IMG/VR virus record: IMGVR_UViG_3300036790_000317
Coordinates: 33,921 to 97,920 of that record
Source: a virus
DNA: 64,000 nt
Strand: one strand, 5' to 3'
Within the stretch, counting starts at the first letter, position 1. Every line of letters begins with the position of its first letter. Below the pieces are notes generated by a model. That model searched no databases. It was not told the DNA's origin and saw only the letters and a list, made by a program, of their open reading frames with translations. The translations under genes were made by a program, and so were the position numbers. Positions 1 through 64,000 of this stretch are shown piece by piece.

Positions 1-417
1 GAAGAAAAACGCCAGAAGCAGCGAGAGCAAGCAAAAGGTCGCTGGAAGCGGATGTCTGATGAAGAGCGGACTGCTTTTATGCAGCGTGCTCGTGATAGCC
101 AGCGCCGCGGGATGATTACCCGCATCGAGGCACTGACGCTCAAAGCTCTTACGGAACGACGCATCTCATCGATGGTTCATTTTCCGGTAAGCCTTTATGA
201 GGCAGACATCTACATCGAGTCTCTGAATCTCGTTCTCGAATGCGATGGCAAATTCTGGCATGGTGTACCAGGGCGCAGTGAATACGATAGTCAGCGAGAT
301 GCTGCAATGGAAGATCTCGGCTATACCGTCATCCGCCTCACCGAAGAAGAAATCATCGCCGGCAACTGGTCACGGCTTGATGCCGCCATCACTGCCTGCC
401 GGGAAAACAACGTCTAG
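1..417 (+). CDS. DUF559/Vsr-like PD-(D/E)XK endonuclease, probably homing-endonuclease-like (5'-partial)
   Basis: Frame open from window edge; motifs ADIY..LVLECDG.FWHG and QRD..MEDLGYTVIRL. Confidence 0.75.
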   Translation, partial: EEKRQKQREQAKGRWKRMSDEERTAFMQRARDSQRRGMITRIEALTLKALTERRISSMVHFPVSLYEADIYIESLNLVLECDGKFWHGVPGRSEYDSQRDAAMEDLGYTVIRLTEEEIIAGNWSRLDAAITACRENNV

Positions 418-429
418 CCTTGGAGGCAG

Positions 430-729
430 ATGGCACCACAGTACGTGAACGTGAGCACGACGGCCACGTACGTGTTCACGCCCGGACCCGGGGCGTCGGT
501 CCAGATCTTCAACTCCGGGTCTCAGCTCTGCTACATCGGCGGCGGGCCGTACGGTGGCACTGCTACCGCAGTTGTCGGCACCGGCTTCCCGCTGACGCCG
601 AACTCGCTGATCAACTGGTACAACGGCTACAACTACGGTGTGGGCACAACCGGCACGACCGCGATGACGATCTTCGCCATCTGCCCCACCGGGATGACGA
701 CGCTCAATATCACTTCAGACAGCTCATGA
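430..729 (+). CDS. Small putative virion protein
   Basis: GGAGG RBS; G/T-rich beta-type sequence in late operon. Confidence 0.6.
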   Translation: MAPQYVNVSTTATYVFTPGPGASVQIFNSGSQLCYIGGGPYGGTATAVVGTGFPLTPNSLINWYNGYNYGVGTTGTTAMTIFAICPTGMTTLNITSDSS

Positions 730-788
730 GCCGTGGCTGCTCACGCCTGGCTAGCAGACTCTCAGTAACGACCACATGATGGAGGCTC

Positions 789-1469
789 ATGCCGCTCTAC
801 ACCCCGCCGCTTAACGAGACGACCAGCCCGTACCAGTTCGACGGCACCATCAACGTAGGCGGCGCGAACGCCAGCACCGCCATGTCACCGATGACGCCGG
901 CGACTCTCGGCCTCAAGGCCTGGAACTTCCCGACATGGCTGGCGACAGGAACCGCATCAGCTCTCACGCTGTTCGGGTCTGTTTACCTGTCCGCGGTTCA
1001 TCTCAACTACGGGCTGTCGTACAACAATATCTATGTCCGCATCCAGGCTAACATCGGCACGGCACAGGCCGGATCGTGCTGGGCTGGCCTCTATAACTCG
1101 GCTGGCACGCTCGTTGCCACGACCAATGACATCAGCGGGGTTCTCGGTACGGCAGGTGGTACTACCGGTTATCTTGCATTCCCGCTGTCAACGACTTACA
1201 CTCCGGCTGCGGGTGGCCTGTATTACACTGGGCTGCAGTTCAACTACGGAACTGCAACCTCATCTGCAGCGGCGTTCTACACGATGGCGAATCAGATTAC
1301 CGTAACAACGAGCGCGGGTATCATCGGAGGCCCGCTGCTCGTGGCTGGCACGAACGCCTTCCCGTTCTCGGCCATCGCCACGGTCGGACCCGGATCACTG
1401 CCACCGAGCTTCGCTCTCGGCTCAGCAGGCACTACTGGCGCATATGTCTACTGGGCGGGACTGGCGTAA
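789..1469 (+). CDS. Putative virion accessory protein
   Basis: GGAGG RBS; A/G/T-rich 226 aa; position in structural operon. Confidence 0.6.
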   Translation: MPLYTPPLNETTSPYQFDGTINVGGANASTAMSPMTPATLGLKAWNFPTWLATGTASALTLFGSVYLSAVHLNYGLSYNNIYVRIQANIGTAQAGSCWAGLYNSAGTLVATTNDISGVLGTAGGTTGYLAFPLSTTYTPAAGGLYYTGLQFNYGTATSSAAAFYTMANQITVTTSAGIIGGPLLVAGTNAFPFSAIATVGPGSLPPSFALGSAGTTGAYVYWAGLA

Positions 1470-1483
1470 GTTACGCTTAACGG

Positions 1484-2614
1484 GTGCTAGATACTGAAAT
1501 AACTGCCTGTGGCAGTTGCGGGGCCGGCGGCCTCGTCACCATCATCGACCTCGGCCTGCAGCCACTTGCCGAGCGCGAAAGTACCCCGTACCCGCTGAAA
1601 CTCCTGCAGTGCGGGACGTGCTCACTCGTCCAGCTCAGCTACCAGGCCGACCCGCATGAGGTATTCCCGGAAGACCACCCGTATGCTACCGGCAATACGA
1701 CGTTCCTCCGAAACCATTTCTCGTCACTGGCCAGGCAGCTATCGCGGCATCTTCGTGATGGTGACGTGGTCGTGGACATCGGCGCGAACGACGGCACTCT
1801 TCTCGCGGCGTACCCGGGTCAGCTTGCCCTGACCCGGGTAGCCGTCGAGCCGACCGGGCAGGCGGCTAAGTGCCGTGAGAAGGGGCTCGTCACCTTCAAG
1901 GAGTTTTTCAGCCTCGGTGTGGCCAAGGACATCCTGAATGCCACCGGCAGGGCCAAGGTCATCACGGCCTGCAACGTCCTGGCGCATGTCCCGGACGTGC
2001 ACGGATTCCTGGAGGGCGTGCGGCTGCTTCTGGCTGATGACGGGATCTTCATCACCGAGAATCATGATATCGACAGCATCCTGCACGGGCTGCAGGTCGA
2101 CACCATCTACCATGAGCACCTGCGGTACTACTCCGTAGCATCACTATCATACCTGCTCGGGATGCATAACCTGGACGTGAGCAAGAGCGAGCTGATTCCC
2201 TCTCACGGCGGCTCTTTCCGGGTCTGGGCTCGTCATCGCGAGAATATTCTCGTTTTCCGGGAACGAGCCCGTGAGACGGCAGCCAAACTGCATGATCTTG
2301 TTGCCGCGGCGGCAGCGGAAGGCCCCGTCTACGGGATCGGCGCCACGACCCGGGCCGTCCCGCTCATGCACTTCGGAGACCTGGCGGGCCTGGTTACGTG
2401 CGTATGCGAGGTCAGCACGAGCGAGAAGATCGGCATGCTGATGCCGGGGACGACGATTCCGGTCATGCCGGATGAGTACCTCATCGAGCAGCAGCCTCCG
2501 CATGCGCTGATGTTTTCATGGCACATCGCCGGCAGCATCATCCCGAAGCTGCGGTCGGCAGGCTACAGGGGAAAATTCATCATCCCCCTTCCGGAGCCGG
2601 TGATCCGGGCATGA
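1484..2614 (+). CDS. NDP-hexose C-methyltransferase family protein
   Basis: N-terminal Zn motif (CGSC...CGTC), SAM motif VDIGANDG, ACNVLAH, DTIYHEHLRYY, HGGS, C-terminal GKFIIPLP. Confidence 0.88.
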   Translation: MLDTEITACGSCGAGGLVTIIDLGLQPLAERESTPYPLKLLQCGTCSLVQLSYQADPHEVFPEDHPYATGNTTFLRNHFSSLARQLSRHLRDGDVVVDIGANDGTLLAAYPGQLALTRVAVEPTGQAAKCREKGLVTFKEFFSLGVAKDILNATGRAKVITACNVLAHVPDVHGFLEGVRLLLADDGIFITENHDIDSILHGLQVDTIYHEHLRYYSVASLSYLLGMHNLDVSKSELIPSHGGSFRVWARHRENILVFRERARETAAKLHDLVAAAAAEGPVYGIGATTRAVPLMHFGDLAGLVTCVCEVSTSEKIGMLMPGTTIPVMPDEYLIEQQPPHALMFSWHIAGSIIPKLRSAGYRGKFIIPLPEPVIRA

Positions 2615-3507
2615 AGGTACTCGTTACCGGGTCATCCGGGTTTATCGGCCGGTATATCCTCGCGGAGCTTGCCCGCCGCGGGCACGAGGCCGTGACATTC
2701 GACCTTGCTGATGGCCAGGACGCCCGAGACCGGGAAGCCGTCTTCACGGCACTCACTGGCTGTGATCACTTCATCGCCGCGGCAGCACTATGCGGTGGCG
2801 TCCGGTACATGAATGCCGTCCCGCATGACATCCTCGCCCAGAACCTGCTGATCTCGGCAGCGTCCAGTGATGCCGCGATCGAAGCGCACCAGCGCGGGGT
2901 GCTGCAAAAGATCACGGTCGTCTCATCATCGATGGCGTACGAGATGGCGGGACATGCGCCGCTCATGGAGTATGACGTGCGGGATATCCCGGCCCCGCAG
3001 ACGGCCTACGGGTTTTCGAAACTTGCCGGCGAGTATCTCGCACGAGCAGCCTCGGAGCAGCATGGCTTGCCGTACACCATCGTCCGGCTGTTCAACTGCA
3101 CCGGCCCCGGTGACCGTGATCATGTCATCACCGACCTAGTGCGCAAGGTAACCCGCGGAGATAACCCGCTGCACATTCTCGGCACCGGAAGTCAGGTCAG
3201 GTGCTTTACCTGGGCCGAGGACATTGCCGAAGGCGTCGTCACGGCCATGGAACACCCGGCGGCGCTGAATAATAGTTTTAACATCGCCTCTCAGGAAGCT
3301 ACGACCATCTTCATCTTGGCAAGGAAGATCTGGCAGAAGATCCGTGATGACGAGCCTCGCATCCAGTGTGATGCTTCTTTCCCGCTGGATGTGCAACGCC
3401 GTATCCCGTCGGTAGAAAAAGCCAGGAGCCTGCTTAACTTCGAGGCGAAGACGCCACTTGACGTGATGCTTGACAAGGTTATCCAGGAGGCACATGCCAG
3501 CACCTAA
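2611..3507 (+). CDS. NAD-dependent sugar epimerase/dehydratase (extended SDR)
   Basis: MKVLVTGSSGFIG (GxxGxxG), YGFSK (YxxxK); ATGA overlap with upstream stop. Confidence 0.9.
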   Translation: MKVLVTGSSGFIGRYILAELARRGHEAVTFDLADGQDARDREAVFTALTGCDHFIAAAALCGGVRYMNAVPHDILAQNLLISAASSDAAIEAHQRGVLQKITVVSSSMAYEMAGHAPLMEYDVRDIPAPQTAYGFSKLAGEYLARAASEQHGLPYTIVRLFNCTGPGDRDHVITDLVRKVTRGDNPLHILGTGSQVRCFTWAEDIAEGVVTAMEHPAALNNSFNIASQEATTIFILARKIWQKIRDDEPRIQCDASFPLDVQRRIPSVEKARSLLNFEAKTPLDVMLDKVIQEAHAST

Positions 3508-3802
3508 CCGGCCAGGTTTCACGAGAACATCGGCCTGCGGGATCAAGACCATCTCGCCGATGGCAGCAAAGCTGCTGATCGCCGCGCTGACGACGGGCCC
3601 GGGATCTCCGCTGGCGCCTTATACCGGCGTAGCGCCGGACTCGAAGGAAGATAACTGCTGTGACGTGACGCTGTACTGGTACACGGCGCAAGTTTCTCTC
3701 AGGCAGATGGCGAGAGCCGTCCAGGCCCTCAAGCCATCTGGTGTCGGCCCCGTTACCATCAGCATGAACACGCTTGGCACGGTTACTTCTGCAGCAGTTT
3801 AA
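3494..3802 (+). CDS. Hypothetical protein
   Basis: GGAGG RBS before ATG 3494; fills operon gap. Confidence 0.55.
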   Translation: MPAPNRPGFTRTSACGIKTISPMAAKLLIAALTTGPGSPLAPYTGVAPDSKEDNCCDVTLYWYTAQVSLRQMARAVQALKPSGVGPVTISMNTLGTVTSAAV

Positions 3803-3822
3803 ATTGGACATAAGGAGCATAT

Positions 3823-5715
3823 GTGCGCATACTATGGCACAGCAACGCCCCATGGATAGGAACTGGCTACGGGCAGCAGACCGCAACCTGGCTTCCGCGC
3901 ATCGCGGCACTCGGCCATGAGATAACCGTCTCGGGGCCGTTCAGCTTCGCCGGCAGCCCGATGGGGTGGAACGGCTTTACCGTCCTGCCGGGGTCACAGG
4001 ACCCGTTCGGCAACGACATCATCGCCGGGCACTACAACTACATGAAAGCAGACCTGCTGATCACCCTCGCAGACGTTTTCATGATGGACCCGAACGTCCT
4101 GCAGGGGCTGAACGTCGCGCACTGGCTGCCGGTAGACTGCAACCCGATGGGGGAGATGGACGCGGAGCGCGTCCGCGCGCTCAGCCCGCAGATCATCGCC
4201 ATGAGCCGGTTCGGGCAGCGCATGATGCAGGATGCCGGCTTTAACCCGATGTATGTTCCGCACGGCATCGACGTCCAGGAATTCAAGCCTCCCCTGAATA
4301 AGGCAAAACTCCGCGCAGAGCTGGGCTTTGACCCTGAGATGTTCCTTGTCGGGCTGAATGCCGCGAACAAGGAAGGCCCTCGCAAGGGCATCGCGGAGCA
4401 AATGCAGGCGTTCGCAGAATTCCACGAGGAGCATCCGGGCAGCAAGCTCCTCATCCACAGCAACGGGCAGCCCAAAGGTGGCCTGGATATCAGGTGCATT
4501 GCCGAGCATCTCGGCATCCTGAACGACATCATGCTGCCGGATCAGTACGCCCTGGCATGCGGGCTCATGGGACGGCAGATGATGGCGAACTGGTACGGGA
4601 CCCTCGACGTGCTGATGAACTGCGCGTACGGCGAGGGCTTCGGCCTCCCGGTCATCGAGGCGCAGGCATGCGGGGTGCCGGTCATCACCACCGACTGGTC
4701 GTCAATGACCGAGCTGTGTGGCAGTGGCTGGAAGGTCACCGGCGAGAAATACTGGGTGCCGGGGCACAACTCCTGGTGGATGCGGCCTTCGATTCAGCAG
4801 ATGGCACACTGTCTCACCATGGCCTGGGAGCATACCCAGAACGGCAAGATCCTTCCCATGCAGAGGGCAGCCCGTGAGTTCTCCATGCAGTATGACGCGG
4901 ATGCGGTGCTAACGAAGTTCTGGAAGCCGGTGCTGGATGAGCTGGAGGACAGGCGGCCGAAGGTTACCATCCTGGATCTTGCCGCGCGCAAGCAGGTGCT
5001 TGCAGTTACCGGTGATGCCCGGCGAGACATGCTGCTCATCGTGCCGTCACGCGGGCGGCCGGAAAGCGTCAGGCGGTTTACCGAGGCGGTCAAGGCGACG
5101 TCTGAAGCACAAACGGACATCATCTTCGGTTTCGATGATGATGATCCTTCTCTGCAGGACTGCATCAGGGAGGCCGAGAGCACGCCGTACCGCACCGGGC
5201 CCCGGATGAACCAGATCGAGTGGACGAACGTGCTTGCGCTGGAGCATGCTGATGATTACCGGGTGCTCGTCTGCCTCGGTGATGATCATGTACCCCGGAC
5301 GCCGGGTTTTGACACCCAGCTCCTGCTGGCACTAGACGCCGGGAACATCATCGCGTATCCGAATGACCTGGTACGAGATGACATCCCGGAGGTTATGGCT
5401 GTCCGGTCAGAAGCCGTGAAGGCACTGGGCTGGCTGGTCATGCCGGAACTGAAGCATTACTTCTGTGACAACGTGTGGGCTGATCTCGGCAAGCACGGGA
5501 AGGTTATCGCCTACCTGCCAGATGTCATCGTCGAGCACATGCACCATCTCCGGGTCAAGGAAGTGGAGCGGGACGCAACATACCGCGATTCTGAGCATTC
5601 CTTCATGCACGATAAGAATGAGTACGAGAAATGGCGGGCGCAGCGTCTCCCTGACGACTTGAAGAAAATCAAAACTGCCGTGAAGACGCCGGCGCTGGCT
5701 GCTCTCGGAGACTAA
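3823..5715 (+). CDS. Two-domain glycosyltransferase (GT4-like N-terminal + GT2-like C-terminal)
   Basis: TGYG, VPHGID, EGFGLPVIEAQACG (GT-B); IVPSRGR, GDD, VIVEHMH (GT-A). Confidence 0.88.
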   Translation: MRILWHSNAPWIGTGYGQQTATWLPRIAALGHEITVSGPFSFAGSPMGWNGFTVLPGSQDPFGNDIIAGHYNYMKADLLITLADVFMMDPNVLQGLNVAHWLPVDCNPMGEMDAERVRALSPQIIAMSRFGQRMMQDAGFNPMYVPHGIDVQEFKPPLNKAKLRAELGFDPEMFLVGLNAANKEGPRKGIAEQMQAFAEFHEEHPGSKLLIHSNGQPKGGLDIRCIAEHLGILNDIMLPDQYALACGLMGRQMMANWYGTLDVLMNCAYGEGFGLPVIEAQACGVPVITTDWSSMTELCGSGWKVTGEKYWVPGHNSWWMRPSIQQMAHCLTMAWEHTQNGKILPMQRAAREFSMQYDADAVLTKFWKPVLDELEDRRPKVTILDLAARKQVLAVTGDARRDMLLIVPSRGRPESVRRFTEAVKATSEAQTDIIFGFDDDDPSLQDCIREAESTPYRTGPRMNQIEWTNVLALEHADDYRVLVCLGDDHVPRTPGFDTQLLLALDAGNIIAYPNDLVRDDIPEVMAVRSEAVKALGWLVMPELKHYFCDNVWADLGKHGKVIAYLPDVIVEHMHHLRVKEVERDATYRDSEHSFMHDKNEYEKWRAQRLPDDLKKIKTAVKTPALAALGD

Positions 5716-5782
5716 TGATCACTCTAGCAGCGCAAGCGTCAATCATTCTGGCAATTGACCGTGAACTTTACGGTTTCTGTTT

Positions 5783-7459
5783 ATGATGACTTATCCGGAC
5801 GCGATGACTACCGGTCCTGCGGCGGGTGGCTACACGAGTCTTACTCCCGAAACCGGACAGGTTATTAATTCGGGATCCGTTCCTCCCTGGTGTATCCTGC
5901 AAGATGACGAGTCGTACCTGATCGAGGGCCTGGCCATCGCCGGCGGCCTGGACATCGACCTCACGGGCGGCGTGAAAATCGCCGGCTGCCAGATCACCGT
6001 CCCGGGCGGCGGCGATAGCAACGGCATCGTATGGCGCCAGCCGGGGTGGACCGTGCAGTACTGCGAAATCTCCGCCCCCGACGACGACCCCGCGGACCGG
6101 ATCTCGATCGCCGTCCAGGACCTCGCCGGGGGCGGCACGCTCGACCACTGCGACATCCGCTGGTGCCGCCAGTGCCTCGGCACCGGCAGCAGCGACGTGA
6201 CCGTTACGGACAACTACCTTCACGACCTGGTGTTCTTCACCGGGGACCACTCCGAGAACATCTACCTCGGCGGCGCCGGCATGTCTGGAGTCATGATCAG
6301 CGGGAACACGATCCTGAACCCGCTCGACCAGACGGCGTGCGTGTTCATGGACAACGCATCGGCGGGCCCGGCCTACGACGGCGTGACGATCTCCGGTAAC
6401 TACATCGCCGGCGGCGGTTACGCCATCTACGGCGGTACCGAGAACGGCGGCGTCGTCACCGGCCTGGTCATCGAGGACAACGTCTTCGGCACCGGCTATT
6501 TTCCGGGCGTGGGATCCGAGGGCCTGCTTGCTGACGTGCCTGCGTGGGGCACGAGCGGGAATGAATGGTCTGCTAATACGGTGGGAGGGCTCGTGAGTTT
6601 CACCGTTACGGCAACCCAGGGTGGCAGTACTGCCACGAAGATGGCAGGCGTTCTGGAAGTCCTCACCGAGGCATCTGCGTCACAGCCTGGAACAACTGCC
6701 GCCGCGAATGCTATCAGCGCGTCACTCACCCCGGCATATAACGGTTCGTGGATCTATATCGCAGCCGTGGCTACCGGATCGCCTTCTATTCTTACCGGGC
6801 AGACTACTCTGCAATCGGTTGCATCTACTGACCGCTATTACCAGCTTCGCACCACGGCCACCCAGTCGGCGGGGACGCCGTTTACCGCGGGCTTGTCCGG
6901 TGGCACCGCACTCGGCATCGCGGCAACGGAGATCATTCCTGCGGGTATCCTGGCGCAGGATTCTTCATCTCCGGCTGTATCCGGAGTGGTTTCGGCTACG
7001 TCATGGACCACTGCCGCGTTTACGCCACCTGCCGGGTCATTGCTGGTTTTGATGCTTTCCTGCGAGGCTAGCGCCGGCGTCATGACCATGGCCGTGTCCG
7101 ATACGTCTGGCTTGGGCCTGACCTGGGTGCAGCAAGCAGGCAATAACGGTTCTGCGCAGGGTTACACCGGCGTATGGACCGCGCAGGTTCCGGCTGCTCC
7201 GGTAGCAAGTAGCAGCTCATCTCTGATTACGGCAGTCGGTCCTGCCAATACTGTCGTTCAGGTTTTCCCGGGTGCCCAGGTGCCGGCCATCTGCCCCGTG
7301 GCCAGCACCGGCGCGCCACTGTTCCTCGGCACCGCGGTGACAGCCGCCCCGACGTTGAATACCAGCGGAGATAACGAGAACGCGGTCATGCAGGTGCAGC
7401 CCGGGATGCTGGTGAGAGCCGTGGTGCTTGTGGATACATCCGGTAACTTCGTGTCATAG
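5783..7459 (+). CDS. Putative virion protein with N-terminal parallel beta-helix-like domain
   Basis: Repeating V.I..N.I motifs (VTVTDNYLHD, ISGNTI, ISGNYI, IEDNVF); A/S/T-rich C-terminal half. Confidence 0.65.
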   Translation: MMTYPDAMTTGPAAGGYTSLTPETGQVINSGSVPPWCILQDDESYLIEGLAIAGGLDIDLTGGVKIAGCQITVPGGGDSNGIVWRQPGWTVQYCEISAPDDDPADRISIAVQDLAGGGTLDHCDIRWCRQCLGTGSSDVTVTDNYLHDLVFFTGDHSENIYLGGAGMSGVMISGNTILNPLDQTACVFMDNASAGPAYDGVTISGNYIAGGGYAIYGGTENGGVVTGLVIEDNVFGTGYFPGVGSEGLLADVPAWGTSGNEWSANTVGGLVSFTVTATQGGSTATKMAGVLEVLTEASASQPGTTAAANAISASLTPAYNGSWIYIAAVATGSPSILTGQTTLQSVASTDRYYQLRTTATQSAGTPFTAGLSGGTALGIAATEIIPAGILAQDSSSPAVSGVVSATSWTTAAFTPPAGSLLVLMLSCEASAGVMTMAVSDTSGLGLTWVQQAGNNGSAQGYTGVWTAQVPAAPVASSSSSLITAVGPANTVVQVFPGAQVPAICPVASTGAPLFLGTAVTAAPTLNTSGDNENAVMQVQPGMLVRAVVLVDTSGNFVS

Positions 7460-7466
7460 GAGGCAT

Positions 7467-7976
7467 GTGGGTAACCTTGTCACGGGGGCCGGGGCACCGA
7501 ATGCCATCATGGCCGTGCAGCCCGGCATGCAGGTGGAAGTTGTCACACTCGTTGACCAGTACGGGAACCCGTTGTCAGGACTGTCACCCGCCGGGTCAGC
7601 AGGCGGGGTGCTGGCTGGCACATACCCGAACCCGGGATTCGCCGCTGCCCCGTCTTTTACCGGCACTGCCACGGCCGGGGCTTACTACGCGAGTACCGGT
7701 GCCGTGGATGTTGCGACGGCTGGCTTCGGCCTGAAGGTTGCTACGGGCGCGAACGCGAAGCTCGGCACCGGCTCGATGAACGGCGGGTCAGCCGTCGTCG
7801 CCAACACCAGTGTCACCGCTAACTCTTACGTCTTCATCACGGACACGTCGGCTGCGACGACGAACGTCGGCGCGCTGACGGTCACGGCCCTGAGCGCCGG
7901 GACGAGCTTCACGGTCAAGTCTACCAGTGCCCTGGATGCTTCGACCTTCAACTACTTCATCGTCGAGTCTGGCTGA
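7467..7976 (+). CDS. Putative fibre/accessory virion protein
   Basis: AGGAGG RBS + GTG; AGGVLAGTYPNP motif typical of phage fibre proteins. Confidence 0.6.
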   Translation: MGNLVTGAGAPNAIMAVQPGMQVEVVTLVDQYGNPLSGLSPAGSAGGVLAGTYPNPGFAAAPSFTGTATAGAYYASTGAVDVATAGFGLKVATGANAKLGTGSMNGGSAVVANTSVTANSYVFITDTSAATTNVGALTVTALSAGTSFTVKSTSALDASTFNYFIVESG

Positions 7977-7978
7977 TC

Positions 7979-8302
7979 ATGGCCGGCACCATTTACCTGC
8001 CGGCATGGTACACCTCGGGGGCGCAGGCATCGGTGACGTGCCTGATCCCGTCGGACGCGGCGCGGATGGCGAGCATCCTGCAGAACAGCCCAGCTCTCGG
8101 CACCGCGATCCCGACCCAGGTTACGGGCAACAGTGACCGGTGTGACCTGTACTGGACCTCGACGCCGTGGCCGTCGGGAACGGGCACCCCGCAGCCTCTC
8201 ACCCCGCCGTCCCGGGCACAGGTTACCCGGGCCGTGATGGCGACCGGGATCATGTACCGGCGCATCGACTTTTACCCGAACGTGGAAGGAGGGCCGTGGT
8301 AA
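7979..8302 (+). CDS. Hypothetical protein
   Basis: Tightly packed in operon. Confidence 0.55.
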   Translation: MAGTIYLPAWYTSGAQASVTCLIPSDAARMASILQNSPALGTAIPTQVTGNSDRCDLYWTSTPWPSGTGTPQPLTPPSRAQVTRAVMATGIMYRRIDFYPNVEGGPW

Positions 8303-8577
8303 TGCCAAAGGTTGCACTCCCGCCCGGCTGTTTCGGGCTCACCGGCCCGGACGGCTCGAAGACGAAGCCGGTCAAGCCTGGCAGCAGCGTCATGGTCACG
8401 GACGAGCAGGCCAAGGTCATCAACAGCAGCAGCAACGGCCAGCTCGGCATTATCTCAGGTACCCAGGCCACGGTCATCGGCACGAAGAGAGGCCGGCGCT
8501 GCACGTGGTGCGGCCGGCTGTGGCAGGCATGGTCCGTAACCTGCCCCAGATGCGGCAGGGATACCAAGGAGGAATAG
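8302..8577 (+). CDS. Small protein with C-terminal zinc ribbon
   Basis: TAATG overlap; CTWC...CPRC. Confidence 0.6.
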   Translation: MPKVALPPGCFGLTGPDGSKTKPVKPGSSVMVTDEQAKVINSSSNGQLGIISGTQATVIGTKRGRRCTWCGRLWQAWSVTCPRCGRDTKEE

Positions 8578-8579
8578 CA

Positions 8580-9344
8580 GTGCCTCTTTATGCAAGAAGC
8601 GATGTGGTCCACATCGCCATTCCTGCTGAGAGCGGAGGGTGTGGCGCCAGTCACGCGCGACCTGTTCTCAACGGGGCTCCGGCGAAGATCTGGCGGCTGT
8701 CCTGTCCCGCGTGCGAGACGTACCTGCGGGACGACATCGAGCGGTCTACGTATGAGATGACGGACCGTGACGGCAAGAAGCACACGATCAACAACAGCAC
8801 GTGGGGCACCCACGAGCTCAAGATCCCGAAAACACCGGACGAGGCGCGGATCGCGGATGACCTGGAAAAGGAAGGAAAGCAGTCCATGGCTGCTGCGTTC
8901 CAGGGCGTGGCCGGGTCCCTGATCGCCGACCGCCGCCTGCAGGATATGGCCGCCATTGATGCGGCCATGAAGGCAGAGGAAGCGGCCCGTGCCGATCAGC
9001 GCGTTGCCCAGCTTGAAACGGAACTAGCCGAAATGCGCGCGCTCGTTCAAGGCATCGCCGGCAGCGTCCACAAGCCCGTGGACGATGCTTTGGCAGCAAG
9101 TACGTCAAGTACTGCGCCGAAGCAGCCCGCGGTTTCTCGAGGCATCTCAAAGCCTGTGATGACCGTGACACCCAGGGAGAAAAACGGCAAGATCGTGCCG
9201 CCGATCCCGTCAGGTTCCCTGGCAGACCCGAAATCTGCCTGCTCATCGTGCGGAGGCTCCCTCAGGGCTCCCGGGTCGAAGGGGCCGACGCCGAAGGGCA
9301 CCTGCCTGGCATGCCGGGCTAAGGCGCGGAGCAGAGTGGCCTGA
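8580..9344 (+). CDS. Hypothetical protein (Cys motifs, central coiled coil)
   Basis: GGAGG RBS + GTG; CPAC, CSSC...CLAC. Confidence 0.6.
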   Translation: MPLYARSDVVHIAIPAESGGCGASHARPVLNGAPAKIWRLSCPACETYLRDDIERSTYEMTDRDGKKHTINNSTWGTHELKIPKTPDEARIADDLEKEGKQSMAAAFQGVAGSLIADRRLQDMAAIDAAMKAEEAARADQRVAQLETELAEMRALVQGIAGSVHKPVDDALAASTSSTAPKQPAVSRGISKPVMTVTPREKNGKIVPPIPSGSLADPKSACSSCGGSLRAPGSKGPTPKGTCLACRAKARSRVA

Positions 9345-9559
9345 TGTCATGGCGGACCCGTGGCGTTCCCTTCCCCGCCGGCACTCCGTGTGAGCGCTGC
9401 GGGGCAGGACGCCGCGGAGGCCGCCGCAAGGCAGCCGCGATCGCAGACTGTCGAGAATGCCATGCTGCCGTCTGCGAGCGGCATGCCCGCTGGGATGATA
9501 ACGACTGGGTGTGCACGCCGTGCGCCCGTAAAATGGGAATGAACGTCAAGCTGCAATAG
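9344..9559 (+). CDS. Small Cys-rich zinc-finger protein
   Basis: TGATG overlap; CERC, CREC, CERH, CTPC. Confidence 0.55.
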   Translation: MSWRTRGVPFPAGTPCERCGAGRRGGRRKAAAIADCRECHAAVCERHARWDDNDWVCTPCARKMGMNVKLQ

Positions 9560-9674
9560 CAATCGTACTATGACGGCAAGACCATCCTGGCTGGCAACGA
9601 AGACCTGGCAGCATGATGATCATGGCTAGCTATGATCATGTGGTAGATAGCTAATATCTTAATACAGGAGGCCA

Positions 9675-10613
9675 ATGCCGGTTACCATTGCCGGGCCTCT
9701 GACGCCGTATATCACGCCTCAAATCCTCCTGAACGCGCCGACCGGGATTTCCTGGAAGACGATCCCGTCAACCGGCGCGACCGCGGCAGAGCAAGCTGCC
9801 GAGCAGATGAATCTCTGCATGCGTGCTACGTCCATGGTTGAGGCGTTCACGAACAACATCCTCCGCGCAACGATCGACACCGAGACTCTTTACGGCCCGG
9901 ATTTCCGGATTACGATTAACCGCAATACCGGGGTGACCCGGTGCGAGCTGTCCCGGTACCCGGTCACGCAGGTGCTGAGCGGGCAGTTCTCGAACGCTGC
10001 CAGCTTCCCGCCGCAGTGGGTTGCGATCGCCCAGGACCAGTTCGCCATCGACCGGCCGGTCATCGGCATCTACGGCTCGTCAGCGCCCAGCAACGCCGGT
10101 GACGGCGGGCAGTCCGTCTACGTTGCGCCGGGCAACATCAGCTGGGCCAACGGCCGGCTCGGCTACCAGCTTCAGATGACCTACGTCAACGGGTGGCCAC
10201 ACTGCAGCCTGACGGCTGCCGTGGTCTCGGGCGCGACCACGATTCAGGTTGACGACTGCACCGGCTGGGCACCGGTCACCTCCGGCGGGCAGGGGGCAAC
10301 GGGCGTCATCTTTGACGGGGACGACCAGGAGGTCGTCACGGTGACCGCCGCCACGGCGCAGTCCGGTCCCGGGACCTTGACGCTCGGGACCGGGCTGTCA
10401 TTCGGTCACGGTGCCCAGGTCGTCGTCAGCACCTTCCCGCAGCAGGTCATGCTCGCCGCGATCTTCTTTGCCACGGCGCAGGCGCTTGTCCGAGGCGCGA
10501 CGGCGACGACGATCCAGGCCATCTCCGGGACAGGGCAGGCGACAGCAAGTGGTCATTACGAGCTGATGAAGACCGGCGAGGAACTGCTCTGGCCGTACCG
10601 CAGGTCAATCTGA
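9675..10613 (+). CDS. Putative head-tail adaptor
   Basis: AGGAGG RBS; C-terminal LLWPYRR resembles adaptor termini; position upstream of tail genes. Confidence 0.55.
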   Translation: MPVTIAGPLTPYITPQILLNAPTGISWKTIPSTGATAAEQAAEQMNLCMRATSMVEAFTNNILRATIDTETLYGPDFRITINRNTGVTRCELSRYPVTQVLSGQFSNAASFPPQWVAIAQDQFAIDRPVIGIYGSSAPSNAGDGGQSVYVAPGNISWANGRLGYQLQMTYVNGWPHCSLTAAVVSGATTIQVDDCTGWAPVTSGGQGATGVIFDGDDQEVVTVTAATAQSGPGTLTLGTGLSFGHGAQVVVSTFPQQVMLAAIFFATAQALVRGATATTIQAISGTGQATASGHYELMKTGEELLWPYRRSI

Positions 10614-11122
10614 TGCCGGTCAACACTGTTCACCTGGCTATCAAGTCCATTCTGGATGGCCTGATCGTGCCGGGCAAGGCCGGCGTCCTGCACTGCTACA
10701 TCACGCCGGTAGACCCGCGTGAGGACCCGGACCCGGCCATCTATATCTGGCCGAGCCGGGGCCACGAACACCGGCAGTCCGTGCCACGCGCCAGCCCCGG
10801 GTACCAGCCGGCTACCCAGTCAGGATGGAAAGAAATCGAGCATACCATCGACGGGTTCCTGACCTGGTTTGGCGAGGACAGTGACAGCCAGGCTGACTCG
10901 ACGTTCCCGGCGGTCGTGGACGCGGTCCTGCAAGCCCTCAGGAACGCCGATGATCCGATGTACGCGGTAACGGACCCGCTGACCGGGCAGCAGTCAGACC
11001 TGGCCGGGATCGGAGAGAAGCTTGAGTACGAGATCGGCCCGGTCCGCACGGTCGCTGACCAGCGGTACCTCAGGTACGACGCGCTGATCACGATCCAGTT
11101 CTGCGAGTGGTTCCAGAGTTAA
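10613..11122 (+). CDS. Putative tail completion/terminator protein
   Basis: Size and position before major tail; TGATG overlap. Confidence 0.5.
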   Translation: MPVNTVHLAIKSILDGLIVPGKAGVLHCYITPVDPREDPDPAIYIWPSRGHEHRQSVPRASPGYQPATQSGWKEIEHTIDGFLTWFGEDSDSQADSTFPAVVDAVLQALRNADDPMYAVTDPLTGQQSDLAGIGEKLEYEIGPVRTVADQRYLRYDALITIQFCEWFQS

Positions 11123-11697
11123 TACTGCCACGCTTGCCCTTCCTGATCATAAGCTGATACCGGGATAATGGTGCCTGGCTTCACCAGGTTCCGGTACAAG
11201 ATCCCGTTCAGGTGATCAATTTCGTGGCAGGCTAGCCGCGCTGCGCCACGTTTCAGGGTCGTGAGCACGGTCATCCCGCTGGTGTCTTCGTGAATGACGT
11301 CGATAACTAGTGGCCTTGGCACGATTCCACGTACTCCGAAAAATGATAGGCAGCCCTCGTGCTGCTCATCGATTTCGGGTGATGAGAAGACAATCCGAGG
11401 ATTGAGCAGTGCCAATGCCACTCCACGTGGGGCGTGGATGACTGCTGCCGCACGAGATATGCCGATCTGCGGGGCGGCAATCCCCATGCCTTTCGGGAAG
11501 TCGTGAACAAGACGCAGGCGATCAAGCATCACTATCAGCCGGGAAATGATATTTCCAGCTTCGCTGGCTTCGGCTGGCAGATGAAATGGCGTCGTAACCT
11601 GAGTCAGTACCGGATCACCTTCCTGGACGATGCCAGCAGATTGCATCAGCTCAGCCGGGGTTGGCATGGTCATGTTTTGCTCCTGTTTCTGGGACAT
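11119..11697 (-). CDS. def: Peptide deformylase
   Basis: All three motifs: GMGIAAPQIG, EGCLS, HEIDHLNG. Confidence 0.95.
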   Translation of the reverse strand: MSQKQEQNMTMPTPAELMQSAGIVQEGDPVLTQVTTPFHLPAEASEAGNIISRLIVMLDRLRLVHDFPKGMGIAAPQIGISRAAAVIHAPRGVALALLNPRIVFSSPEIDEQHEGCLSFFGVRGIVPRPLVIDVIHEDTSGMTVLTTLKRGAARLACHEIDHLNGILYRNLVKPGTIIPVSAYDQEGQAWQY

Positions 11698-11757
11698 GGT
11701 TTCTTCTGATCTGTTTTATCTTCTTCATACGGTTCATGACATACAACACGGAGGCAA

Positions 11758-11988
11758 GTGCGATACGTTTTTTCGGGCCCCGGGACGTATGTTTTCCCGG
11801 AACGTGCGGGGACAGGCGGGACACTGACCACGGTACCTGGTGAGTCATATGAGTTTGCCGGAGACCCGCCGGGGCCACCGCAGTGGTGGAGCAAGGCAGC
11901 CAGCGCGGGCAAGAGCACGAGCGCAGGTACCAGCGCAGCTGCCACAGGCACCGGCACCACGAGTCCTGCAACGGAAAAGGGGAACTAA
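11758..11988 (+). CDS. Small hypothetical protein preceding major tail
   Basis: GGAGG RBS + GTG; abuts next gene. Confidence 0.5.
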   Translation: MRYVFSGPGTYVFPERAGTGGTLTTVPGESYEFAGDPPGPPQWWSKAASAGKSTSAGTSAAATGTGTTSPATEKGN

Positions 11989-11991
11989 CCG

Positions 11992-13251
11992 ATGCCACTC
12001 ACCGTCCCGACGACGATCTTTCCTTCCGAACGGCGGGCTATCGGCATCGCGAGGGAGGCCACCCCGGGTACCGGCGTCCTGCCGGTCTACACCGTCCCGG
12101 TGCAGGGCTTCATCCCGGAAGACAAGCCGATCTGGCTGCCGGACACCTCAATGCGCGCCGCGATGGCCGAGACCTACGGCCTCATCCAGGGCCCGTACGT
12201 TGCTGATCTTTCCGTTGAGAACAGCCCCGTCTACGGCGACACCATCGGCCACTTCCTGTGGAACACCCTCGGTGACTACACCGTTACCGGGACGGCAACC
12301 GGGTCCGTCACGACGACAACAGCAACGCTGAACCCGGGTGCTACCCTGCTCCCGGTGCTATCTACGTCCGGGTTCACGTCCGGCATGTGGGTTCAGATTG
12401 ACACCAATGGCGTGTCAGGCCCGTACAACGCCGAGATGGTCCAGTTCGGGTCACTCGTTGCCGGCACGGCGACGCTGACCGCGGCGACCCCGATCCGGCT
12501 GGTACATGCGTCTACCGCAACCGTGACCAACACGCACGGCGCGTATACCCACCGGTTCTCCCTGCTTAATGGTACCGCAAACGCGCAGCCACCGTCACAT
12601 ACCCTCACCGACAAGACATTCATTAACCAGAGTGTCTTCTCGCGGTTCTACCCGTTTACCTGCATGTCGGATATCACGTTCACGGGCAACGCCGAGGCAC
12701 TGTTCCGGTGGACCGGCAAGGGCATGGGGTACGCGGCGACGATCCCGGCCAGCACCCCGTCTGTCAACATCAGCACCGTGCCGGCCCAGCCGGTCTGGAC
12801 GTCCGTTGTCGGGCTCGGTGGCACGGCGGGCGGAGCTAGCCAGATCTATCAGATCGGAGAATGGGAGTTTAATCTCGTCCGGGTCGTAGAGCCGTACTTC
12901 ACCGCTGACGGCGCGCAGAACCCGTATGTCTTCGGCCGGGGCAAGTTCTCGACCAAGGGCAAGATGAACTTCATGCCGACCATCGACGAGACCCCGCTGC
13001 TCGACATGCTGAACAACACCCAGCCACAGCTTCAGGTTATCCAGACCAACAACCTGACCGGCAGTCAGCTCGTGTCGGTGCAGTTTGACCTGCAGGCTTG
13101 CGCGTTCGATGCCTCGGTTATCGAGCCTGGCAAGGCGCTATTCGGTTACAACGACACCTTCCAGGCCATCGCGAACACCACGAATGTCGGTAACTCGGCT
13201 GGCTACTCACCGCTATCTGTCACGGTCATCAATAATCTCCCGAGCTACTGA
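11992..13251 (+). CDS. Major tail (tube) protein
   Basis: GIARE.TPG N-terminus, T/G-rich, upstream of chaperone and tape measure. Confidence 0.8.
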   Translation: MPLTVPTTIFPSERRAIGIAREATPGTGVLPVYTVPVQGFIPEDKPIWLPDTSMRAAMAETYGLIQGPYVADLSVENSPVYGDTIGHFLWNTLGDYTVTGTATGSVTTTTATLNPGATLLPVLSTSGFTSGMWVQIDTNGVSGPYNAEMVQFGSLVAGTATLTAATPIRLVHASTATVTNTHGAYTHRFSLLNGTANAQPPSHTLTDKTFINQSVFSRFYPFTCMSDITFTGNAEALFRWTGKGMGYAATIPASTPSVNISTVPAQPVWTSVVGLGGTAGGASQIYQIGEWEFNLVRVVEPYFTADGAQNPYVFGRGKFSTKGKMNFMPTIDETPLLDMLNNTQPQLQVIQTNNLTGSQLVSVQFDLQACAFDASVIEPGKALFGYNDTFQAIANTTNVGNSAGYSPLSVTVINNLPSY

Positions 13252-13425
13252 CGGATAGGTCCGGCGGCTGTAAGCTTCGACAGTTTCAAGCTTCAGCGTG
13301 TCGTACCTGGTCAAGACTTCTGCGAGGACTTCCCTGGCTGCCCATTCTTTCCCAAAAGCTTTGCTGAGCAGCACGATAAGTTCCTGGGGGACTTCTTCCG
13401 GCGTCATTCCTGCCTCCGTAAGGCA

Positions 13426-14190
13426 TTACGTCTCGGTAAAAAGCATATTAGCATTCTGGATACAGCGCAGGAATTCTGGCTCGTAGCCGTTACTGCTGCT
13501 GGCCTTGATCAGCGCAGCCAGGTCCTTCGGCAGGCACCGCCCGCCAAATCCCGGCGGGAACCCGGCCATGGCCGTATACGCGGGGTTGATGCGAGAATCC
13601 TGCAGCCAGGCCGAGCGAGTTTCTTCCCATGAAATGCCGTAGCTCTGGCAGACCCTGGCCATCTCGTTGGCGAACGTGACCCGCATGGCCCAGTAGATGT
13701 TCGCGGTGTACTTCGCCAGCTCAGCTGGCATGGCCCGGCACTGGTAGATGACGCCGGGGTATATCTCGCGCAGTACGTCATGAAACCACTGTGTAGCCTG
13801 CTGGATCCCGCCCAGAATAAGCCACGGAACGTCTGAGCTGTCCTTCCAGATCCCTCCAGGGCGCTCGTGCATGAACTCCGGGCAAAAGCATGTCAGCCCG
13901 CTCCGGATAGCCTGAAGGCTGTCTGTTGTGCCGGGCGGGACGGTGGATCTGATGAGCATTGGCATTGTGGCTGGCAATCTCGCTGTGGCTGCGTGGAAAT
14001 CGGTGGTGTCCGCGGCCCCGTCTGGCCCTTCCGGGGTGCCGGTACAGATGACCGCGAAATCACAGCCGGCAATGTCCTGCTCCGGGTACGTGTCATTGAA
14101 CCGCGGATCATAGGTGACGAGGTCATGCTCTTTGAAGAACCTGGCCTGGCCGGTGCCGACGGTGCCCATTCCGATAATTGCCACCTTCAT
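13426..14190 (-). CDS. UDP-glucose/GDP-mannose dehydrogenase family, short form (no C-terminal domain)
   Basis: IIGMGTVG, RSTVPPGTT, PEF, AELAKY, GFGGRCLPKD; only 254 aa. Confidence 0.88.
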   Translation of the reverse strand: MKVAIIGMGTVGTGQARFFKEHDLVTYDPRFNDTYPEQDIAGCDFAVICTGTPEGPDGAADTTDFHAATARLPATMPMLIRSTVPPGTTDSLQAIRSGLTCFCPEFMHERPGGIWKDSSDVPWLILGGIQQATQWFHDVLREIYPGVIYQCRAMPAELAKYTANIYWAMRVTFANEMARVCQSYGISWEETRSAWLQDSRINPAYTAMAGFPPGFGGRCLPKDLAALIKASSSNGYEPEFLRCIQNANMLFTET

Positions 14191-14217
14191 GCAGTAACCA
14201 TAGCCTAGGAGGCACAT

Positions 14218-14592
14218 GTGCGTATTGACTTGCCAGGTGACGGGTGGGCCGAGCTGAGAGAGCCTTCAGATCTCCGTGCCAAGGACAAGATCGCCGTGCA
14301 GCGCGCCGTGGTGTTCAGCCTGCTCGGCAACCAGGAAAACGGCGAGGAAACCCGCATCCCCGTCAGTGCCGGGATGTCTGACGACATGTGCATCGCGCTG
14401 CTGTGCCGGCTTGTTACGGCATGGTCACTTTCTGAGACGCTCCCGCCAACACCTGAAATCCTCGAAGACCTGCCGGTTACTGTTTACAATGCTCTCTGCG
14501 AGGGCATCGAGCCGCACCTTGACCTCATCCGCACGGTCCCAAAACGCAAGACGCATACCGGGTCAAGTGGCTCATCGAAGGCAAGGCGGTAA
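14218..14592 (+). CDS. Tail assembly chaperone (gpG-like)
   Basis: AGGAGG RBS; position; in-frame slippery heptamer near 3' end. Confidence 0.75.
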   Translation: MRIDLPGDGWAELREPSDLRAKDKIAVQRAVVFSLLGNQENGEETRIPVSAGMSDDMCIALLCRLVTAWSLSETLPPTPEILEDLPVTVYNALCEGIEPHLDLIRTVPKRKTHTGSSGSSKARR

Positions 14593-14774
14593 CTGACCTC
14601 CCGACCGGCCTTGATGTTCACGACATCATGTACCTGATGCTGTATGAGCGATATCACTGGACAACCGAGGACATTGACAACCTGCCCGTGAAGCATTACA
14701 CGTACATCCCGGTTGTCGCGGCAGCGCAGGCTGAAATCCAGAAGGAGGGGCAGCGGAGAGGTGGACTTCAGTGA
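14218..14774 (+). CDS. Tail assembly chaperone -1 frameshift product (gpGT-like)
   Basis: C-CCA-AAA at 14538-14544; -1 frame open to TGA 14772-14774 (…YERYHWTTEDIDNLP…). Confidence 0.75.
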
Positions 14775-15249
14775 AGCATCCAGGGTCTACGCCCGGATCA
14801 GCGCCGCGTTCGGCCCCGGTAGTCAGGCAGCATGCAACGCCATGGCAAACGCCTTCCAGAAGGGCGTCAAGCATGAGCTGTCCCGGTTCCCGCACGGGGC
14901 GCATACCCCGACCCCGTCACCTCCCGGAGCGCCTCCGGGGATGATCAGCGGGCGGCTCATGGAATCCGTGACGAAGACGCCGGCTGTCGGTAGCGGTGGG
15001 CGGTACGAGTCCCTGGTCGGCCCGCACACGATTTACGACATGATCCAGGAGTACGGCGGCTGGATGCATGCTGACCGGTTCCAGTACATGAGCTGGGTTA
15101 CGGACGGGCGCCGGTACTGGCGGAAGAGCGTCGTGCTGCCGCCTCGCCCGTACATGCGGCCCGTGGCCCGGCGGATGAGCAGCAACGGGCAGCTTTCCGA
15201 GACGGGGCGCGACGCACTAGGAGCCGTTGTTTACCCGGTCGAGATCTGA
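14761..15249 (+). CDS. HK97 gp10-like tail component
   Basis: PPGMISGRL..S, Y..IQEYGG, LPPRPYMRP motifs. Confidence 0.7.
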   Translation: MDFSEASRVYARISAAFGPGSQAACNAMANAFQKGVKHELSRFPHGAHTPTPSPPGAPPGMISGRLMESVTKTPAVGSGGRYESLVGPHTIYDMIQEYGGWMHADRFQYMSWVTDGRRYWRKSVVLPPRPYMRPVARRMSSNGQLSETGRDALGAVVYPVEI

Positions 15250-15267
15250 GGGTGAGGGGGCAGGAGC

Positions 15268-18200
15268 ATGCCTGATCTTGACCCCATCATCCAGGAAATC
15301 GTCGTCAATGGCGCACAGGCCATCGGTGAGCTGAAAGATTTTGCTGAGCAGTGCCTTGAAGATGCTGCCGCGGCGAACGCCCTGAACGAGAAGCTTGCTG
15401 CCCTCACCGCCTGGTTCGCGGCAGCAGCCGGCCGGGTCAATGACTTCCGCAATTCGCTTCTCGAGCTTGCGGGGATGCTTTCGGGCGCAGGAGATGAGGA
15501 AGAACGCCTCGCCATCACGGCCGGCGAGGCAGCCACGGCCACGGATGTGCAGGCCAGCCGGGTCAATGATCTCCGGAACAGCCTGGCAGCGGCTACGGTC
15601 GCTGCGGGCATGTTCAGTCATGCTGAAGATAACTTGCGTGGCGCGATGGGCACGAAAACTGCTGCCGTCATCATCCAGGACAACCGGGTCAACGACCTGC
15701 GGAACTCGTTCATCGGCACCGCGATAGCGGCCGAGTCGCTAGTTGTTGTCGAGAACATGATGTCGGTTGCGAATCTCGTAAACGCGGCCACGATGAACAC
15801 AGCCAGCAAATCTGCCCAGAACATGCGCCGCTGGTGGTTCTTGTCGCTTACGGCGTTGCACTGGATCGTCGCCGGCACCGCGGAACTGGCTGCGGTGCTG
15901 ATCCCGGCCACGGTCGCGGCGGCGGCCTGGGCATTCGTATGGCTTCAGGGTGCAACCAACGTTCAGCAGCACATGACGGCGCTGTTCGATGCGACCGAGG
16001 CGATGGGGCAGGCTGCCGGGCAGACGACTGGTGAGATGCTCGGCCTCAGTGGCGCGTTCCAGCGTGCGCAGAACGCCGCCAACGTCCAGGTCTACCAGGC
16101 GTGGGGCTCAGCCGTTGACATCCTCCGTGAGTCGTTCGGCGGGCTGGCCACGACCGGCCTGGAAGTCGGCACCATCTTCGATGCGTTCATGGGCAAGCTG
16201 GCGTTTGATTTCAGCAGTGCCGGAGACGCCAGCGACGTTCTAAACAACGTTCTGGCTAAGATGATCCCGGATCTTATCGAGGTCGGGCAGTTTTTCGGCA
16301 ACCTGGGGCACGCCCTTGCCCTTGTTGGTGAGCAGATGCCGGGGCTTGCCGAGGTGATGCTCGGAGGACTGGCCGTCATCACGCACCTTATCGTCGCGGT
16401 GCTGAATTTTACTAACGTCCTCGGGCACATGGGCATCCCGATCCTCACTGCAGTCATCGCGCTTGAGGAATTTCAGCGCTGGGGCGGGCTATTCACTACG
16501 ATGATGATCAAAATGGGCGTCAGCGTAGAGGCTGCAACTGGTAAGTGGTTCGGCTGGACCAGGACCGGGACGACGGCTCTCGCTATTATCAGGATTCTCG
16601 GTGCCGGGATCGTCACCTTGGTCAGCGGGATCGGCGTTGCCATCAGGGCAATTCCGATTTTTGCGGCCGAAACGTCCGTGGCTGGGAACGCCATGATTGG
16701 TTTTGCGGCGAAGATCCAGCTTGCCCTGGATGCGATGACACCATTCCAGGCCGTGCTCATCCTTGCCGCGGCAGTGCTTGCCGGGTACTTTATTTATAAG
16801 ATGATCACGGCAACTACCGCTGCCCAGAAGTTTACCGACGCCCTTCAGAAAAGCGTAGAAGTTGCCAAGGGCTGGCAGGTGTTCACAGTTATCGGCAATA
16901 ATATTGGCGAACTGAGCCGCAAGATCCAGCAGGCCAATGACCAGATAGCCCAGCAGACGGCGCAGCTTAATCATCTGAAGAGCAGCACGAATAACGCCGC
17001 AGAAGGCTCGCATGCGTACACCGGCATCCTCGCAAACCAGGAAAATGCTCTTAACACCTCGAAAGCTGCCGTTGCCACGTACGCCGCCGAGATCGTCAAG
17101 GAAACGCAGCAAAGCGAGACCGCGAACAAGAACGCCCAGATGCTGGCGAAGACCTTCGGTATCTCGGTACCAGGTGCGGTCGCGCTTGCTGCTGAGGCGA
17201 ACGTCAGCCTGACGGGCGTCCTCAAGAATCAGAAGGGTCAGTGGACGGCGCTCGGCCAGCAGATTCTCGGTACCGAGCGTGGCTTCCAGAACATGGGGGC
17301 GACCGCGAACATGGTCGGCTCCTACATGCAGGACATCGCGGTTTCCGAGGGCCTTGCAGGCACCAAGATGCAGACCGTCAACCAGGCCATCGACCAGTTC
17401 GTGCAGAACCTCACCGGCGGCACGTCGGGCATGAGCCAGTTCGAGGAAAGCCTGCAGAATATCGGCACGATCGCCGCGGATACCGCGAATCACCTCGGTT
17501 CGACCAACGGGCAGATGACGCTGACGACGAGCCAGTTTGCCCATGCCATGAAAACAGACGTGGGCATCGGTGCTCAGGCATGGTCCAACTTCGATCAGCT
17601 TGTCGGCAGTACCGTGCCACAGCTCACGGACTGGCTGCGTACCGCGGGGACAGAGGGAGCCCTCAGCTTCGGGCAAGTCAAGACCGGTATCCTCAGCGCG
17701 ATCTCGCAGCTTCTTCCGTATGCCAAGGACAGCAAGACGGCGCAGGCGACGATCCTCGGCCTTGCCCAGGCAAACGGAATCCAGGCTAGTACGTACCCTG
17801 AGCTAGTCAAACAGATCAAGGATGCCCACGATAATCAGGGCAAGCTGAACCAGATCGTGGACCAGGGCACGACCGCGATGGCAAACCTCAGCAAGATCGC
17901 GCAGAACATGGGTGACGTGCTCAGCGGGCAGGTCACGTCGGCGCTGTCGCAGGCGGCGCTCAAGGCCTCCGGCTTCTACACCGCCGAGACGCATCTTGCT
18001 GATGCCCTCAATCACGGCTCGTCAGAGGGCAAGAATGCCGCGTACTGGGCTAGGGTCGTTGCGGGTGACGTCAATAAGGCGGGACAGCAGGCCCAGACCG
18101 CGGCGAATAAGGTGGGCATCCTGGCGACCAACCTCAGCCGGCTGCACAGCAAGACGATTGACGTGACAACGGTCATCCAGACCATCGGTGGCGTCGGGAC

Positions 18201-18507
18201 GGCTCAGACACAGGGTGAGAGTGGTCATAAGGTCCAGGCAGATGCCGGGGCGCTGCTGCCGCCGGGAATGACCGTGGTGCACAACCAGACCAGCGGGTAT
18301 GAAGCTATTCTCACACCAGGGCAGCTGGGCGGGCTGATGAACCAGGTGGCGGGTGGCAGTGGCGGTGGCACGACGGTTCACGTGCACGTGGGCGGCTCTA
18401 CGTTCGGCACCATGCAGGATATTACCAGAGCGGTGCAGACCGGCCTGAACCAGAAGACCCTGCGCAACGGCAGCACCCAGGCGTTCATCTCGGGACGGAA
18501 GCACTGA
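15268..18507 (+). CDS. Tape measure protein
   Basis: 1079 aa, Ala-rich helical with central hydrophobic segments; canonical position. Confidence 0.9.
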   Translation: MPDLDPIIQEIVVNGAQAIGELKDFAEQCLEDAAAANALNEKLAALTAWFAAAAGRVNDFRNSLLELAGMLSGAGDEEERLAITAGEAATATDVQASRVNDLRNSLAAATVAAGMFSHAEDNLRGAMGTKTAAVIIQDNRVNDLRNSFIGTAIAAESLVVVENMMSVANLVNAATMNTASKSAQNMRRWWFLSLTALHWIVAGTAELAAVLIPATVAAAAWAFVWLQGATNVQQHMTALFDATEAMGQAAGQTTGEMLGLSGAFQRAQNAANVQVYQAWGSAVDILRESFGGLATTGLEVGTIFDAFMGKLAFDFSSAGDASDVLNNVLAKMIPDLIEVGQFFGNLGHALALVGEQMPGLAEVMLGGLAVITHLIVAVLNFTNVLGHMGIPILTAVIALEEFQRWGGLFTTMMIKMGVSVEAATGKWFGWTRTGTTALAIIRILGAGIVTLVSGIGVAIRAIPIFAAETSVAGNAMIGFAAKIQLALDAMTPFQAVLILAAAVLAGYFIYKMITATTAAQKFTDALQKSVEVAKGWQVFTVIGNNIGELSRKIQQANDQIAQQTAQLNHLKSSTNNAAEGSHAYTGILANQENALNTSKAAVATYAAEIVKETQQSETANKNAQMLAKTFGISVPGAVALAAEANVSLTGVLKNQKGQWTALGQQILGTERGFQNMGATANMVGSYMQDIAVSEGLAGTKMQTVNQAIDQFVQNLTGGTSGMSQFEESLQNIGTIAADTANHLGSTNGQMTLTTSQFAHAMKTDVGIGAQAWSNFDQLVGSTVPQLTDWLRTAGTEGALSFGQVKTGILSAISQLLPYAKDSKTAQATILGLAQANGIQASTYPELVKQIKDAHDNQGKLNQIVDQGTTAMANLSKIAQNMGDVLSGQVTSALSQAALKASGFYTAETHLADALNHGSSEGKNAAYWARVVAGDVNKAGQQAQTAANKVGILATNLSRLHSKTIDVTTVIQTIGGVGTAQTQGESGHKVQADAGALLPPGMTVVHNQTSGYEAILTPGQLGGLMNQVAGGSGGGTTVHVHVGGSTFGTMQDITRAVQTGLNQKTLRNGSTQAFISGRKH

Positions 18508-21500
18508 TGGCCTACGCGCTTAACAACTTTGAGGAAGGAACGTCAGGAACGACTCTGACAACGGGGAACACTGACGGGGTATCGTCTCAAGGGTTTGATA
18601 CGATCTTCATCGGCACTGGTGCCACCCTTGCATTCGACAGCACGCATGCGGCACATGGCGGCCTGTCCATGAAGGTGGCCATCGGCTCGACGGCCACCGA
18701 GGCAGAAGCTGAGTGGTCGACGACCATCGGCACCCAGACGACGGTCTATTTCAGGTGCTACCTGTACCTGACCAGTAACCCGTCCGGGGTTATCCGGTTC
18801 TTTTCCGCGTATTCGTCTGCTACCTTTGCCGGGTTCGTCGGCATTAGTACCAGCGGGCACGTTATTCTCGGTGACAGCACCTTTGCTATCAAGCTGACCT
18901 TTACAGGCACCGTGCCATTGAACCAGTGGTTTCGTATTGAAGGCTTTATTACCGGGAATGCATCTACGGGGTCTGTTACTGCAAGCCAGTACAATCTTAT
19001 GGACAGTACGACCGCTGATGAAACGAAGACCGTTGCTGGCCTTAACACGATAGGATCACTTACTACCTATATCTTCGGCCAGAACAACAACGTAGCTACC
19101 GTTGGCCCGTTCTGGATGGATGACATCGGTGTTTCATCATCGGGGCTCATCGGGCCTGCCACGGCCAGCATCGTCAATGCCTGGAGCGCGGTTTACACGG
19201 AGCTTTCCTGGCAGCTGATCGTTGACGACACCACTGCCGGCGAGGTCGTGCAGCCTGACCCGCAGACGCTCTCTCTTGAGATACCGGTATCGAATGCCGC
19301 GGGTGACTGGATGGTCTGCTGCATGACCTGGCAGACACTAACTGCTGTCGGGTTCCCGGTCGCGCCGACCATGTCGGTCGCAGATGACGTGCATAACTGG
19401 TGGGAGCCCGTTGCGCAGAACATCACGAGCAGCGCAGATGGCTATACACGGTCATCCATCTGGGTGGCGCCTGCGGCTAAGGCCGCCAGCACGGTCTATA
19501 TTGCCCCGTCCGGGTATACCATCGGGCTTGCTGCTACCGTCTATGACGTGACCGGAATCTTGCCGTGGTTTACAGCCTCTGCATTCACGAACGGCTTTGC
19601 CAACATCGCGACAAACCTGAGCATGACCGTGGCATCACCTTCATCGAGCGCCATTATCTTCACGGTAGCCGGTGCTGATGATTTCTCTCAGACATACGCT
19701 CTTGCTGCCGGAGATGGCTGGTCAGGCGTTACCGTAGAAGATGGCAGTAACGGTGAGAATGCAAATATCGTCTGTATCTCGGCTTACCAGGTTACGGGAG
19801 GCTCAGGTTCCGTAACGGCGGTATGGTCATCCAGCGGGACCGTGAACTTTTCTGGTGCTACCGCGGGCTTTCTCATCCAGGCTCCGGCACTGACGGCTTA
19901 CAGTCCCATGTGGCCGGTTATCGTCTACGAGTGTGCGCCGGGATTCGGTTTTCAGTCCACTCCGGATGACATTGCCTGGACGGCACTGACCGCGCAGGCA
20001 CTGAAGCTGGATATCACCCAAGGCCGGCAGTACGAGGTAGCCCAACTTTCCGCCGGCGAAGGAACGCTGCTGCTGGACAACCCGCTCGGCATGCTCATCC
20101 CGCCGGGATCTGGCAGCTTTGCCGGCCTGGACTCAGGAACGCCCGTCCGGGTCAGGACGGCGTGGCAGGGCGGGGCCTGGCAGGTGCAGTGGTACGGGAA
20201 CGGGACGACGAGCCAGCCGAAGGCTGAATCCTTTTCCACGGTTCCGGTTATCATCGGGCAATCCTACTGTGTCAGCGCGTGGATAGGATCTTCCGTAACG
20301 TGGTCGGGCGGGATGAATATCTCGATTGCCTGGAAAACATCAGGCGGGTCATTCATTTCAAGCTCTCCGTCGACCGCGGTAACCGGGCCGGCCCCGCAGC
20401 TTGTCACGGCCACCGGAACGGCGCCACCCACCGCCGCGAAAGCTGACCTGATTCTCGTAGCTCAAGGCACCCCGCCTGCTTCCACGGCATTCTATGGCGC
20501 TGCTGCCTTTCCCGGGGCAGCAGCAGGCAGCACCTACATGACCATCGCGCCGGCAACGGTATGGACCGCAGAAAACAACGCCACGGTCTCGGTGCTGGCG
20601 CCGTGGTCACCAGACCCGCGAGGCGAGCCGAATATCACGCCATGGTACGTGCCTTACTCGGGATTCATCGAGCGGCTGCCTCAGCAGTGGGATGAAAACC
20701 TGCGTGGCAAGACGGACGCGGCCATCACCGACGCCTGGTTCGGCTGCAACTTCGTGCCGAACCCGATCATGTTCGATGAAATCCTGAATGATTTCCCGTA
20801 TGCATACTGGCCGTGCGTTGACGCTGCTGGTGCTGGCCAGGCGTCGAACTTTGCTCTGGGCAACACCAACCCGCTGATTGAGGTCACGTCTAAATACGGG
20901 GTTGGTACCGCGGTTGCTGATTTCGGGCAGAACGCTCAGGCACTGCTCGGTGCCCAGGTAACAACGATCGTGTCTACCGACCTGCGCGTGACATCTGGTG
21001 GCGGGATGTGGGGGCAGTCGGGCCTGGGAACCGGCAGCTATTCAGCCAGCAGTCTCGGTCTTCAAGGCTACAGTCTTCAGTGCATCGACTCGAACTTCCC
21101 CCAGATCGGCGCTGATGGCGTTACGATCGAGATGTGGTTTCAGTTCACGAGCCTGTCGGTTTACGGAGGAATCCCGCCGACGGATAATTTCTACCAAGGG
21201 ACGCTGTGGACCCTCGCTGACAGCAACTTCGGGTTCCTGAATCTCAGCATCGAGGCGATAGGCACCAACAACCCGACGGGAACTTGCCAGCTCGTTACCA
21301 GTTTCGTCGGCACCAGTGATTCCACGAATATCGGCACGGATGTCGGGAACTTCATCCCGGGCCAGATTTACCAGACCGTCATGTCCTTCACCCAGACAGA
21401 ATTCAGCCTGTACGTCAACGGCGGCGCCCAGTACAGTGCGCAAAATCTAAGTTTTGGTGCGGGTGGGCTGAAAAGCTCGTCGTTCACGACCATTGTTGCC

Positions 21501-22502
21501 GCAGGCGGGTCAAACCTCAACTTCGCTTCGGGAACTGTCGGCTGGATCGTGCCTCCGCCACAGGGAAGCTGGAACGGCTTCGCCGGGCATATTGCCATCT
21601 ACCCGTACCTGTTGTCCGAGAACCGGATTCTGACGCATTATCTGTCCGGCATCCAGGCCATGCAGCAGGAATCAGCGTCAAACCGGTTCGAGCGGCTGCT
21701 CCAGATCGGGCTGGCGCCGGGCCGCCGGGTTATCATGCAGGAACCTGAGCCAGATACGAATGCAGTCGTGTCTTGCCAGGATGTATCTGGCCAGCCGATG
21801 TCCGCGGCTATCGATAACATTGCTGGAGACCTGCTGCCTGGCATGTTCCTCATTGCGCCGACCGGGGACCTGTATTATCTGAGCAAGCTGTATTCCTGGA
21901 ATCAAGGTATCAAGTGGGTGCTGGGCGAGGACGTGTTCTCGGGTGAGTATTCCTACCTTAATGATATTACTTTTGATTATGACGTCAGCCGGGTAATCAA
22001 CGAAATCCAGCTTACCCAGCTCGACAACCAGGATGTTATTGTCCCGACCGTCACGGCTATCGAAACAGCATCTCAGAACCAGTACGGGACTATCTCGGAT
22101 CTTGCCACCGGATACCTGTACGGTGACAACACCGTGCCGTATACCTACGGTCCCGGCTTGCAGGACACCGCGAACTGGCTGGCGTGCGCCTACCGGGCAC
22201 CGCAGCTCCGGCTGACGACCATCAAGATCAACGCCGCGAGCAACCCGGGGCTGTGGGAATTCGTCCTCGGCGCGGCAGTTGGTGACACGGTCACGGTCAA
22301 CCGCCGCAGCCTCGGGCAGGCGAGTATCGTCATCCAGGTGACGGGCCGGATTACCCAGACGACCCGGACGTTTGAATACTCCATCAAGGGTGCCGAGGCA
22401 AGCATCGAGTGCGTCATTGACCCCATGCCGGAAGAGAATGCCCTGACGTGTGATGACCCCGTCCGAGGGCTGCTCAACGGTACCGATATCTTCGGGTGGT
22501 GA
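18507..22502 (+). CDS. Large minor tail protein with LamG/carbohydrate-binding-like domains
   Basis: 1331 aa after TMP; AYWP..D, TIEMWF, LYVNG, HIAIY motifs. Confidence 0.8.
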   Translation: MAYALNNFEEGTSGTTLTTGNTDGVSSQGFDTIFIGTGATLAFDSTHAAHGGLSMKVAIGSTATEAEAEWSTTIGTQTTVYFRCYLYLTSNPSGVIRFFSAYSSATFAGFVGISTSGHVILGDSTFAIKLTFTGTVPLNQWFRIEGFITGNASTGSVTASQYNLMDSTTADETKTVAGLNTIGSLTTYIFGQNNNVATVGPFWMDDIGVSSSGLIGPATASIVNAWSAVYTELSWQLIVDDTTAGEVVQPDPQTLSLEIPVSNAAGDWMVCCMTWQTLTAVGFPVAPTMSVADDVHNWWEPVAQNITSSADGYTRSSIWVAPAAKAASTVYIAPSGYTIGLAATVYDVTGILPWFTASAFTNGFANIATNLSMTVASPSSSAIIFTVAGADDFSQTYALAAGDGWSGVTVEDGSNGENANIVCISAYQVTGGSGSVTAVWSSSGTVNFSGATAGFLIQAPALTAYSPMWPVIVYECAPGFGFQSTPDDIAWTALTAQALKLDITQGRQYEVAQLSAGEGTLLLDNPLGMLIPPGSGSFAGLDSGTPVRVRTAWQGGAWQVQWYGNGTTSQPKAESFSTVPVIIGQSYCVSAWIGSSVTWSGGMNISIAWKTSGGSFISSSPSTAVTGPAPQLVTATGTAPPTAAKADLILVAQGTPPASTAFYGAAAFPGAAAGSTYMTIAPATVWTAENNATVSVLAPWSPDPRGEPNITPWYVPYSGFIERLPQQWDENLRGKTDAAITDAWFGCNFVPNPIMFDEILNDFPYAYWPCVDAAGAGQASNFALGNTNPLIEVTSKYGVGTAVADFGQNAQALLGAQVTTIVSTDLRVTSGGGMWGQSGLGTGSYSASSLGLQGYSLQCIDSNFPQIGADGVTIEMWFQFTSLSVYGGIPPTDNFYQGTLWTLADSNFGFLNLSIEAIGTNNPTGTCQLVTSFVGTSDSTNIGTDVGNFIPGQIYQTVMSFTQTEFSLYVNGGAQYSAQNLSFGAGGLKSSSFTTIVAAGGSNLNFASGTVGWIVPPPQGSWNGFAGHIAIYPYLLSENRILTHYLSGIQAMQQESASNRFERLLQIGLAPGRRVIMQEPEPDTNAVVSCQDVSGQPMSAAIDNIAGDLLPGMFLIAPTGDLYYLSKLYSWNQGIKWVLGEDVFSGEYSYLNDITFDYDVSRVINEIQLTQLDNQDVIVPTVTAIETASQNQYGTISDLATGYLYGDNTVPYTYGPGLQDTANWLACAYRAPQLRLTTIKINAASNPGLWEFVLGAAVGDTVTVNRRSLGQASIVIQVTGRITQTTRTFEYSIKGAEASIECVIDPMPEENALTCDDPVRGLLNGTDIFGW

Positions 22503-22505
22503 GAC

Positions 22506-23648
22506 ATGCCTCCTCCGTTCGTGGCAACCGTCCCGGCTCCGATGACATGGGGCACCGGGACCATCGTCAAGGCACCGTACCTGAGGCACGATGTCACGAA
22601 TGCGGTCGGGTTCCTGGCACAGCGCCCCTTCTTTATCGGAAAGGTTGCCACCGCCACGGCATGGCCGAACGGCACAGACGCCGCGATGGCTCTTACCCAG
22701 GAAGTTACAGATACCTGGAACGGCCACAACCCGCTTATTAACACCGCCCAGTATTTCGCCCAGGCTCCCGGATGGTACCTGAGCCAGGTAACGGTCCCGT
22801 ACAGCTACACCGGCACGACGCCCGTGCTCTTCACCGCCGGCTTCAACTTCACGTATAACGGCGTGTCAACCGGGCCTGTCCGCGGGCCCGTGACAATCGG
22901 CGGGGTCGGTACCTTCCACAACTATGCCGTCCGGGTATGGGACCTGATCCCGCAGATCCGCACCGGAGCGATCGGAAGCGCAGATTACATCCAGTTTACG
23001 ACCGGGCAGTTCAGCACCGGTGCGCTTAGCTTTATCTTCAACCCGCAGCAGTATGCCTACGCGTCTGTCCGGTGGGTGGCAGCACTGTCCGGCACGGCGA
23101 CACTTCCCGTCCCGGCCAACGCTACCTGGCCGGTCCCGCCTTCGATCGTCACGTCCACGTTCATGAACACAAATGTAAGAGACACGATCAACTTCCTGAC
23201 GTACCCGCCGGTTTGCAAGGCTAATTATGTCGCGGGTGCCGCGGCCTTGATCAACCAGACCTTCCCGGCAGCGCAGGCCATCGAGCTGAATAACGTCGTC
23301 GTGGACAACTATGGCGGGTTTACAACCGGCACAGCCGCCTTTTACACCACACCAAGAACTGGGAACTACTTCTGCTACGGCCAGGTAAACCTGGCTGCCA
23401 CCACGGCAACCACGAACTACTGTGCCGGGTTCAGCATTGCCGGGGGTACCACCCAGTGGGGGGATTCTCTCCGTGTCACGGGTTCTGCTGATGCTACCGG
23501 CGCCGGGATGTGCGTGGCTAAGAGGCTGCGTCTGACATCCGGGCAGACGATCCAGCTCATGGCGAGCCAGAACTCCGGCGCGTCGGTCAACTACGCTGCC
23601 AACGCGGTTGACGAGACGCGCATGATTGTCGTCTGGGAAGGCAGTTAA
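22506..23648 (+). CDS. Minor tail protein
   Basis: Position; internally repeated domain (VPAPMTW.../VPANATW...). Confidence 0.7.
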   Translation: MPPPFVATVPAPMTWGTGTIVKAPYLRHDVTNAVGFLAQRPFFIGKVATATAWPNGTDAAMALTQEVTDTWNGHNPLINTAQYFAQAPGWYLSQVTVPYSYTGTTPVLFTAGFNFTYNGVSTGPVRGPVTIGGVGTFHNYAVRVWDLIPQIRTGAIGSADYIQFTTGQFSTGALSFIFNPQQYAYASVRWVAALSGTATLPVPANATWPVPPSIVTSTFMNTNVRDTINFLTYPPVCKANYVAGAAALINQTFPAAQAIELNNVVVDNYGGFTTGTAAFYTTPRTGNYFCYGQVNLAATTATTNYCAGFSIAGGTTQWGDSLRVTGSADATGAGMCVAKRLRLTSGQTIQLMASQNSGASVNYAANAVDETRMIVVWEGS

Positions 23649-24208
23649 TGACCGGTACCCCGCCGGCGATCCCGAACTTCGCGGCCGGGTACGGGCCTCT
23701 TCCGGCAGACATGAACACGCTGATCCAGACCCCGTTCATCTTCCTTACAACGAAGATCATGTTCCGGGCGCAGCTCCAGGCTGCGACGGCACTCACATCA
23801 GGAACAGCGACGCTCATTCCGTTCGGCACCACGGCCGGTGATATCCTGGAAGATCCCTACGCCGGCTGGTCGAACACGACAACGGGCAGCCAGGCTGCGC
23901 GCAGCTGGCTGTGCCCTGCCGGGTGCACCGGATGGTACGAGATCACGATGACGGCTTTTACCGCTAACCCGGCCATCACGGACGATCTCATGGTCGCGGA
24001 GATATGGCTTGACGGCGCGGAATTCCAGATCACAACGAGCCAGATAGGAGCTAATGGGCACGGAGCCGGCTGCTGTGGCAGCGCCCAGGTCCAGCTCATC
24101 GGCGGCGTAGATTATGTCCAGATGTATCTCTTGCAGGAAGCAAGCATCAACACCGGGAGCACGAACGGGCAGTATTGCACGATGGAAATCGCCTGGGTTA
24201 GTTCCTGA
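23648..24208 (+). CDS. Minor tail protein
   Basis: TAATG overlap; similar fold type to upstream gene. Confidence 0.65.
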   Translation: MTGTPPAIPNFAAGYGPLPADMNTLIQTPFIFLTTKIMFRAQLQAATALTSGTATLIPFGTTAGDILEDPYAGWSNTTTGSQAARSWLCPAGCTGWYEITMTAFTANPAITDDLMVAEIWLDGAEFQITTSQIGANGHGAGCCGSAQVQLIGGVDYVQMYLLQEASINTGSTNGQYCTMEIAWVSS

Positions 24209-24236
24209 TGTGCAGCGCCTGGCCTGGGAGGCCGTC

Positions 24237-24683
24237 ATGTTTGAGCACGATGTCCACCCGCATACCGCGATCATGCTCAACGGCGGGGCACCCGGGCCGG
24301 TCAAGACCGGCGATATGCACGACACCAGGAACCGGCTTGAGCAGTTCAATGCCCGGCTTGCGGTACGTATTACCCGTGTTGTCGGCTCGATGTGGTGCGC
24401 GTATGCCTTCGGGCTATTCGATCTCATCAGCTTGCCTGAGGCTGTTCACGGCGGCATTGCCACGACCATCGCGTGGATTGCGCAGACGTTCCTGCAGCTG
24501 GTGCTGCTGTCTATCATCATGGTCGGGCAGGACGTGCAGGCAAGAGCCTCGGACGCGAGGTCTGAGCAGACCTACAGAGACGCCGAAGCTATCTTGCATG
24601 AGTGCCTCCAGCTTCAAGCTCACCTGCAGGCGCAGGATGAAACGCTCACTAACCTGATCCTGGCGCACTCACACGAGAAGTAG
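24237..24683 (+). CDS. DUF1003-like two-TM membrane protein (holin candidate)
   Basis: GSMWCAYAF, QTFLQLVLLSIIMVGQ hydrophobic helices + coiled tail. Confidence 0.65.
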   Translation: MFEHDVHPHTAIMLNGGAPGPVKTGDMHDTRNRLEQFNARLAVRITRVVGSMWCAYAFGLFDLISLPEAVHGGIATTIAWIAQTFLQLVLLSIIMVGQDVQARASDARSEQTYRDAEAILHECLQLQAHLQAQDETLTNLILAHSHEK

Positions 24684-24696
24684 GCAGGCATATGCC

Positions 24697-25095
24697 GTGG
24701 GCTTTTTCCAGGAGCTGTTCGGGTGGCCTAGCGGGGCTGAGTGGGCAGACATCACGGCAGATCTTATCTCGGCTGCCATCGGCGGACTGGTCGTGTTCAT
24801 CATCCGAGATCACCTGATCCGCAGGTTCCTGCGGCTCTGGGAGAAGCATTCTCTTCCGAGTACCGGAGCAGACATGTCATCTCTCATCGAGCATGCCAGG
24901 GAGTCCATTCACGAAAAGCTCGACGACCTGCATGGCAAGGTCACGAGCATGCAGGAAGAATTCGGTAACGGCTTCCTGCAAGGACTACAGGACAAGATAG
25001 AGATGATGGAGTCGAAGCTGGGTATAGCTGACGATGAAGATCCTGCTCCGGTCTTCGCTATCGTGGCAGACGAGGAAGAGCCCCCGCCGGAGTAA
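24697..25095 (+). CDS. Single-TM membrane protein (lysis-associated candidate)
   Basis: One TM helix + coiled coil; last gene of late operon. Confidence 0.55.
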   Translation: MGFFQELFGWPSGAEWADITADLISAAIGGLVVFIIRDHLIRRFLRLWEKHSLPSTGADMSSLIEHARESIHEKLDDLHGKVTSMQEEFGNGFLQGLQDKIEMMESKLGIADDEDPAPVFAIVADEEEPPPE

Positions 25096-25112
25096 CTGGC
25101 GGGGGCTTTTTT
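25079..25112 (+). terminator. Rho-independent terminator between convergent arms
   Basis: AGCCCCCGCCGG-AGTAA-CTGGCGGGGGCT followed by T-run. Confidence 0.85.
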
Positions 25113-25113
25113 C

Positions 25114-25401
25114 TTATTCTTCACCCAGGGGGATGTCGATGTACCGGATGTCTTCCTTGTCAGCGTTGCGCCAGATCCACTCCATTACATTCGTGATCAG
25201 CAAGCAGTTGTCACCGTGGTGCAGCCAGGCCAGGCACCCCGGGCAGTCCACCAGGGATTCGTTCTCCGGCTGTTCGTAGATCGAGACCATCGGCTCAGCC
25301 GTCTCTGCATCACAAGCAGCAAGAGGAACAGACCAGTTCTCGCGGCCTTCTGTTTTCCAGTTACGGTTCCAGCGGTAAGCGCGGATTAGATGAGTCGTCA
25401 T
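25114..25401 (-). CDS. Hypothetical protein
   Basis: GGAG RBS; fits between two terminators. Confidence 0.55.
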   Translation of the reverse strand: MTTHLIRAYRWNRNWKTEGRENWSVPLAACDAETAEPMVSIYEQPENESLVDCPGCLAWLHHGDNCLLITNVMEWIWRNADKEDIRYIDIPLGEE

Positions 25402-25411
25402 GATGCTCCAT

Positions 25412-25450
25412 AAAAATGACGGGCCGGGGAGTAGCCTTCCCCGGCCCGCC
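25412..25450 (-). terminator. Rho-independent terminator
   Basis: GGCGGGCCGGGGA-loop-TCCCCGGCCCGTC + ATTTTT on minus strand. Confidence 0.8.
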
Positions 25451-25500
25451 GTTGCAGTTACCTTGTAATTTAGGTGTTCAAAACCTAAGTAGGTGTATGC

Positions 25501-25661
25501 GCTGCTACATGGTTCCGCTGGCGACGTTTAATCCCGGCTGTCATTCATGAAGCCTGGCGCTCTGCCCCTTGAGCTACGGGCCGTCGTAGCCGACCCGGCC
25601 GGTTTCGAACCGGCAACCTCCATTGCCTTGCACCCGGGAAGGGGATCCAGCGTACAGCAGC
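25501..25661 (-). ncRNA. Circularly permuted tRNA-like RNA module 2 (Y-RNA/YrlA-like topology)
   Basis: T-arm GCCGG-TTCGAAA-CCGGC, loop-closed acceptor CGGGTCG/CGGCCCG, D-arm TA-GCTC..GAGC; ends pair (GCTGCTGTA/TGTAGCAGC, CGCTGG/CCAGCG). Confidence 0.75.
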
Positions 25662-25673
25662 AAGCTAAGCCTG

Positions 25674-25808
25674 CGAGCGAGAATCTCAGCCTCAGGGCCG
25701 GTGCTCTGTCCTTTGAGCTACCCCTGCATGCGCGCAGGGGCCAGGAATCGAACCTGGATCTTCCGCTTCGCCCCGTGAGCCTTAATCTCAGTCTCAGTCT
25801 GTTGCTCG
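25674..25808 (-). ncRNA. Circularly permuted tRNA-like RNA module 1
   Basis: T-arm CCAGG-TTCGATT-CCTGG, loop-closed acceptor CCCCTGC/GCAGGGG, D-arm TA-GCTC-AAAGGACA-GAGC; closing stems CTCA/TGAG, CGAGC/GCTCG. Confidence 0.75.
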
Positions 25809-25819
25809 TGTCTATTGTA

Positions 25820-26563
25820 CTAGGCAAGCAGCCAGTCAAAAACCGGCTTGCCCGCTGTCTTCAGCGTGACCGGATGGGTGTTTGCTTCCTCACGAGCAGC
25901 ACGAACCGCCGCAATCAGCTTCACGGCCCGGTCTTCCAGCTCGCGCTTCCGTTCCGGGCTGATCGCACCGGATAGCTGGACCTGGGTCCAGTCACCAATC
26001 TTTTCGTCCTTGAACATGACATCGACCTGGGCGTCTTGCTTGAATGCCGGGTCTGACGGAGCCCACTTGACGTGGTTGAACGGCGTCTTCTCGGTCTTCT
26101 TCCGGGTGACCGGGTCTGTGGCATGCAGGCCCTTGTCCTTGTCAAAGTGCCAGTCATCCTTGGTGTTATACACCGGCAGCGCCCGGATGAGCGTGCCGAT
26201 GTGAATGGCTTGCTTTTCCAGCCGCAGCAGGTTCGTGACCGGGACACCCGTGAGGATCGTCGTGCCATCGATCACGAGATCGGCCTTGGCCTCGGCATTG
26301 GCCGAGTCCTGGGTTAGCTCGGCATCGAGCAGGTCGCTCATCGCCTTACGGGCGCTGGCAAGGAGTTCCTGTACCCGGAGCTGGACCTTCTTGCCCTCGG
26401 CCGGAAGCTGCTCGCCTTCGTCATCAAGTGGCTGGTACGTCCGGATCTGGCCGTCGAACAGGTCCGTCTTCTGAGCAGCCTGGTATGCTGCGGTAAACCT
26501 GCGGTTTTCCTCGGCCTTGATGCCTTCGATCATGGCATTGAACTGGTGAAGCTGCTGCGCCAT
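25820..26563 (-). CDS. Uncharacterised conserved-looking helical protein (247 aa), candidate partner of downstream ncRNA
   Basis: GGAAGG RBS before MAQQLHQ; motifs RTYQPLDDEGEQLP, VPVTNLLRLEKQ, AREEAN. Confidence 0.8.
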   Translation of the reverse strand: MAQQLHQFNAMIEGIKAEENRRFTAAYQAAQKTDLFDGQIRTYQPLDDEGEQLPAEGKKVQLRVQELLASARKAMSDLLDAELTQDSANAEAKADLVIDGTTILTGVPVTNLLRLEKQAIHIGTLIRALPVYNTKDDWHFDKDKGLHATDPVTRKKTEKTPFNHVKWAPSDPAFKQDAQVDVMFKDEKIGDWTQVQLSGAISPERKRELEDRAVKLIAAVRAAREEANTHPVTLKTAGKPVFDWLLA

Positions 26564-26591
26564 CTTCTTTTTCCTTCCTTCCGCTGGATGA

Positions 26592-26630
26592 TCATTGTTG
26601 TAATGGCTGTCATTGTTGTAATAGCTGTCA
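26592..26630. repeat. 18-bp tandem repeat x2
   Basis: TCATTGTTGTAATGGCTG / TCATTGTTGTAATAGCTG. Confidence 0.85.
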
Positions 26631-26646
26631 CCACGAGGCTGGCAAG

Positions 26647-26717
26647 AGGCACGCCTGAGAGTCGAACTCAGCCTTGTAGCTTTGCAGGCCACACCCCGCA
26701 CCGGCGAGACGCGCACC
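26647..26717 (-). tRNA. tRNA-Cys(GCA)
   Basis: Hand-folded cloverleaf; loop CT-GCA-AA; U73. Confidence 0.8.
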
Positions 26718-26720
26718 ATG

Positions 26721-26969
26721 TCATATCAGGTCTACGCCAGGAAAATATAGCATGTGTCCTCTTGAACTGCTATCGCTTATCCGGGCTACGTGCGCTAGCT
26801 CATTCCAGCGTCTGGTTCCGATAACCTTAGCTAGAGCCGTAGCAATCTGCACGATATCACTGGACTGCTTATACATGATGCCCGGGGACCCGGACTTGTG
26901 CACGGCGAGTTCTGCGGCAATTCCTGATTGATCCAAGGCGAGCAGGACTTCTTCTCTGTCAAGACGCAT
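26721..26969 (-). CDS. Hypothetical protein
   Basis: ORF between tRNAs. Confidence 0.45.
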   Translation of the reverse strand: MRLDREEVLLALDQSGIAAELAVHKSGSPGIMYKQSSDIVQIATALAKVIGTRRWNELAHVARISDSSSRGHMLYFPGVDLI

Positions 26970-27159
26970 GCTATTACTTCCGTGGGAACGTGAGGCTCGT
27001 CCTGAGCGCCGCTGGCGTGCCGTGCCTGTGTTGCGCTCGTGCTGCGCGCTTGCAATGGTGCTGTGGCTGGCAATCACACCCTGGCAGCATGAGCTATATG
27101 GCTGGCAAGCAGGAGATGGCGGCATGGCCATGATGGCAGTCATTACTATGATGGTGGCG

Positions 27160-27232
27160 TGCACCGGGCGGGAGTCGAACCCGCGGCTGCCCGCTTAGGA
27201 GGCGGGCGCTCTGTCCTCTGAGCTACCGGCGC
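27160..27232 (-). tRNA. tRNA-Arg(CCT)
   Basis: Cloverleaf; loop CT-CCT-AA. Confidence 0.92.
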
Positions 27233-27333
27233 GTGGCTTAGCTTTCCCGCCGAGAAAACTAGCTCCCCGGTTAGCATGACGAAACTTGTGCTCTGCGCGT
27301 CGGCGCTGGGCAGGCGTCAGCCTGCGGATGCCG

Positions 27334-27615
27334 TCAGCGTTTTTGATTTTCAGGTGCCTGGTATAGAGATCTAGCCGATGTTCGTTCGTCATTCCTGGCA
27401 GCTTTCTTCTCAGGGAAGAGATCTAGCAGGATGTCATAGAGCCGCTGCTCTTCCGGGCTGGATACCGCGTACACACGTTCTTCGGAAACATTCATCGTCC
27501 AGGCGATGACGCCGATGGTGCCGTGGCGCACAGCACGTGCGTATTCGCTGATAGCTGACCGGACGCTTTCGGCCAGCTGCTTGTCCGTTATATTCCGTAC
27601 CTGTCCTTCTGCCAT
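27334..27615 (-). CDS. Hypothetical protein
   Basis: ORF between tRNAs. Confidence 0.4.
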   Translation of the reverse strand: MAEGQVRNITDKQLAESVRSAISEYARAVRHGTIGVIAWTMNVSEERVYAVSSPEEQRLYDILLDLFPEKKAARNDERTSARSLYQAPENQKR

Positions 27616-27616
27616 G

Positions 27617-27689
27617 CGCCTCATGCAGGATTCGAACCTGCGGCCTCGTGCTCCGGAAGCACGCGCGCTCTCCGCTGCGCCAATGAGGC
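27617..27689 (-). tRNA. tRNA-Arg(CCG)
   Basis: Cloverleaf; loop TT-CCG-GA. Confidence 0.92.
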
Positions 27690-27749
27690 AAGCATCTTCA
27701 ATAGCATGGTGGTTGACATCACTGAGATGGCTGATGGTGGTGGAAGTGG

Positions 27750-27832
27750 TGGTGGTGGAGGAGGGATTCGAACCCCCAGTGCCGAAGCTACGACTTTACA
27801 GGCCGCTGAGCAGCCAGTTGCTCAACTCCACC
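27750..27832 (-). tRNA. tRNA-Tyr(GTA)
   Basis: Long variable arm; encoded CCA. Confidence 0.9.
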
Positions 27833-27836
27833 TCGG

Positions 27837-27910
27837 GGTGAATGAAGGGAATCGAACCCTCAACGACCGGGTCCACAACCCAGCGCTCTGCCAGTTGAGC
27901 TACATTCACC
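27837..27910 (-). tRNA. tRNA-His(GTG)
   Basis: G-1 and C73 present; loop TT-GTG-GA. Confidence 0.93.
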
Positions 27911-27911
27911 G

Positions 27912-27983
27912 TGCGCGAAGAAGGACTCGAACCTTCGGCCTGCCGGATGTGAACCGGCTGCTCTCCCGCTGAGCTACTCACGC
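27912..27983 (-). tRNA. tRNA-Val(CAC)
   Basis: Cloverleaf; loop TT-CAC-AT. Confidence 0.92.
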
Positions 27984-27984
27984 G

Positions 27985-28057
27985 CGCTCCCGGAGGGACT
28001 CGAACCCCCACCCTCCTGATCCGTAATCAGGCGCTCTGTCCGTTGGGCTACAGGAGC
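27985..28057 (-). tRNA. tRNA-Arg(ACG)
   Basis: Cloverleaf; loop TT-ACG-GA. Confidence 0.92.
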
Positions 28058-28099
28058 ATGATCATCATCTTGCTGGCAATCAAAGCAATGATGGCAGTG

Positions 28100-28171
28100 T
28101 GGGCAGTGAAGGAATCGAACCTTCGGCCACCGGCTTGTCGAGCCGGTGCTCTCCCACTGAGCTAACCGCCC
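28100..28171 (-). tRNA. tRNA-Val(GAC)
   Basis: Cloverleaf; loop TC-GAC-AA (C33). Confidence 0.9.
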
Positions 28172-28217
28172 GTAATTAAGCAGTCCGGTAGTGGTTAGCA
28201 TGTGAATCGTAGCTACG

Positions 28218-28291
28218 CGGCCCCTACCGGGATCGAACCGGCGACCCCCGCCTTGACAGGGCGGTGCTCTAACCAGCTGAGCTAAGAGACC
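28218..28291 (-). tRNA. tRNA-Asp(GTC)
   Basis: Cloverleaf; loop CT-GTC-AA; G73. Confidence 0.93.
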
Positions 28292-28375
28292 TTGTGCTTA
28301 CCGTGTGCCACGTACGCTTATTGGCTGTTCCCGTGGCCCCGCAAGCTCTACCTGTCGATTCTGGCAAGCAGGATG

Positions 28376-28447
28376 CTCCCCCGGCTGGACTCGAACCAGC
28401 AACCCTGCGGTTAACAGCCGCTCACTCTGCCATTGAGCTACAGGGGA
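28376..28447 (-). tRNA. tRNA-Asn(GTT)
   Basis: U1-A72, G73; loop CT-GTT-AA. Confidence 0.92.
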
Positions 28448-28496
28448 ACGTAGAGATCAGGATCATGATGGCAGTCAAAAGATTCCTGGCTATTAG

Positions 28497-28570
28497 TAGC
28501 GGAGGGTGGATTTGAACCACCAATCTGTGGATTATGAGCCCACCGGGATACCGAATTTCCCTACTCCGCG
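28497..28570 (-). tRNA. tRNA-fMet(CAT), initiator-type
   Basis: Unpaired C1xU72; GGG in anticodon stem; loop CT-CAT-AA. Confidence 0.85.
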
Positions 28571-28694
28571 ACGCATGCTGTTTTCATTACTAACTATATG
28601 CTGTGGAACCCGATGACGCAACCACAACGACCAGATAAGTAGTTAAAGATCACGTCACCGGGCGGCACTAGGGCGGGCGAGCCCTAGTGCGCTG

Positions 28695-28766
28695 TACCTC
28701 CACGGGGACTCGAACCCCGTTCCGAGGATTGAAGGTCCTCGATCCTAACCTATGGACGATGGAGGC
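28695..28766 (-). tRNA. tRNA-Glu(TTC)
   Basis: Cloverleaf; loop CC-TTC-AA (C33). Confidence 0.88.
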
Positions 28767-28866
28767 ATAAGCAGGTGCTCATGACCGGTGCTAGCAACCC
28801 TCATGAACTTGCCCGGGACTCTTACCACTCGACACCCGGGTCCTCAGGCTGCCTGCTACAGCCCCG

Positions 28867-28939
28867 TGCCCCGTACCGGAATCGAACCGGTGATTTCCTG
28901 ACTGAGAATCAGGCGTCATAACCGCTAGACTAACAGGGC
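28867..28939 (-). tRNA. tRNA-Glu(CTC)
   Basis: Cloverleaf; loop TT-CTC-AG. Confidence 0.9.
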
Positions 28940-29017
28940 TGGTGATTCCCGGGTGCTATCGGGGGGAACCGGAGAACGCCACGTAGCTGAACCACGGGGG
29001 CCTGCACCCGGAAATCG

Positions 29018-29090
29018 TGCGTCACGCCGGGATCGAACCGGCGGCCATCCGCTTAGAAGGCGGGGCTCTGTCCAGCTGAGCTAGTGACGC
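29018..29090 (-). tRNA. tRNA-Arg(TCT)
   Basis: Stem CCGC/GCGG around CT-TCT-AA; one nt short at D/anticodon junction. Confidence 0.82.
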
Positions 29091-29097
29091 ATGAGGT

Positions 29098-29262
29098 TTA
29101 CAGCTTCGCTGCCAGCAGCCCGAGGACCCGGGCAACTTCTTTGGTAACGAGATTTTGCGCAGCTTCTTGGTCCTGCGGGCTTTCGATATCCGTGATGAGG
29201 TCTTCGATAGCAGCCTTGACCTTCTTGGCGAGAAGTGACTGGAGCGTTTCCAGCAAATCCAT
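29098..29262 (-). CDS. Small helical hypothetical protein (54 aa)
   Basis: GGAGG RBS; MDLLETLQ...LLAAKL; below ORF-track cutoff. Confidence 0.55.
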   Translation of the reverse strand: MDLLETLQSLLAKKVKAAIEDLITDIESPQDQEAAQNLVTKEVARVLGLLAAKL

Positions 29263-29283
29263 GTATCCTCCACCGTTCGGCTG

Positions 29284-29354
29284 TGCCCCGCCAAGGAATC
29301 GAACCCTGACCCACCGGGTAAAAACCGGCTACGCTGCCATTACGCCACCGAGGC
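29284..29354 (-). tRNA. tRNA-Lys(TTT)
   Basis: Loop TT-TTT-AC; one acceptor mismatch. Confidence 0.82.
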
Positions 29355-29358
29355 CCCG

Positions 29359-29431
29359 TGACGAGAGATGGACTCGAACCACCGCCCTGCGAGTTATGGG
29401 CCCGCTGCTCTGCCTCCTGAGCTATCTCGTC
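29359..29431 (-). tRNA. tRNA-Met(CAT) elongator (or Ile2)
   Basis: Fully paired acceptor; loop CC-CAT-AA (C33). Confidence 0.85.
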
Positions 29432-29442
29432 ATAACAGCATA

Positions 29443-29820
29443 CTATGTCATCGTTACCACTGCGCCAGCAGCCTTGAAGATTTTCTCAGCAGCCTCAGCT
29501 TTTTCTTTCGGCACCCTTTCCAGTATCTTGACCGGTGCCGCCTCGGCCAGGTCCTTGGACTCCTTCAAGCCGAGGCCGGTGAGAACCCGGATCTCCTTGA
29601 TGACCTGGATTTTCTTATCACCTGCTGATTCTAGCATGATCGTAAACTCGGTCTGCTCATCAGCAGGCTCTTCGGGTGGCACTATCACATCGGTGATGGC
29701 TGGCAGCGGCACGTCGGCTGTGACATCAAACTTGTCCTCGAACATCTTGCGGAACTCCGCAAGCTCAGAAAGCCGCATGTTCTCGAACGTGCTCAGCAGA
29801 GTATCCAGGTTAACGTCCAT
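29443..29820 (-). CDS. rplL: 50S ribosomal protein L7/L12 (bL12)
   Basis: ELAEF.K.FEDKFDVTA N-domain; EQTEF..LESAGDKKIQVIKEIR.LTGLGLKE.KDL C-domain. Confidence 0.95.
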   Translation of the reverse strand: MDVNLDTLLSTFENMRLSELAEFRKMFEDKFDVTADVPLPAITDVIVPPEEPADEQTEFTIMLESAGDKKIQVIKEIRVLTGLGLKESKDLAEAAPVKILERVPKEKAEAAEKIFKAAGAVVTMT

Positions 29821-29841
29821 CGTTTTCCTTCCTTACGGAGG

Positions 29842-29916
29842 TGGGCAAGGGAGGATTTGAACCTCCGGTCTACCGCGTATCAGACGGTTGCTCTGACCAG
29901 GCTGAGCTACCTGCCC
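29842..29916 (-). tRNA. tRNA-Ile(GAT)
   Basis: Cloverleaf; loop CT-GAT-AC. Confidence 0.92.
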
Positions 29917-29933
29917 GTCATGTGCCTTTCACG

Positions 29934-30194
29934 TTAGTCTATGACCGGCAAGCCATGCAGAAAACGCTCAACATCTGAGCGGTAGGTAACTATCCCGTGA
30001 GGAGATCCCGGATGAGAGTTATCTACGTACCGCATGAGGCCGTGGTCATAAAGCTGGCCGGTGCAAGAACTAACCGTCTGCCCGGTCATCCACTTGTTAA
30101 ATTCACCTCTCTGCTGACCTAGAATTACGTTCAGGTCATCATCTGTCAGCCCGAGTGGGCAGCTTTGCCTCATCTTTATCATTTCTGTCATCAT
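29934..30194 (-). CDS. Hypothetical protein
   Basis: ORF fills space between tRNAs. Confidence 0.55.
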   Translation of the reverse strand: MMTEMIKMRQSCPLGLTDDDLNVILGQQRGEFNKWMTGQTVSSCTGQLYDHGLMRYVDNSHPGSPHGIVTYRSDVERFLHGLPVID

Positions 30195-30202
30195 CTCTTC
30201 AG

Positions 30203-30276
30203 TTGGCCTGGGAGGACTTGAACCTCCTGCCTCCCGCGTATAAGACGGGCGCTCTCACCAGATGAGCTACAGGCCA
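30203..30276 (-). tRNA. tRNA-Ile(TAT)
   Basis: Clean cloverleaf; stem CCCGT/GCGGG; loop CT-TAT-AC; A73. Confidence 0.88.
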
Positions 30277-30321
30277 CCGACATCTGGCTGCTCAGCCAGT
30301 CAGGAACATGCACTCCCGGAG

Positions 30322-30405
30322 CGGAAGACGGAGGTGCCGACCCCCCAGGACCTTCGCCCTGCGCCGGTTTTCAAGACCGGATGCCCCGCCGGGAGCGCGT
30401 CTTCC
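30322..30405 (-). tRNA. tRNA-Ser(TGA)
   Basis: GGAAGAC acceptor, long variable arm, G73; atypical T-loop. Confidence 0.78.
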
Positions 30406-30618
30406 ATAGTCATGCTTATTCTTTTTCTTCTTTTACCATCTTTCTGCTGACCCGCCTGACCTGGCCACCCATAGCCCGGAGTGCTGCTGGCGGGATCCGG
30501 TACGCATCTCCGTTGCTGGCATGCTTCCATGGCTTGCAAAGCTGGCAGCCTTTCCAGCGCCTGGTGCTCGTTCTCGGCATGACACGCCCTTGCTGGCTAT
30601 CAGGATGGTTGTGGCAAG

Positions 30619-30701
30619 CGGAAGACGGAGGGCACGATCCCCACGCCTTACGGCGCGTGCCGGCTAGCAACCGGCCCCCGGCCCCGCCGGGTTCGTCTTC
30701 C
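30619..30701 (-). tRNA. tRNA-Ser(GCT)
   Basis: GGAAGAC acceptor, long variable arm; atypical T-loop. Confidence 0.78.
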
Positions 30702-30745
30702 GAGGCTGCCTGGCCACGGCAGCAACGGCCGGGGTGATTTCTTCG

Positions 30746-30828
30746 TGCGCGGGGAGGGATTCGAACCCTCATGCCCTTGCAGGCACACGCTCCTGAGGCG
30801 TGCGCGTATACCGTTCCGCCACCTGCGC
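30746..30828 (-). tRNA. tRNA-Leu(CAG)
   Basis: Long variable arm; loop CT-CAG-GA. Confidence 0.92.
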
Positions 30829-30832
30829 AAGG

Positions 30833-30887
30833 TTGCCGTTGCAAGATTCGAACTCGCGGCAGGCGCCTGCCAGGCAGGCAACGGCAA
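30833..30887 (-). ncRNA. Truncated tRNA-like element (acceptor + T-arm + single hairpin)
   Basis: TGCCGTT/AACGGCA stem, GCGAG-TTCGAAT-CTTGC, GCCTGC/GCAGGC; 55 nt. Confidence 0.55.
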
Positions 30888-30889
30888 CG

Positions 30890-30962
30890 AGCGGACGACC
30901 GGGATCGAACCGGCGGCCTTCACCTTGGCAAGGTGACGCGCTTCCTGCTGCGCCACGTCCGC
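30890..30962 (-). tRNA. tRNA-Gly(GCC)
   Basis: Cloverleaf; U73. Confidence 0.93.
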
Positions 30963-31011
30963 AAGCCTCCCCGGAGAGAGGGTCTTTCTAACTGCTCATG
31001 GCTGGTGCTGC

Positions 31012-31632
31012 TTATGCTGACACTAGCAGCCCGGCCGGGACGTCGAATTCGTTCAGGCCACAGTTCTGCTCGCAGTGGCAGGGCAGCTTAGTGCCCTCGG
31101 TGAATGCTTCCCATTCAGCCCTGGTGTAGACGTGGTGACCGATCAGGTACTCGTCCACGTCGTCCTGCACCGGGAACTCGCCAGCCTTGACCCGGTTGAT
31201 GAATTCCTGGTACGCACGCGGCGTAAACTCTACCGGCTCGGCGTCTGGATCTTTGGTGTCGGTCACCAGGATAACCGTCGGCTGCCGCGGTACACCCATA
31301 CTGATTTCCACGCAGTTGCCGTTGGCATGTGAACGACTGGACGTGAGCGGCTCGGCGCCAACTTCCACGCAGTTGCCGCCCGTCGGGCCAGACCGGCTAG
31401 ACGTGCGCCGCGCTCCGATCTGCACGCACTGGCCGTCGGACACGCTGAGTGACGACTTAAGCGCACCGCCGATCTGCACGCACTGGCCGTTGGAGAAGCT
31501 GAGTGACGACGTGTGCAGCGCGTCCACCTGAACGCACCCACCATTGGTAACGCTGAGCGGCGACTTGAACGCCCGGCCGACACCGACGCATCCGTCGCTG
31601 CTGCACCGTGAGCTAACTTTCCATCCTTGCAT
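31012..31632 (-). CDS. DUF397 domain protein with six tandem N-terminal repeats
   Basis: Repeated (K/T)SS.S...G.CV(E/Q)V; V.DTKDP; FT...Y.EF...VKAGEF. Confidence 0.85.
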   Translation of the reverse strand: MQGWKVSSRCSSDGCVGVGRAFKSPLSVTNGGCVQVDALHTSSLSFSNGQCVQIGGALKSSLSVSDGQCVQIGARRTSSRSGPTGGNCVEVGAEPLTSSRSHANGNCVEISMGVPRQPTVILVTDTKDPDAEPVEFTPRAYQEFINRVKAGEFPVQDDVDEYLIGHHVYTRAEWEAFTEGTKLPCHCEQNCGLNEFDVPAGLLVSA

Positions 31633-31669
31633 AACTTCCAGTTCCCTTCGTCCGGGATTTTTCTTGCCG

Positions 31670-31741
31670 AGCCTCCGCCCGGTGCTGACCCGGGGACCTC
31701 CACCGTACCAGGGTGGTGCTCTTCCGCTGAGCTATGGAGGC
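31670..31741 (-). tRNA. tRNA-Thr(GGT)
   Basis: Cloverleaf; atypical T-loop GTCAGCA. Confidence 0.85.
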
Positions 31742-31782
31742 ATAAACAAAATGCTCTTGGCTGTCACACCTGCAATGGCTGA

Positions 31783-31935
31783 TTACAGCGCGTTAACAAA
31801 CTTCGCCATCGAGCTGGCTGCCGAATGCAGCCCGTTATAAGCGTGGCGCGTAAATGTGGCAGCACCCACGGGCTGGGTAGCAATATAGAAAATGATGAAC
31901 AGCGCCACTGCCCAGGTAATAGCCTTTTTCAGCAT
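31783..31935 (-). CDS. Small membrane protein (50 aa)
   Basis: MLKKAITWAVALFIIFYIATQP...; one TM helix; below ORF-track cutoff. Confidence 0.55.
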   Translation of the reverse strand: MLKKAITWAVALFIIFYIATQPVGAATFTRHAYNGLHSAASSMAKFVNAL

Positions 31936-31936
31936 G

Positions 31937-32008
31937 TTCGCGGAAGTGGATTCGAACCACTATAGACGACTCCAAAGGTCATCGTCCTGCCAGTTAGACG
32001 ATCCGCGA
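31937..32008 (-). tRNA. tRNA-Gln(TTG)
   Basis: U1-A72; loop CT-TTG-GA. Confidence 0.88.
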
Positions 32009-32072
32009 TCGTGTACGTCAGCTAAAACATTCTCTGTTGCAACTGTACGATGGCTGTTATTAGATTTCTGGA

Positions 32073-32148
32073 TGGAGCCTGCTGCAGGTCTCGAACCCGC
32101 CACCTGCCCTTTACAGGAGGGCTGCTCTGCCACATGAGCTAAGCAGGC
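32073..32148 (-). tRNA. tRNA-Thr(TGT)
   Basis: Encoded CCA; loop CC-TGT-AA (C33). Confidence 0.92.
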
Positions 32149-32186
32149 CAAGATCCTCATGGCTGTCATGCCTTCACTGGATATCG

Positions 32187-32272
32187 TACGCCCGCCCGGA
32201 CTCGAACCGGGAAGCTCCTCGCGGAGCACAGCCACCTCAAGGCTGCGCGTCTGCCCATTCCGCCACGAGCGC
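32187..32272 (-). tRNA. tRNA-Leu(GAG)
   Basis: Long variable arm; loop TT-GAG-GT. Confidence 0.9.
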
Positions 32273-32276
32273 AATG

Positions 32277-32349
32277 AGCCGCCGACAGGTCTTGAACCTG
32301 CCACCTTCCCATTACGAGTGGGACGCTCTGCCTGATGAGCTACAGCGGC
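32277..32349 (-). tRNA. tRNA-Thr(CGT)
   Basis: Cloverleaf; loop CT-CGT-AA. Confidence 0.92.
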
Positions 32350-32373
32350 GTAAAATCAGTACATGGAATAACG

Positions 32374-32446
32374 CTCCCGACCCTGGATTCGAACCAGGAC
32401 CATCCGCGCTCAGAACGCGGCGTCCTACCAATTAGACTAATCGGGA
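32374..32446 (-). tRNA. tRNA-Gln(CTG)
   Basis: U1-A72, G73; loop TT-CTG-AG. Confidence 0.92.
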
Positions 32447-32452
32447 ATGATG

Positions 32453-32522
32453 AGCCTCCTCCACGAATCAGGCATGGACAGCCTCTCTTATCAGAAGAGG
32501 AGACGCGGTCTCGGACGGAAGC
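32453..32522 (-). ncRNA. Degenerate tRNA-like cloverleaf (GAT in anticodon position)
   Basis: All four stems pair but D- and T-loop consensus lost (T-loop CCTGATT). Confidence 0.5.
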
Positions 32523-32523
32523 G

Positions 32524-32598
32524 TGCGCAAGGCGAGATTCGAACTCGCATTCCACGGGGTTTGAGCCCGCGAGCATTACCAGTTAGCGTTACTTGCGC
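32524..32598 (-). tRNA. tRNA-Leu(CAA), short variable loop
   Basis: Loop CT-CAA-AC; A73; weak D-stem. Confidence 0.82.
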
Positions 32599-32599
32599 G

Positions 32600-32672
32600 T
32601 GCGCCGGGAGAGGATCGAACTCCCAACCCCCTGGGTAAGAGCCAGGTACTCTGCCAATTGAGTTACCGGCGC
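32600..32672 (-). tRNA. tRNA-Lys(CTT)
   Basis: Cloverleaf; loop CT-CTT-AC. Confidence 0.92.
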
Positions 32673-32843
32673 ATAAGATGCCGGGCTGCCTGCGGAAGCC
32701 CCACCACAAGCTGGGCAGGCACGGGAAGGAACCCGGCATCATTGATGCTCATGTCACCACGGCGCCCGCTATGCGCTAGCTTTACCTGCCCATTTGAAGC
32801 ACAGTCCGTAGCGTATTCTCGGAGAATACTGGCATAAGCACCG

Positions 32844-32914
32844 AGCGGACGACAGGGATCGAACCTGCGTTCCCAGCTTGGAAGGCTGGCACACTACCAT
32901 TGTGTTACGCCCGC
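32844..32914 (-). tRNA. tRNA-Gly(TCC)
   Basis: Cloverleaf; U73. Confidence 0.92.
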
Positions 32915-32962
32915 GAAGTGTCAGGAGACGACGGGCCGGCCGTCGCCTCCTGCCACAGGTCA

Positions 32963-33250
32963 TTACGCTTGGCTGCGGTCTGAGACGAAGGCCCTGAACG
33001 CGGCACCTGGCCGGAACTTCGGTATCACGGACGGGGCGACGTCGATCATCTGCCCCGTAGCCGGGTTCCGCGCGGTCCGTGCCGGGCGATGGTGCGCTTC
33101 GAAGATTCCGAAACCGGCGATAGATACCTTGGTACCATCGCTTACCGCGTCCATGATGGCGTTCAGCACCGCTTCGGTGCACCGTAGAGCCTCGGCTCTG
33201 CTGATGTCCAGCTCGTCAGAGACCACTTCTGTCAGCTCTCGTTTATTCAA
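32963..33250 (-). CDS. hup: HU family DNA-binding protein
   Basis: (M)NKREL...VSIAGFGIFE...ARTARNPATG...PKFRPG; TTG start with GGAG RBS. Confidence 0.93.
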   Translation of the reverse strand: MNKRELTEVVSDELDISRAEALRCTEAVLNAIMDAVSDGTKVSIAGFGIFEAHHRPARTARNPATGQMIDVAPSVIPKFRPGAAFRAFVSDRSQA

Positions 33251-33286
33251 TGGATTACTCTCCAATCGGGGTGGCAATCACCACCG

Positions 33287-33359
33287 TGGCTCTCCCCCGG
33301 ATCGAACAGGGAACCTCACGGGCTTCAACCGTGCGCTCTTCCAGTTGAGCTAAAGAGCC
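33287..33359 (-). tRNA. tRNA-Phe(GAA)
   Basis: Cloverleaf; loop TT-GAA-GC. Confidence 0.9.
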
Positions 33360-33739
33360 TTGCAGTAGTTCACCGGCTATCAACGATAACAAGGCTGCTA
33401 GCGGTTGTCGTACTTTCGGCGTGGCCTCTTCCGCAAACCTACGGGCGGGGTGCCATGCGCTGGTGTCCCGCTGTTGCCACCAGTCTTACGGATTGTCTTC
33501 TTCGCGCTGCCACCTCTGGCGTATTTAAGACGCAGTTTGATCTCTTCCATTACTTTACCTTCTTGTTTCCTCGGGCTTTCTTGTGCAGCTTGATCTTCCT
33601 GGACAGTCCCATACCGTGCTTGCCTGATTTCATAGCCCGGTGACGACGCTGCTTACGTGATATGGTATTGCCTTCATGTCGTGGCATTTTTCGGCTAGTT
33701 AAAGGCCAGCGCAGTGATGCCTCTAGATGGATTTTTCCG

Positions 33740-33813
33740 TCGGGGTAGGGTGACTTGAACACCCGGCCTCACGCTCCCGAAGCGTGCGCGCTTCCACACT
33801 GCGCCATACCCCG
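33740..33813 (-). tRNA. tRNA-Pro(CGG)
   Basis: C1-G72, A73. Confidence 0.92.
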
Positions 33814-33832
33814 TAGGCTGCGTTACCAGCCG

Positions 33833-33906
33833 TCTGAGTGGCAGGGTTCGAACCTGCGGCCTCCTGGTCCCAAACCAGGCGCGCTGCCAAACTGCGCTAC
33901 ACCCAG
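33833..33906 (-). tRNA. tRNA-Pro(TGG)
   Basis: C1-G72, A73. Confidence 0.92.
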
Positions 33907-33940
33907 ATATATCAGCAAAACAGTGGTTAGGCTATTGATG

Positions 33941-34013
33941 TGGAGATGACGCGGATCGAACGCGTTGCCTTCCGCTTGCAAGGCGGATGCTCTGCCAGTT
34001 GAGCTACATCCCC
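33941..34013 (-). tRNA. tRNA-Ala(TGC)
   Basis: G3:U70 identity pair. Confidence 0.93.
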
Positions 34014-34127
34014 TTGAACCCCCGGCTCACGGTTAACTGAGTGGAGCATTATACACGGAAAACCGTGATACCGAGGGAACTGCGCCAGGGAGGAAGGAAC
34101 ACGGCTGAATCATACTCCCCGGCAGCG

Positions 34128-34201
34128 TGGAGCTGGCCGGGTACGATCCGGCGACCTCTTCGTTGCGAACGAAGCGCTGCTACCAGCTGAGCTACAGCCC
34201 C
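34128..34201 (-). tRNA. tRNA-Ala(CGC)
   Basis: G3:U70; atypical T-loop ATCGTAC. Confidence 0.87.
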
Positions 34202-34374
34202 AGAGGCGGGAAACTCGCTTACTACCCTATAGCAGCCAAGTTTCCCGCCAGTATTGCATGATCATCCAGTTATGCCCCGGCCGCCCATGCTGGTCACCAG
34301 CTCGTTAGCGTCTGCCGGGGGGACGGTCGCCGGACCATCCGGCGCCTAGCCCGCCACCCTTAAGTTGTCTTGCG

Positions 34375-34447
34375 CTGGGGCGGAAGGATTCGAACCTTCA
34401 ACTTCCGGTTTTGGAGACCGGCGCTCTTCCAGTTGAGCTACGACCCA
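34375..34447 (-). tRNA. tRNA-Trp(CCA)
   Basis: Loop CT-CCA-AA; G73. Confidence 0.92.
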
Positions 34448-34473
34448 ATGTGCTGTGTTCTGTGCATAAAACT

Positions 34474-34512
34474 ACTCTACTTTAGTGGCTACTACGCTGC
34501 AAATTTTTAATT
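34474..34512 (-). promoter_or_regulatory. Sigma70-type promoter driving tRNA array
   Basis: TTGCAG-17 nt-TAGAGT with AT-rich UP element, just upstream of first tRNA. Confidence 0.65.
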
Positions 34513-34684
34513 CTCAAGATGTTAAAAAATACAGCGGCTACCATGCCGTACCTGACTGCACGTTCTAATGTACAGTCCGAAGCTAGGTCAGGCAACCACC
34601 TTCACAGACATGATGGCTGGCAGCTAGCCGTCGGCTGTGGTGCTGCCCCCGGCGCACTGAGGAACGCCGGGGGCAGCGGTCCTG

Positions 34685-35632
34685 TTACGGGTGTGACGGC
34701 GGGTTGCCGACATAGAAGTAGCAGGGGACCTTATCAGACTGGCAGGTGTTTACCAGATCTTGCATGCCGAGGAAGAAGTTGGCATCAGGACCATAAACGC
34801 CCTGTGCCGCCTTCAGCCGGGCTGCCGCAGCTTGCTGCTGGTAGCCGGCGGTGACTTCCTGATTATAGGCATTGATGATCGAGGTATCGACCGGGCGCAC
34901 CGAAGACACCACGAAGGTAAATGGCGCGCACTTGGATGCCGTCGAGCCAGGCCCGCAGAAGTACGGTGCTGACGACCCGTCGAGCTTGGCAATCTCCCTG
35001 GGCAGGAACGAAGCGATCTTGTCACCGTATGACGCCCACTCACCCTGGTCGGTCCACAGATCCGGGCCATACGATGCCATCGCATCACGGGTGGCATTGT
35101 CGATCGCCCGTGGCATGATCTCGCCGAGCATGGCAAGCCACCCTGGCGTAGATGACCTGGCGGCGTTCTGGACCTGGTTGTTGACCTGGGCGGTCAGCGA
35201 CGCACACCCGTACTTGAGGCAGAACGGCATGAAGCTGCTGATCATCTTGAGATTCTTGTCAGTGATCGCCGGGTTCAGCTCGAATGCCAGGTACGACCAG
35301 GTGTAATCGGCCATTCCTGGCGTGTTACCTGGTCCGTCACCAGTCAGTTCCGCTGACGGGTTGTTCCGGTCACCGTTAGATGGCGCCGTAACGTAGTTGC
35401 GCACGTCAGCAGGCAGATACCAGATGGTGTCACCACCTGGCACGGAGATATTCTGGCCAGGTTCAACGACCTGCTTGACCTGCTGGTTGGAGAACAGTCC
35501 CTTACCGGTGACAACGCCGTACTGCGCGATGGACGGCGCAACGGCACTGGAGCAGGCAGCAGCTGCTGCTGTTACTGCCGCCACGACCGTGATAGCTGCG
35601 CCGTGCCGGCGCAGCCGTTTGCTTACCTTCAT
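34685..35632 (-). CDS. Lipoprotein, possibly SPFH/band-7-like
   Basis: Signal peptide with AAAC lipobox; family assignment by overall resemblance only. Confidence 0.55.
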   Translation of the reverse strand: MKVSKRLRRHGAAITVVAAVTAAAAACSSAVAPSIAQYGVVTGKGLFSNQQVKQVVEPGQNISVPGGDTIWYLPADVRNYVTAPSNGDRNNPSAELTGDGPGNTPGMADYTWSYLAFELNPAITDKNLKMISSFMPFCLKYGCASLTAQVNNQVQNAARSSTPGWLAMLGEIMPRAIDNATRDAMASYGPDLWTDQGEWASYGDKIASFLPREIAKLDGSSAPYFCGPGSTASKCAPFTFVVSSVRPVDTSIINAYNQEVTAGYQQQAAAARLKAAQGVYGPDANFFLGMQDLVNTCQSDKVPCYFYVGNPPSHP

Positions 35633-35649
35633 CTGATTGCCTTCCTTGC

Positions 35650-35952
35650 TCAGTGGAGGTCCCTGGCCGCATCATGAGCGGCCAGGAGCTGGTCTCGCAC
35701 TCCTTGCGAGAACACTTCGTAAACGCTGCTGTGAGCTTCCATGTCACCGATGGTGGCATCGATAGCATCAGCCTGGGTCATGGCAAGAGCACGCATCCGG
35801 TCATACCGCTGTCCCGTGGCGCGGTAAGCATCACGGCGGGCCGTTATCATGGTTACGTACTTCCTGGCAGCCCAGATAAGCAATGCCATGACCCCGGCCA
35901 GGAATATAGCTGCCAGAATGGCCGGAACAATGACAACCTGAAAACTGGTCAT
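35650..35952 (-). CDS. Membrane protein
   Basis: N-terminal TM helix; AGGAG RBS. Confidence 0.6.
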   Translation of the reverse strand: MTSFQVVIVPAILAAIFLAGVMALLIWAARKYVTMITARRDAYRATGQRYDRMRALAMTQADAIDATIGDMEAHSSVYEVFSQGVRDQLLAAHDAARDLH

Positions 35953-36014
35953 GGCATCTCCTCTGCAGTTTTTCCTTCCTTCTTCCCTTTTTCTGTACTG
36001 TTTACATAACAAGC

Positions 36015-37796
36015 TTATTGCTCTGGCTCATTTTCGTAAACGATGGTGCTTGCCTCGGCTAGCGCCGGTGCGCGCTTCCAGTCCTGTGATACATCGATGA
36101 TCATGTCATCACCATCTGGCAGGGGCGTGCCGGTAATGCTGCCTGGATGATCAAGCATGCTCTTTCGCAGCCAGGTGCACACCCACCGGCCACAATCCAC
36201 CGAAATACCCTTGCCCCAGCCGGGCTGCAAGTTCTTGTCGTCCTTGACTGGCTCGATCAGCCAGTCGTCCGGGAACCCCATGACCCTGGCAGCTTCCCGG
36301 TGCGTGAGGTGCCGGTTGTCCGGGTGCCAGACCTGGGTCGGCCCGTGCCCGGTCATTACGTAGCCCGGGATGTCCCAGCGCCATTGCCGGGTCTGACTGT
36401 AGCCACCGACCTTGAAGTCTTTTTCGACAATAACCTTTTCCCGGGTCAGGTGTTCCATCCCCTTGACTTGAGAAGGATACTGCCATGCTTCGGGCAGTGA
36501 CCCGTGCATCTCGTAGTGCCGCTTGAGGACAGCATCGAACGGCTCTCCGGGCTCCCACGGCGTGGCATCCGTGATGGAATGCAGTCGCTCCTGCTCCCGC
36601 GGGGTGAGTGGCTGGGTCATGTGCCCGTCGACAAGTCCCGAGAGAGTACGCTGCCGATGACTCCACCAGGTTGGCGGGGCCGTGTATGGCTGCATGCCCC
36701 ATCCCAGAGGCTGGGTACGCAGGTCTTCTAGAGCGTCACCCAGCGTAGGCAGCCACTTCAGTGGCTCATGTTCGACGCCGAACGGGAACTTCGTGACGAC
36801 GAGGAAGTACCGGAGCCGGCGGGTGCAGCCGCCCAGAGACAGGTTGTTCTGGATAACATGAGTGACGAACCACTTCTGATCCGTGGCACGTTTCAGGCCA
36901 TCAGCAAGCGCCCGCATAAGTGGCAGCCCGATCTTGAATGCCGAGGTCACGGATTCCATGATAACAGCCTCGGGATTAACCTTGGCTGCGTACGTAAACA
37001 GATTCCGCATGCACTCGTTGATGGCGCTGTCGATACCACGGAAACTGCTCGGGCTCATGACCGAGAATCCCGAGCATGGCGGGTTGCCGACCACGAGCTG
37101 GGCACCACCTGAAGGTACTTCCCAGTCTTCGGGTGCTGAGGCTTGCCCCTCCCACCAGTTGCCGAGCACACCGCGGTTTGCTTCGCAGATGGCCATGCCA
37201 AAACCCGGTGGCCCTTCCTCGGCCTTGTGCACAAGCGTGAACCCGGCCTGGGTGGCGCCGACCGTAAACCCGCCAGCAAAACACTGGCAGTCGATGAACC
37301 GCAGGCTCGGAGGAGGGCCTTCAGGTTTCTGCCGAGGCGGGGTTCTGGGCCTGGCTAGCCAGTCTTCCAGCACCTGGATATGCTCTGGGCGAGGAATGCC
37401 GTCCAGTTTCAGGATCTGGCTGACCTTGTCGATGACCTCACCGACCTCATGGCCAGCTGGTGCCGTGACCTCACGCCCGTCGGGCAGCGTCACGGTAACA
37501 TCCTGCACCGGCCGCGGCTTTGCCTTGGCCGGTGACCGGTGCCTTACGGTCGGGCCTGCAGGTACCTGGTTTTCAGGTTTCACGTGGAAGTCATGTTTGG
37601 CCTGGTTAGCTCGGAACGTGACCTCGGCAGCATCAGGGTCTTCGCCTCTCGCTTTTGCCCACCGCCTGATCGCGGCCACGGCAAGATTCAGCCGGTGCTC
37701 GTCAGACAGCCTCGTACCGAGCCGGGCCTGCCTGATTTTTTCCCGGGTTTCTTCTGAGCGCTTAAGGCCCTTGCCTGCACCTGGTGCTCCGGTCAA
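36015..37796 (-). CDS. DNA cytosine-C5 methyltransferase with N-terminal NUMOD3-like extension
   Basis: Motif I-like CFAGGF, IV GNPPCSGFS, VI ESV, VIII R.R, IX REAARVMGFPDDW, X GKGI. Confidence 0.85.
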   Translation of the reverse strand: MTGAPGAGKGLKRSEETREKIRQARLGTRLSDEHRLNLAVAAIRRWAKARGEDPDAAEVTFRANQAKHDFHVKPENQVPAGPTVRHRSPAKAKPRPVQDVTVTLPDGREVTAPAGHEVGEVIDKVSQILKLDGIPRPEHIQVLEDWLARPRTPPRQKPEGPPPSLRFIDCQCFAGGFTVGATQAGFTLVHKAEEGPPGFGMAICEANRGVLGNWWEGQASAPEDWEVPSGGAQLVVGNPPCSGFSVMSPSSFRGIDSAINECMRNLFTYAAKVNPEAVIMESVTSAFKIGLPLMRALADGLKRATDQKWFVTHVIQNNLSLGGCTRRLRYFLVVTKFPFGVEHEPLKWLPTLGDALEDLRTQPLGWGMQPYTAPPTWWSHRQRTLSGLVDGHMTQPLTPREQERLHSITDATPWEPGEPFDAVLKRHYEMHGSLPEAWQYPSQVKGMEHLTREKVIVEKDFKVGGYSQTRQWRWDIPGYVMTGHGPTQVWHPDNRHLTHREAARVMGFPDDWLIEPVKDDKNLQPGWGKGISVDCGRWVCTWLRKSMLDHPGSITGTPLPDGDDMIIDVSQDWKRAPALAEASTIVYENEPEQ

Positions 37797-37846
37797 CCTG
37801 TAATCACTTTCGCTTTGGCTGGCAGCGTGTTCCGGGCTGTCCCTGA

Positions 37847-38329
37847 TCAGGCCGTGATCGCTTTCTTCATCTCGCCTTGAATCAGGGCGAACTCGTCCTT
37901 GCCAATCAGGTCAGCCAGGAACCGGTTCATTTCTTCCTGCATCTGCTGGATCCAGTCGTTGGTGTCCTGATCAGACCATATCCTAGCACCTTCGGATGCC
38001 GGTCTTACCAGGGAAATGGGTGTGGTGTCCCGGATAATATCGACCGGCCACTCCGGGGCAATGGGGTCTGGGTGCAGGATCGCCGTGTGTGGTCCTTCGG
38101 GATAGTCCGTAACTGGCATGTCCGTGACGACGGCGACGATCGGCTGGGTAAATGGCTCGTCATCATCATGCGGGCGCATGCCTTCGACGTGCAGCGCCGC
38201 CATGGTATCGGTGTCGGCATTGATTTTCTGCTGTCGTTTTTTATACCAGTCGATGGTACTGATCGTTATGAGGATAGTAGATCCTGCGGCGCAGGCAGCG
38301 CCGGCTGTAAGCAAAAGATCACTTATCAT
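37847..38329 (-). CDS. Membrane-anchored hypothetical protein
   Basis: GAAGGA RBS; N-terminal hydrophobic helix. Confidence 0.55.
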   Translation of the reverse strand: MISDLLLTAGAACAAGSTILITISTIDWYKKRQQKINADTDTMAALHVEGMRPHDDDEPFTQPIVAVVTDMPVTDYPEGPHTAILHPDPIAPEWPVDIIRDTTPISLVRPASEGARIWSDQDTNDWIQQMQEEMNRFLADLIGKDEFALIQGEMKKAITA

Positions 38330-38358
38330 AGTTCCTTCCTTTTCTGTACTTAGGTAAA

Positions 38359-39411
38359 TTATACATGCCTGGACATGACCGTGCTTAGCATGGTTTCCGT
38401 GGCTGCCTGCAGGCGCGCCGGCAGCCAGCACCCCGCACGTAGGGCATCTGCCTGGGCATCGGCCAGATCATAGAGCTGCCCGGTTGAGAAGCTTTCGATC
38501 TCGGCGACCGAGTACATGTACGGAGCGCCGAGCTGGGCATACTCACGCGAGTCCGAGAACAGCACAGACCGTGTCATCGCCGCATGCACGACCCGTTCCC
38601 GCCACCATCCGGCACCGAACAGCTTCCGGTATGGCTTGCTGAGCACGCCCCAGGAGTTTGCGTACGCCTCGACAACCTCACTGACTGGGACAAGTGTTTC
38701 CTTGCGGGTGTCTAGGCCGCCACCAAAGGAGAGAACAGGCCATGCAGCATGCTTCTGCCGGATGTCCTGCACGAAGTCCCGGTAGTCATGGATGCCGGCC
38801 ACGACCCACTGCCGCTGCCGGTCTCGCGGGTGCACCAGTCCGAATTCATGCCGGGGCATGTAGCTGACCGGATCCAGGAACCAGTACTCCTCGGCCGTCA
38901 CGATCCGCTTGTAGATTTCGCCGTCACCGAACCCGAACTTCGGCAAGATGACGGGCGGCAATCCCGTTTCGGTGAATCGAGACAGTACTCGAACCATCGC
39001 GTTCATGCCTTCCTCACTTGATGCCCAGGCATAATCCGGCCGGCGAGCATACACGTTCGGCCTGGTCAGGCGGCGGATGTCTCGCAGCGCAGACTTCGAG
39101 TTACCAGTAATCTGGTGCATCTCCCAGTCATCGATCATGCAGATGACCGGCTTCCGGTCCGTCAGCCAGTACCGGCTCAGCAAGCTGAACACGGGGAAAA
39201 TGTACTTGGCTGATACCGAAAACGGCGAGATAATCCCGGCGATAATGAGGTCGTACTCTTCAAGATCTTCGCCCGCTGTTACGTGCCTGTTATCGACATC
39301 ATGCCCGAGGTCTTTCAGCAACGGCACGAGACATTCACTGAGGATAACATACCCGGGACGTGGTGGGCTGCCACTTTGACCCAGCGTAAATCCGGTGCAC
39401 AAAATTTTCAT
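38359..39411 (-). CDS. GT-B fold glycosyltransferase, putative DNA-base glycosyltransferase
   Basis: MKILCTG..., L..LGHDV, GEDL..YD, IDDW, GWWR.R; context among nucleotide-modifying genes. Confidence 0.65.
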   Translation of the reverse strand: MKILCTGFTLGQSGSPPRPGYVILSECLVPLLKDLGHDVDNRHVTAGEDLEEYDLIIAGIISPFSVSAKYIFPVFSLLSRYWLTDRKPVICMIDDWEMHQITGNSKSALRDIRRLTRPNVYARRPDYAWASSEEGMNAMVRVLSRFTETGLPPVILPKFGFGDGEIYKRIVTAEEYWFLDPVSYMPRHEFGLVHPRDRQRQWVVAGIHDYRDFVQDIRQKHAAWPVLSFGGGLDTRKETLVPVSEVVEAYANSWGVLSKPYRKLFGAGWWRERVVHAAMTRSVLFSDSREYAQLGAPYMYSVAEIESFSTGQLYDLADAQADALRAGCWLPARLQAATETMLSTVMSRHV

Positions 39412-39423
39412 GGTTGTACGATA

Positions 39424-39684
39424 TCATCTGTGAGGGCTGAAGTCAGGCGTTCCGTCTTCGAGCGTAGGCATCGACCCAGGCAGGATGCGGAATGCTGGTG
39501 TGAGAACCTGATTGTGCGCGGCACAGACATCCTGCGCAAGGTGCATGGAATCCATGATTCCGATCAGCCAGTCCTGGTCACCGGGTTCCGGCCCAAGCTG
39601 AGCGTAGATGGCACGGTCATCTTCCCTACGTCCCGCTCGCCAGTACATCCGCCTGGCGCTCTCCTGCTGCCCGGTCGCGGTCAT
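39424..39684 (-). CDS. Hypothetical protein
   Basis: AGGAG RBS; WR.GR...RAIYAQ motif. Confidence 0.5.
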   Translation of the reverse strand: MTATGQQESARRMYWRAGRREDDRAIYAQLGPEPGDQDWLIGIMDSMHLAQDVCAAHNQVLTPAFRILPGSMPTLEDGTPDFSPHR

Positions 39685-40174
39685 ACTCAGTTCTCCTTCG
39701 TTCCTCACACCCCGGTGAGCAGAACCGCTCTCCGGTTTTCCAGGTGCGCACGGCACCTAGCAGGCCAGGCTCGTCAAGAGCCCGGCGGCAGTCCGGCCCG
39801 TCACACTTATCCGTGCCGTCATATCCTTCTTCCTGCCGCTGATAATTTCTGGCGTTCTTTCCTTCAAAAGCAGACATCAGCTCATCCGGGGTGATCCGGC
39901 CAGCAAGGCACAAGTTCAGCAGAAAGTGGGTAACGTCTACGATCTCGCCGAGGTACCGCTCTCGGTCTTTGAAATCTGGCGAGGCCGTAATCCACGGCTT
40001 CCAGTGTGTTTCGTTCAGGGCTTCATGCAGTTCATCTTCAAGGGCAAGGACGTTCCACCGGATGTACTCGATAAGAGCCTTACTATCCATCCGGTCAAAG
40101 TCATAACCCATCTGCTGCTGAAGTGACCCCTGCATCTCAAAGAGACGCACCAGCTGGTCGTATCCTGCCGTCAT
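39626..40174 (-). CDS. All-alpha dUTPase/dCTPase (MazG-like)
   Basis: ELHE...WKPW, EIVD..HF, KN..N..RQ..GY. Confidence 0.85.
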   Translation of the reverse strand: MTAGYDQLVRLFEMQGSLQQQMGYDFDRMDSKALIEYIRWNVLALEDELHEALNETHWKPWITASPDFKDRERYLGEIVDVTHFLLNLCLAGRITPDELMSAFEGKNARNYQRQEEGYDGTDKCDGPDCRRALDEPGLLGAVRTWKTGERFCSPGCEERRRTEYDRDRAAGERQADVLASGT

Positions 40175-41388
40175 GACAGCACCTCCGCGATTGTCTTGGC
40201 CGTCAACCGGGGATCGTGCTCAGCCCGGACAACCTCCCGGTTGTGCTGTGCCGTGCGCAGCCTGAGACCGTCATCCCAGGATAGTGCGATGGCCACCTGC
40301 TCACCTGCCTTCCGAGTCCAGGCTTCCGCGGCCGGGTCACGCGGGATGGTCGTCAATGACGGCATGGTGGGGATAGCCGGGGCAAACAGCCCCTGAAAGT
40401 TTTTCCGCCAGTGCAGGTGGGTAGCAACCTGCGTGGCGCCGGCATCGATGCCTTCAAGTTGGGTGTAGCTGCTGGCTCCGTGGCTGTTTTCGTCGGCCAT
40501 GACCGAGCACAGCACCTGCATGGCCGAGATGGCGGCCACGCCTCCGGGCCAGCCGGGGTACGGGCCGTCGTACCGCACCCAGCCTCTGCCGTCTGACAGC
40601 CACCAGTTATGCGGGCGGAACACGTCCTCGCCATGGCGGTATCCCTGCTCGTAGCCCATCTTCTGGAGCTGTTCGTACACCTCGACAGACAAGCTGGCCC
40701 GGTTTGAGATAGCACAGGCCCCGCGGAGCTGTACGACGGTTGCAGCCGGCAATGTTCTGAGGGCTGCGGCCATGGCGAGGATGTGAAACCCGTCGATATG
40801 AACGAACCGGCCAGCGCAGCCGGCTACCCCGCGACCCGGCAGCAGGTCATCCGGGGCATGCAGGGTGTACGGGTGCGGCACATAGTGCCACGGGTACTGC
40901 CGGAGCGACGGCGCCTCACGCAGCACGATCGTGTCGTTGACGTGCGTGATGCCCGTCCCGGCAAACGAGGGCAACGCCAGGACTGCCTCGGCAAACGGCG
41001 CGTGCTTCGGACTGTAGTTGTACGCCTGGAGTGCTGTCGTGAATCTCACGCCCGCGAGGTCCAGTACCCGGCCGTAGTAGGGCAGTCCCCAGTTTTCCCT
41101 GACGGCCTGCCGGTCTTGCAGGCCGATGAGAGGCTCGGTCAGCACCACGCCGTCATACTTGCCGAGAATATCTTTGCAATCCTTGTACTTGCCGACAACA
41201 TCCAGCGGCCGGTCGAACCAGCCCGTGCCCGGGGTCATCTGCCCCCATGCTTTGCGCTGCCGGCCGGACTTCGTAAAGCTGACGGTGTCACACTCATGCC
41301 CGAGGGCACGCAGTCCCTGCTGGGTAAAACGACTCCAGGTCATCGGGCCGCCACACACTGGCTCCGGGTCGTACAGGGCGATTTTCAT
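40171..41388 (-). CDS. GT-B fold glycosyltransferase
   Basis: MKIALY...GG, L.ALGHE, GRF...G, YTQLEGIDAG. Confidence 0.7.
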   Translation of the reverse strand: MKIALYDPEPVCGGPMTWSRFTQQGLRALGHECDTVSFTKSGRQRKAWGQMTPGTGWFDRPLDVVGKYKDCKDILGKYDGVVLTEPLIGLQDRQAVRENWGLPYYGRVLDLAGVRFTTALQAYNYSPKHAPFAEAVLALPSFAGTGITHVNDTIVLREAPSLRQYPWHYVPHPYTLHAPDDLLPGRGVAGCAGRFVHIDGFHILAMAAALRTLPAATVVQLRGACAISNRASLSVEVYEQLQKMGYEQGYRHGEDVFRPHNWWLSDGRGWVRYDGPYPGWPGGVAAISAMQVLCSVMADENSHGASSYTQLEGIDAGATQVATHLHWRKNFQGLFAPAIPTMPSLTTIPRDPAAEAWTRKAGEQVAIALSWDDGLRLRTAQHNREVVRAEHDPRLTAKTIAEVLS

Positions 41389-41620
41389 GACATCGTTCCA
41401 ATGGCTGGCAAGCCTCTATCGGCTGCGTGACTTGTCATTCCTGGCTTGCTTCTTCCACTGCCGGAGTCTCATTGCCGTGATGATATCATCCGAGATGGCC
41501 CCGGCAAGGCCACTGGAGAACCCGGCAGTGGTAGCGAGGACGAGCCACTGCCAGAACCCGCCTGTGATGGTGATGGTCATAGGTCAATGCCGACCTGGCT
41601 GTCAGGTGGTGAAGTGGCTG

Positions 41621-42319
41621 CTAAAACGGCATACCCGGAGGTGGCTTCGGCATCTTCGGCTCTTCGGGTGGCTCTGGCGGGGCTTCTGGCTCCTGAGGCT
41701 CGTCGGCAGGAGAGACGGCTGCTGCCGGAGGCGGCAGTGAGGGCGCAGGCACCGGAGGTGCTGGCGCTGGTGCCGGTGGTGCCGGTGGTACCGGGGGTGC
41801 AGCCGCAGGAGCAGCTGGAGGCGGAAGCGGAGGCGCGGTCTGTGGCATTGGTGGCATCTGCCGGGCAGGAGCAGAGGTAGATGGTACCGGCAGCCCGCTT
41901 ACCACAGAGCCACCAAGTGGCATGGTAGCGAGAATGCTATTTCGCTCCTGGTCATTCCATGTACGGACGCCGAGCCGAACCCGAACCTTGACCCCGTGCA
42001 GGTCCTTGGCCACCTTCTCCAGTGGCGGGTTCTGCGCAAAGTAATCATGCCCGAGGCCGAGGGCCTGCATCTTCCGGAAGAAGATCACCATGGCATTCGG
42101 GTTCGCGGGGCTGATGACATGATCTTCGAAGATGTTCCGGTTCTGGTGCGGGCCGTTCAGGACCCGGTACCGGACCGTGATCTTGCTCTTGCTCGTGCCC
42201 GTCTTGCCTGCCGTGGCCTGCGTCACTTCGACGTCATACTCGCCTTGGGGCAACGCGGAAAATCCTGTGGAACCTTCAATTTGCTTGAGCAGATCGGAGA
42301 AGAGAAATTCCTCGGCCAT
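41621..42319 (-). CDS. DUF669-type ssDNA-binding protein, Pro-rich tail
   Basis: LPQGEYDVEV...GPHQNR.IF; C-terminal PF; adjacent to Sak4-like ATPase. Confidence 0.75.
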   Translation of the reverse strand: MAEEFLFSDLLKQIEGSTGFSALPQGEYDVEVTQATAGKTGTSKSKITVRYRVLNGPHQNRNIFEDHVISPANPNAMVIFFRKMQALGLGHDYFAQNPPLEKVAKDLHGVKVRVRLGVRTWNDQERNSILATMPLGGSVVSGLPVPSTSAPARQMPPMPQTAPPLPPPAAPAAAPPVPPAPPAPAPAPPVPAPSLPPPAAAVSPADEPQEPEAPPEPPEEPKMPKPPPGMPF

Positions 42320-42321
42320 GA

Positions 42322-43074
42322 TCAGCTCCTTCCATCAGTCGTTGCCGTTGCCGCTAGCGTACCGGATCGGGCAGGCTGCTGCCAGCCCGTTACCTGAGTT
42401 AGCATCTTGCCGATATCCGGGTCATCTACATAGGTGCCGAGCCTGCCACCGACTCGCTCGCCGGCAATATATTCAGGTGAAGGCGCGATGAGAAGACGGC
42501 GGAACTCGGTGCCGTCTTCTCTGCGGTAGGAGCCGAGAAATCCGCATACATCTACGTAATATGGCATGAAGCTTGCCATCTTCCCCTGCATGAGAGGGCG
42601 CTTCGGGAATGCCTGCTCATCCATCATCGCGATCATGACGACGGTCTGCAGTGGTCGTGAAGGATGCGTGATCAGGTCTCGGTAGCCTCGGACGAGGGCA
42701 GATACCGTCCGGAGCAGCGTGCCCCAGTCCTGTACCTGCATGGGATTCATCCCGGCGATGTCATCCACGGCACGCTGCTGCGTCTCAGAGATGCTGTCGA
42801 TGACGACGGAGTTGAATGGGTGTGCCCCGGAGTACAGCCAGTCATAACTTTGCCGGACGCTCTGGTAGCCGTGGACGGGTACAAGGCACGTATCCCATGA
42901 TTCGTTGTGCTCCGGGGGCTTTTCACGAGCCGGATCCCACGTGATCTTCTTGCTGGGAGTAAAGCGTGACCCGCCTTCAGCATCAAGGACAAGCCGCGGA
43001 GGAGGTGACGTGTCACCTAGCCAGCTCTTACCGGCCTTGGGCCCTCCGTAGATGATGAATGAAATACCTTCCAC
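42322..43074 (-). CDS. Sak4-like AAA recombinase/ATPase
   Basis: IYGGPKAGKS, LDAEGG, VVIDS; GGAGG RBS + GTG. Confidence 0.82.
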   Translation of the reverse strand: MEGISFIIYGGPKAGKSWLGDTSPPPRLVLDAEGGSRFTPSKKITWDPAREKPPEHNESWDTCLVPVHGYQSVRQSYDWLYSGAHPFNSVVIDSISETQQRAVDDIAGMNPMQVQDWGTLLRTVSALVRGYRDLITHPSRPLQTVVMIAMMDEQAFPKRPLMQGKMASFMPYYVDVCGFLGSYRREDGTEFRRLLIAPSPEYIAGERVGGRLGTYVDDPDIGKMLTQVTGWQQPARSGTLAATATTDGRS

Positions 43075-43141
43075 GCATGTGCCTCCCGTTTCCATCTTTA
43101 CCTGGCAACAGAAGTAGTTTACCACATGGTGGAGTGTGGTA

Positions 43142-43636
43142 TCAGCCTGCTCTGACTTTTTCTGACGCATCTGGCAGAAGCGGCGGAGGCGGTGGAGGCG
43201 GCGGAAGTGCTAGCGGCGGTGGCTCTCCGTACTGGCACAGGTAAGCGCTTTTACGGTCTGCCGGGTCAACAGGCTCCGTAATCAGGTACTCATTGTCACC
43301 TTGGCCATGCAACGGAGCATAGACACGCTCTCCGTCGATCATGAATGCCTCAAGAGTCTCATGCTGCTCGACGAGCATGATCTGGTCAAGCAGCCATCGC
43401 TGCCAGCTGCGTCGGCTGTATTCTACCGCCGGCACCGGCATATCTCGCCGGAAGGTAAGCGGCTGGCCTAGATGGTAGATGTCCTCACAGGTAACGTAGA
43501 TCATCAGTGTCAGTCCCCTGCCACCTTGGCGGCGGTCCGTGACACCTAGTTCAAACTGCCACCCTGGCTTGTACCCGAGCCGGGCAACGAGACCTTCCAG
43601 TTCTCGCGGGTACGGAGCCTGCTGTGTCAGCAACAT
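43142..43636 (-). CDS. Hypothetical protein
   Basis: TGATG overlap with exonuclease. Confidence 0.55.
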   Translation of the reverse strand: MLLTQQAPYPRELEGLVARLGYKPGWQFELGVTDRRQGGRGLTLMIYVTCEDIYHLGQPLTFRRDMPVPAVEYSRRSWQRWLLDQIMLVEQHETLEAFMIDGERVYAPLHGQGDNEYLITEPVDPADRKSAYLCQYGEPPPLALPPPPPPPPLLPDASEKVRAG

Positions 43637-44553
43637 CAGGCTTGTATCCTTTCTGCATAATAATGATATGGATCTTGCTGCTGGAACTGGTCTCTTATCA
43701 TATCTTCCCAGCGGTCTCCCGCGTCCATGAGAGGACAGACATGATAGAACGGGCATTCCCATGAGCAGCTAGCCATCGGGGTAGCGTACGTGGCCTCACG
43801 GTGATCTGTCCCGCCCTTCAGGCGAGATCTGACATGAAGCATCTCACTGATAATTTCTCGCGTCCGCATCCACATGCTGTTCAAGTCGTCACGCTTGTAC
43901 CGTACCTCTTCAAGAGCGTAAAACGGCGGGGTAGCGCGGGCCGTGCGCTTGCTGCGCAGCATATAGACGACCTGCCCGCCGTCAACCCGGATGTCACCGT
44001 CTGCGTTAAGCCTGGCAATCATGGTGTAGAACCGCATCTGCGGGCTGAGGATGAGGTCATTAGCGGCGCTAAGAGATCCGGTCGTCTTCCAGTCACGGAA
44101 CAGCACTGCGCCATCCGTCTTGCGCCGGATCATCTGGTCGAGCCGGCCACGGATCGTTACGCCGTCCATGCCGGGCATGGGCACCTGGACATCCTGCTCG
44201 GCAGAAATGATTTCAATGCCTTCATTCAGCCCGGTTTCTGCCGCCCATTCCAGGTACCCTTCAATCATCGTCCTGGCCAGGGCTTGCTCATTGAAGATTT
44301 CCGCCGCGCAGTCGGGCCGGAATATTGTCTCGGCACCGTAAATATCTGCCAGCCAGCCTAGCGGCCCGTCTTCCCTGGGTCGTTTCTGGTCTAGTTCCAG
44401 CGCCTGGTGGATCCGGTGCCCGAGCAGCATGTTACCGGTGGGCGGGCTGTCTTCCTTGCGCAATGCCAGCCATAGCACATACTGCAAGTACCACTTCCGC
44501 CGGCATCGTGTAAAAGTGCTGATCTCGCTGTTCGAGACCGGATCCGAGATCAT
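43636..44553 (-). CDS. PD-(D/E)XK exonuclease (RecB/Cas4-like)
   Basis: S.S....F..C.RKW, G..IH, GRLD, DWKT, Q...Y, C..ECPF..VC. Confidence 0.88.
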   Translation of the reverse strand: MISDPVSNSEISTFTRCRRKWYLQYVLWLALRKEDSPPTGNMLLGHRIHQALELDQKRPREDGPLGWLADIYGAETIFRPDCAAEIFNEQALARTMIEGYLEWAAETGLNEGIEIISAEQDVQVPMPGMDGVTIRGRLDQMIRRKTDGAVLFRDWKTTGSLSAANDLILSPQMRFYTMIARLNADGDIRVDGGQVVYMLRSKRTARATPPFYALEEVRYKRDDLNSMWMRTREIISEMLHVRSRLKGGTDHREATYATPMASCSWECPFYHVCPLMDAGDRWEDMIRDQFQQQDPYHYYAERIQA

Positions 44554-45200
44554 AGTGACATGAACAGCGTGAGAAACATCATCACCGCGAACGCGATAAT
44601 GATGGCTGTAATGATAGCTGGCGGTACCGGGTTAATCGTAATCCGGCGCGCGGCTTTCTGCGGGAGAGGCTGGGCCTTGGCCTTGGCAGTGCCGAGGTCA
44701 CGAGTCAGCTCATTCAGCTCAGGCTGCGTCCGGGCACCGAGCGCCACTTGCATGCGGTCATCAAACTCATTCTGCCGCAGCTTTCCGTCACTGAATGCTT
44801 CGGACAACCACTCGATGGTACCGTTGCGCTCGGCATCACCGATGAGCGGGTGACCTGGTTCCGGCGGTGGTGCCACCTTGCGAGACGCAGGCTGGGCAGC
44901 CTGGCTTTTCGCCTGCTCTTTCAGCCGCCTGATTTCTTCGAGAACCTTCACGTGCTCCTTAGTCAGGTCACGTGGCAAGGTATCTCTGGCTTGCAGCTTG
45001 TCATACGCATCGGAAACTTCTGCCAGGTTGTGCCCCGTCAAGGTTACCTTGCCACCGGCATGCATCCAGCAGGTGACAATGTACTGGCCGTTCTTGAAAC
45101 TAGCTGCCATGTTACTCCGGTAGCTGGGTATTATGGGTGTCCTGTGCATTTCCGTCTGGGATCTTTGCATGAATGCCTCGAACTCTTTGTCCCACGTCAT
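44550..45200 (-). CDS. DUF1707 (SHOCT-like) membrane protein
   Basis: IGDAER...L..AF.DG.L...EFDDR...A..ART..EL..LT.DL; C-terminal TM. Confidence 0.75.
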   Translation of the reverse strand: MTWDKEFEAFMQRSQTEMHRTPIIPSYRSNMAASFKNGQYIVTCWMHAGGKVTLTGHNLAEVSDAYDKLQARDTLPRDLTKEHVKVLEEIRRLKEQAKSQAAQPASRKVAPPPEPGHPLIGDAERNGTIEWLSEAFSDGKLRQNEFDDRMQVALGARTQPELNELTRDLGTAKAKAQPLPQKAARRITINPVPPAIITAIIIAFAVMMFLTLFMSL

Positions 45201-45429
45201 TCCTTATTCCTCCTAGCTGATCTTCGACATGCACAAGACGTGCCTCGACCGAGAGCAGCCGCTGCTGGATGATGCCCAGATCCGGTTCCTGCTTTGGCCA
45301 GTTCATTGAATGACCGGCGGGGCAGAAGCATGCATAATGATCTTCTACCCGGGCATTGAACAGGCCCCGGGTAATCCCGAACAGTACCTCGCACTCGGGG
45401 CACCGCACCTTAATCAGGTCTTCTGTCAT
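45112..45429 (-). CDS. Small Zn-binding hypothetical protein
   Basis: CPEC...CPAGH. Confidence 0.5.
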   Translation of the reverse strand: MTEDLIKVRCPECEVLFGITRGLFNARVEDHYACFCPAGHSMNWPKQEPDLGIIQQRLLSVEARLVHVEDQLGGIRNDVGQRVRGIHAKIPDGNAQDTHNTQLPE

Positions 45430-45619
45430 GCGTCCTTCCCTTCTGGCTGGCGCGGGCCTAGGAAAACTTTCAGCGTCCGGCCATTATCTTGAAGGCTCAG
45501 GTCTACGCTGCAATCCCAGGTAACGAGGATCATGCCGAAACTTTCCCGGTTTGCGGGAATGAGATTGAGGGGAGCGCCGTGGTTAATAACTTCTACACGA
45601 GTTATCTTGCTCGTGTCTG

Positions 45620-45850
45620 TCAATGTGTGCCACCTGTAGCTTGTGCTGCCCGGGCAGCGGCACGCCGTGCCAGCCGCCGTTCCTTGGCTTCCTCCCACGG
45701 CGTGGGCTTGCCCTCGTGCCGCCGCTGGATGTTCATGCGCGCCTGGCTGTTCTGGGTTTCGCGGTTCCTGAGGTGCTTTGCCGTCGCCTGCTGGAACACG
45801 AAACTTTGGTATGACTTGCGCTTTTCCGTGCGTGGTTTCTTTGCTACCAT
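45620..45850 (-). CDS. Small basic hypothetical protein
   Basis: AAGGA RBS; K/R-rich. Confidence 0.5.
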   Translation of the reverse strand: MVAKKPRTEKRKSYQSFVFQQATAKHLRNRETQNSQARMNIQRRHEGKPTPWEEAKERRLARRAAARAAQATGGTH

Positions 45851-45875
45851 CGTTCATTCCTTTCTCGGTATTTGA

Positions 45876-47666
45876 TTATTGCATGCCGAGCAGCCTCGCG
45901 AGCATCGTCCGGTCTCGGATGATCTCCTCGATCTGGACTTCTTTTTCTTCGAGCACCTGCAATTTACGCCACTCCACGGTATCCGGGGCGATCTGGTCGA
46001 TGATCATGACCGGGCTCTCCTGGCCTCTGCGGTGCAGCCGGTCTTCACACTGCTCGTTCAGGTGCGGAGACCAGTGCCGCTGCATGAACAGCATGGTACT
46101 GGCACGGGTAAGCGTAATGCCCTCCCCGCCGGCCTGGATCGTCATGAGCATGCACCGCAGCCGCCCGTCCTGGAACGCCTGGACGGCTTCCTGCCGTTGT
46201 TCCGTGGTCCGGCCTCCCGTGATGAGGCCGTACGGGATTTTAGCCCGGTCAAGCCGGGCTGCGGCCAGGTCAATGAGCTGACTGCTGACGGCCGCGGCCA
46301 CGAGAGGCTCGTCACCCATCTCGTCGAGCAGTTCCTTCAGGTCATCGACCTTGGAGCTGGGCATGGCGAGCCGGACCTTGCCGTCCTCGCTGATCTGCGC
46401 CGATGCTGATGCGAACTGGAGCAGCCGGGTAAGCTGCGAGATAGCGTTTGGCGCGGCGAGGATCTCGCCGGCCTCGAAGGCGTTCGTAACCTCGGTGGCG
46501 AAGCTGCGCTCCATCTGGTGGTACAGCTTCGCCTGCGACGGGGTCATCTCGCAGTACCGGTACTGCACCGGCAGCTTCGGCGGAAGCTGTGGCAGCGCAG
46601 CTTTTTTCGGCACCCGGCGGAACAGCGGGTCCGTGACCGCGCGGAACTCCGGCGCCGTGTCCGGGCGGAGGCCGAGGATTTCGGTCCCGCCGTAGAAGCC
46701 AAGCTCGACCCGGGCCCACCGGTCCAGGTACCTGGTCTTCGCCGGGAAAGCCTCAGGCTCGATGGCATGCAGCAACGACCACAGGTCACCGACGTTTGCC
46801 ACGACCGGGGTCCCGGTCAGGCCGTACCGGAACTCAGCGTCCCGCATGATGGCCCAGGCTGCCCGGGTCCGCTTCGAATGAGCATCTGCACAGTGATGAA
46901 GCTCGTCACCAATAACCGTCCGGAAGCCCATCTCGTTCAGTTCCTTCGGTTCCTTCTCCGCATCGCTGAGGGCTATGTTGCCGTAGCCTGCGAGGCGGGA
47001 GTGAATGCGCAGCGCCTCCCAGTTGATGATCCAGAGATCAGCATCTGTTCCGAATGCCTTGCGCCGCTTCCCGGCTGACCCGCCGATGATCTGTGGCTTC
47101 AGGTCCGGGGCGAACTTCCGCAGTTCTCCAGCCCAGGTTTCCTTCACGGTGTTGGGGCAGATGATGAGCGCCGGGAAGGGCGCCTCATCTCTCTCGAGGA
47201 AAACCTGAAGGGTGCGGATAGCGCTCGCGGTCTTGCCGAGCCCCGGCGGGTTAGCGAGGATGCACCTGCGGTTGATGACCATGAAGGCGACGTCGATGCA
47301 CTGGTACGGGGACAGCTTCGTGCTGAGGCCTGCCTCGATCTTGCTGATCGTCTCGAAGATCTCGGTGATAACGCCGTACTCTTCAAGGTCTTCGGTGGCG
47401 AGCCTGTCTCGCAGGAGCGTCGCGGGGCTGACGCGGAGGGCATGCTCGCCCACGGCCCACGCTTCCAGGAGCGGGCCGACGTCCAGGTTCCAGCCGAACA
47501 GCCCTCGGAGGGTAATGCACGCAGCCCATGACAGCGGAACATGCCAATGCTGTTCCTGGTTGTCCCAGTTCGCGCCTGGAAGCTGCCGGATCAAGTATCT
47601 GTCTGCGTACAGCGTCTTAATCTCGATCTTGTGAGGGTTCTTCTCAGACAGTTCCGCATACGGCAC
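45876..47666 (-). CDS. SNF2-family helicase
   Basis: PGLGKT, DELH, LTGTP, GGEGITLT, Q.EDR.HR.GQ. Confidence 0.92.
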   Translation of the reverse strand: MPYAELSEKNPHKIEIKTLYADRYLIRQLPGANWDNQEQHWHVPLSWAACITLRGLFGWNLDVGPLLEAWAVGEHALRVSPATLLRDRLATEDLEEYGVITEIFETISKIEAGLSTKLSPYQCIDVAFMVINRRCILANPPGLGKTASAIRTLQVFLERDEAPFPALIICPNTVKETWAGELRKFAPDLKPQIIGGSAGKRRKAFGTDADLWIINWEALRIHSRLAGYGNIALSDAEKEPKELNEMGFRTVIGDELHHCADAHSKRTRAAWAIMRDAEFRYGLTGTPVVANVGDLWSLLHAIEPEAFPAKTRYLDRWARVELGFYGGTEILGLRPDTAPEFRAVTDPLFRRVPKKAALPQLPPKLPVQYRYCEMTPSQAKLYHQMERSFATEVTNAFEAGEILAAPNAISQLTRLLQFASASAQISEDGKVRLAMPSSKVDDLKELLDEMGDEPLVAAAVSSQLIDLAAARLDRAKIPYGLITGGRTTEQRQEAVQAFQDGRLRCMLMTIQAGGEGITLTRASTMLFMQRHWSPHLNEQCEDRLHRRGQESPVMIIDQIAPDTVEWRKLQVLEEKEVQIEEIIRDRTMLARLLGMQ

Positions 47667-47669
47667 TCG

Positions 47670-47852
47670 TTACCAGCCTCGGTCGAAGGTCAGCTCATCA
47701 GGTTCTTCATGCTGCCATGCAGGATGCAGGCACGACAGGCAGATGGTATCTGATTTCGGGTCTGAAATGTCAGCGAGCATGTCATCCATGTCACCGTATA
47801 TCATGTGGCCCCGGCGGCAGCACGGGCATGCCGGGTACTCCCTGGCTTTCAT
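47670..47852 (-). CDS. Small Cys-rich hypothetical protein
   Basis: Fits gap between helicase and resolvase. Confidence 0.45.
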   Translation of the reverse strand: MKAREYPACPCCRRGHMIYGDMDDMLADISDPKSDTICLSCLHPAWQHEEPDELTFDRGW

Positions 47853-47854
47853 GA

Positions 47855-48331
47855 TTACCAGCCTAGTGACGTAGAGAGAATGGTCTTGTGCTCCTCTTCA
47901 AGGGCGCCTGACCGGATCATCCAGGCAAGCAGGTGCCGGGCTGCATCATTCGCGTGCCCGAGGCCTGGCCGGTACCAGCCGAATTTTTTCAGTGTCTCAG
48001 AAGAAACGGTCATCCGCGCCTGCCGTGAGGCAGCCGGCAGGATCTGGGCGTCGTGCCTGATCGCCAGCCACCTGATAACGCCGATAATCTCGATGGTCTC
48101 GCTGCTTCCCCTGAGCCGGTACGTGGCCGGCGTGATATTAAACTGCTCCCAGCCTACGAGCGCTTCTCGGGACTGACGGCAATGATCTTGCATGATATCA
48201 CCGGCCAGCTGCGGCCATGCCTCGCCGGACTCGAAGCCCTTGCCATCACGAAGCCGTGCCCAGCCGGTCATCTTGCCCGGGTCTAGCCAGAGCACGCATG
48301 TTTTCCCGCGTGCCACCAGTGGTGGTGTCAT
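47855..48331 (-). CDS. RuvC-like Holliday junction resolvase
   Basis: LDPG..TGWA, WEQF, HANDAARH. Confidence 0.8.
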   Translation of the reverse strand: MTPPLVARGKTCVLWLDPGKMTGWARLRDGKGFESGEAWPQLAGDIMQDHCRQSREALVGWEQFNITPATYRLRGSSETIEIIGVIRWLAIRHDAQILPAASRQARMTVSSETLKKFGWYRPGLGHANDAARHLLAWMIRSGALEEEHKTILSTSLGW

Positions 48332-48443
48332 ATGCCCCTAAGCGAGCAGGCCGATCACGCCGAGCGTCATTACCGCATGCACGAAAATCGTGATGCCGGC
48401 TGCGAGCAGCACGACGCCTCCGAAAATCTTCATCTTAAACCTC

Positions 48444-48875
48444 CTAACAGTTATTCGTTCCCGCTCCGAATGAGCCTGGAGGACAGGCGGTGCCGTCATC
48501 GGCGCTGCCGTTGCTGCTCCCGCCGCTGTTGCTGGAATTGCTGCCAGAACTAGATGAGCTACCACTGCTGCTGCCGGAGCAGGTACCGGTGTTTCCGTTG
48601 CTGTCCACCCAGCCGGCGATGGTCTGATGGCAGCCCTGCCCTGGTGGGTTCGGGCCACCGTCGTTATCACTGCCATTGCCACTGCTGCTGCTGCCGTTGA
48701 CGTGGCTGCACCCGTAACTCAGTGCCGTCGCGACGGGAGCATTAACGCAGGAGAACACCCGTCCCGGTTCGGTTTTCGTGATCGGCATCTCGTTGCTACC
48801 CGGATTACAAGCAGCAAGCACCAGGGTGCAGGCTCCGGTCAGCAAGGTGAGCGCAATGGTTTTTGATTTTTTCAT
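48444..48875 (-). CDS. Lipoprotein with Ser/Gly low-complexity region
   Basis: MKKSK + hydrophobic + LAAC lipobox. Confidence 0.65.
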   Translation of the reverse strand: MKKSKTIALTLLTGACTLVLAACNPGSNEMPITKTEPGRVFSCVNAPVATALSYGCSHVNGSSSSGNGSDNDGGPNPPGQGCHQTIAGWVDSNGNTGTCSGSSSGSSSSSGSNSSNSGGSSNGSADDGTACPPGSFGAGTNNC

Positions 48876-48878
48876 TCC

Positions 48879-50661
48879 TTATCCTTTTCCTTGCCAGCGT
48901 TCTGTCATTATACTAGGCGAAGCAGTAATGGGAATTGCATAATTTTCATGGTCTTCCATAATACGGCAGATCGTGATGGCTGCTTCCTCGGCATCTTCTG
49001 CCGGGACCTCGAACAACAGCTCATCATGCACCGGCAGCAACATCTTGTCACCGAATCCAGCAGCATCCAGGTTCAGCACCGCCTGCTTGAGGATTTCTGC
49101 GGCATGCCCCTGGATCAGGGCGTTCACCATCTGCGTCTGCTCCCGGCCTCGGTCAGCGACAAGCTTACGGCCGAGCGGGGTAAGGATGCTCGGTGGATCA
49201 TTCTCACGGGCTTCCATGAGAATCCGATCCGTCAGCATGCTCAGGCCCGGGTACCTGGCGTTGAAAGCGTCATACACTGGGCGCATCTGCTGCAACGTCA
49301 CGCCGGCTGTCAGCGCCATCTTCGCAACACCAGCCCCGTACAGCCTGGCGTATCCCATGTTCTTGACCATTTGCCGGCGGCGGTCGGACTTCAGCACCGG
49401 CTCGCGGAACAGCTCCGACGCAATCTCGGCAAAGAAGTCTTTGCCCTGAGTGTCGGCAGCCTTGAAAGCCTGCGCGAGGCCGGGATCTTGCGCGAAGTGT
49501 GCAGCGAGTCGCATCTCGATCTGCGAGTAGTCACATGAGATGAAGACATTGCCTGGCCTGGGGATGAACGCGCCTCGGACGATGAGATCATCTCTGGGCA
49601 GCGTCTGCAAGGCCGGGTCCGTGATCGACATTCGCCCCGTGCGAGCCCCAAGTCCCCATATACTTGCATGGACAAGATCATCTCGATCCCGGAGCTTGAG
49701 CAGGTTTTCCAGGTAGGTGCCGGCCATTTTCTCCGAATGCCGCACCGTTAGCACGGTGTTACACAGTTCTCGGACGGCTGGCGTGACAGGATTATCTCGG
49801 TAAAAGCCGAGGGCTTCCTTGTCGATCTGCGGCAGGCCGTGCTCGGTGTGCCATTCGATGACTTGCCCCTGCGCCTCAAGTGCCGCGGCAATCTCTCGGC
49901 CGGACATCGGGCTGCGGACAAGGTGCTCGGTCAGCAGCCATTCCCGTACGTCATGCGCGTACTGCCGGATTGTGGCTAGCTTTTCTTCCGTATACGTGAC
50001 GTCGATCTTCATGCCCTTGAGCATCATCATCGCGAGGATGCGACTGACGCCCTGCTCCAGGTCGTAGACCTTGCTGTAGGAGGCCGTGACCTGCGGGGCC
50101 AGCTTCGCCCAGATATGACAGGTCAGGACCGGGTCCAGTGCCCCGTAGCACCAGTATGGGGCGAATTCCAGTGGCACCGTCGCCCACGTCCACGACTGCT
50201 TCCGCATCCCGTCGTGCAGTACCTGCTCGCCGGCCGAAGCCCGCGGGTCTACGAGCCGGTTAGCCAAAGCCTTCAGTCCTCGAGGCCGGAGCGGGTTGGT
50301 CAGGTGCGCCATCGTCAAGGTGTCGTCAATTTTGGACCATGGCGGGTCCCATTTGCCGTGTACCATAAGAAACCGGCAGTCAAATGAAGAGTTGTTCTAA
50401 ATGAGCCACCAGCTTACCTTTATAGGCAGATAGTAGCTCAATGGCACCACCTCCCCACTGCTGAAAAGGCACGGCATAACCTTGGTGCATGTCACCTAGC
50501 TGGATAAGCCGTAGCGTGTCTTTACTTGGAGCAAGCCCACTCGATTCTGTATCGAAGCCCATGGGAGTCTCGCGGCGCTCTCCTGCCCATGCCTTCATCT
50601 CCCAGAGATCATCGATACTCTGCACGAGCTTGAGGCGGACGTTCTCCAGCGGGGATTCCAC
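48879..50661 (-). CDS. polA: Family A DNA polymerase, frame broken at 50394-50400
   Basis: ExoI FDTES in 50380-50661; ExoIII YGALD, motifs A DYSQIE, B R...K...Y...YG, C VHDEL in 48879-50396. Confidence 0.9.
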
Positions 50662-50681
50662 GTTAAATTTTACAGCCGTGG

Positions 50682-50975
50682 CTACAGCACGATGCCGTAT
50701 ACCTGGTCAAAACTGCACCAGCCATTGACGTGCCCATGATTGTTGCTGATCTGCACCTGCCGTTTCCGGATGTCAACCGCGGTGACGAGGTGCAGCCGGT
50801 ACGCGCCGTGCACCTTGCACAGCACGATCTCGCCGGGGTGAGGCTCGCCGGCCATCCGGACGACGGTCACCTGCTGCCCTGATTTAATAAGCGGGGTCAT
50901 CGAGTTCCCGTGCGGGCGGAACGTGACAGCTCCGTGCTCCAAGACCCGGTGGGCTGCCTCAGCCAGGTTTGCCAT
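50682..50975 (-). CDS. S24/S26 peptidase-fold small protein
   Basis: GNSMTPLI..G; GGAGG-type RBS. Confidence 0.65.
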   Translation of the reverse strand: MANLAEAAHRVLEHGAVTFRPHGNSMTPLIKSGQQVTVVRMAGEPHPGEIVLCKVHGAYRLHLVTAVDIRKRQVQISNNHGHVNGWCSFDQVYGIVL

Positions 50976-50988
50976 GATGTGCCTCCTC

Positions 50989-51453
50989 TCACAGGATATC
51001 TACCTTCAGCTTGCATTTCCTGAGGAATTCTTCCTGGGCGGCAGTGCCCCGCCGCAGGTCCGCGGCCGTCTTGCGCCATACGGCACGGGCTACCCCGCTG
51101 TTGGCGATGATCTTGGCGCATTCCTCGCAGGGAACGCTGGAAATGTAAAGCGTGCCACCTTCGGCGCGCGACCGGTCTGCGAACGAGATCGCGTTCTGCT
51201 CAGCATGCGCGGTCGGGCAGGCAAGCCCGTAAATCTTGGAGACCTCGCCGGCTTTTACCGTGCGGCGCGGGCACATCGTCATGCAATCCCAGTCATCCGG
51301 GAACCGGGCAGGAGGCCCGGTATAACCGGTGCTGACAACCCGCTGCTTGCGGTCAGCAATCACGGCGCCGACCCCGCCGGGGCACATGCTCCGCCGGGAC
51401 ATCAGGATGGCAAGCGCCATCCACGTTTCATCCCAGGATGGCCTACCCGTCAT
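50989..51453 (-). CDS. dCMP deaminase
   Basis: RPSWD, HAEQNA, PCEECAK. Confidence 0.93.
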   Translation of the reverse strand: MTGRPSWDETWMALAILMSRRSMCPGGVGAVIADRKQRVVSTGYTGPPARFPDDWDCMTMCPRRTVKAGEVSKIYGLACPTAHAEQNAISFADRSRAEGGTLYISSVPCEECAKIIANSGVARAVWRKTAADLRRGTAAQEEFLRKCKLKVDIL

Positions 51454-51642
51454 CTTGTACTTTTCTTCCTTGCAGGTCGATGTACGCGGCGATGACACAC
51501 GCCGCGTCCCATAGTTTCATGCCACGCCGGAGGCCGTAGTAGATCGCGCCGATCTGAATCCAGGCCATGTCAATACCCGGAACCGGGTCCGGTGGCATGT
51601 CACCACCGGACCCGGCCGGGTCATCACCTTCTGTCATCCTGC

Positions 51643-52242
51643 TTACTGAGCACGGTCAAATGCCCGCAGGCCGAACTGCCGCCTGCGGCCACCCGGCACG
51701 AGTGGTGGTGTCCGGCCACCGACCCGCTCCGGGAGATCGGTGTTATTCGTCTGGCGCAGGTCACTCTTCTTCAGCGGGTCTTCCTTGCCCTTGCCGTCGC
51801 CCGCGGGAGGATCTGACGCGAGTGCCGCTCGCGCGGTCGCGGCTGCCTTCGCCCAGGCTTCCTTCTGCGCCGGGCTTCCTTCTCTCACGTCTCCGGCCTT
51901 CTTGCGAGACTTGAGGTTAGCCCGGGTTACGTGCCCGCCGGTTAGCCTGACACTGAACGGGTCGGGCATCTCGCCTCGGTCGAACTGGATAATGGCAATC
52001 TGCGCCACCCTCGGTGTGAGGTAGGTGTACCGCAGGTTCTTGGACCCGTCCGTAAACCGGATCGTCTGCACATCCACGGACACGAACTTGGCCTCCGGAA
52101 AAGCCTTCTTGACCGACTCCGCGATCATGCAGTGACTAGAGTCACGCTCGATGCTCTCGCGTGCGATTTCTTCTGTCACCTCTAGCTGGAGCTGCGGAGC
52201 GCGAGGGCGCTTCGGCTGCTGGGCAGCAATACTCCTTGCCAT
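51643..52242 (-). CDS. Hypothetical protein
   Basis: GAGG RBS; SSHCMIAES motif. Confidence 0.6.
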   Translation of the reverse strand: MARSIAAQQPKRPRAPQLQLEVTEEIARESIERDSSHCMIAESVKKAFPEAKFVSVDVQTIRFTDGSKNLRYTYLTPRVAQIAIIQFDRGEMPDPFSVRLTGGHVTRANLKSRKKAGDVREGSPAQKEAWAKAAATARAALASDPPAGDGKGKEDPLKKSDLRQTNNTDLPERVGGRTPPLVPGGRRRQFGLRAFDRAQ

Positions 52243-52244
52243 GG

Positions 52245-53201
52245 TTACCTCTTTCTCTTATCCTTCTCTTCCTCACTGGTGCCGTCACGGCACCGGCAAG
52301 TTTCTCCTTCCGGATGGATGTACCGGCAGAGGACGCACGTGAAATGCTCGACCGCTGCCTGAGGAAGCAGCCTGCTGTACCAGCCGGAACCCGGGATGAT
52401 GGTATTGCCCGGTAGCCGGCCGAGGACGAGCTGCTCTGCTGCGTCCTGGGCATCCATTACTCGTTCTGAGGCACGTGACGTGTCTTGATAGTAGTTGCAT
52501 GTCAAAGCAGGAGGCTGCTCTGCAGCCACGCTGTCATCCCAGCGCAGTTCCGCGGCTTTCTCGGTATCTTTTTCATACAGGTGCAGGCTCCCGGCGAAGA
52601 AGGTAAACGACCCCGGCTGGCAGCCCAGTGCCCAGGCAAGAGTCATCTGAAGGCGAGACTGCATCCAGAAATCATATGGCAGCCCGATATACGCATCACT
52701 GCTGCGCATGATCACGGTAGCGTCAAGCCGGTCACTCCGGATCCGGTACTGTACCGCGACCGTGCACGGCACATCTCGCTGCCCCGGCTGGCTGTCTGCG
52801 AGCATCCCGTTGTGGATGACGAGGACCGCCTGGCGACTGTCCCGGTCGTCTTCAAGCTTTTCCGCGATCAGTGGCAGCTGGTCGTAAACTCGCGGCCCGT
52901 AAGCTCCGCGGAGCCGGTTACCGTTGGCGAACTGGGCAAATCTGCCGTGGCTGGCATGATCAAGCTGGCTCAGCCAGCTCACTCCCGCGAGGAGCTGGCA
53001 GTATTCGGCTGCTCCAATGCGCTTGTTTATGGTACGCCCTGATGCAACGGGGACAGCTTGTGATGCTTCGGTAATGCACACTGTTGCGTCGCATAGCTCC
53101 CTGCATGACAGCTTGCGAGGTGCAACCGTGGTGCCGTGCACGAGCAGCTCTCGCATGAGCGCTGGGTATGCCTCGGACCCGGTCGTGAAGGTTAGTTTCA
53201 T
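52245..53201 (-). CDS. Thymidylate-synthase-fold enzyme, predicted dCMP hydroxymethylase/methylase
   Basis: AYGPR, SRQA, VPC, MRSSD..IGLPYD (Asp where ThyA has Asn), SLHLY. Confidence 0.82.
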   Translation of the reverse strand: MKLTFTTGSEAYPALMRELLVHGTTVAPRKLSCRELCDATVCITEASQAVPVASGRTINKRIGAAEYCQLLAGVSWLSQLDHASHGRFAQFANGNRLRGAYGPRVYDQLPLIAEKLEDDRDSRQAVLVIHNGMLADSQPGQRDVPCTVAVQYRIRSDRLDATVIMRSSDAYIGLPYDFWMQSRLQMTLAWALGCQPGSFTFFAGSLHLYEKDTEKAAELRWDDSVAAEQPPALTCNYYQDTSRASERVMDAQDAAEQLVLGRLPGNTIIPGSGWYSRLLPQAAVEHFTCVLCRYIHPEGETCRCRDGTSEEEKDKRKR

Positions 53202-54196
53202 GCCTGGCTCTCCGCAGCAGTCATGATCTGGGCAGCATATCCTGCTATCTCATTGTGACGGAAGCGTCGCTGCCACTGCGGGTGGGCTACCTGCACATAC
53301 TCGATGCCGGCTTCATCCAGCCGCCGGGCAGCACTGACGCCGAGCGCTATCCACTGCCTCGGCCCGAGTAGATCATCCGCGATCTTCAGGTCCATGCCTT
53401 CTTCGCCGGTATTGAGGATGCCGAAGCTTCGCAGCACCTGACGACAGTGGATGGCGAGCGCGTCCATCAGGTACAGTGCCGAGCCCGGGCCGGCGGGGGT
53501 AAAAGCATGCGTAAACGCCGGATCCGGGTCACCTGCCCCGGACCTGACGTCGCCGGCGAGGATAACCCCGGGGCGCTGCGACCCGATATAGCCAGGCACC
53601 TTGGCCTGCACCTCGCCAGACCACTCCGCGCGGTACCTCGCCCGGGCAAGGAGAGCAAGGATGTGAGACACGTCCGGCTGGCGGCGCAGCACGTCGTACC
53701 AGTACAGCGGCGCGAGGCTGGAATAGCTGTCCCAGATCATGGTGATCTCACCGGTGTCGAACAGATCACCGCGCTTGTGCTCAGGCAGCAGCAGCCAGTC
53801 ACCGTTCTTCTGGAGGCGCTTGACGACGATGCCGAGCGACGGGATCATCGCGATCTTGATGGCGCCGTGTGCCATGGCAAGCATCTCGCAGTGCAGCAGC
53901 CCGCCGGCGCTGAGGCGGCTCGCCCCGCGCTTAAGCGGGCCGTAGATCAGCTCGCCCATCGCCCAGCGGTCCTGGATGACGAGCAGATCCTGCCGCAGGA
54001 TCTCGTTTCCTGGCCGGCCGAGTGGCTCCCGCAGGAGCGTGGCTTCATACTCTTCGAACGGGTTCCGGTCCGGTGGCCTGGGTGGCCTGGCTGACCGGCG
54101 GAAGACCGCGATCTTCTGCCGGCTGGCTTCTTCTTCGATGGCACCAGCGAGGGTAGTTTTTCCTGCGCCATCCGGGCCTTCAATAATAATCAGCAA
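53198..54196 (-). CDS. dNMP kinase fused to UDG-superfamily-like domain
   Basis: EGPDGAGKTT, DR...E..YG; C-terminal ILAGD, IALG..A, HPQ. Confidence 0.75.
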   Translation of the reverse strand: MLIIIEGPDGAGKTTLAGAIEEEASRQKIAVFRRSARPPRPPDRNPFEEYEATLLREPLGRPGNEILRQDLLVIQDRWAMGELIYGPLKRGASRLSAGGLLHCEMLAMAHGAIKIAMIPSLGIVVKRLQKNGDWLLLPEHKRGDLFDTGEITMIWDSYSSLAPLYWYDVLRRQPDVSHILALLARARYRAEWSGEVQAKVPGYIGSQRPGVILAGDVRSGAGDPDPAFTHAFTPAGPGSALYLMDALAIHCRQVLRSFGILNTGEEGMDLKIADDLLGPRQWIALGVSAARRLDEAGIEYVQVAHPQWQRRFRHNEIAGYAAQIMTAAESQA

Positions 54197-54201
54197 GGCT
54201 G

Positions 54202-54543
54202 TTACTCCGTGCTCGCGCGCTGCCGCGGGATCATACGGGCATAATCTCCGCGCATCTCGCTGATGTCGTCAGCAACATCGCCCGCAGCGTCAGGAGGAGC
54301 TGTCCCGTTCAGGTTTTCCAGCAGTTCTGGCGGTAGCACGCCGAGTCCTCCGGCAAGCCGCGCGGCTACAGATACCGAAGTTCCGTACCCGTGCTCGACC
54401 CGGGAGATGATGCTGATGGACACCTGGCTCCGGGCACGGAGGTCACGCATCGACAGCCCGAGAGCCTGCCGCAGTCTGGCGACGTTCTGCCCGAGAGTAA
54501 TCTCGGCCTGATGACCGCACTCGTGCCCGGTTTCCTCAGTCAT
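54202..54543 (-). CDS. XRE-family HTH protein
   Basis: LR...GLS...L...S.VS.S.ISRVE.G. Confidence 0.85.
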   Translation of the reverse strand: MTEETGHECGHQAEITLGQNVARLRQALGLSMRDLRARSQVSISIISRVEHGYGTSVSVAARLAGGLGVLPPELLENLNGTAPPDAAGDVADDISEMRGDYARMIPRQRASTE

Positions 54544-54923
54544 CTGTAATCCTTTTCATGCGCGTAGCCTAGTGCGAGGACGTCCGTGCTGCCGGGAAGC
54601 CCGAGTTTCATCAAGCTCCCGCGCAGCAGCGCCACGTCCTTCCAGTGCCCCGGCTTCTGGCATGGCGGGTCTTCCGGATGCAGCCTGGTGCAGCCGTGGG
54701 TATTATGCCACCGCCGCAGCCTGAGAATGAGGACAGCCTCATCCACGGCACCCGGGTCATCGTGCACTTCCTGGGTTTCTACTATCAGGCCGGCCAGCAG
54801 TATTTCAGACTCCCGGTCTGCAGGTTCCGTAACCGGCGCAGGGCGCCTGCGGGTTAGCTCTAGCTGGAGCATGCTTTCATCTTGCCCCTGATCTTGTGAT
54901 CTCGGGGATGAGGTATTACTCAT
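54540..54923 (-). CDS. Hypothetical protein
   Basis: Overlapping start/stop with neighbours. Confidence 0.5.
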   Translation of the reverse strand: MSNTSSPRSQDQGQDESMLQLELTRRRPAPVTEPADRESEILLAGLIVETQEVHDDPGAVDEAVLILRLRRWHNTHGCTRLHPEDPPCQKPGHWKDVALLRGSLMKLGLPGSTDVLALGYAHEKDYR

Positions 54924-56208
54924 CACTAGCCACGCCTTCTTCAAGCATAGCCTTCATGGCGCCGGTTACCTTGGCCAGGCGTTTTCTCAGTTCCTGGTTT
55001 TCCTGTTCCAGTGCCTCGTACTGATCAGCGCGGGCAGCCTTCGCTAGGAGTTCCTCACGCTCGCTGAGAATCTGGCGGAGTGCCTGCGCAGCAAGATCCG
55101 AGGTGCTCATGCTGGTGAGAACGTCTGTCTCGGGTGCGTGGCTCACCACCACGGGCTCCTCGGGCAGGATGTCAGGTGCAGCACGTGCTGCCTGCCCCGG
55201 CGCTTCTGCGGCGTCCTGAGGCGCTGCCGTGCTTGCCGCGGCGTCTTCCGCGGCTTCGGCAGCCTGCGTCAGCAGCACCTTGCGCACCGTGCTGGACAGG
55301 TTGTGCGTCCCGCCGGTGCCGAGGTGGATGCTCAGCCCGCGTGACGTGGTGAACTGCTGGCCACAGTTCTCGACAAAGCACCTGAAGGGCATGATGTCAT
55401 GGTTGATCAGCCCCGGGTGCATGTTCTTTTCGTGCGCGTACCGGTTGCCGGAGTTCGACAGCACCTTGGCGCAGAACCGGCACGTTGCCGGGGCTCGTTC
55501 CTGCTGGGCTGCCGGCTGCGCCTGGTGTGTGGCAACCTCATGTGCCTTCCGGTCTTTGGGTGACGGGAAACGCTGCCTGCAGCCACGCCGGCAGGTGTAT
55601 TCCACGACGACCGGGGCCGGTGCCCGGTCCTCGCCAGCTTCCTTCGGCGTCAACTTACTGGCGATATGCGCGTGACCGGCTTCGGTACTTGCCTTTTTTA
55701 CTGGCCTGTGGTCAGCCGGAGGCGGCGTGGCATCCCAGGTATCCGCGATGAACCACTGCGGGGTCCGCAGGGCCGGATCAGAACTGGCGTGCGAGCCCCG
55801 GTAGATGTTCACGGCGTTCTTCGACCGGCGCAGGTACGATGACACCTGACCGCGGAAGGCGCCAGCAGCCACGGTATCCGGGTCAGCTGACTTGCCGCTG
55901 AGCTTCCCGTTCAGGGTAGGCCACAGCGTGATGTAAACGTTGGAGAAGACACCGTCCCACCGCCAGCCTTGCCGTGCGCCGGGTTCATCTTCTGCCGCGA
56001 ACCGCGCCTTGCCACCAGTGTAAGCGAGGCCGGCAGGCACGAATTCTTTGTCACCTTGCCGGGCCCTGGCATGAACCCACATCCACACGTGATGTGAGGC
56101 TTCCATGATTGCGCGTGCTCGTGCTTCCCCGGTCAGCTCGATGATATCTCGCCAGTCGGGGACCGTTTCTCCTAGTTTCACCGTGGTGATATCTGCGAAT
56201 GATGGCAT
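54916..56208 (-). CDS. Protein with three C2H2-type zinc fingers and C-terminal coiled coil
   Basis: C..GC...F.......H...H; C..C...L.......H....H; C...NC...F.....L..H...H. Confidence 0.75.
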   Translation of the reverse strand: MPSFADITTVKLGETVPDWRDIIELTGEARARAIMEASHHVWMWVHARARQGDKEFVPAGLAYTGGKARFAAEDEPGARQGWRWDGVFSNVYITLWPTLNGKLSGKSADPDTVAAGAFRGQVSSYLRRSKNAVNIYRGSHASSDPALRTPQWFIADTWDATPPPADHRPVKKASTEAGHAHIASKLTPKEAGEDRAPAPVVVEYTCRRGCRQRFPSPKDRKAHEVATHQAQPAAQQERAPATCRFCAKVLSNSGNRYAHEKNMHPGLINHDIMPFRCFVENCGQQFTTSRGLSIHLGTGGTHNLSSTVRKVLLTQAAEAAEDAAASTAAPQDAAEAPGQAARAAPDILPEEPVVVSHAPETDVLTSMSTSDLAAQALRQILSEREELLAKAARADQYEALEQENQELRKRLAKVTGAMKAMLEEGVASDE

Positions 56209-56292
56209 GGTTTCTCGTTTCCTTCGGAACCTTCCTGGGTACATTTTCAGGCTCACGGTACTGCCTTGCTTGTTGTGTTCTGCTTGTAATAC

Positions 56293-56321
56293 ATACTACA
56301 TGACGTGGTTTCATATGTAAA
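56293..56321 (-). promoter_or_regulatory. Sigma70-type promoter
   Basis: TTTACA-17 nt-TAGTAT. Confidence 0.6.
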
Positions 56322-56357
56322 ACGAGGAGGCAGGAGGCATAAGCCTCCTGCCTCCTC
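56319..56357 (-). terminator. Rho-independent terminator
   Basis: Perfect 15-bp stem GAGGAGGCAGGAGGC/GCCTCCTGCCTCCTC + GTTTT. Confidence 0.8.
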
Positions 56358-56372
56358 AAGAGAGAAGCAAGA

Positions 56373-56648
56373 TCAGCCGGCGATGTTGCCGTTACCCGGC
56401 TGCTGCAAGATTTCCTTGGCCTCGGCTGCTTCCTCCTCGGAAACTGTCATGGCCGAGGCGAACTCTCCGCGGTACATCTGCTCCAGGCTTTCCTGGAGCA
56501 GCGGGTTGCGGAGGAGCTGCTCATCTTCAAGGCGGTACCAGAGCAGCGCCTGCTGCTCTGGTGACAGCCTGCTGATGCTGGCCGCCAGCTGCTCGAACTC
56601 ACGTTGCCGGCGGCTTTTTACCAGCCTTCTGTTCCGGGTCATCATCAT
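56373..56648 (-). CDS. Small hypothetical protein
   Basis: GAAGGA RBS. Confidence 0.55.
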   Translation of the reverse strand: MMMTRNRRLVKSRRQREFEQLAASISRLSPEQQALLWYRLEDEQLLRNPLLQESLEQMYRGEFASAMTVSEEEAAEAKEILQQPGNGNIAG

Positions 56649-56774
56649 GATTTTCCTTCGGTTTCCATGAGCAAGTGCACCGCGCGCTGGTGCACCCTTC
56701 TACTCCGTGCGTGTGCTTCCAGAAGTAGCACGGGGCACATAGCACCGTTCCGTCTGCCTGCCTGAACAGCTTCA

Positions 56775-57392
56775 TCAGAGAGGCCTTACCTTCGCGAGTG
56801 CCTCCGCGATGTCCCGGTCTACCTCTGCTGCCTCGTTGAGAAGACGCTGGGCTGGCTCGGACAGGAACCTGGTGACGGTACCATCTCGGTTCCGGCGTGG
56901 CTGTGTCAGCTCATCCTGCACGGATGCAGCCGTAGCGCACTTCGTCACCTCATGCAGGTTCAGCTCCACGGCAACCGGCGTCCCGGCATCCAGCTGGTCA
57001 AGGTCCACCGGATTACAGGCCGGGAGCGCCTTAGGATCTCCAGGATATCGTTCGAGGAGCATGTTATGTGATTCTAGTTCCTCATACTCCTCATCTGAGA
57101 GTTCTCGGATTAGTTTCGTCACGCCGAGATTACACGGCGGGCCTGGCTGATGATAGAGCACCGACCGCCCGGTGTTAGCAAGGGCGTAGCCACCATTCTC
57201 GTCCGTGACCTTGTACAGGCTCAGCTCCGTCCAGCGAGGCTGGGTACCGGTTCGTGTAGATACCTTCTTGATTAGGTAACCTCGGAAGCTGACCCATCCT
57301 CCGGCTTCCTGGAGGACAACCTCTTCGGGGACGGGAGCCACGGTTTCTCCGGGAATGCCGTTACTTCTGCGGGTGTCTTCTGTCATCTTCAT
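56775..57392 (-). CDS. Hypothetical protein
   Basis: RWTELSLY...GGY...GRS.LYH motif; ATGA overlap. Confidence 0.65.
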   Translation of the reverse strand: MKMTEDTRRSNGIPGETVAPVPEEVVLQEAGGWVSFRGYLIKKVSTRTGTQPRWTELSLYKVTDENGGYALANTGRSVLYHQPGPPCNLGVTKLIRELSDEEYEELESHNMLLERYPGDPKALPACNPVDLDQLDAGTPVAVELNLHEVTKCATAASVQDELTQPRRNRDGTVTRFLSEPAQRLLNEAAEVDRDIAEALAKVRPL

Positions 57393-57760
57393 TCCTCTTC
57401 CTCCTCGGCAGGCTCGGTGATACCGATATTACCTGTGTTTCCAGCATGCCGGAGGCTAGCAGCCCGGGACAGCGCAGAAAGAACCTCTTCCCGGGCGGCC
57501 TGAGCCTGCTCGGCTGAGCCGTGCTCCGTCACGAGGATAACGGGGCGCTCGTCATCGAAGTTCCGCGCCCAGACTGGCCTTCCCGTCACGATCCCGGGAA
57601 TGCCCTCTTGTGATTTTGCCCTTTCGGTTACGGGGATTCTGTGCCCGTTCATTAGTGCGTTGGCCGCAGAGATGGCACTAGCCTTGTCAGATGCCTCTGC
57701 CATGAGCAGGGGGACCGGCGCGCCGTCTGCCATGGTGACGTATATCTCGTAAAACGGCAT
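57389..57760 (-). CDS. Hypothetical protein
   Basis: Coupled to downstream gene. Confidence 0.5.
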   Translation of the reverse strand: MPFYEIYVTMADGAPVPLLMAEASDKASAISAANALMNGHRIPVTERAKSQEGIPGIVTGRPVWARNFDDERPVILVTEHGSAEQAQAAREEVLSALSRAASLRHAGNTGNIGITEPAEEEEE

Positions 57761-57901
57761 AGCTTAGCCAGGCCACACCATGACGGCAGTGATCTCTGCA
57801 GGATAGCAGACTATCAGAATATGCATGCGTTCATCGCCGTCCTTTTCATTCGTTCCTGGTGATCAGTTTAGCTGCCTGGTTATGTCTTGTAAAGCAGCAT
57901 G

Positions 57902-58255
57902 TCACAGCCTTGTCCAGGTCATCCTTCCCTTCGCGGCCTCCGGCTTCTTGTGCCACGTGTGCCCCAGGCCGTGGCAGACGGGGCAGTTCCGCTGGTTGGC
58001 GAGTTTTGCCTGGATCCGGCCATGTGCCTGGCCGTGCTTATGAGAGCGCATGTGCTTCGGGATGGCAGCCCACCCCCTGTCCGGGTCCAGCCACTGCGCC
58101 CCCCACCCGGTACACGTCTGGCACTGCTGCTTTCTCAGTGACTTCGGTGACACCCACGCAACCCAGAACAGCCCGTCCCGGCGGAAGATCCTCCACAGCC
58201 AGGCAAGCCCCCACACGGCCATGACAACGAGCAGAAAACCGATAACTGCCAGCAT
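57902..58255 (-). CDS. Membrane protein with DnaJ-type Zn motifs
   Basis: N-terminal TM; CQTCTGWG and CPVCHGLG. Confidence 0.55.
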   Translation of the reverse strand: MLAVIGFLLVVMAVWGLAWLWRIFRRDGLFWVAWVSPKSLRKQQCQTCTGWGAQWLDPDRGWAAIPKHMRSHKHGQAHGRIQAKLANQRNCPVCHGLGHTWHKKPEAAKGRMTWTRL

Positions 58256-58502
58256 GCCTTCATTCTTTCTAGTGGGCTTATCTTGCCTAATCACAGACTA
58301 TCTGAAGGCATCTCACGGGTGTATGGTCACACTACTGCGAGATGCTACGGGCGGCAGCAAGCCCCCTCGACCTGCTGCCGCCCGTCCCCGCCCCGCAGAC
58401 CCATCTCACCCAGCACCAGAAGGAGGCAGATGCGCCACAATTACCAAAATATCACAGAGTATACACCTTGTACACCCCGGAGTACCATCAGGCGGGTGAA
58501 GC

Positions 58503-60488
58503 ATGGCTGATATCACCGCCATTCCCCGGGCGCTGCGCGCCTCCCGCTTCCTCATGCTCCGGCCGGGGACGAAGCGCCCCGCCCAGCCCAACGCAACGCT
58601 GGAGCACGGCGCGCTGTGGGACGCGTCCACGGACACGTTCCTTGCCCGCGGTGACCAGCGAGTCGGCATCTTCATGGCCGGGCGGTACGTCGTCCTCGAC
58701 GCCGACCTCAAGCAGGACTTCGAGGATGACGGGTCCGGCAGCCAGGTCGTCGTCATCACGAGGACGGGCAACGACGACGTAGCCCGGCTCATCGCCGAGG
58801 CCGGGCTTGACGGCCTGCCGGCTACGGTCAAGATCCGCACGCAGGGCGGCGGCACGCACTGGTACTTCGAGCAGAACCCGGAGTGCCGCGTTACCCAGAG
58901 GCGCATCGGGTACCTCGACGTGCGCGCAGCACCCAATGCCTACTGCGCCATCGGGGCGGGCTACCAGCTGCTTGAGGATGCGCCTCAGGTAGCAACCTTG
59001 CCCCTCGAACTCGCCCGGGTCATCATGACTGCCCAGGCTGCTCATGCCGAGGTCAACGGCGAGCCTGAGCAGAACGGGCATGCCACCTCCGCCTACGGTG
59101 ACAAGGACTCGGCGTTCAACAACTGGCTGACCCAGGTCAAGGGCTCGGTCGTCAAGGACGGCTGCACCAACGACGAGGCGAACGCGATCGTGTGGCGGCT
59201 GAACGAGATCAGCCGTGACCCGATTACCCGCGAGAAATTCGATGAGACGGTTGGGCGGGACAAGGGCTGGGTACCCGGGCTCAAACTCTCTACGGACATG
59301 CTGGCATGGGTCGAAGAAGTTGCAAGCCGTACTGATGGCACTGATGAAGACACCTTCTTTGCAGAAAAGATCCGCACTGAACCCAAATACCAGACGATGG
59401 CCATCGACATTGCTTTCCGTCGGTGGGTGACGGACAAGCTCAAGGAAGCAAAGCCTCCGGAAGAAAGCACATGGGACGAGATTGATATCGGCCCACTGCT
59501 CGGAGACGAGGCAGCAAACACCATCTTTCCAGATTGTCTTACCCGGGAAGACGGGCAGCATCTCTGCTACACGGCATCAACTCTCTGGTCGTGGGGCGAG
59601 CCGGGGCATGGCAAGACGATCCTCTGCCTGCTCTGGGCAGCACAAGAAATCCAGCACAATCGGCATGTTATCTGGCTGGACTTCGAACACCAGCTGCAAG
59701 GAACCATCCAGAAACTGCTGACCTTGTTCAACTGCACCAAGAACCAGCTCCGGGAGTTCCTGCATGTCCGGCAGCCAAACGACCAGCTCCTCACGCACGA
59801 CAGGAAGAAGCTGCTCCTTGAGGTGGAGAGGCTAGAGCCTGCTCTTATCGTGATGGATGCTTGTAACGACTTCCTTAATCTCCAGGGTGGCAGGCACAAT
59901 GACGTAGACCCGATCGCAAATCTTGATCAGAAACTACTCCAGCCTTTTAAGCGTCTCGGTGCTGCCTGTGCTGTCATCGACCACGTTGCCAAGAGTGAAG
60001 AAGCCCGTGGCTGGCCGGTCAACTCAGGCCACAAGAAGGCCGCGACAGAGTCAGGCTTCCAGATCCGCCGCGTTGCTCCGTTTACGAGGGACGTGCCAGG
60101 ATATTCCAAGATCATTAGTCAGAAAGACAGGAACGGGACGTTCCCAGACGGCAGCACGATCGGGTATCTCGTTGTCTCGCGAGGCCGGGCATGGCTAGCG
60201 TGTGAGCCTCCGATCAGTGTTATGTCAGCCGGGGCACAGGAAGCGGTTAAAGGCGAGGTCATCAAGTCTCAAGATCAGACAAGCATCGCCCGCCGGCTCC
60301 GGATCCTCCAGCTCATTTCTGACCGGCCAGGCACTCTGACCCGGATCAAGGCAGCAGGCCTGCTGGAGGACAAGAACACAAGTGGCTACAGCGCCAAGTC
60401 GTTCGACCGGACCATCACGGACATGCTCAAGACGGATGTCCCTGAGCTAGTGGAAGGTCTAGACGGTACGCTCAGCCTGGATGTCTGA
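58503..60488 (+). CDS. Bifunctional primase-polymerase fused to RecA-type (AAA_25) helicase
   Basis: K.P, VVLDAD, T.GGG.HWYF, LDVR; GEPGHGKT, WLDFE, VMD, VIDH. Confidence 0.88.
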   Translation: MADITAIPRALRASRFLMLRPGTKRPAQPNATLEHGALWDASTDTFLARGDQRVGIFMAGRYVVLDADLKQDFEDDGSGSQVVVITRTGNDDVARLIAEAGLDGLPATVKIRTQGGGTHWYFEQNPECRVTQRRIGYLDVRAAPNAYCAIGAGYQLLEDAPQVATLPLELARVIMTAQAAHAEVNGEPEQNGHATSAYGDKDSAFNNWLTQVKGSVVKDGCTNDEANAIVWRLNEISRDPITREKFDETVGRDKGWVPGLKLSTDMLAWVEEVASRTDGTDEDTFFAEKIRTEPKYQTMAIDIAFRRWVTDKLKEAKPPEESTWDEIDIGPLLGDEAANTIFPDCLTREDGQHLCYTASTLWSWGEPGHGKTILCLLWAAQEIQHNRHVIWLDFEHQLQGTIQKLLTLFNCTKNQLREFLHVRQPNDQLLTHDRKKLLLEVERLEPALIVMDACNDFLNLQGGRHNDVDPIANLDQKLLQPFKRLGAACAVIDHVAKSEEARGWPVNSGHKKAATESGFQIRRVAPFTRDVPGYSKIISQKDRNGTFPDGSTIGYLVVSRGRAWLACEPPISVMSAGAQEAVKGEVIKSQDQTSIARRLRILQLISDRPGTLTRIKAAGLLEDKNTSGYSAKSFDRTITDMLKTDVPELVEGLDGTLSLDV

Positions 60489-60699
60489 GTTTGTCTGAAG
60501 CGTGTCTGGAAGATCAGACAGACACGTGACTGTCTGGTGTCTGATCTTGAAAATATCAGATCGTCTAAGCTTGTGACATGCTATTATGCCAGACAAGTTA
60601 GTTGTCTGGAACTTGTCTGAAGATCAGACATTGAGGTTCAGACAAATAGCACCCCCTACGGGGGTGCTTGTTGTCTAAAGATCATTTGTCTGATGTCTG
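60482..60699. repeat. Iteron-like TGTCTG/CAGACA array plus hairpin; probable replication origin
   Basis: About 14 copies in both orientations directly after prim-pol; GCACCCCC-TAC-GGGGGTGC at 60649-60667. Confidence 0.7.
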
Positions 60700-60711
60700 G
60701 GAGGATCTTGA

Positions 60712-60945
60712 GTGGCCGAGGTGAAGTGGCTGTATGACATGTGCAAGGAACCAGCAGCCTGGATCACAGTAGATGTGTCATCTCAATTTCGCAGGCTAGA
60801 CATTCTTGACATCAAATTTCAAGATCGTCAGGAGCAGCAGGTCACGGTCTCTGCCGGGATCACCTCTGCCGAGGTCGATGCGTTCCATGGTGAGCCGGTG
60901 CACATTACGACCCCACTCTTCCCAGGCCCTGATTACTCGCTCTAG
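60712..60945 (+). CDS. Hypothetical protein
   Basis: GGAGG RBS + GTG. Confidence 0.45.
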   Translation: MAEVKWLYDMCKEPAAWITVDVSSQFRRLDILDIKFQDRQEQQVTVSAGITSAEVDAFHGEPVHITTPLFPGPDYSL

Positions 60946-61344
60946 CTTGTCTTCTTTTCCTGGAGGGGTAGCGAGGCAGAGCATGAAGCAAGCTTCCTGC
61001 TTGCCTGACAGTGATCTCAGATTCCTGATGTCATTACCTGCCCACTTTTCGATACCGACTGCGGTGTCATCAGAGTCTGGGTTGCTGTGACCGAGGTACT
61101 TTGCCTTTACCTCAGCAGCGCAGCTTTCGTTACCAAGATCCAGATGACCGGTGTATCTTGCCCCTGATGCACTAGTCTTGGGTACCATAAACTCACCAAC
61201 AAGAGTACGAGAACAGCTCAAAAGTCTTAGCTGCCACGCAAGTTCTGCGTTCGAGGAATTTGAGTTAAAGATATCCGTTGCCAGAATATGCAGCATCAGC
61301 TCGTTTTCACGCAGTGCTGCAAGCATCTTCGTGACAGAATCCAT
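60796..61344 (-). CDS. Possible PD-(D/E)XK nuclease-like protein
   Basis: AAGGAG RBS; GE....HLDL....AEVK. Confidence 0.5.
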   Translation of the reverse strand: MDSVTKMLAALRENELMLHILATDIFNSNSSNAELAWQLRLLSCSRTLVGEFMVPKTSASGARYTGHLDLGNESCAAEVKAKYLGHSNPDSDDTAVGIEKWAGNDIRNLRSLSGKQEACFMLCLATPPGKEDKLERVIRAWEEWGRNVHRLTMERIDLGRGDPGRDRDLLLLTILKFDVKNV

Positions 61345-61375
61345 TTGTAACTCCTTCAGAGCAGAGGTGAACGGC

Positions 61376-61984
61376 ATGGTTAGAGCTGCTAAACCGTTGA
61401 GCAAGATTTACCAGAAAGGCTGGTCATGGCCGCCGGCACCTGAGACGAGGTGCGGGCATGGTTCCGAGGAACGGTACACCCGCGAGATCCGGGCGGCGCT
61501 GCCTGGAATTATCACGCAGACGGGATCGAACGTTATAGAAGCAGGCTGCGGGGACCTGCACTGGCTGCAGGGAGCCGTGCTGCCGGCGGGCACGCGGTAT
61601 GCAGGATACGACGTCTGCGAGTGGGAGACATGGCCGGCGCTGCGGGCAGCGGGCTGGGACCTGCGAGTTACCGAGGACGTGACGACGGAAAACTTGCCAG
61701 CGTGTGATCTCATCATCTGCCGGGCAGTCATGATTCACTGGCCCGATGACATGTGCCTGCGGTTTCTAGAGCTTGCCCGTAGCCGGGCGGCGTGGCTGCT
61801 TGCCACGACCTACGAGAATGCAAGCAACGAGGGCAGGATAGCCAGACCTGGCAAGGATTACTCACGCCTCGACCTGACCACAGCTCCGTTCAGCCTCGGC
61901 ACGCCTGCGGAACTCATCCATGACGGAGACGCGAAAGACCGGTATCTGGGGCTGTGGGATCTGCGTGCCCTGAACACGGTGTGA
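61376..61984 (+). CDS. Class I SAM-dependent methyltransferase
   Basis: CGHGS, VIEAGCGD, DLIICR.V.IH, LLATT. Confidence 0.8.
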   Translation: MVRAAKPLSKIYQKGWSWPPAPETRCGHGSEERYTREIRAALPGIITQTGSNVIEAGCGDLHWLQGAVLPAGTRYAGYDVCEWETWPALRAAGWDLRVTEDVTTENLPACDLIICRAVMIHWPDDMCLRFLELARSRAAWLLATTYENASNEGRIARPGKDYSRLDLTTAPFSLGTPAELIHDGDAKDRYLGLWDLRALNTV

Positions 61985-62011
61985 CGGGCCGCTGATGAGG
62001 CAGCCTGCAGA

Positions 62012-63292
62012 TTAGTGTAGCTGTGATAGTTGTTCACGCAGCCAGTCGATATCTTCACGAGACAGCTTCGCTTGCTTGATTTCTGCAAGAATATATTCTC
62101 GTGGCTTAGGCTTTAGTCGATCCTGGGCAACCGCGACTACTTTGCCGAGGATCATGCTGTTATCTCTGTGACCAAGTTCTTTGCCGATCTCGGTTTGAGT
62201 AAGGCCTTGCTCGAGGCCTGCGACCGCGGCTTTAGTAAGTTTCTCGTACTCATCTTCACTTGGGACGTTACTGCCGGTTCCGCTCCCTGGTGTGCGGCCG
62301 TGAGCCGGTTCACCTTCGCTGGTTGTTAGGTGCTGGCACGTTTTGGTTGTCAACTTGACAACCAAAATTGCGCATCTTGCAGCGACGGTGTTGTGCGAGA
62401 TACCATCGCCTAGACGTTTAGCAATAGCACTGTGGCTCAGTTCAGGGTACTCGATGAGTGCTGCGTCGATGCGTGCCCACTTGGCTTTGCGTGAGGCACT
62501 GTCGATGCCAAGATCACGAGCTACCTGGTCACGATCGAAGCCGGCATCTTGAAACGCTTTTACGAGATCACGACGCTGCTTACCAGTGAGATGCTTCCGG
62601 GTTAGGGAGTCGAGGATGATCCGGGCCGCACCAATATCGTCTCCTCGGAATGGTTCTCGGTGGGCATTTGCACCAGCACGGCGAGCTGCTTCTTCACGAT
62701 GCCGGCCATCAAGAGTACGTCCTTTGTACGTAATGATAGGAAACTGAGGAAGATATCCTTCCTCGAGCATGTTCCGCTCTAGTTCACAGACGAGTTCCTC
62801 GTCCAGCGGTCCAAGGAACCGCGTAAGGTCACTAATGATCGCTAGCGCCGCGGCATTTTCCATGCCTACCCTTGCGGTGCGAGCATCTTCACCGGGGCTA
62901 TACGAAACTTTCCGGTTTCCTCGCCCAGGGCGGCGGATACGCGGCAGCTTACCGAGGTCAATCCAGATCTTGCCATCACCATCTTGAAGATCCAAAATAT
63001 GCGGAATGAAATATTCAACCAGGGCGTCTGCGCCCGTGTCGCTGAGCTGCCGCTGGGTCATATTATCATCGGGGTGAAGAACTCTGCCGTACCGGTCAGC
63101 GACACCTGAGGGAATGCGATTCCTGATATGATCTTGAAGTTGCCTCAGGGTAACGGCAGTATCACTGCTCGTGCCTCCTAGTTCTCCGATGCCATCGAGG
63201 ATGATGTGACAGACATGGACCTCAGCTTCTGCCCGGACGTCTCGGAGCGTAAGAGGCTGCTGCTTGCTCATGATTTTCCTTCCCCCAGACAT
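62012..63292 (-). CDS. ParB/Srx-like domain protein with HTH motifs
   Basis: PII......LDGRHR..AA; SHSAIAKRLG; TQTEIGKELG. Confidence 0.7.
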   Translation of the reverse strand: MSGGRKIMSKQQPLTLRDVRAEAEVHVCHIILDGIGELGGTSSDTAVTLRQLQDHIRNRIPSGVADRYGRVLHPDDNMTQRQLSDTGADALVEYFIPHILDLQDGDGKIWIDLGKLPRIRRPGRGNRKVSYSPGEDARTARVGMENAAALAIISDLTRFLGPLDEELVCELERNMLEEGYLPQFPIITYKGRTLDGRHREEAARRAGANAHREPFRGDDIGAARIILDSLTRKHLTGKQRRDLVKAFQDAGFDRDQVARDLGIDSASRKAKWARIDAALIEYPELSHSAIAKRLGDGISHNTVAARCAILVVKLTTKTCQHLTTSEGEPAHGRTPGSGTGSNVPSEDEYEKLTKAAVAGLEQGLTQTEIGKELGHRDNSMILGKVVAVAQDRLKPKPREYILAEIKQAKLSREDIDWLREQLSQLH

Positions 63293-63296
63293 GTCA

Positions 63297-63339
63297 GACG
63301 GGCAAGGCTGAAAGTATAATTATACCAGCCTTGCCCGTC
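63297..63339. promoter_or_regulatory. Inverted repeat enclosing TATAAT (operator/promoter or hairpin)
   Basis: GACGGGCAAGGCTG-AAAGTATAATTATAC-CAGCCTTGCCCGTC. Confidence 0.55.
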
Positions 63340-63358
63340 CGAGGTTACTGCGCTGTCG

Positions 63359-64000
63359 TTACCCCATGTCGCTGTAGCCTGTAAGGGCTCTGCTGATATA
63401 CTCGCTTGCGCGCTGGAGAAGGATGTGGGTCTTATCTCTAGTGTCTGGGTTCCGGTCGTTGAGCGTCCCGGCATCAAGCTGGTTGCGGAACCAGCCGACG
63501 TGCATCGCGAGCTGCTGTGTCCATAGCACCGATTTGCCGTGGATGCCGAACTTCCGCTCCTCGATGACCGGCTGGTAGAAGGTTCTTGCCTCTCTGATGA
63601 TGTCCTTCTGCGCGTTTGCGCTGCCTGCCGTCGCGATGTTGTGAACGATGGTACGAACGTTTGCTACCGTGAGCCCGGCGTCTCCTGCTAGCGCTACGAG
63701 GTCAAGGAATACCTCGTTGAGCTGCACCTGCAAGATCAGTGCTTTTACGCTGACCGGCAGGTCACCTAGCACCTCGAGCTTGAGTGCTGCGCACCGATCA
63801 TCGAATTTTTTGGCAGCGATTGCCGTGAGCAGGAAGCTCTTGGTTCGGCCGGTGATCTTGATCAGCTCATCTGCCGTTGGCAGCTGGCCGTTCTGGTTTC
63901 TGATGTAGTCCTGGATTTCGGCGTTAGTCATCCGCTTGCCGAACCGGCAGTTCAGTTCAAGACTGAGCGTCCGTGCGGCTGTAGCGGACTTGATTGAGAC
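63359..64000 (-). CDS. Hypothetical, possibly ParB-like C-terminal part (5'-partial)
   Basis: Frame open to window edge; LN...G..MT..E followed by HTH-like segment. Confidence 0.55.
   Translation of the reverse strand, partial: VSIKSATAARTLSLELNCRFGKRMTNAEIQDYIRNQNGQLPTADELIKITGRTKSFLLTAIAAKKFDDRCAALKLEVLGDLPVSVKALILQVQLNEVFLDLVALAGDAGLTVANVRTIVHNIATAGSANAQKDIIREARTFYQPVIEERKFGIHGKSVLWTQQLAMHVGWFRNQLDAGTLNDRNPDTRDKTHILLQRASEYISRALTGYSDMG

Follow-up and report, generated by a model that had tools for sequence, protein, structure and literature searches.

In phage T4, glucosylated 5-hydroxymethylcytosine (5hmC) is made by a set comprising gp42, the dNMP kinase gp1, the dCTPase/dUTPase gp56, the dCMP deaminase Cd and an alpha- and a beta-glucosyltransferase (AGT and BGT). 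In phages RB69, DLP3 and RL38J1, whose DNA carries glycosylated 5-hydroxycytosine (5hoC), a thymidylate synthase (TS) homologue has GT-B DNA glycosyltransferases and a thymidylate-kinase-like (TMPK-like) kinase as neighbours (Lee et al., NAR 2026, PMC13326640). MilA, the CMP 5-hydroxymethylase of mildiomycin (PDB 5jnh, 5b6d), acts on a ribonucleotide in an antibiotic pathway. In the phage TET pathway, 5-methylcytosine is converted to 5hmC and then to glycosyl-5hmC, and a C5-methyltransferase-like gene adjoins the glycosyltransferases (Burke et al., PNAS 2021, PMC8256090). Among TS homologues (E. coli numbering throughout), N177D marks dCMP specificity and D169N 5-hydroxylation, and an acidic residue in place of Leu143 makes the intermediate accessible to water, hence a product other than methyl (PMC13326640). 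Positions 147 and 177 also distinguish cytosine-modified from unmodified metagenomic contigs (PMC8670742).

The window, that is, the whole stretch of DNA analysed, comprises 64,000 nt and corresponds to positions 33,921–97,920 of IMG/VR record IMGVR_UViG_3300036790_000317; whole-record searches covered the 97.9-kb record, which is estimated to be 88% complete. The virus is a tRNA-rich soil phage, probably of actinobacteria, and not a T4-like phage (Straboviridae). No paper on the gene set, the phage or its relatives was found in the literature. According to the ORF listing, the gene set at 38359–54196 lies entirely on the minus strand, and all elements named in a first-pass annotation were recovered there at the positions detailed below.

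The set covers the same roles as that of T4 and is most likely a T4-style kit by which cytosine is replaced by 5hmC in the phage DNA and sugars are then added, with glycosyltransferases that are, at the sequence level, unrelated to those of T4. The modified-cytosine reading of the first-pass annotation was supported by Asp177 and further diagnostic residues; the nature of the base and of the sugar (mono- or disaccharide), the degree of replacement and the identity of the host stand as predictions. The locus also differs from T4 in that the kinase is thymidylate-kinase-like and carries a uracil-DNA glycosylase (UDG)-like domain, unlike gp1, the polymerase belongs to family A and not B, no phage TS for dTMP was found, and a C5-methyltransferase-like gene belongs to the conserved set.

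We infer all steps of the pathway from sequence comparisons and structural models, and consider it fairly probable that 5hmdCTP would be formed before replication and the DNA glycosylated afterwards. The TS homologue would convert dCMP and methylene-tetrahydrofolate to 5-hydroxymethyl-dCMP, the coupled kinase would phosphorylate this product, and host NDP kinase would yield 5hmdCTP for incorporation by the phage PolA. The all-alpha pyrophosphatase would deplete competing dCTP and/or dUTP, and the deaminase would shunt dCMP to dUMP, so that the host thymidylate synthase could sustain the dTTP supply. Following replication, the 5-hydroxymethyl groups of the DNA would be glycosylated by one GT-B enzyme or by both, acting at separate sites or sequentially, with a host-derived NDP-sugar as donor. 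The likely benefit would be a shield against restriction and other nucleases. Cytosine replacement may be partial, leaving residual cytosine as a substrate for the methyltransferase-like enzyme.

The presence of two different GT-B enzymes was confirmed on AlphaFold2 models, for which Foldseek and VIA-align agreed. Neither P0003 (350 aa, 38359–39411) nor P0004 (405 aa, 40171–41388) matched any Pfam or NCBIfam family; among the PHROGs, the sole match of P0003 was a family of unknown function, and P0004 had none. P0003 (pLDDT 76) resembles the T4 beta-glucosyltransferase (BGT) in fold only. Its best Foldseek match was T4 BGT 1j39 (7.3e-07), with VIA-align Z-scores tied between T4 BGT (16.7; rmsd 4.1, 298 aligned residues), SenB (16.3) and PimA (16.1), and its matches in BFVD were uncharacterised viral proteins (TM 0.73–0.85), Gordonia phage Phendrix among them. 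P0004 (pLDDT 97) has a GT4-like and T4 AGT-like fold: Foldseek retrieved HepE (3.5e-11) and T4 AGT (4.6e-10), and the Z-scores of HepE (26.1), BshA (26.0) and T4 AGT (25.7) were tied, the alignment with T4 AGT being the longest (344 residues, rmsd 3.6). In the P0004 family (109 representatives), PF13439 (Glyco_transf_4) was detected in 5 of 60 members, PF13579 in 3 and PF13692 in 2, and none of them in P0004 itself.

The comparison with the T4 enzymes, which the first-pass annotation had proposed, held for the fold of both proteins and failed for sequence kinship between P0003 and BGT, with an hhalign probability of 4.7% for the P0003 family against T4 BGT. No match at E ≤ 1 was obtained in the whole record with PF09198 (T4 BGT, GT63) or PF11440 (T4 AGT, GT72), for which the T4 positive controls gave 1e-99 and 1e-261, respectively. 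The lack of sequence kinship with BGT counts against DNA glycosylation, as do the structural matches to T4 enzymes, which are not set apart from those to non-DNA glycosyltransferases, and the fact that no nucleotidyltransferase was found in the record.

The same gene order was observed in Micrococcus phage Kurnik, Gordonia phage GMA2, Actinomycetia phage DSL-LC01 and 11 of 12 IMG/VR loci, namely kinase, TS homologue, deaminase, PolA, helicase, nuclease, AAA_24 ATPase, DUF669, a glycosyltransferase slot, NTP pyrophosphatase and methyltransferase. The AAA_24 ATPase is labelled RecA-like in relatives. The slot contains one or both glycosyltransferase families and, in some relatives, an additional APH-like kinase, HAD phosphatase and nucleotidyltransferase; in DSL-LC01 it contains a UDP-galactopyranose mutase. 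Kinase, phosphatase and nucleotidyltransferase are the enzyme kinds of the NDP-arabinose cassette of RB69 and DLP3 (PMC13326640), and in these genes, as in the mutase, the relatives' slot resembles the RB69/DLP3/RL38J1 systems. P0003 has homologues in DSL-LC01, in GMA2 and in Aeromonas phages of the T4-like type. One of the latter, Aeromonas phage 25, combines a P0003 homologue with a gp42-type enzyme and gave no match to PF09198 or PF11440, that is, it lacks a T4-type glucosyltransferase. In the phage studied here, the structural genes include a clear sugar-tailoring and glycosyltransferase cluster with Streptomyces phage matches.

That cluster indicates that non-DNA glycosylation occurs in this phage lineage, and it lends some weight to an alternative in which 5hmC DNA is made and both GT-B enzymes act off DNA, for instance on virion proteins, host cell-wall polymers or small molecules, with 5hmC left bare or otherwise decorated. 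The Z-scores for PimA, BshA, SenB, HepE and TarM, which equal those for the T4 DNA glucosyltransferases, point the same way. On the other hand, P0003 and P0004 are both encoded within the DNA-metabolism operon, and the P0004 gene overlaps that of the NTP pyrophosphatase by 4 nt, so that the two are translationally coupled. Among the relatives, both families go together with the TS homologue, and that of P0003 follows the gp42-type enzyme in the unrelated T4-like lineage without T4-type glycosyltransferases. We consider a role off DNA unlikely.

Glycosylation of 5hmC in DNA, as favoured here, depends on the product of the TS homologue P0001 (318 aa, 52245–53201), a predicted dCMP hydroxymethylase with a Cys-rich C-terminal tail. 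Its TS fold and GLPYD motif, noted before, were verified by a match to Pfam Thymidylat_synt (PF00303, 1e-15) and in the translation. The top PDB sequence match was MilA CMP hydroxymethylase (4e-16), the best solved sequence relative; unlike MilA, P0001 belongs to the replication operon of a phage, alongside genes for a dNMP kinase and a DNA polymerase. As proposed earlier, the Asp of GLPYD replaces E. coli N177, aligning with D179 of T4 gp42 and with the Asp of MilA, and D143 and D169 agree with this assignment. P0001 is identical to T4 gp42 at E58, Y94, D143, C146 (the catalytic Cys), T147, D169 and D177, and differs from ThyA by L143D, N177D and the replacement of His147 by Thr, with D169 kept. 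The gp42 signature was retained in 6 of 6 aligned TS homologues (P0001 and five relatives), D143 being present in P0001 and in 5/5 relatives. D169N, the mark of 5-hydroxy-dCMP synthases, was absent from P0001 and from 5/5 relatives, whereas RB69 gp48 has Asn in the same alignment. With Asp169 retained, P0001 does not carry the signature of a 5-hydroxy-dCMP synthase of the RB69 gp48/DLP3 gp80 type. The absence of D169N from all six proteins leads to the prediction of hydroxymethyl chemistry and not flavin-dependent hydroxylation, P0001 being predicted from its residues to form 5hmdCMP from dCMP and methylene-tetrahydrofolate. The putative folate-site tryptophans W80 and W82 were not conserved in the P0001 alignment, in a poorly aligned region, which counts against this product.

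The latter observation speaks for a further alternative, in which the TS homologue makes either 5-methyl-dCMP, the product known from Xanthomonas phage XP12, or 5-hydroxy-dCMP, that of RB69 and DLP3, with sugars ether-linked to 5hoC or absent. N177D by itself sets the substrate and not the product, the residue rules for the product are drawn from few characterised enzymes, and a TS homologue with a TMPK-like kinase and glycosyltransferases is the kind of neighbourhood found in 5hoC phages. However, every tested 5hodCMP synthase has Asn at position 169, where Asp is kept here, and position 143 is Asp as in T4 gp42 and MilA, not Leu as in the methyl-forming ThyA, and we regard another C5 product as less likely still. 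It is very improbable that P0001 is an ordinary thymidylate synthase with dUMP as substrate, in a nucleotide salvage module without base modification: relatives are labelled thymidylate synthase in GenBank and the deaminase would supply dUMP, but Asn177, His147 and Leu143 of ThyA are replaced by Asp, Thr and Asp, the highest score with any NCBIfam TS model was 59.8 bits, far below the cut-offs (108–576), and in Aeromonas phage 25 the gp42-type and true TS genes occur side by side, so that the two types are distinct. Neither a second TS-like gene nor ThyX was found in the 97.9-kb record.

The remaining nucleotide enzymes correspond to roles in the T4 set. The all-alpha NTP pyrophosphatase (182 aa, 39626–40174), of the dimeric dUTPase/dCTPase family, was confirmed by matches to Pfam dUTPase_2 (PF08761, 1.3e-13) and PHROG 18650 dUTPase (4e-27). 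In tblastn it was weakly similar (2e-6 to 1e-3) to T4-like phage genes that carry the label dCTPase or gene 56, which adds to the likeness with T4; its dCTPase and/or dUTPase activity is putative. The dNMP kinase P0002 (332 aa, 53198–54196), likewise recognised before, has a P-loop, a DRW motif and weak thymidylate-kinase matches in its N-terminal half. Its C-terminal 150 aa are UDG-superfamily-like, with an ESM Atlas feature score of 0.90 to viral clusters in which 30–36% of members have PF03167, and a structural TM of 0.73 to an archaeal UDG-superfamily cluster. The gene overlaps that of the TS homologue by 4 nt, the two being translationally coupled, and homologues occupy the same position in DSL-LC01, Kurnik and the loci L009 and L011.

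No TET/JBP dioxygenase had been recognised previously, and a PF12851 search of the six frames of the record was empty at E ≤ 1; unlike the phage TET pathway, the locus has a nucleotide-level TS homologue. As in that pathway, a divergent C5-cytosine methyltransferase-like gene is found next to the glycosyltransferases (593 aa, 36015–37796, minus strand, outside 38359–54196; PF00145, 1.8e-11). The catalytic PC is retained, within PPCSG, ENV reads ESV, and motifs VI, VIII and IX/X are present (ESV, RRLRYF and REAARVMGFPDDW, respectively). In a weak alignment with M.HaeIII (E 0.001), the AdoMet-binding motifs deviate from the canonical form: the first Gly of motif I (FxGxG) aligns with Phe, and the acidic residue of motif III, an Asp, with Gln. 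One subclade of the relatives lacks any GxG in motif I. A homologue comes after the pyrophosphatase in every related locus extending that far. If replacement were complete, the enzyme would be without substrate because cytosine would be fully replaced, and the conserved gene is a misfit with a simple full-replacement model. It is a doubtful but conceivable suggestion that the enzyme is no plain methylase, the catalytic Cys being kept and the cofactor pocket rewired, and that covalent activation at C6 would install or exchange a C5 group; its substrates may be 5hmC, glycosyl-5hmC or residual cytosine of the phage DNA. Such C5 chemistry, together with the kinase-UDG fusion, would amount to a hitherto undescribed chemistry of cytosine modification, and both proteins offer testable puzzles on how phages handle partly modified DNA.

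If the proposed chemistry is true, T4-style sugar-decorated cytosine replacement would extend to an entire clade of phages from soil and freshwater, including three named phages of actinobacteria, and would there be built from two glycosyltransferase families named by no curated model. Hundreds of proteins now listed as hypothetical would gain names, among them candidate 5hmC glycosyltransferases in Aeromonas phages of the T4-like type. The variability of the slot points to a wide range of sugars, and these could serve as 5hmC-labelling tools. DNA modification also affects sequencing, restriction and engineering of such phages.

The interval contains further genes. Its longest ORF is an SNF2 helicase (596 aa, 45876–47666), separate from PolA. 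A 199-aa basic protein (51643–52242) lies between the TS homologue and the deaminase; it matched PHROG 19191, of unknown function (5e-05), and no Pfam or NCBIfam family, and it is missing from this position in DSL-LC01. The dCMP deaminase (50989–51498) was corroborated by PF00383 (3.6e-18) and adjoins the TS homologue in every relative whose locus reaches there. The phage's own PolA, also reported before, was identified at 48879–50366 (PF00476, 1.1e-59), with the N-terminal ~90 residues in another frame (50380–50661), so that a frameshift divides the gene. A contig of an independent soil run spans 50355–50631 without any indel, and PolA of DSL-LC01 and Kurnik align as two pieces in different frames, with the junction near 50400.

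Genes for replication and nucleotide metabolism make up a long minus-strand operon of the window (about 57 to 34 kb), and a pathway for sugar-bearing 5-hydroxymethylcytosine (5hmC), already proposed in the first-pass annotation, is the best explanation of its modification genes; this reading is supported with moderate confidence. The genes listed in that annotation were all found at the positions assigned to them.

The thymidylate synthase (TS) homologue P0001 (52245-53201, minus strand; PF00303, 1e-15) is encoded by a gene with a 4-nt overlap with the upstream gene of the P-loop kinase P0002 (332 aa; 53198-54196, minus strand). P0001 was aligned with E. coli ThyA, T4 gp42, RB69 gp48 and five relatives. 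Compared with ThyA, residues E58, Y94, R126, C146, R166, S167, H207 and Y209 are retained, and D143, T147, D169 and D177 are identical to those of T4 gp42 at the same positions, confirming the Asp of dCMP specificity previously recognised. According to the rules summarised by Lee et al. (PMC13326640), dCMP becomes a substrate with N177D, an acidic residue at position 143 accompanies non-methyl products, and D169N marks the flavin-dependent 5-hydroxy-dCMP synthases, 5hoC being made by all D169N enzymes tested; position 169 is N in RB69 gp48 versus D in P0001 and in all five relatives aligned. Independently, in the MetaGPA study, positions 147 and 177 were the best two for telling cytosine-modified from unmodified contigs (PMC8670742). 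The closest solved relative by sequence was the CMP hydroxymethylase MilA, and neither a second TS nor ThyX was found in the record. On the basis of this residue pattern, of MilA as the best solved relative and of the lack of another TS or ThyX, P0001 is predicted to be a dCMP hydroxymethylase, its product being assigned through residue rules for which the set of characterised enzymes is modest. Beyond the TS domain, P0001 ends in a Cys-rich tail (CxxC ... CxC; 52245-52340, minus strand), which is missing in the aligned homologues of Actinomycetia phage DSL-LC01, Gordonia phage GMA2 and Micrococcus phage Kurnik.

The C-terminal half of the kinase (53198-53770, minus strand) resembles the UDG superfamily, as judged from its last 150 residues in the ESM Atlas; a sequence search of the PDB with this domain returned nothing meaningful and Pfam gave no match. 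The fusion is kept in DSL-LC01, in which the kinase is of equal length. The UDG-superfamily assignment is a lead and not a proof. Upstream of the kinase-TS pair are a small ORF, a gene for an HTH protein (54202-54543) and, further upstream, a gene for a 446-aa protein (54916-56256, minus strand) whose only match is a weak one to a C2H2 zinc finger (0.0063).

Downstream of the TS homologue, a 199-aa basic protein, a dCMP deaminase (50989-51498, minus strand) and PolA are encoded. PolA is split, as the DSL-LC01 and Kurnik proteins match 50655-50401 in one frame and 50405-48894 in another; the frame changes at 50380-50405 (minus strand) and about 90 N-terminal residues lie in a separate frame. 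A contig of a second soil run spans 50355-50631 with the same sequence and no indel, and therefore the split is not a one-off assembly error. Another contig of that run, of lower depth, lacks the 182 bases between 50384 and 50567. The operon continues with an SNF2 helicase (45876-47666, minus strand) and, further down, a PD-(D/E)XK nuclease, an AAA_24 ATPase (RecA-like in the annotation of relatives) and a DUF669 protein, followed by the GT-B enzyme P0004 (40171-41388, minus strand). The gene of P0004 has a 4-nt overlap with that of an all-alpha pyrophosphatase of the dUTPase_2 family (39626-40174, minus strand), a member of the dimeric dUTPase/dCTPase family with weak similarity to T4-like phage genes bearing a dCTPase or gene 56 annotation. 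The other GT-B enzyme, P0003, lies at 38359-39411 (minus strand). TET/JBP dioxygenases were searched for in the record and not found, in agreement with the first-pass annotation. The possibility that the 194-aa ORF between P0003 and the C5-methyltransferase-like gene encodes a hidden dioxygenase was rejected, as no family match was obtained and its translation, inspected by eye, shows one hydrophobic, probably membrane-spanning stretch.

No match was obtained in Pfam or NCBIfam for P0003 or P0004; PHROGs gave nothing for P0004, and for P0003 a single match to a family of unknown function. Word-based searches recovered 4-7 close relatives of each glycosyltransferase. For P0004, an exhaustive search provided 109 representative relatives, and Glyco_transf_4 was matched by 5 of 60. 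Its AF2 model (pLDDT 97) is GT-B, with HepE (3.5e-11) and T4 AGT (4.6e-10) in Foldseek, and Z scores in VIA of 26.1 for HepE, 26.0 for BshA and 25.7 for T4 AGT, the last with the longest alignment (344 residues). The P0003 model, built on 7 sequences, is clearly GT-B yet weaker (pLDDT 76) because of the few close relatives; T4 BGT was first both in Foldseek (7.3e-07) and in VIA (Z 16.7, level with SenB and PimA), and the nearest BFVD folds were uncharacterised viral proteins (TM 0.73-0.85), among them one of Gordonia phage Phendrix. Thus, the presence of two different GT-B enzymes was confirmed by the models and by both structural searches. Kinship with T4 BGT or AGT at the sequence level, a check suggested in the first-pass annotation, was not borne out: PF09198 and PF11440, which both recover T4's own genes, had no match in the record, and a comparison of the P0003 family with T4 BGT in hhalign was negative (probability 4.7%). 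When IMG/VR was scanned with a P0003-family pattern, no relative was confirmed. The assignment of P0003 and P0004 as DNA glycosyltransferases rests on their context.

To describe this context, tblastn was run on Kurnik, DSL-LC01, GMA2 and 12 IMG/VR loci that a scan with the P0004 family had recovered; the scan alignment of this family was a 12-sequence subset, the 60-sequence version being too diverse. The order kinase, TS, deaminase, PolA, SNF2, nuclease, AAA_24, DUF669, glycosyltransferase slot, pyrophosphatase and methyltransferase was conserved in the three named phages and in 11 of the 12 loci, although the surveyed phages are mutually related and the synteny therefore counts as roughly one evolutionary observation. 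The variable part is the glycosyltransferase slot. It contains a P0004-type enzyme and nothing else in locus L009; a P0004-type enzyme, an APH-like kinase, a HAD phosphatase, a nucleotidyltransferase and a P0003-type enzyme in loci L011 and L013; UDP-galactopyranose mutase and two P0003-type enzymes in DSL-LC01; two P0003-type enzymes and one distant P0004-type enzyme in GMA2; and, in Kurnik, a P0004-type enzyme with two paralogues that carry a glycosyltransferase annotation, Glyco_transf_25 being weakly matched by one of them. The sugar kinase, phosphatase and nucleotidyltransferase of L011 and L013 are the same kinds of enzymes that make the donor for the DNA arabinosyltransferases of RB69 and DLP3 (PMC13326640).

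An observation of context independent of the actinophage-type relatives was provided by the T4-like Aeromonas phage 25 (NC_008208), which has a true td and a gp42-type enzyme (D143, D169, D177) and no match to the BGT and AGT family models. Three successive hypothetical proteins of about 350 aa are encoded at 3896-7167 of the retrieved locus (L021), the middle one being a P0003 homologue, and they are candidate unrecognised 5hmC glycosyltransferases.

With respect to the sugar donor, no nucleotidyltransferase (PF00483) was found in the record. Among the structural genes, on the plus strand, are genes for a C-methyltransferase of NDP-sugars (Methyltransf_13/14; 1484-2614), an NAD-dependent NDP-sugar epimerase/dehydratase (2518-3507) and a 630-aa glycosyltransferase (3823-5715), of which Pfam recognises only a GT1 region (residues 186-313). 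The N-terminal approximately 380 residues of the latter are similar to glycosyltransferases of cyanophages and a Pontimonas phage, and its C-terminal part to those of Streptomyces phages, where the relatives are encoded among consecutive genes annotated as glycosyltransferases and nucleotidyltransferases. Because of its location among structural genes, the 1484-5715 cluster probably glycosylates the virion, which is its more likely role; it could also supply a modified sugar donor to the DNA enzymes.

The C5-methyltransferase-like gene (593 aa; 36015-37796, minus strand) follows the pyrophosphatase in every relative reaching that far and travels with the modification module. The protein retains the catalytic Pro-Cys and motifs VI, VIII and IX/X, and shows an N-terminal extension of about 160 aa, PCS for PCQ, ESV for ENV and an irregular motif I, whose GxG is wholly absent in one subclade of the homologues. 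A weak alignment with M.HaeIII places Phe at the first Gly of motif I and Gln at the Asp of motif III. C5 methylases are not known to accept 5hmC as a substrate, and therefore either the replacement of cytosine is partial or this enzyme has another role.

The proposed scheme is the same in function as that of T4. The TS homologue has the diagnostic active-site residues of gp42, whereas P0003 and P0004 do not match the T4 glycosyltransferase families in sequence, and the kinase family differs from that of T4 gp1. Literature searches on actinophage 5hmC, Kurnik and Gordonia phage 5hmC found no report of such chemistry in any relative; for DSL-LC01, the only paper found is reportedly a metagenomic genome description.

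The virus record is linear, 97.9 kb long and with an estimated completeness of 88%, and the window corresponds to its bases 33921-97920. Structural genes occupy the plus strand, those for terminase and portal being within the upstream 34 kb, and an array of 36 tRNA genes on one strand (window 26646-34447, minus) separates the structural and replication blocks. No close phage relative was detected at the DNA level (megablast of a 5.3 kb query against 50,697 phage records); at the protein level, the relatives were phages of Micrococcus, Gordonia and Streptomyces and an uncultured "Actinomycetia" phage, and the host is likely an actinobacterium. The window sequence is present in soil metagenomes of two studies; two soil DNA runs contain it as contigs only, which carry no information on base modification, and no RNA run with this sequence is listed. 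In the upstream part of the record (L008), the 1237-aa portal protein (L008 3021-6734) contains a LAGLIDADG domain, suggestive of an intein, and L008 6673-8349 (both together, record 23021-28349) encodes a 558-aa protein in which NUDIX and Mu-F-like domains are combined.
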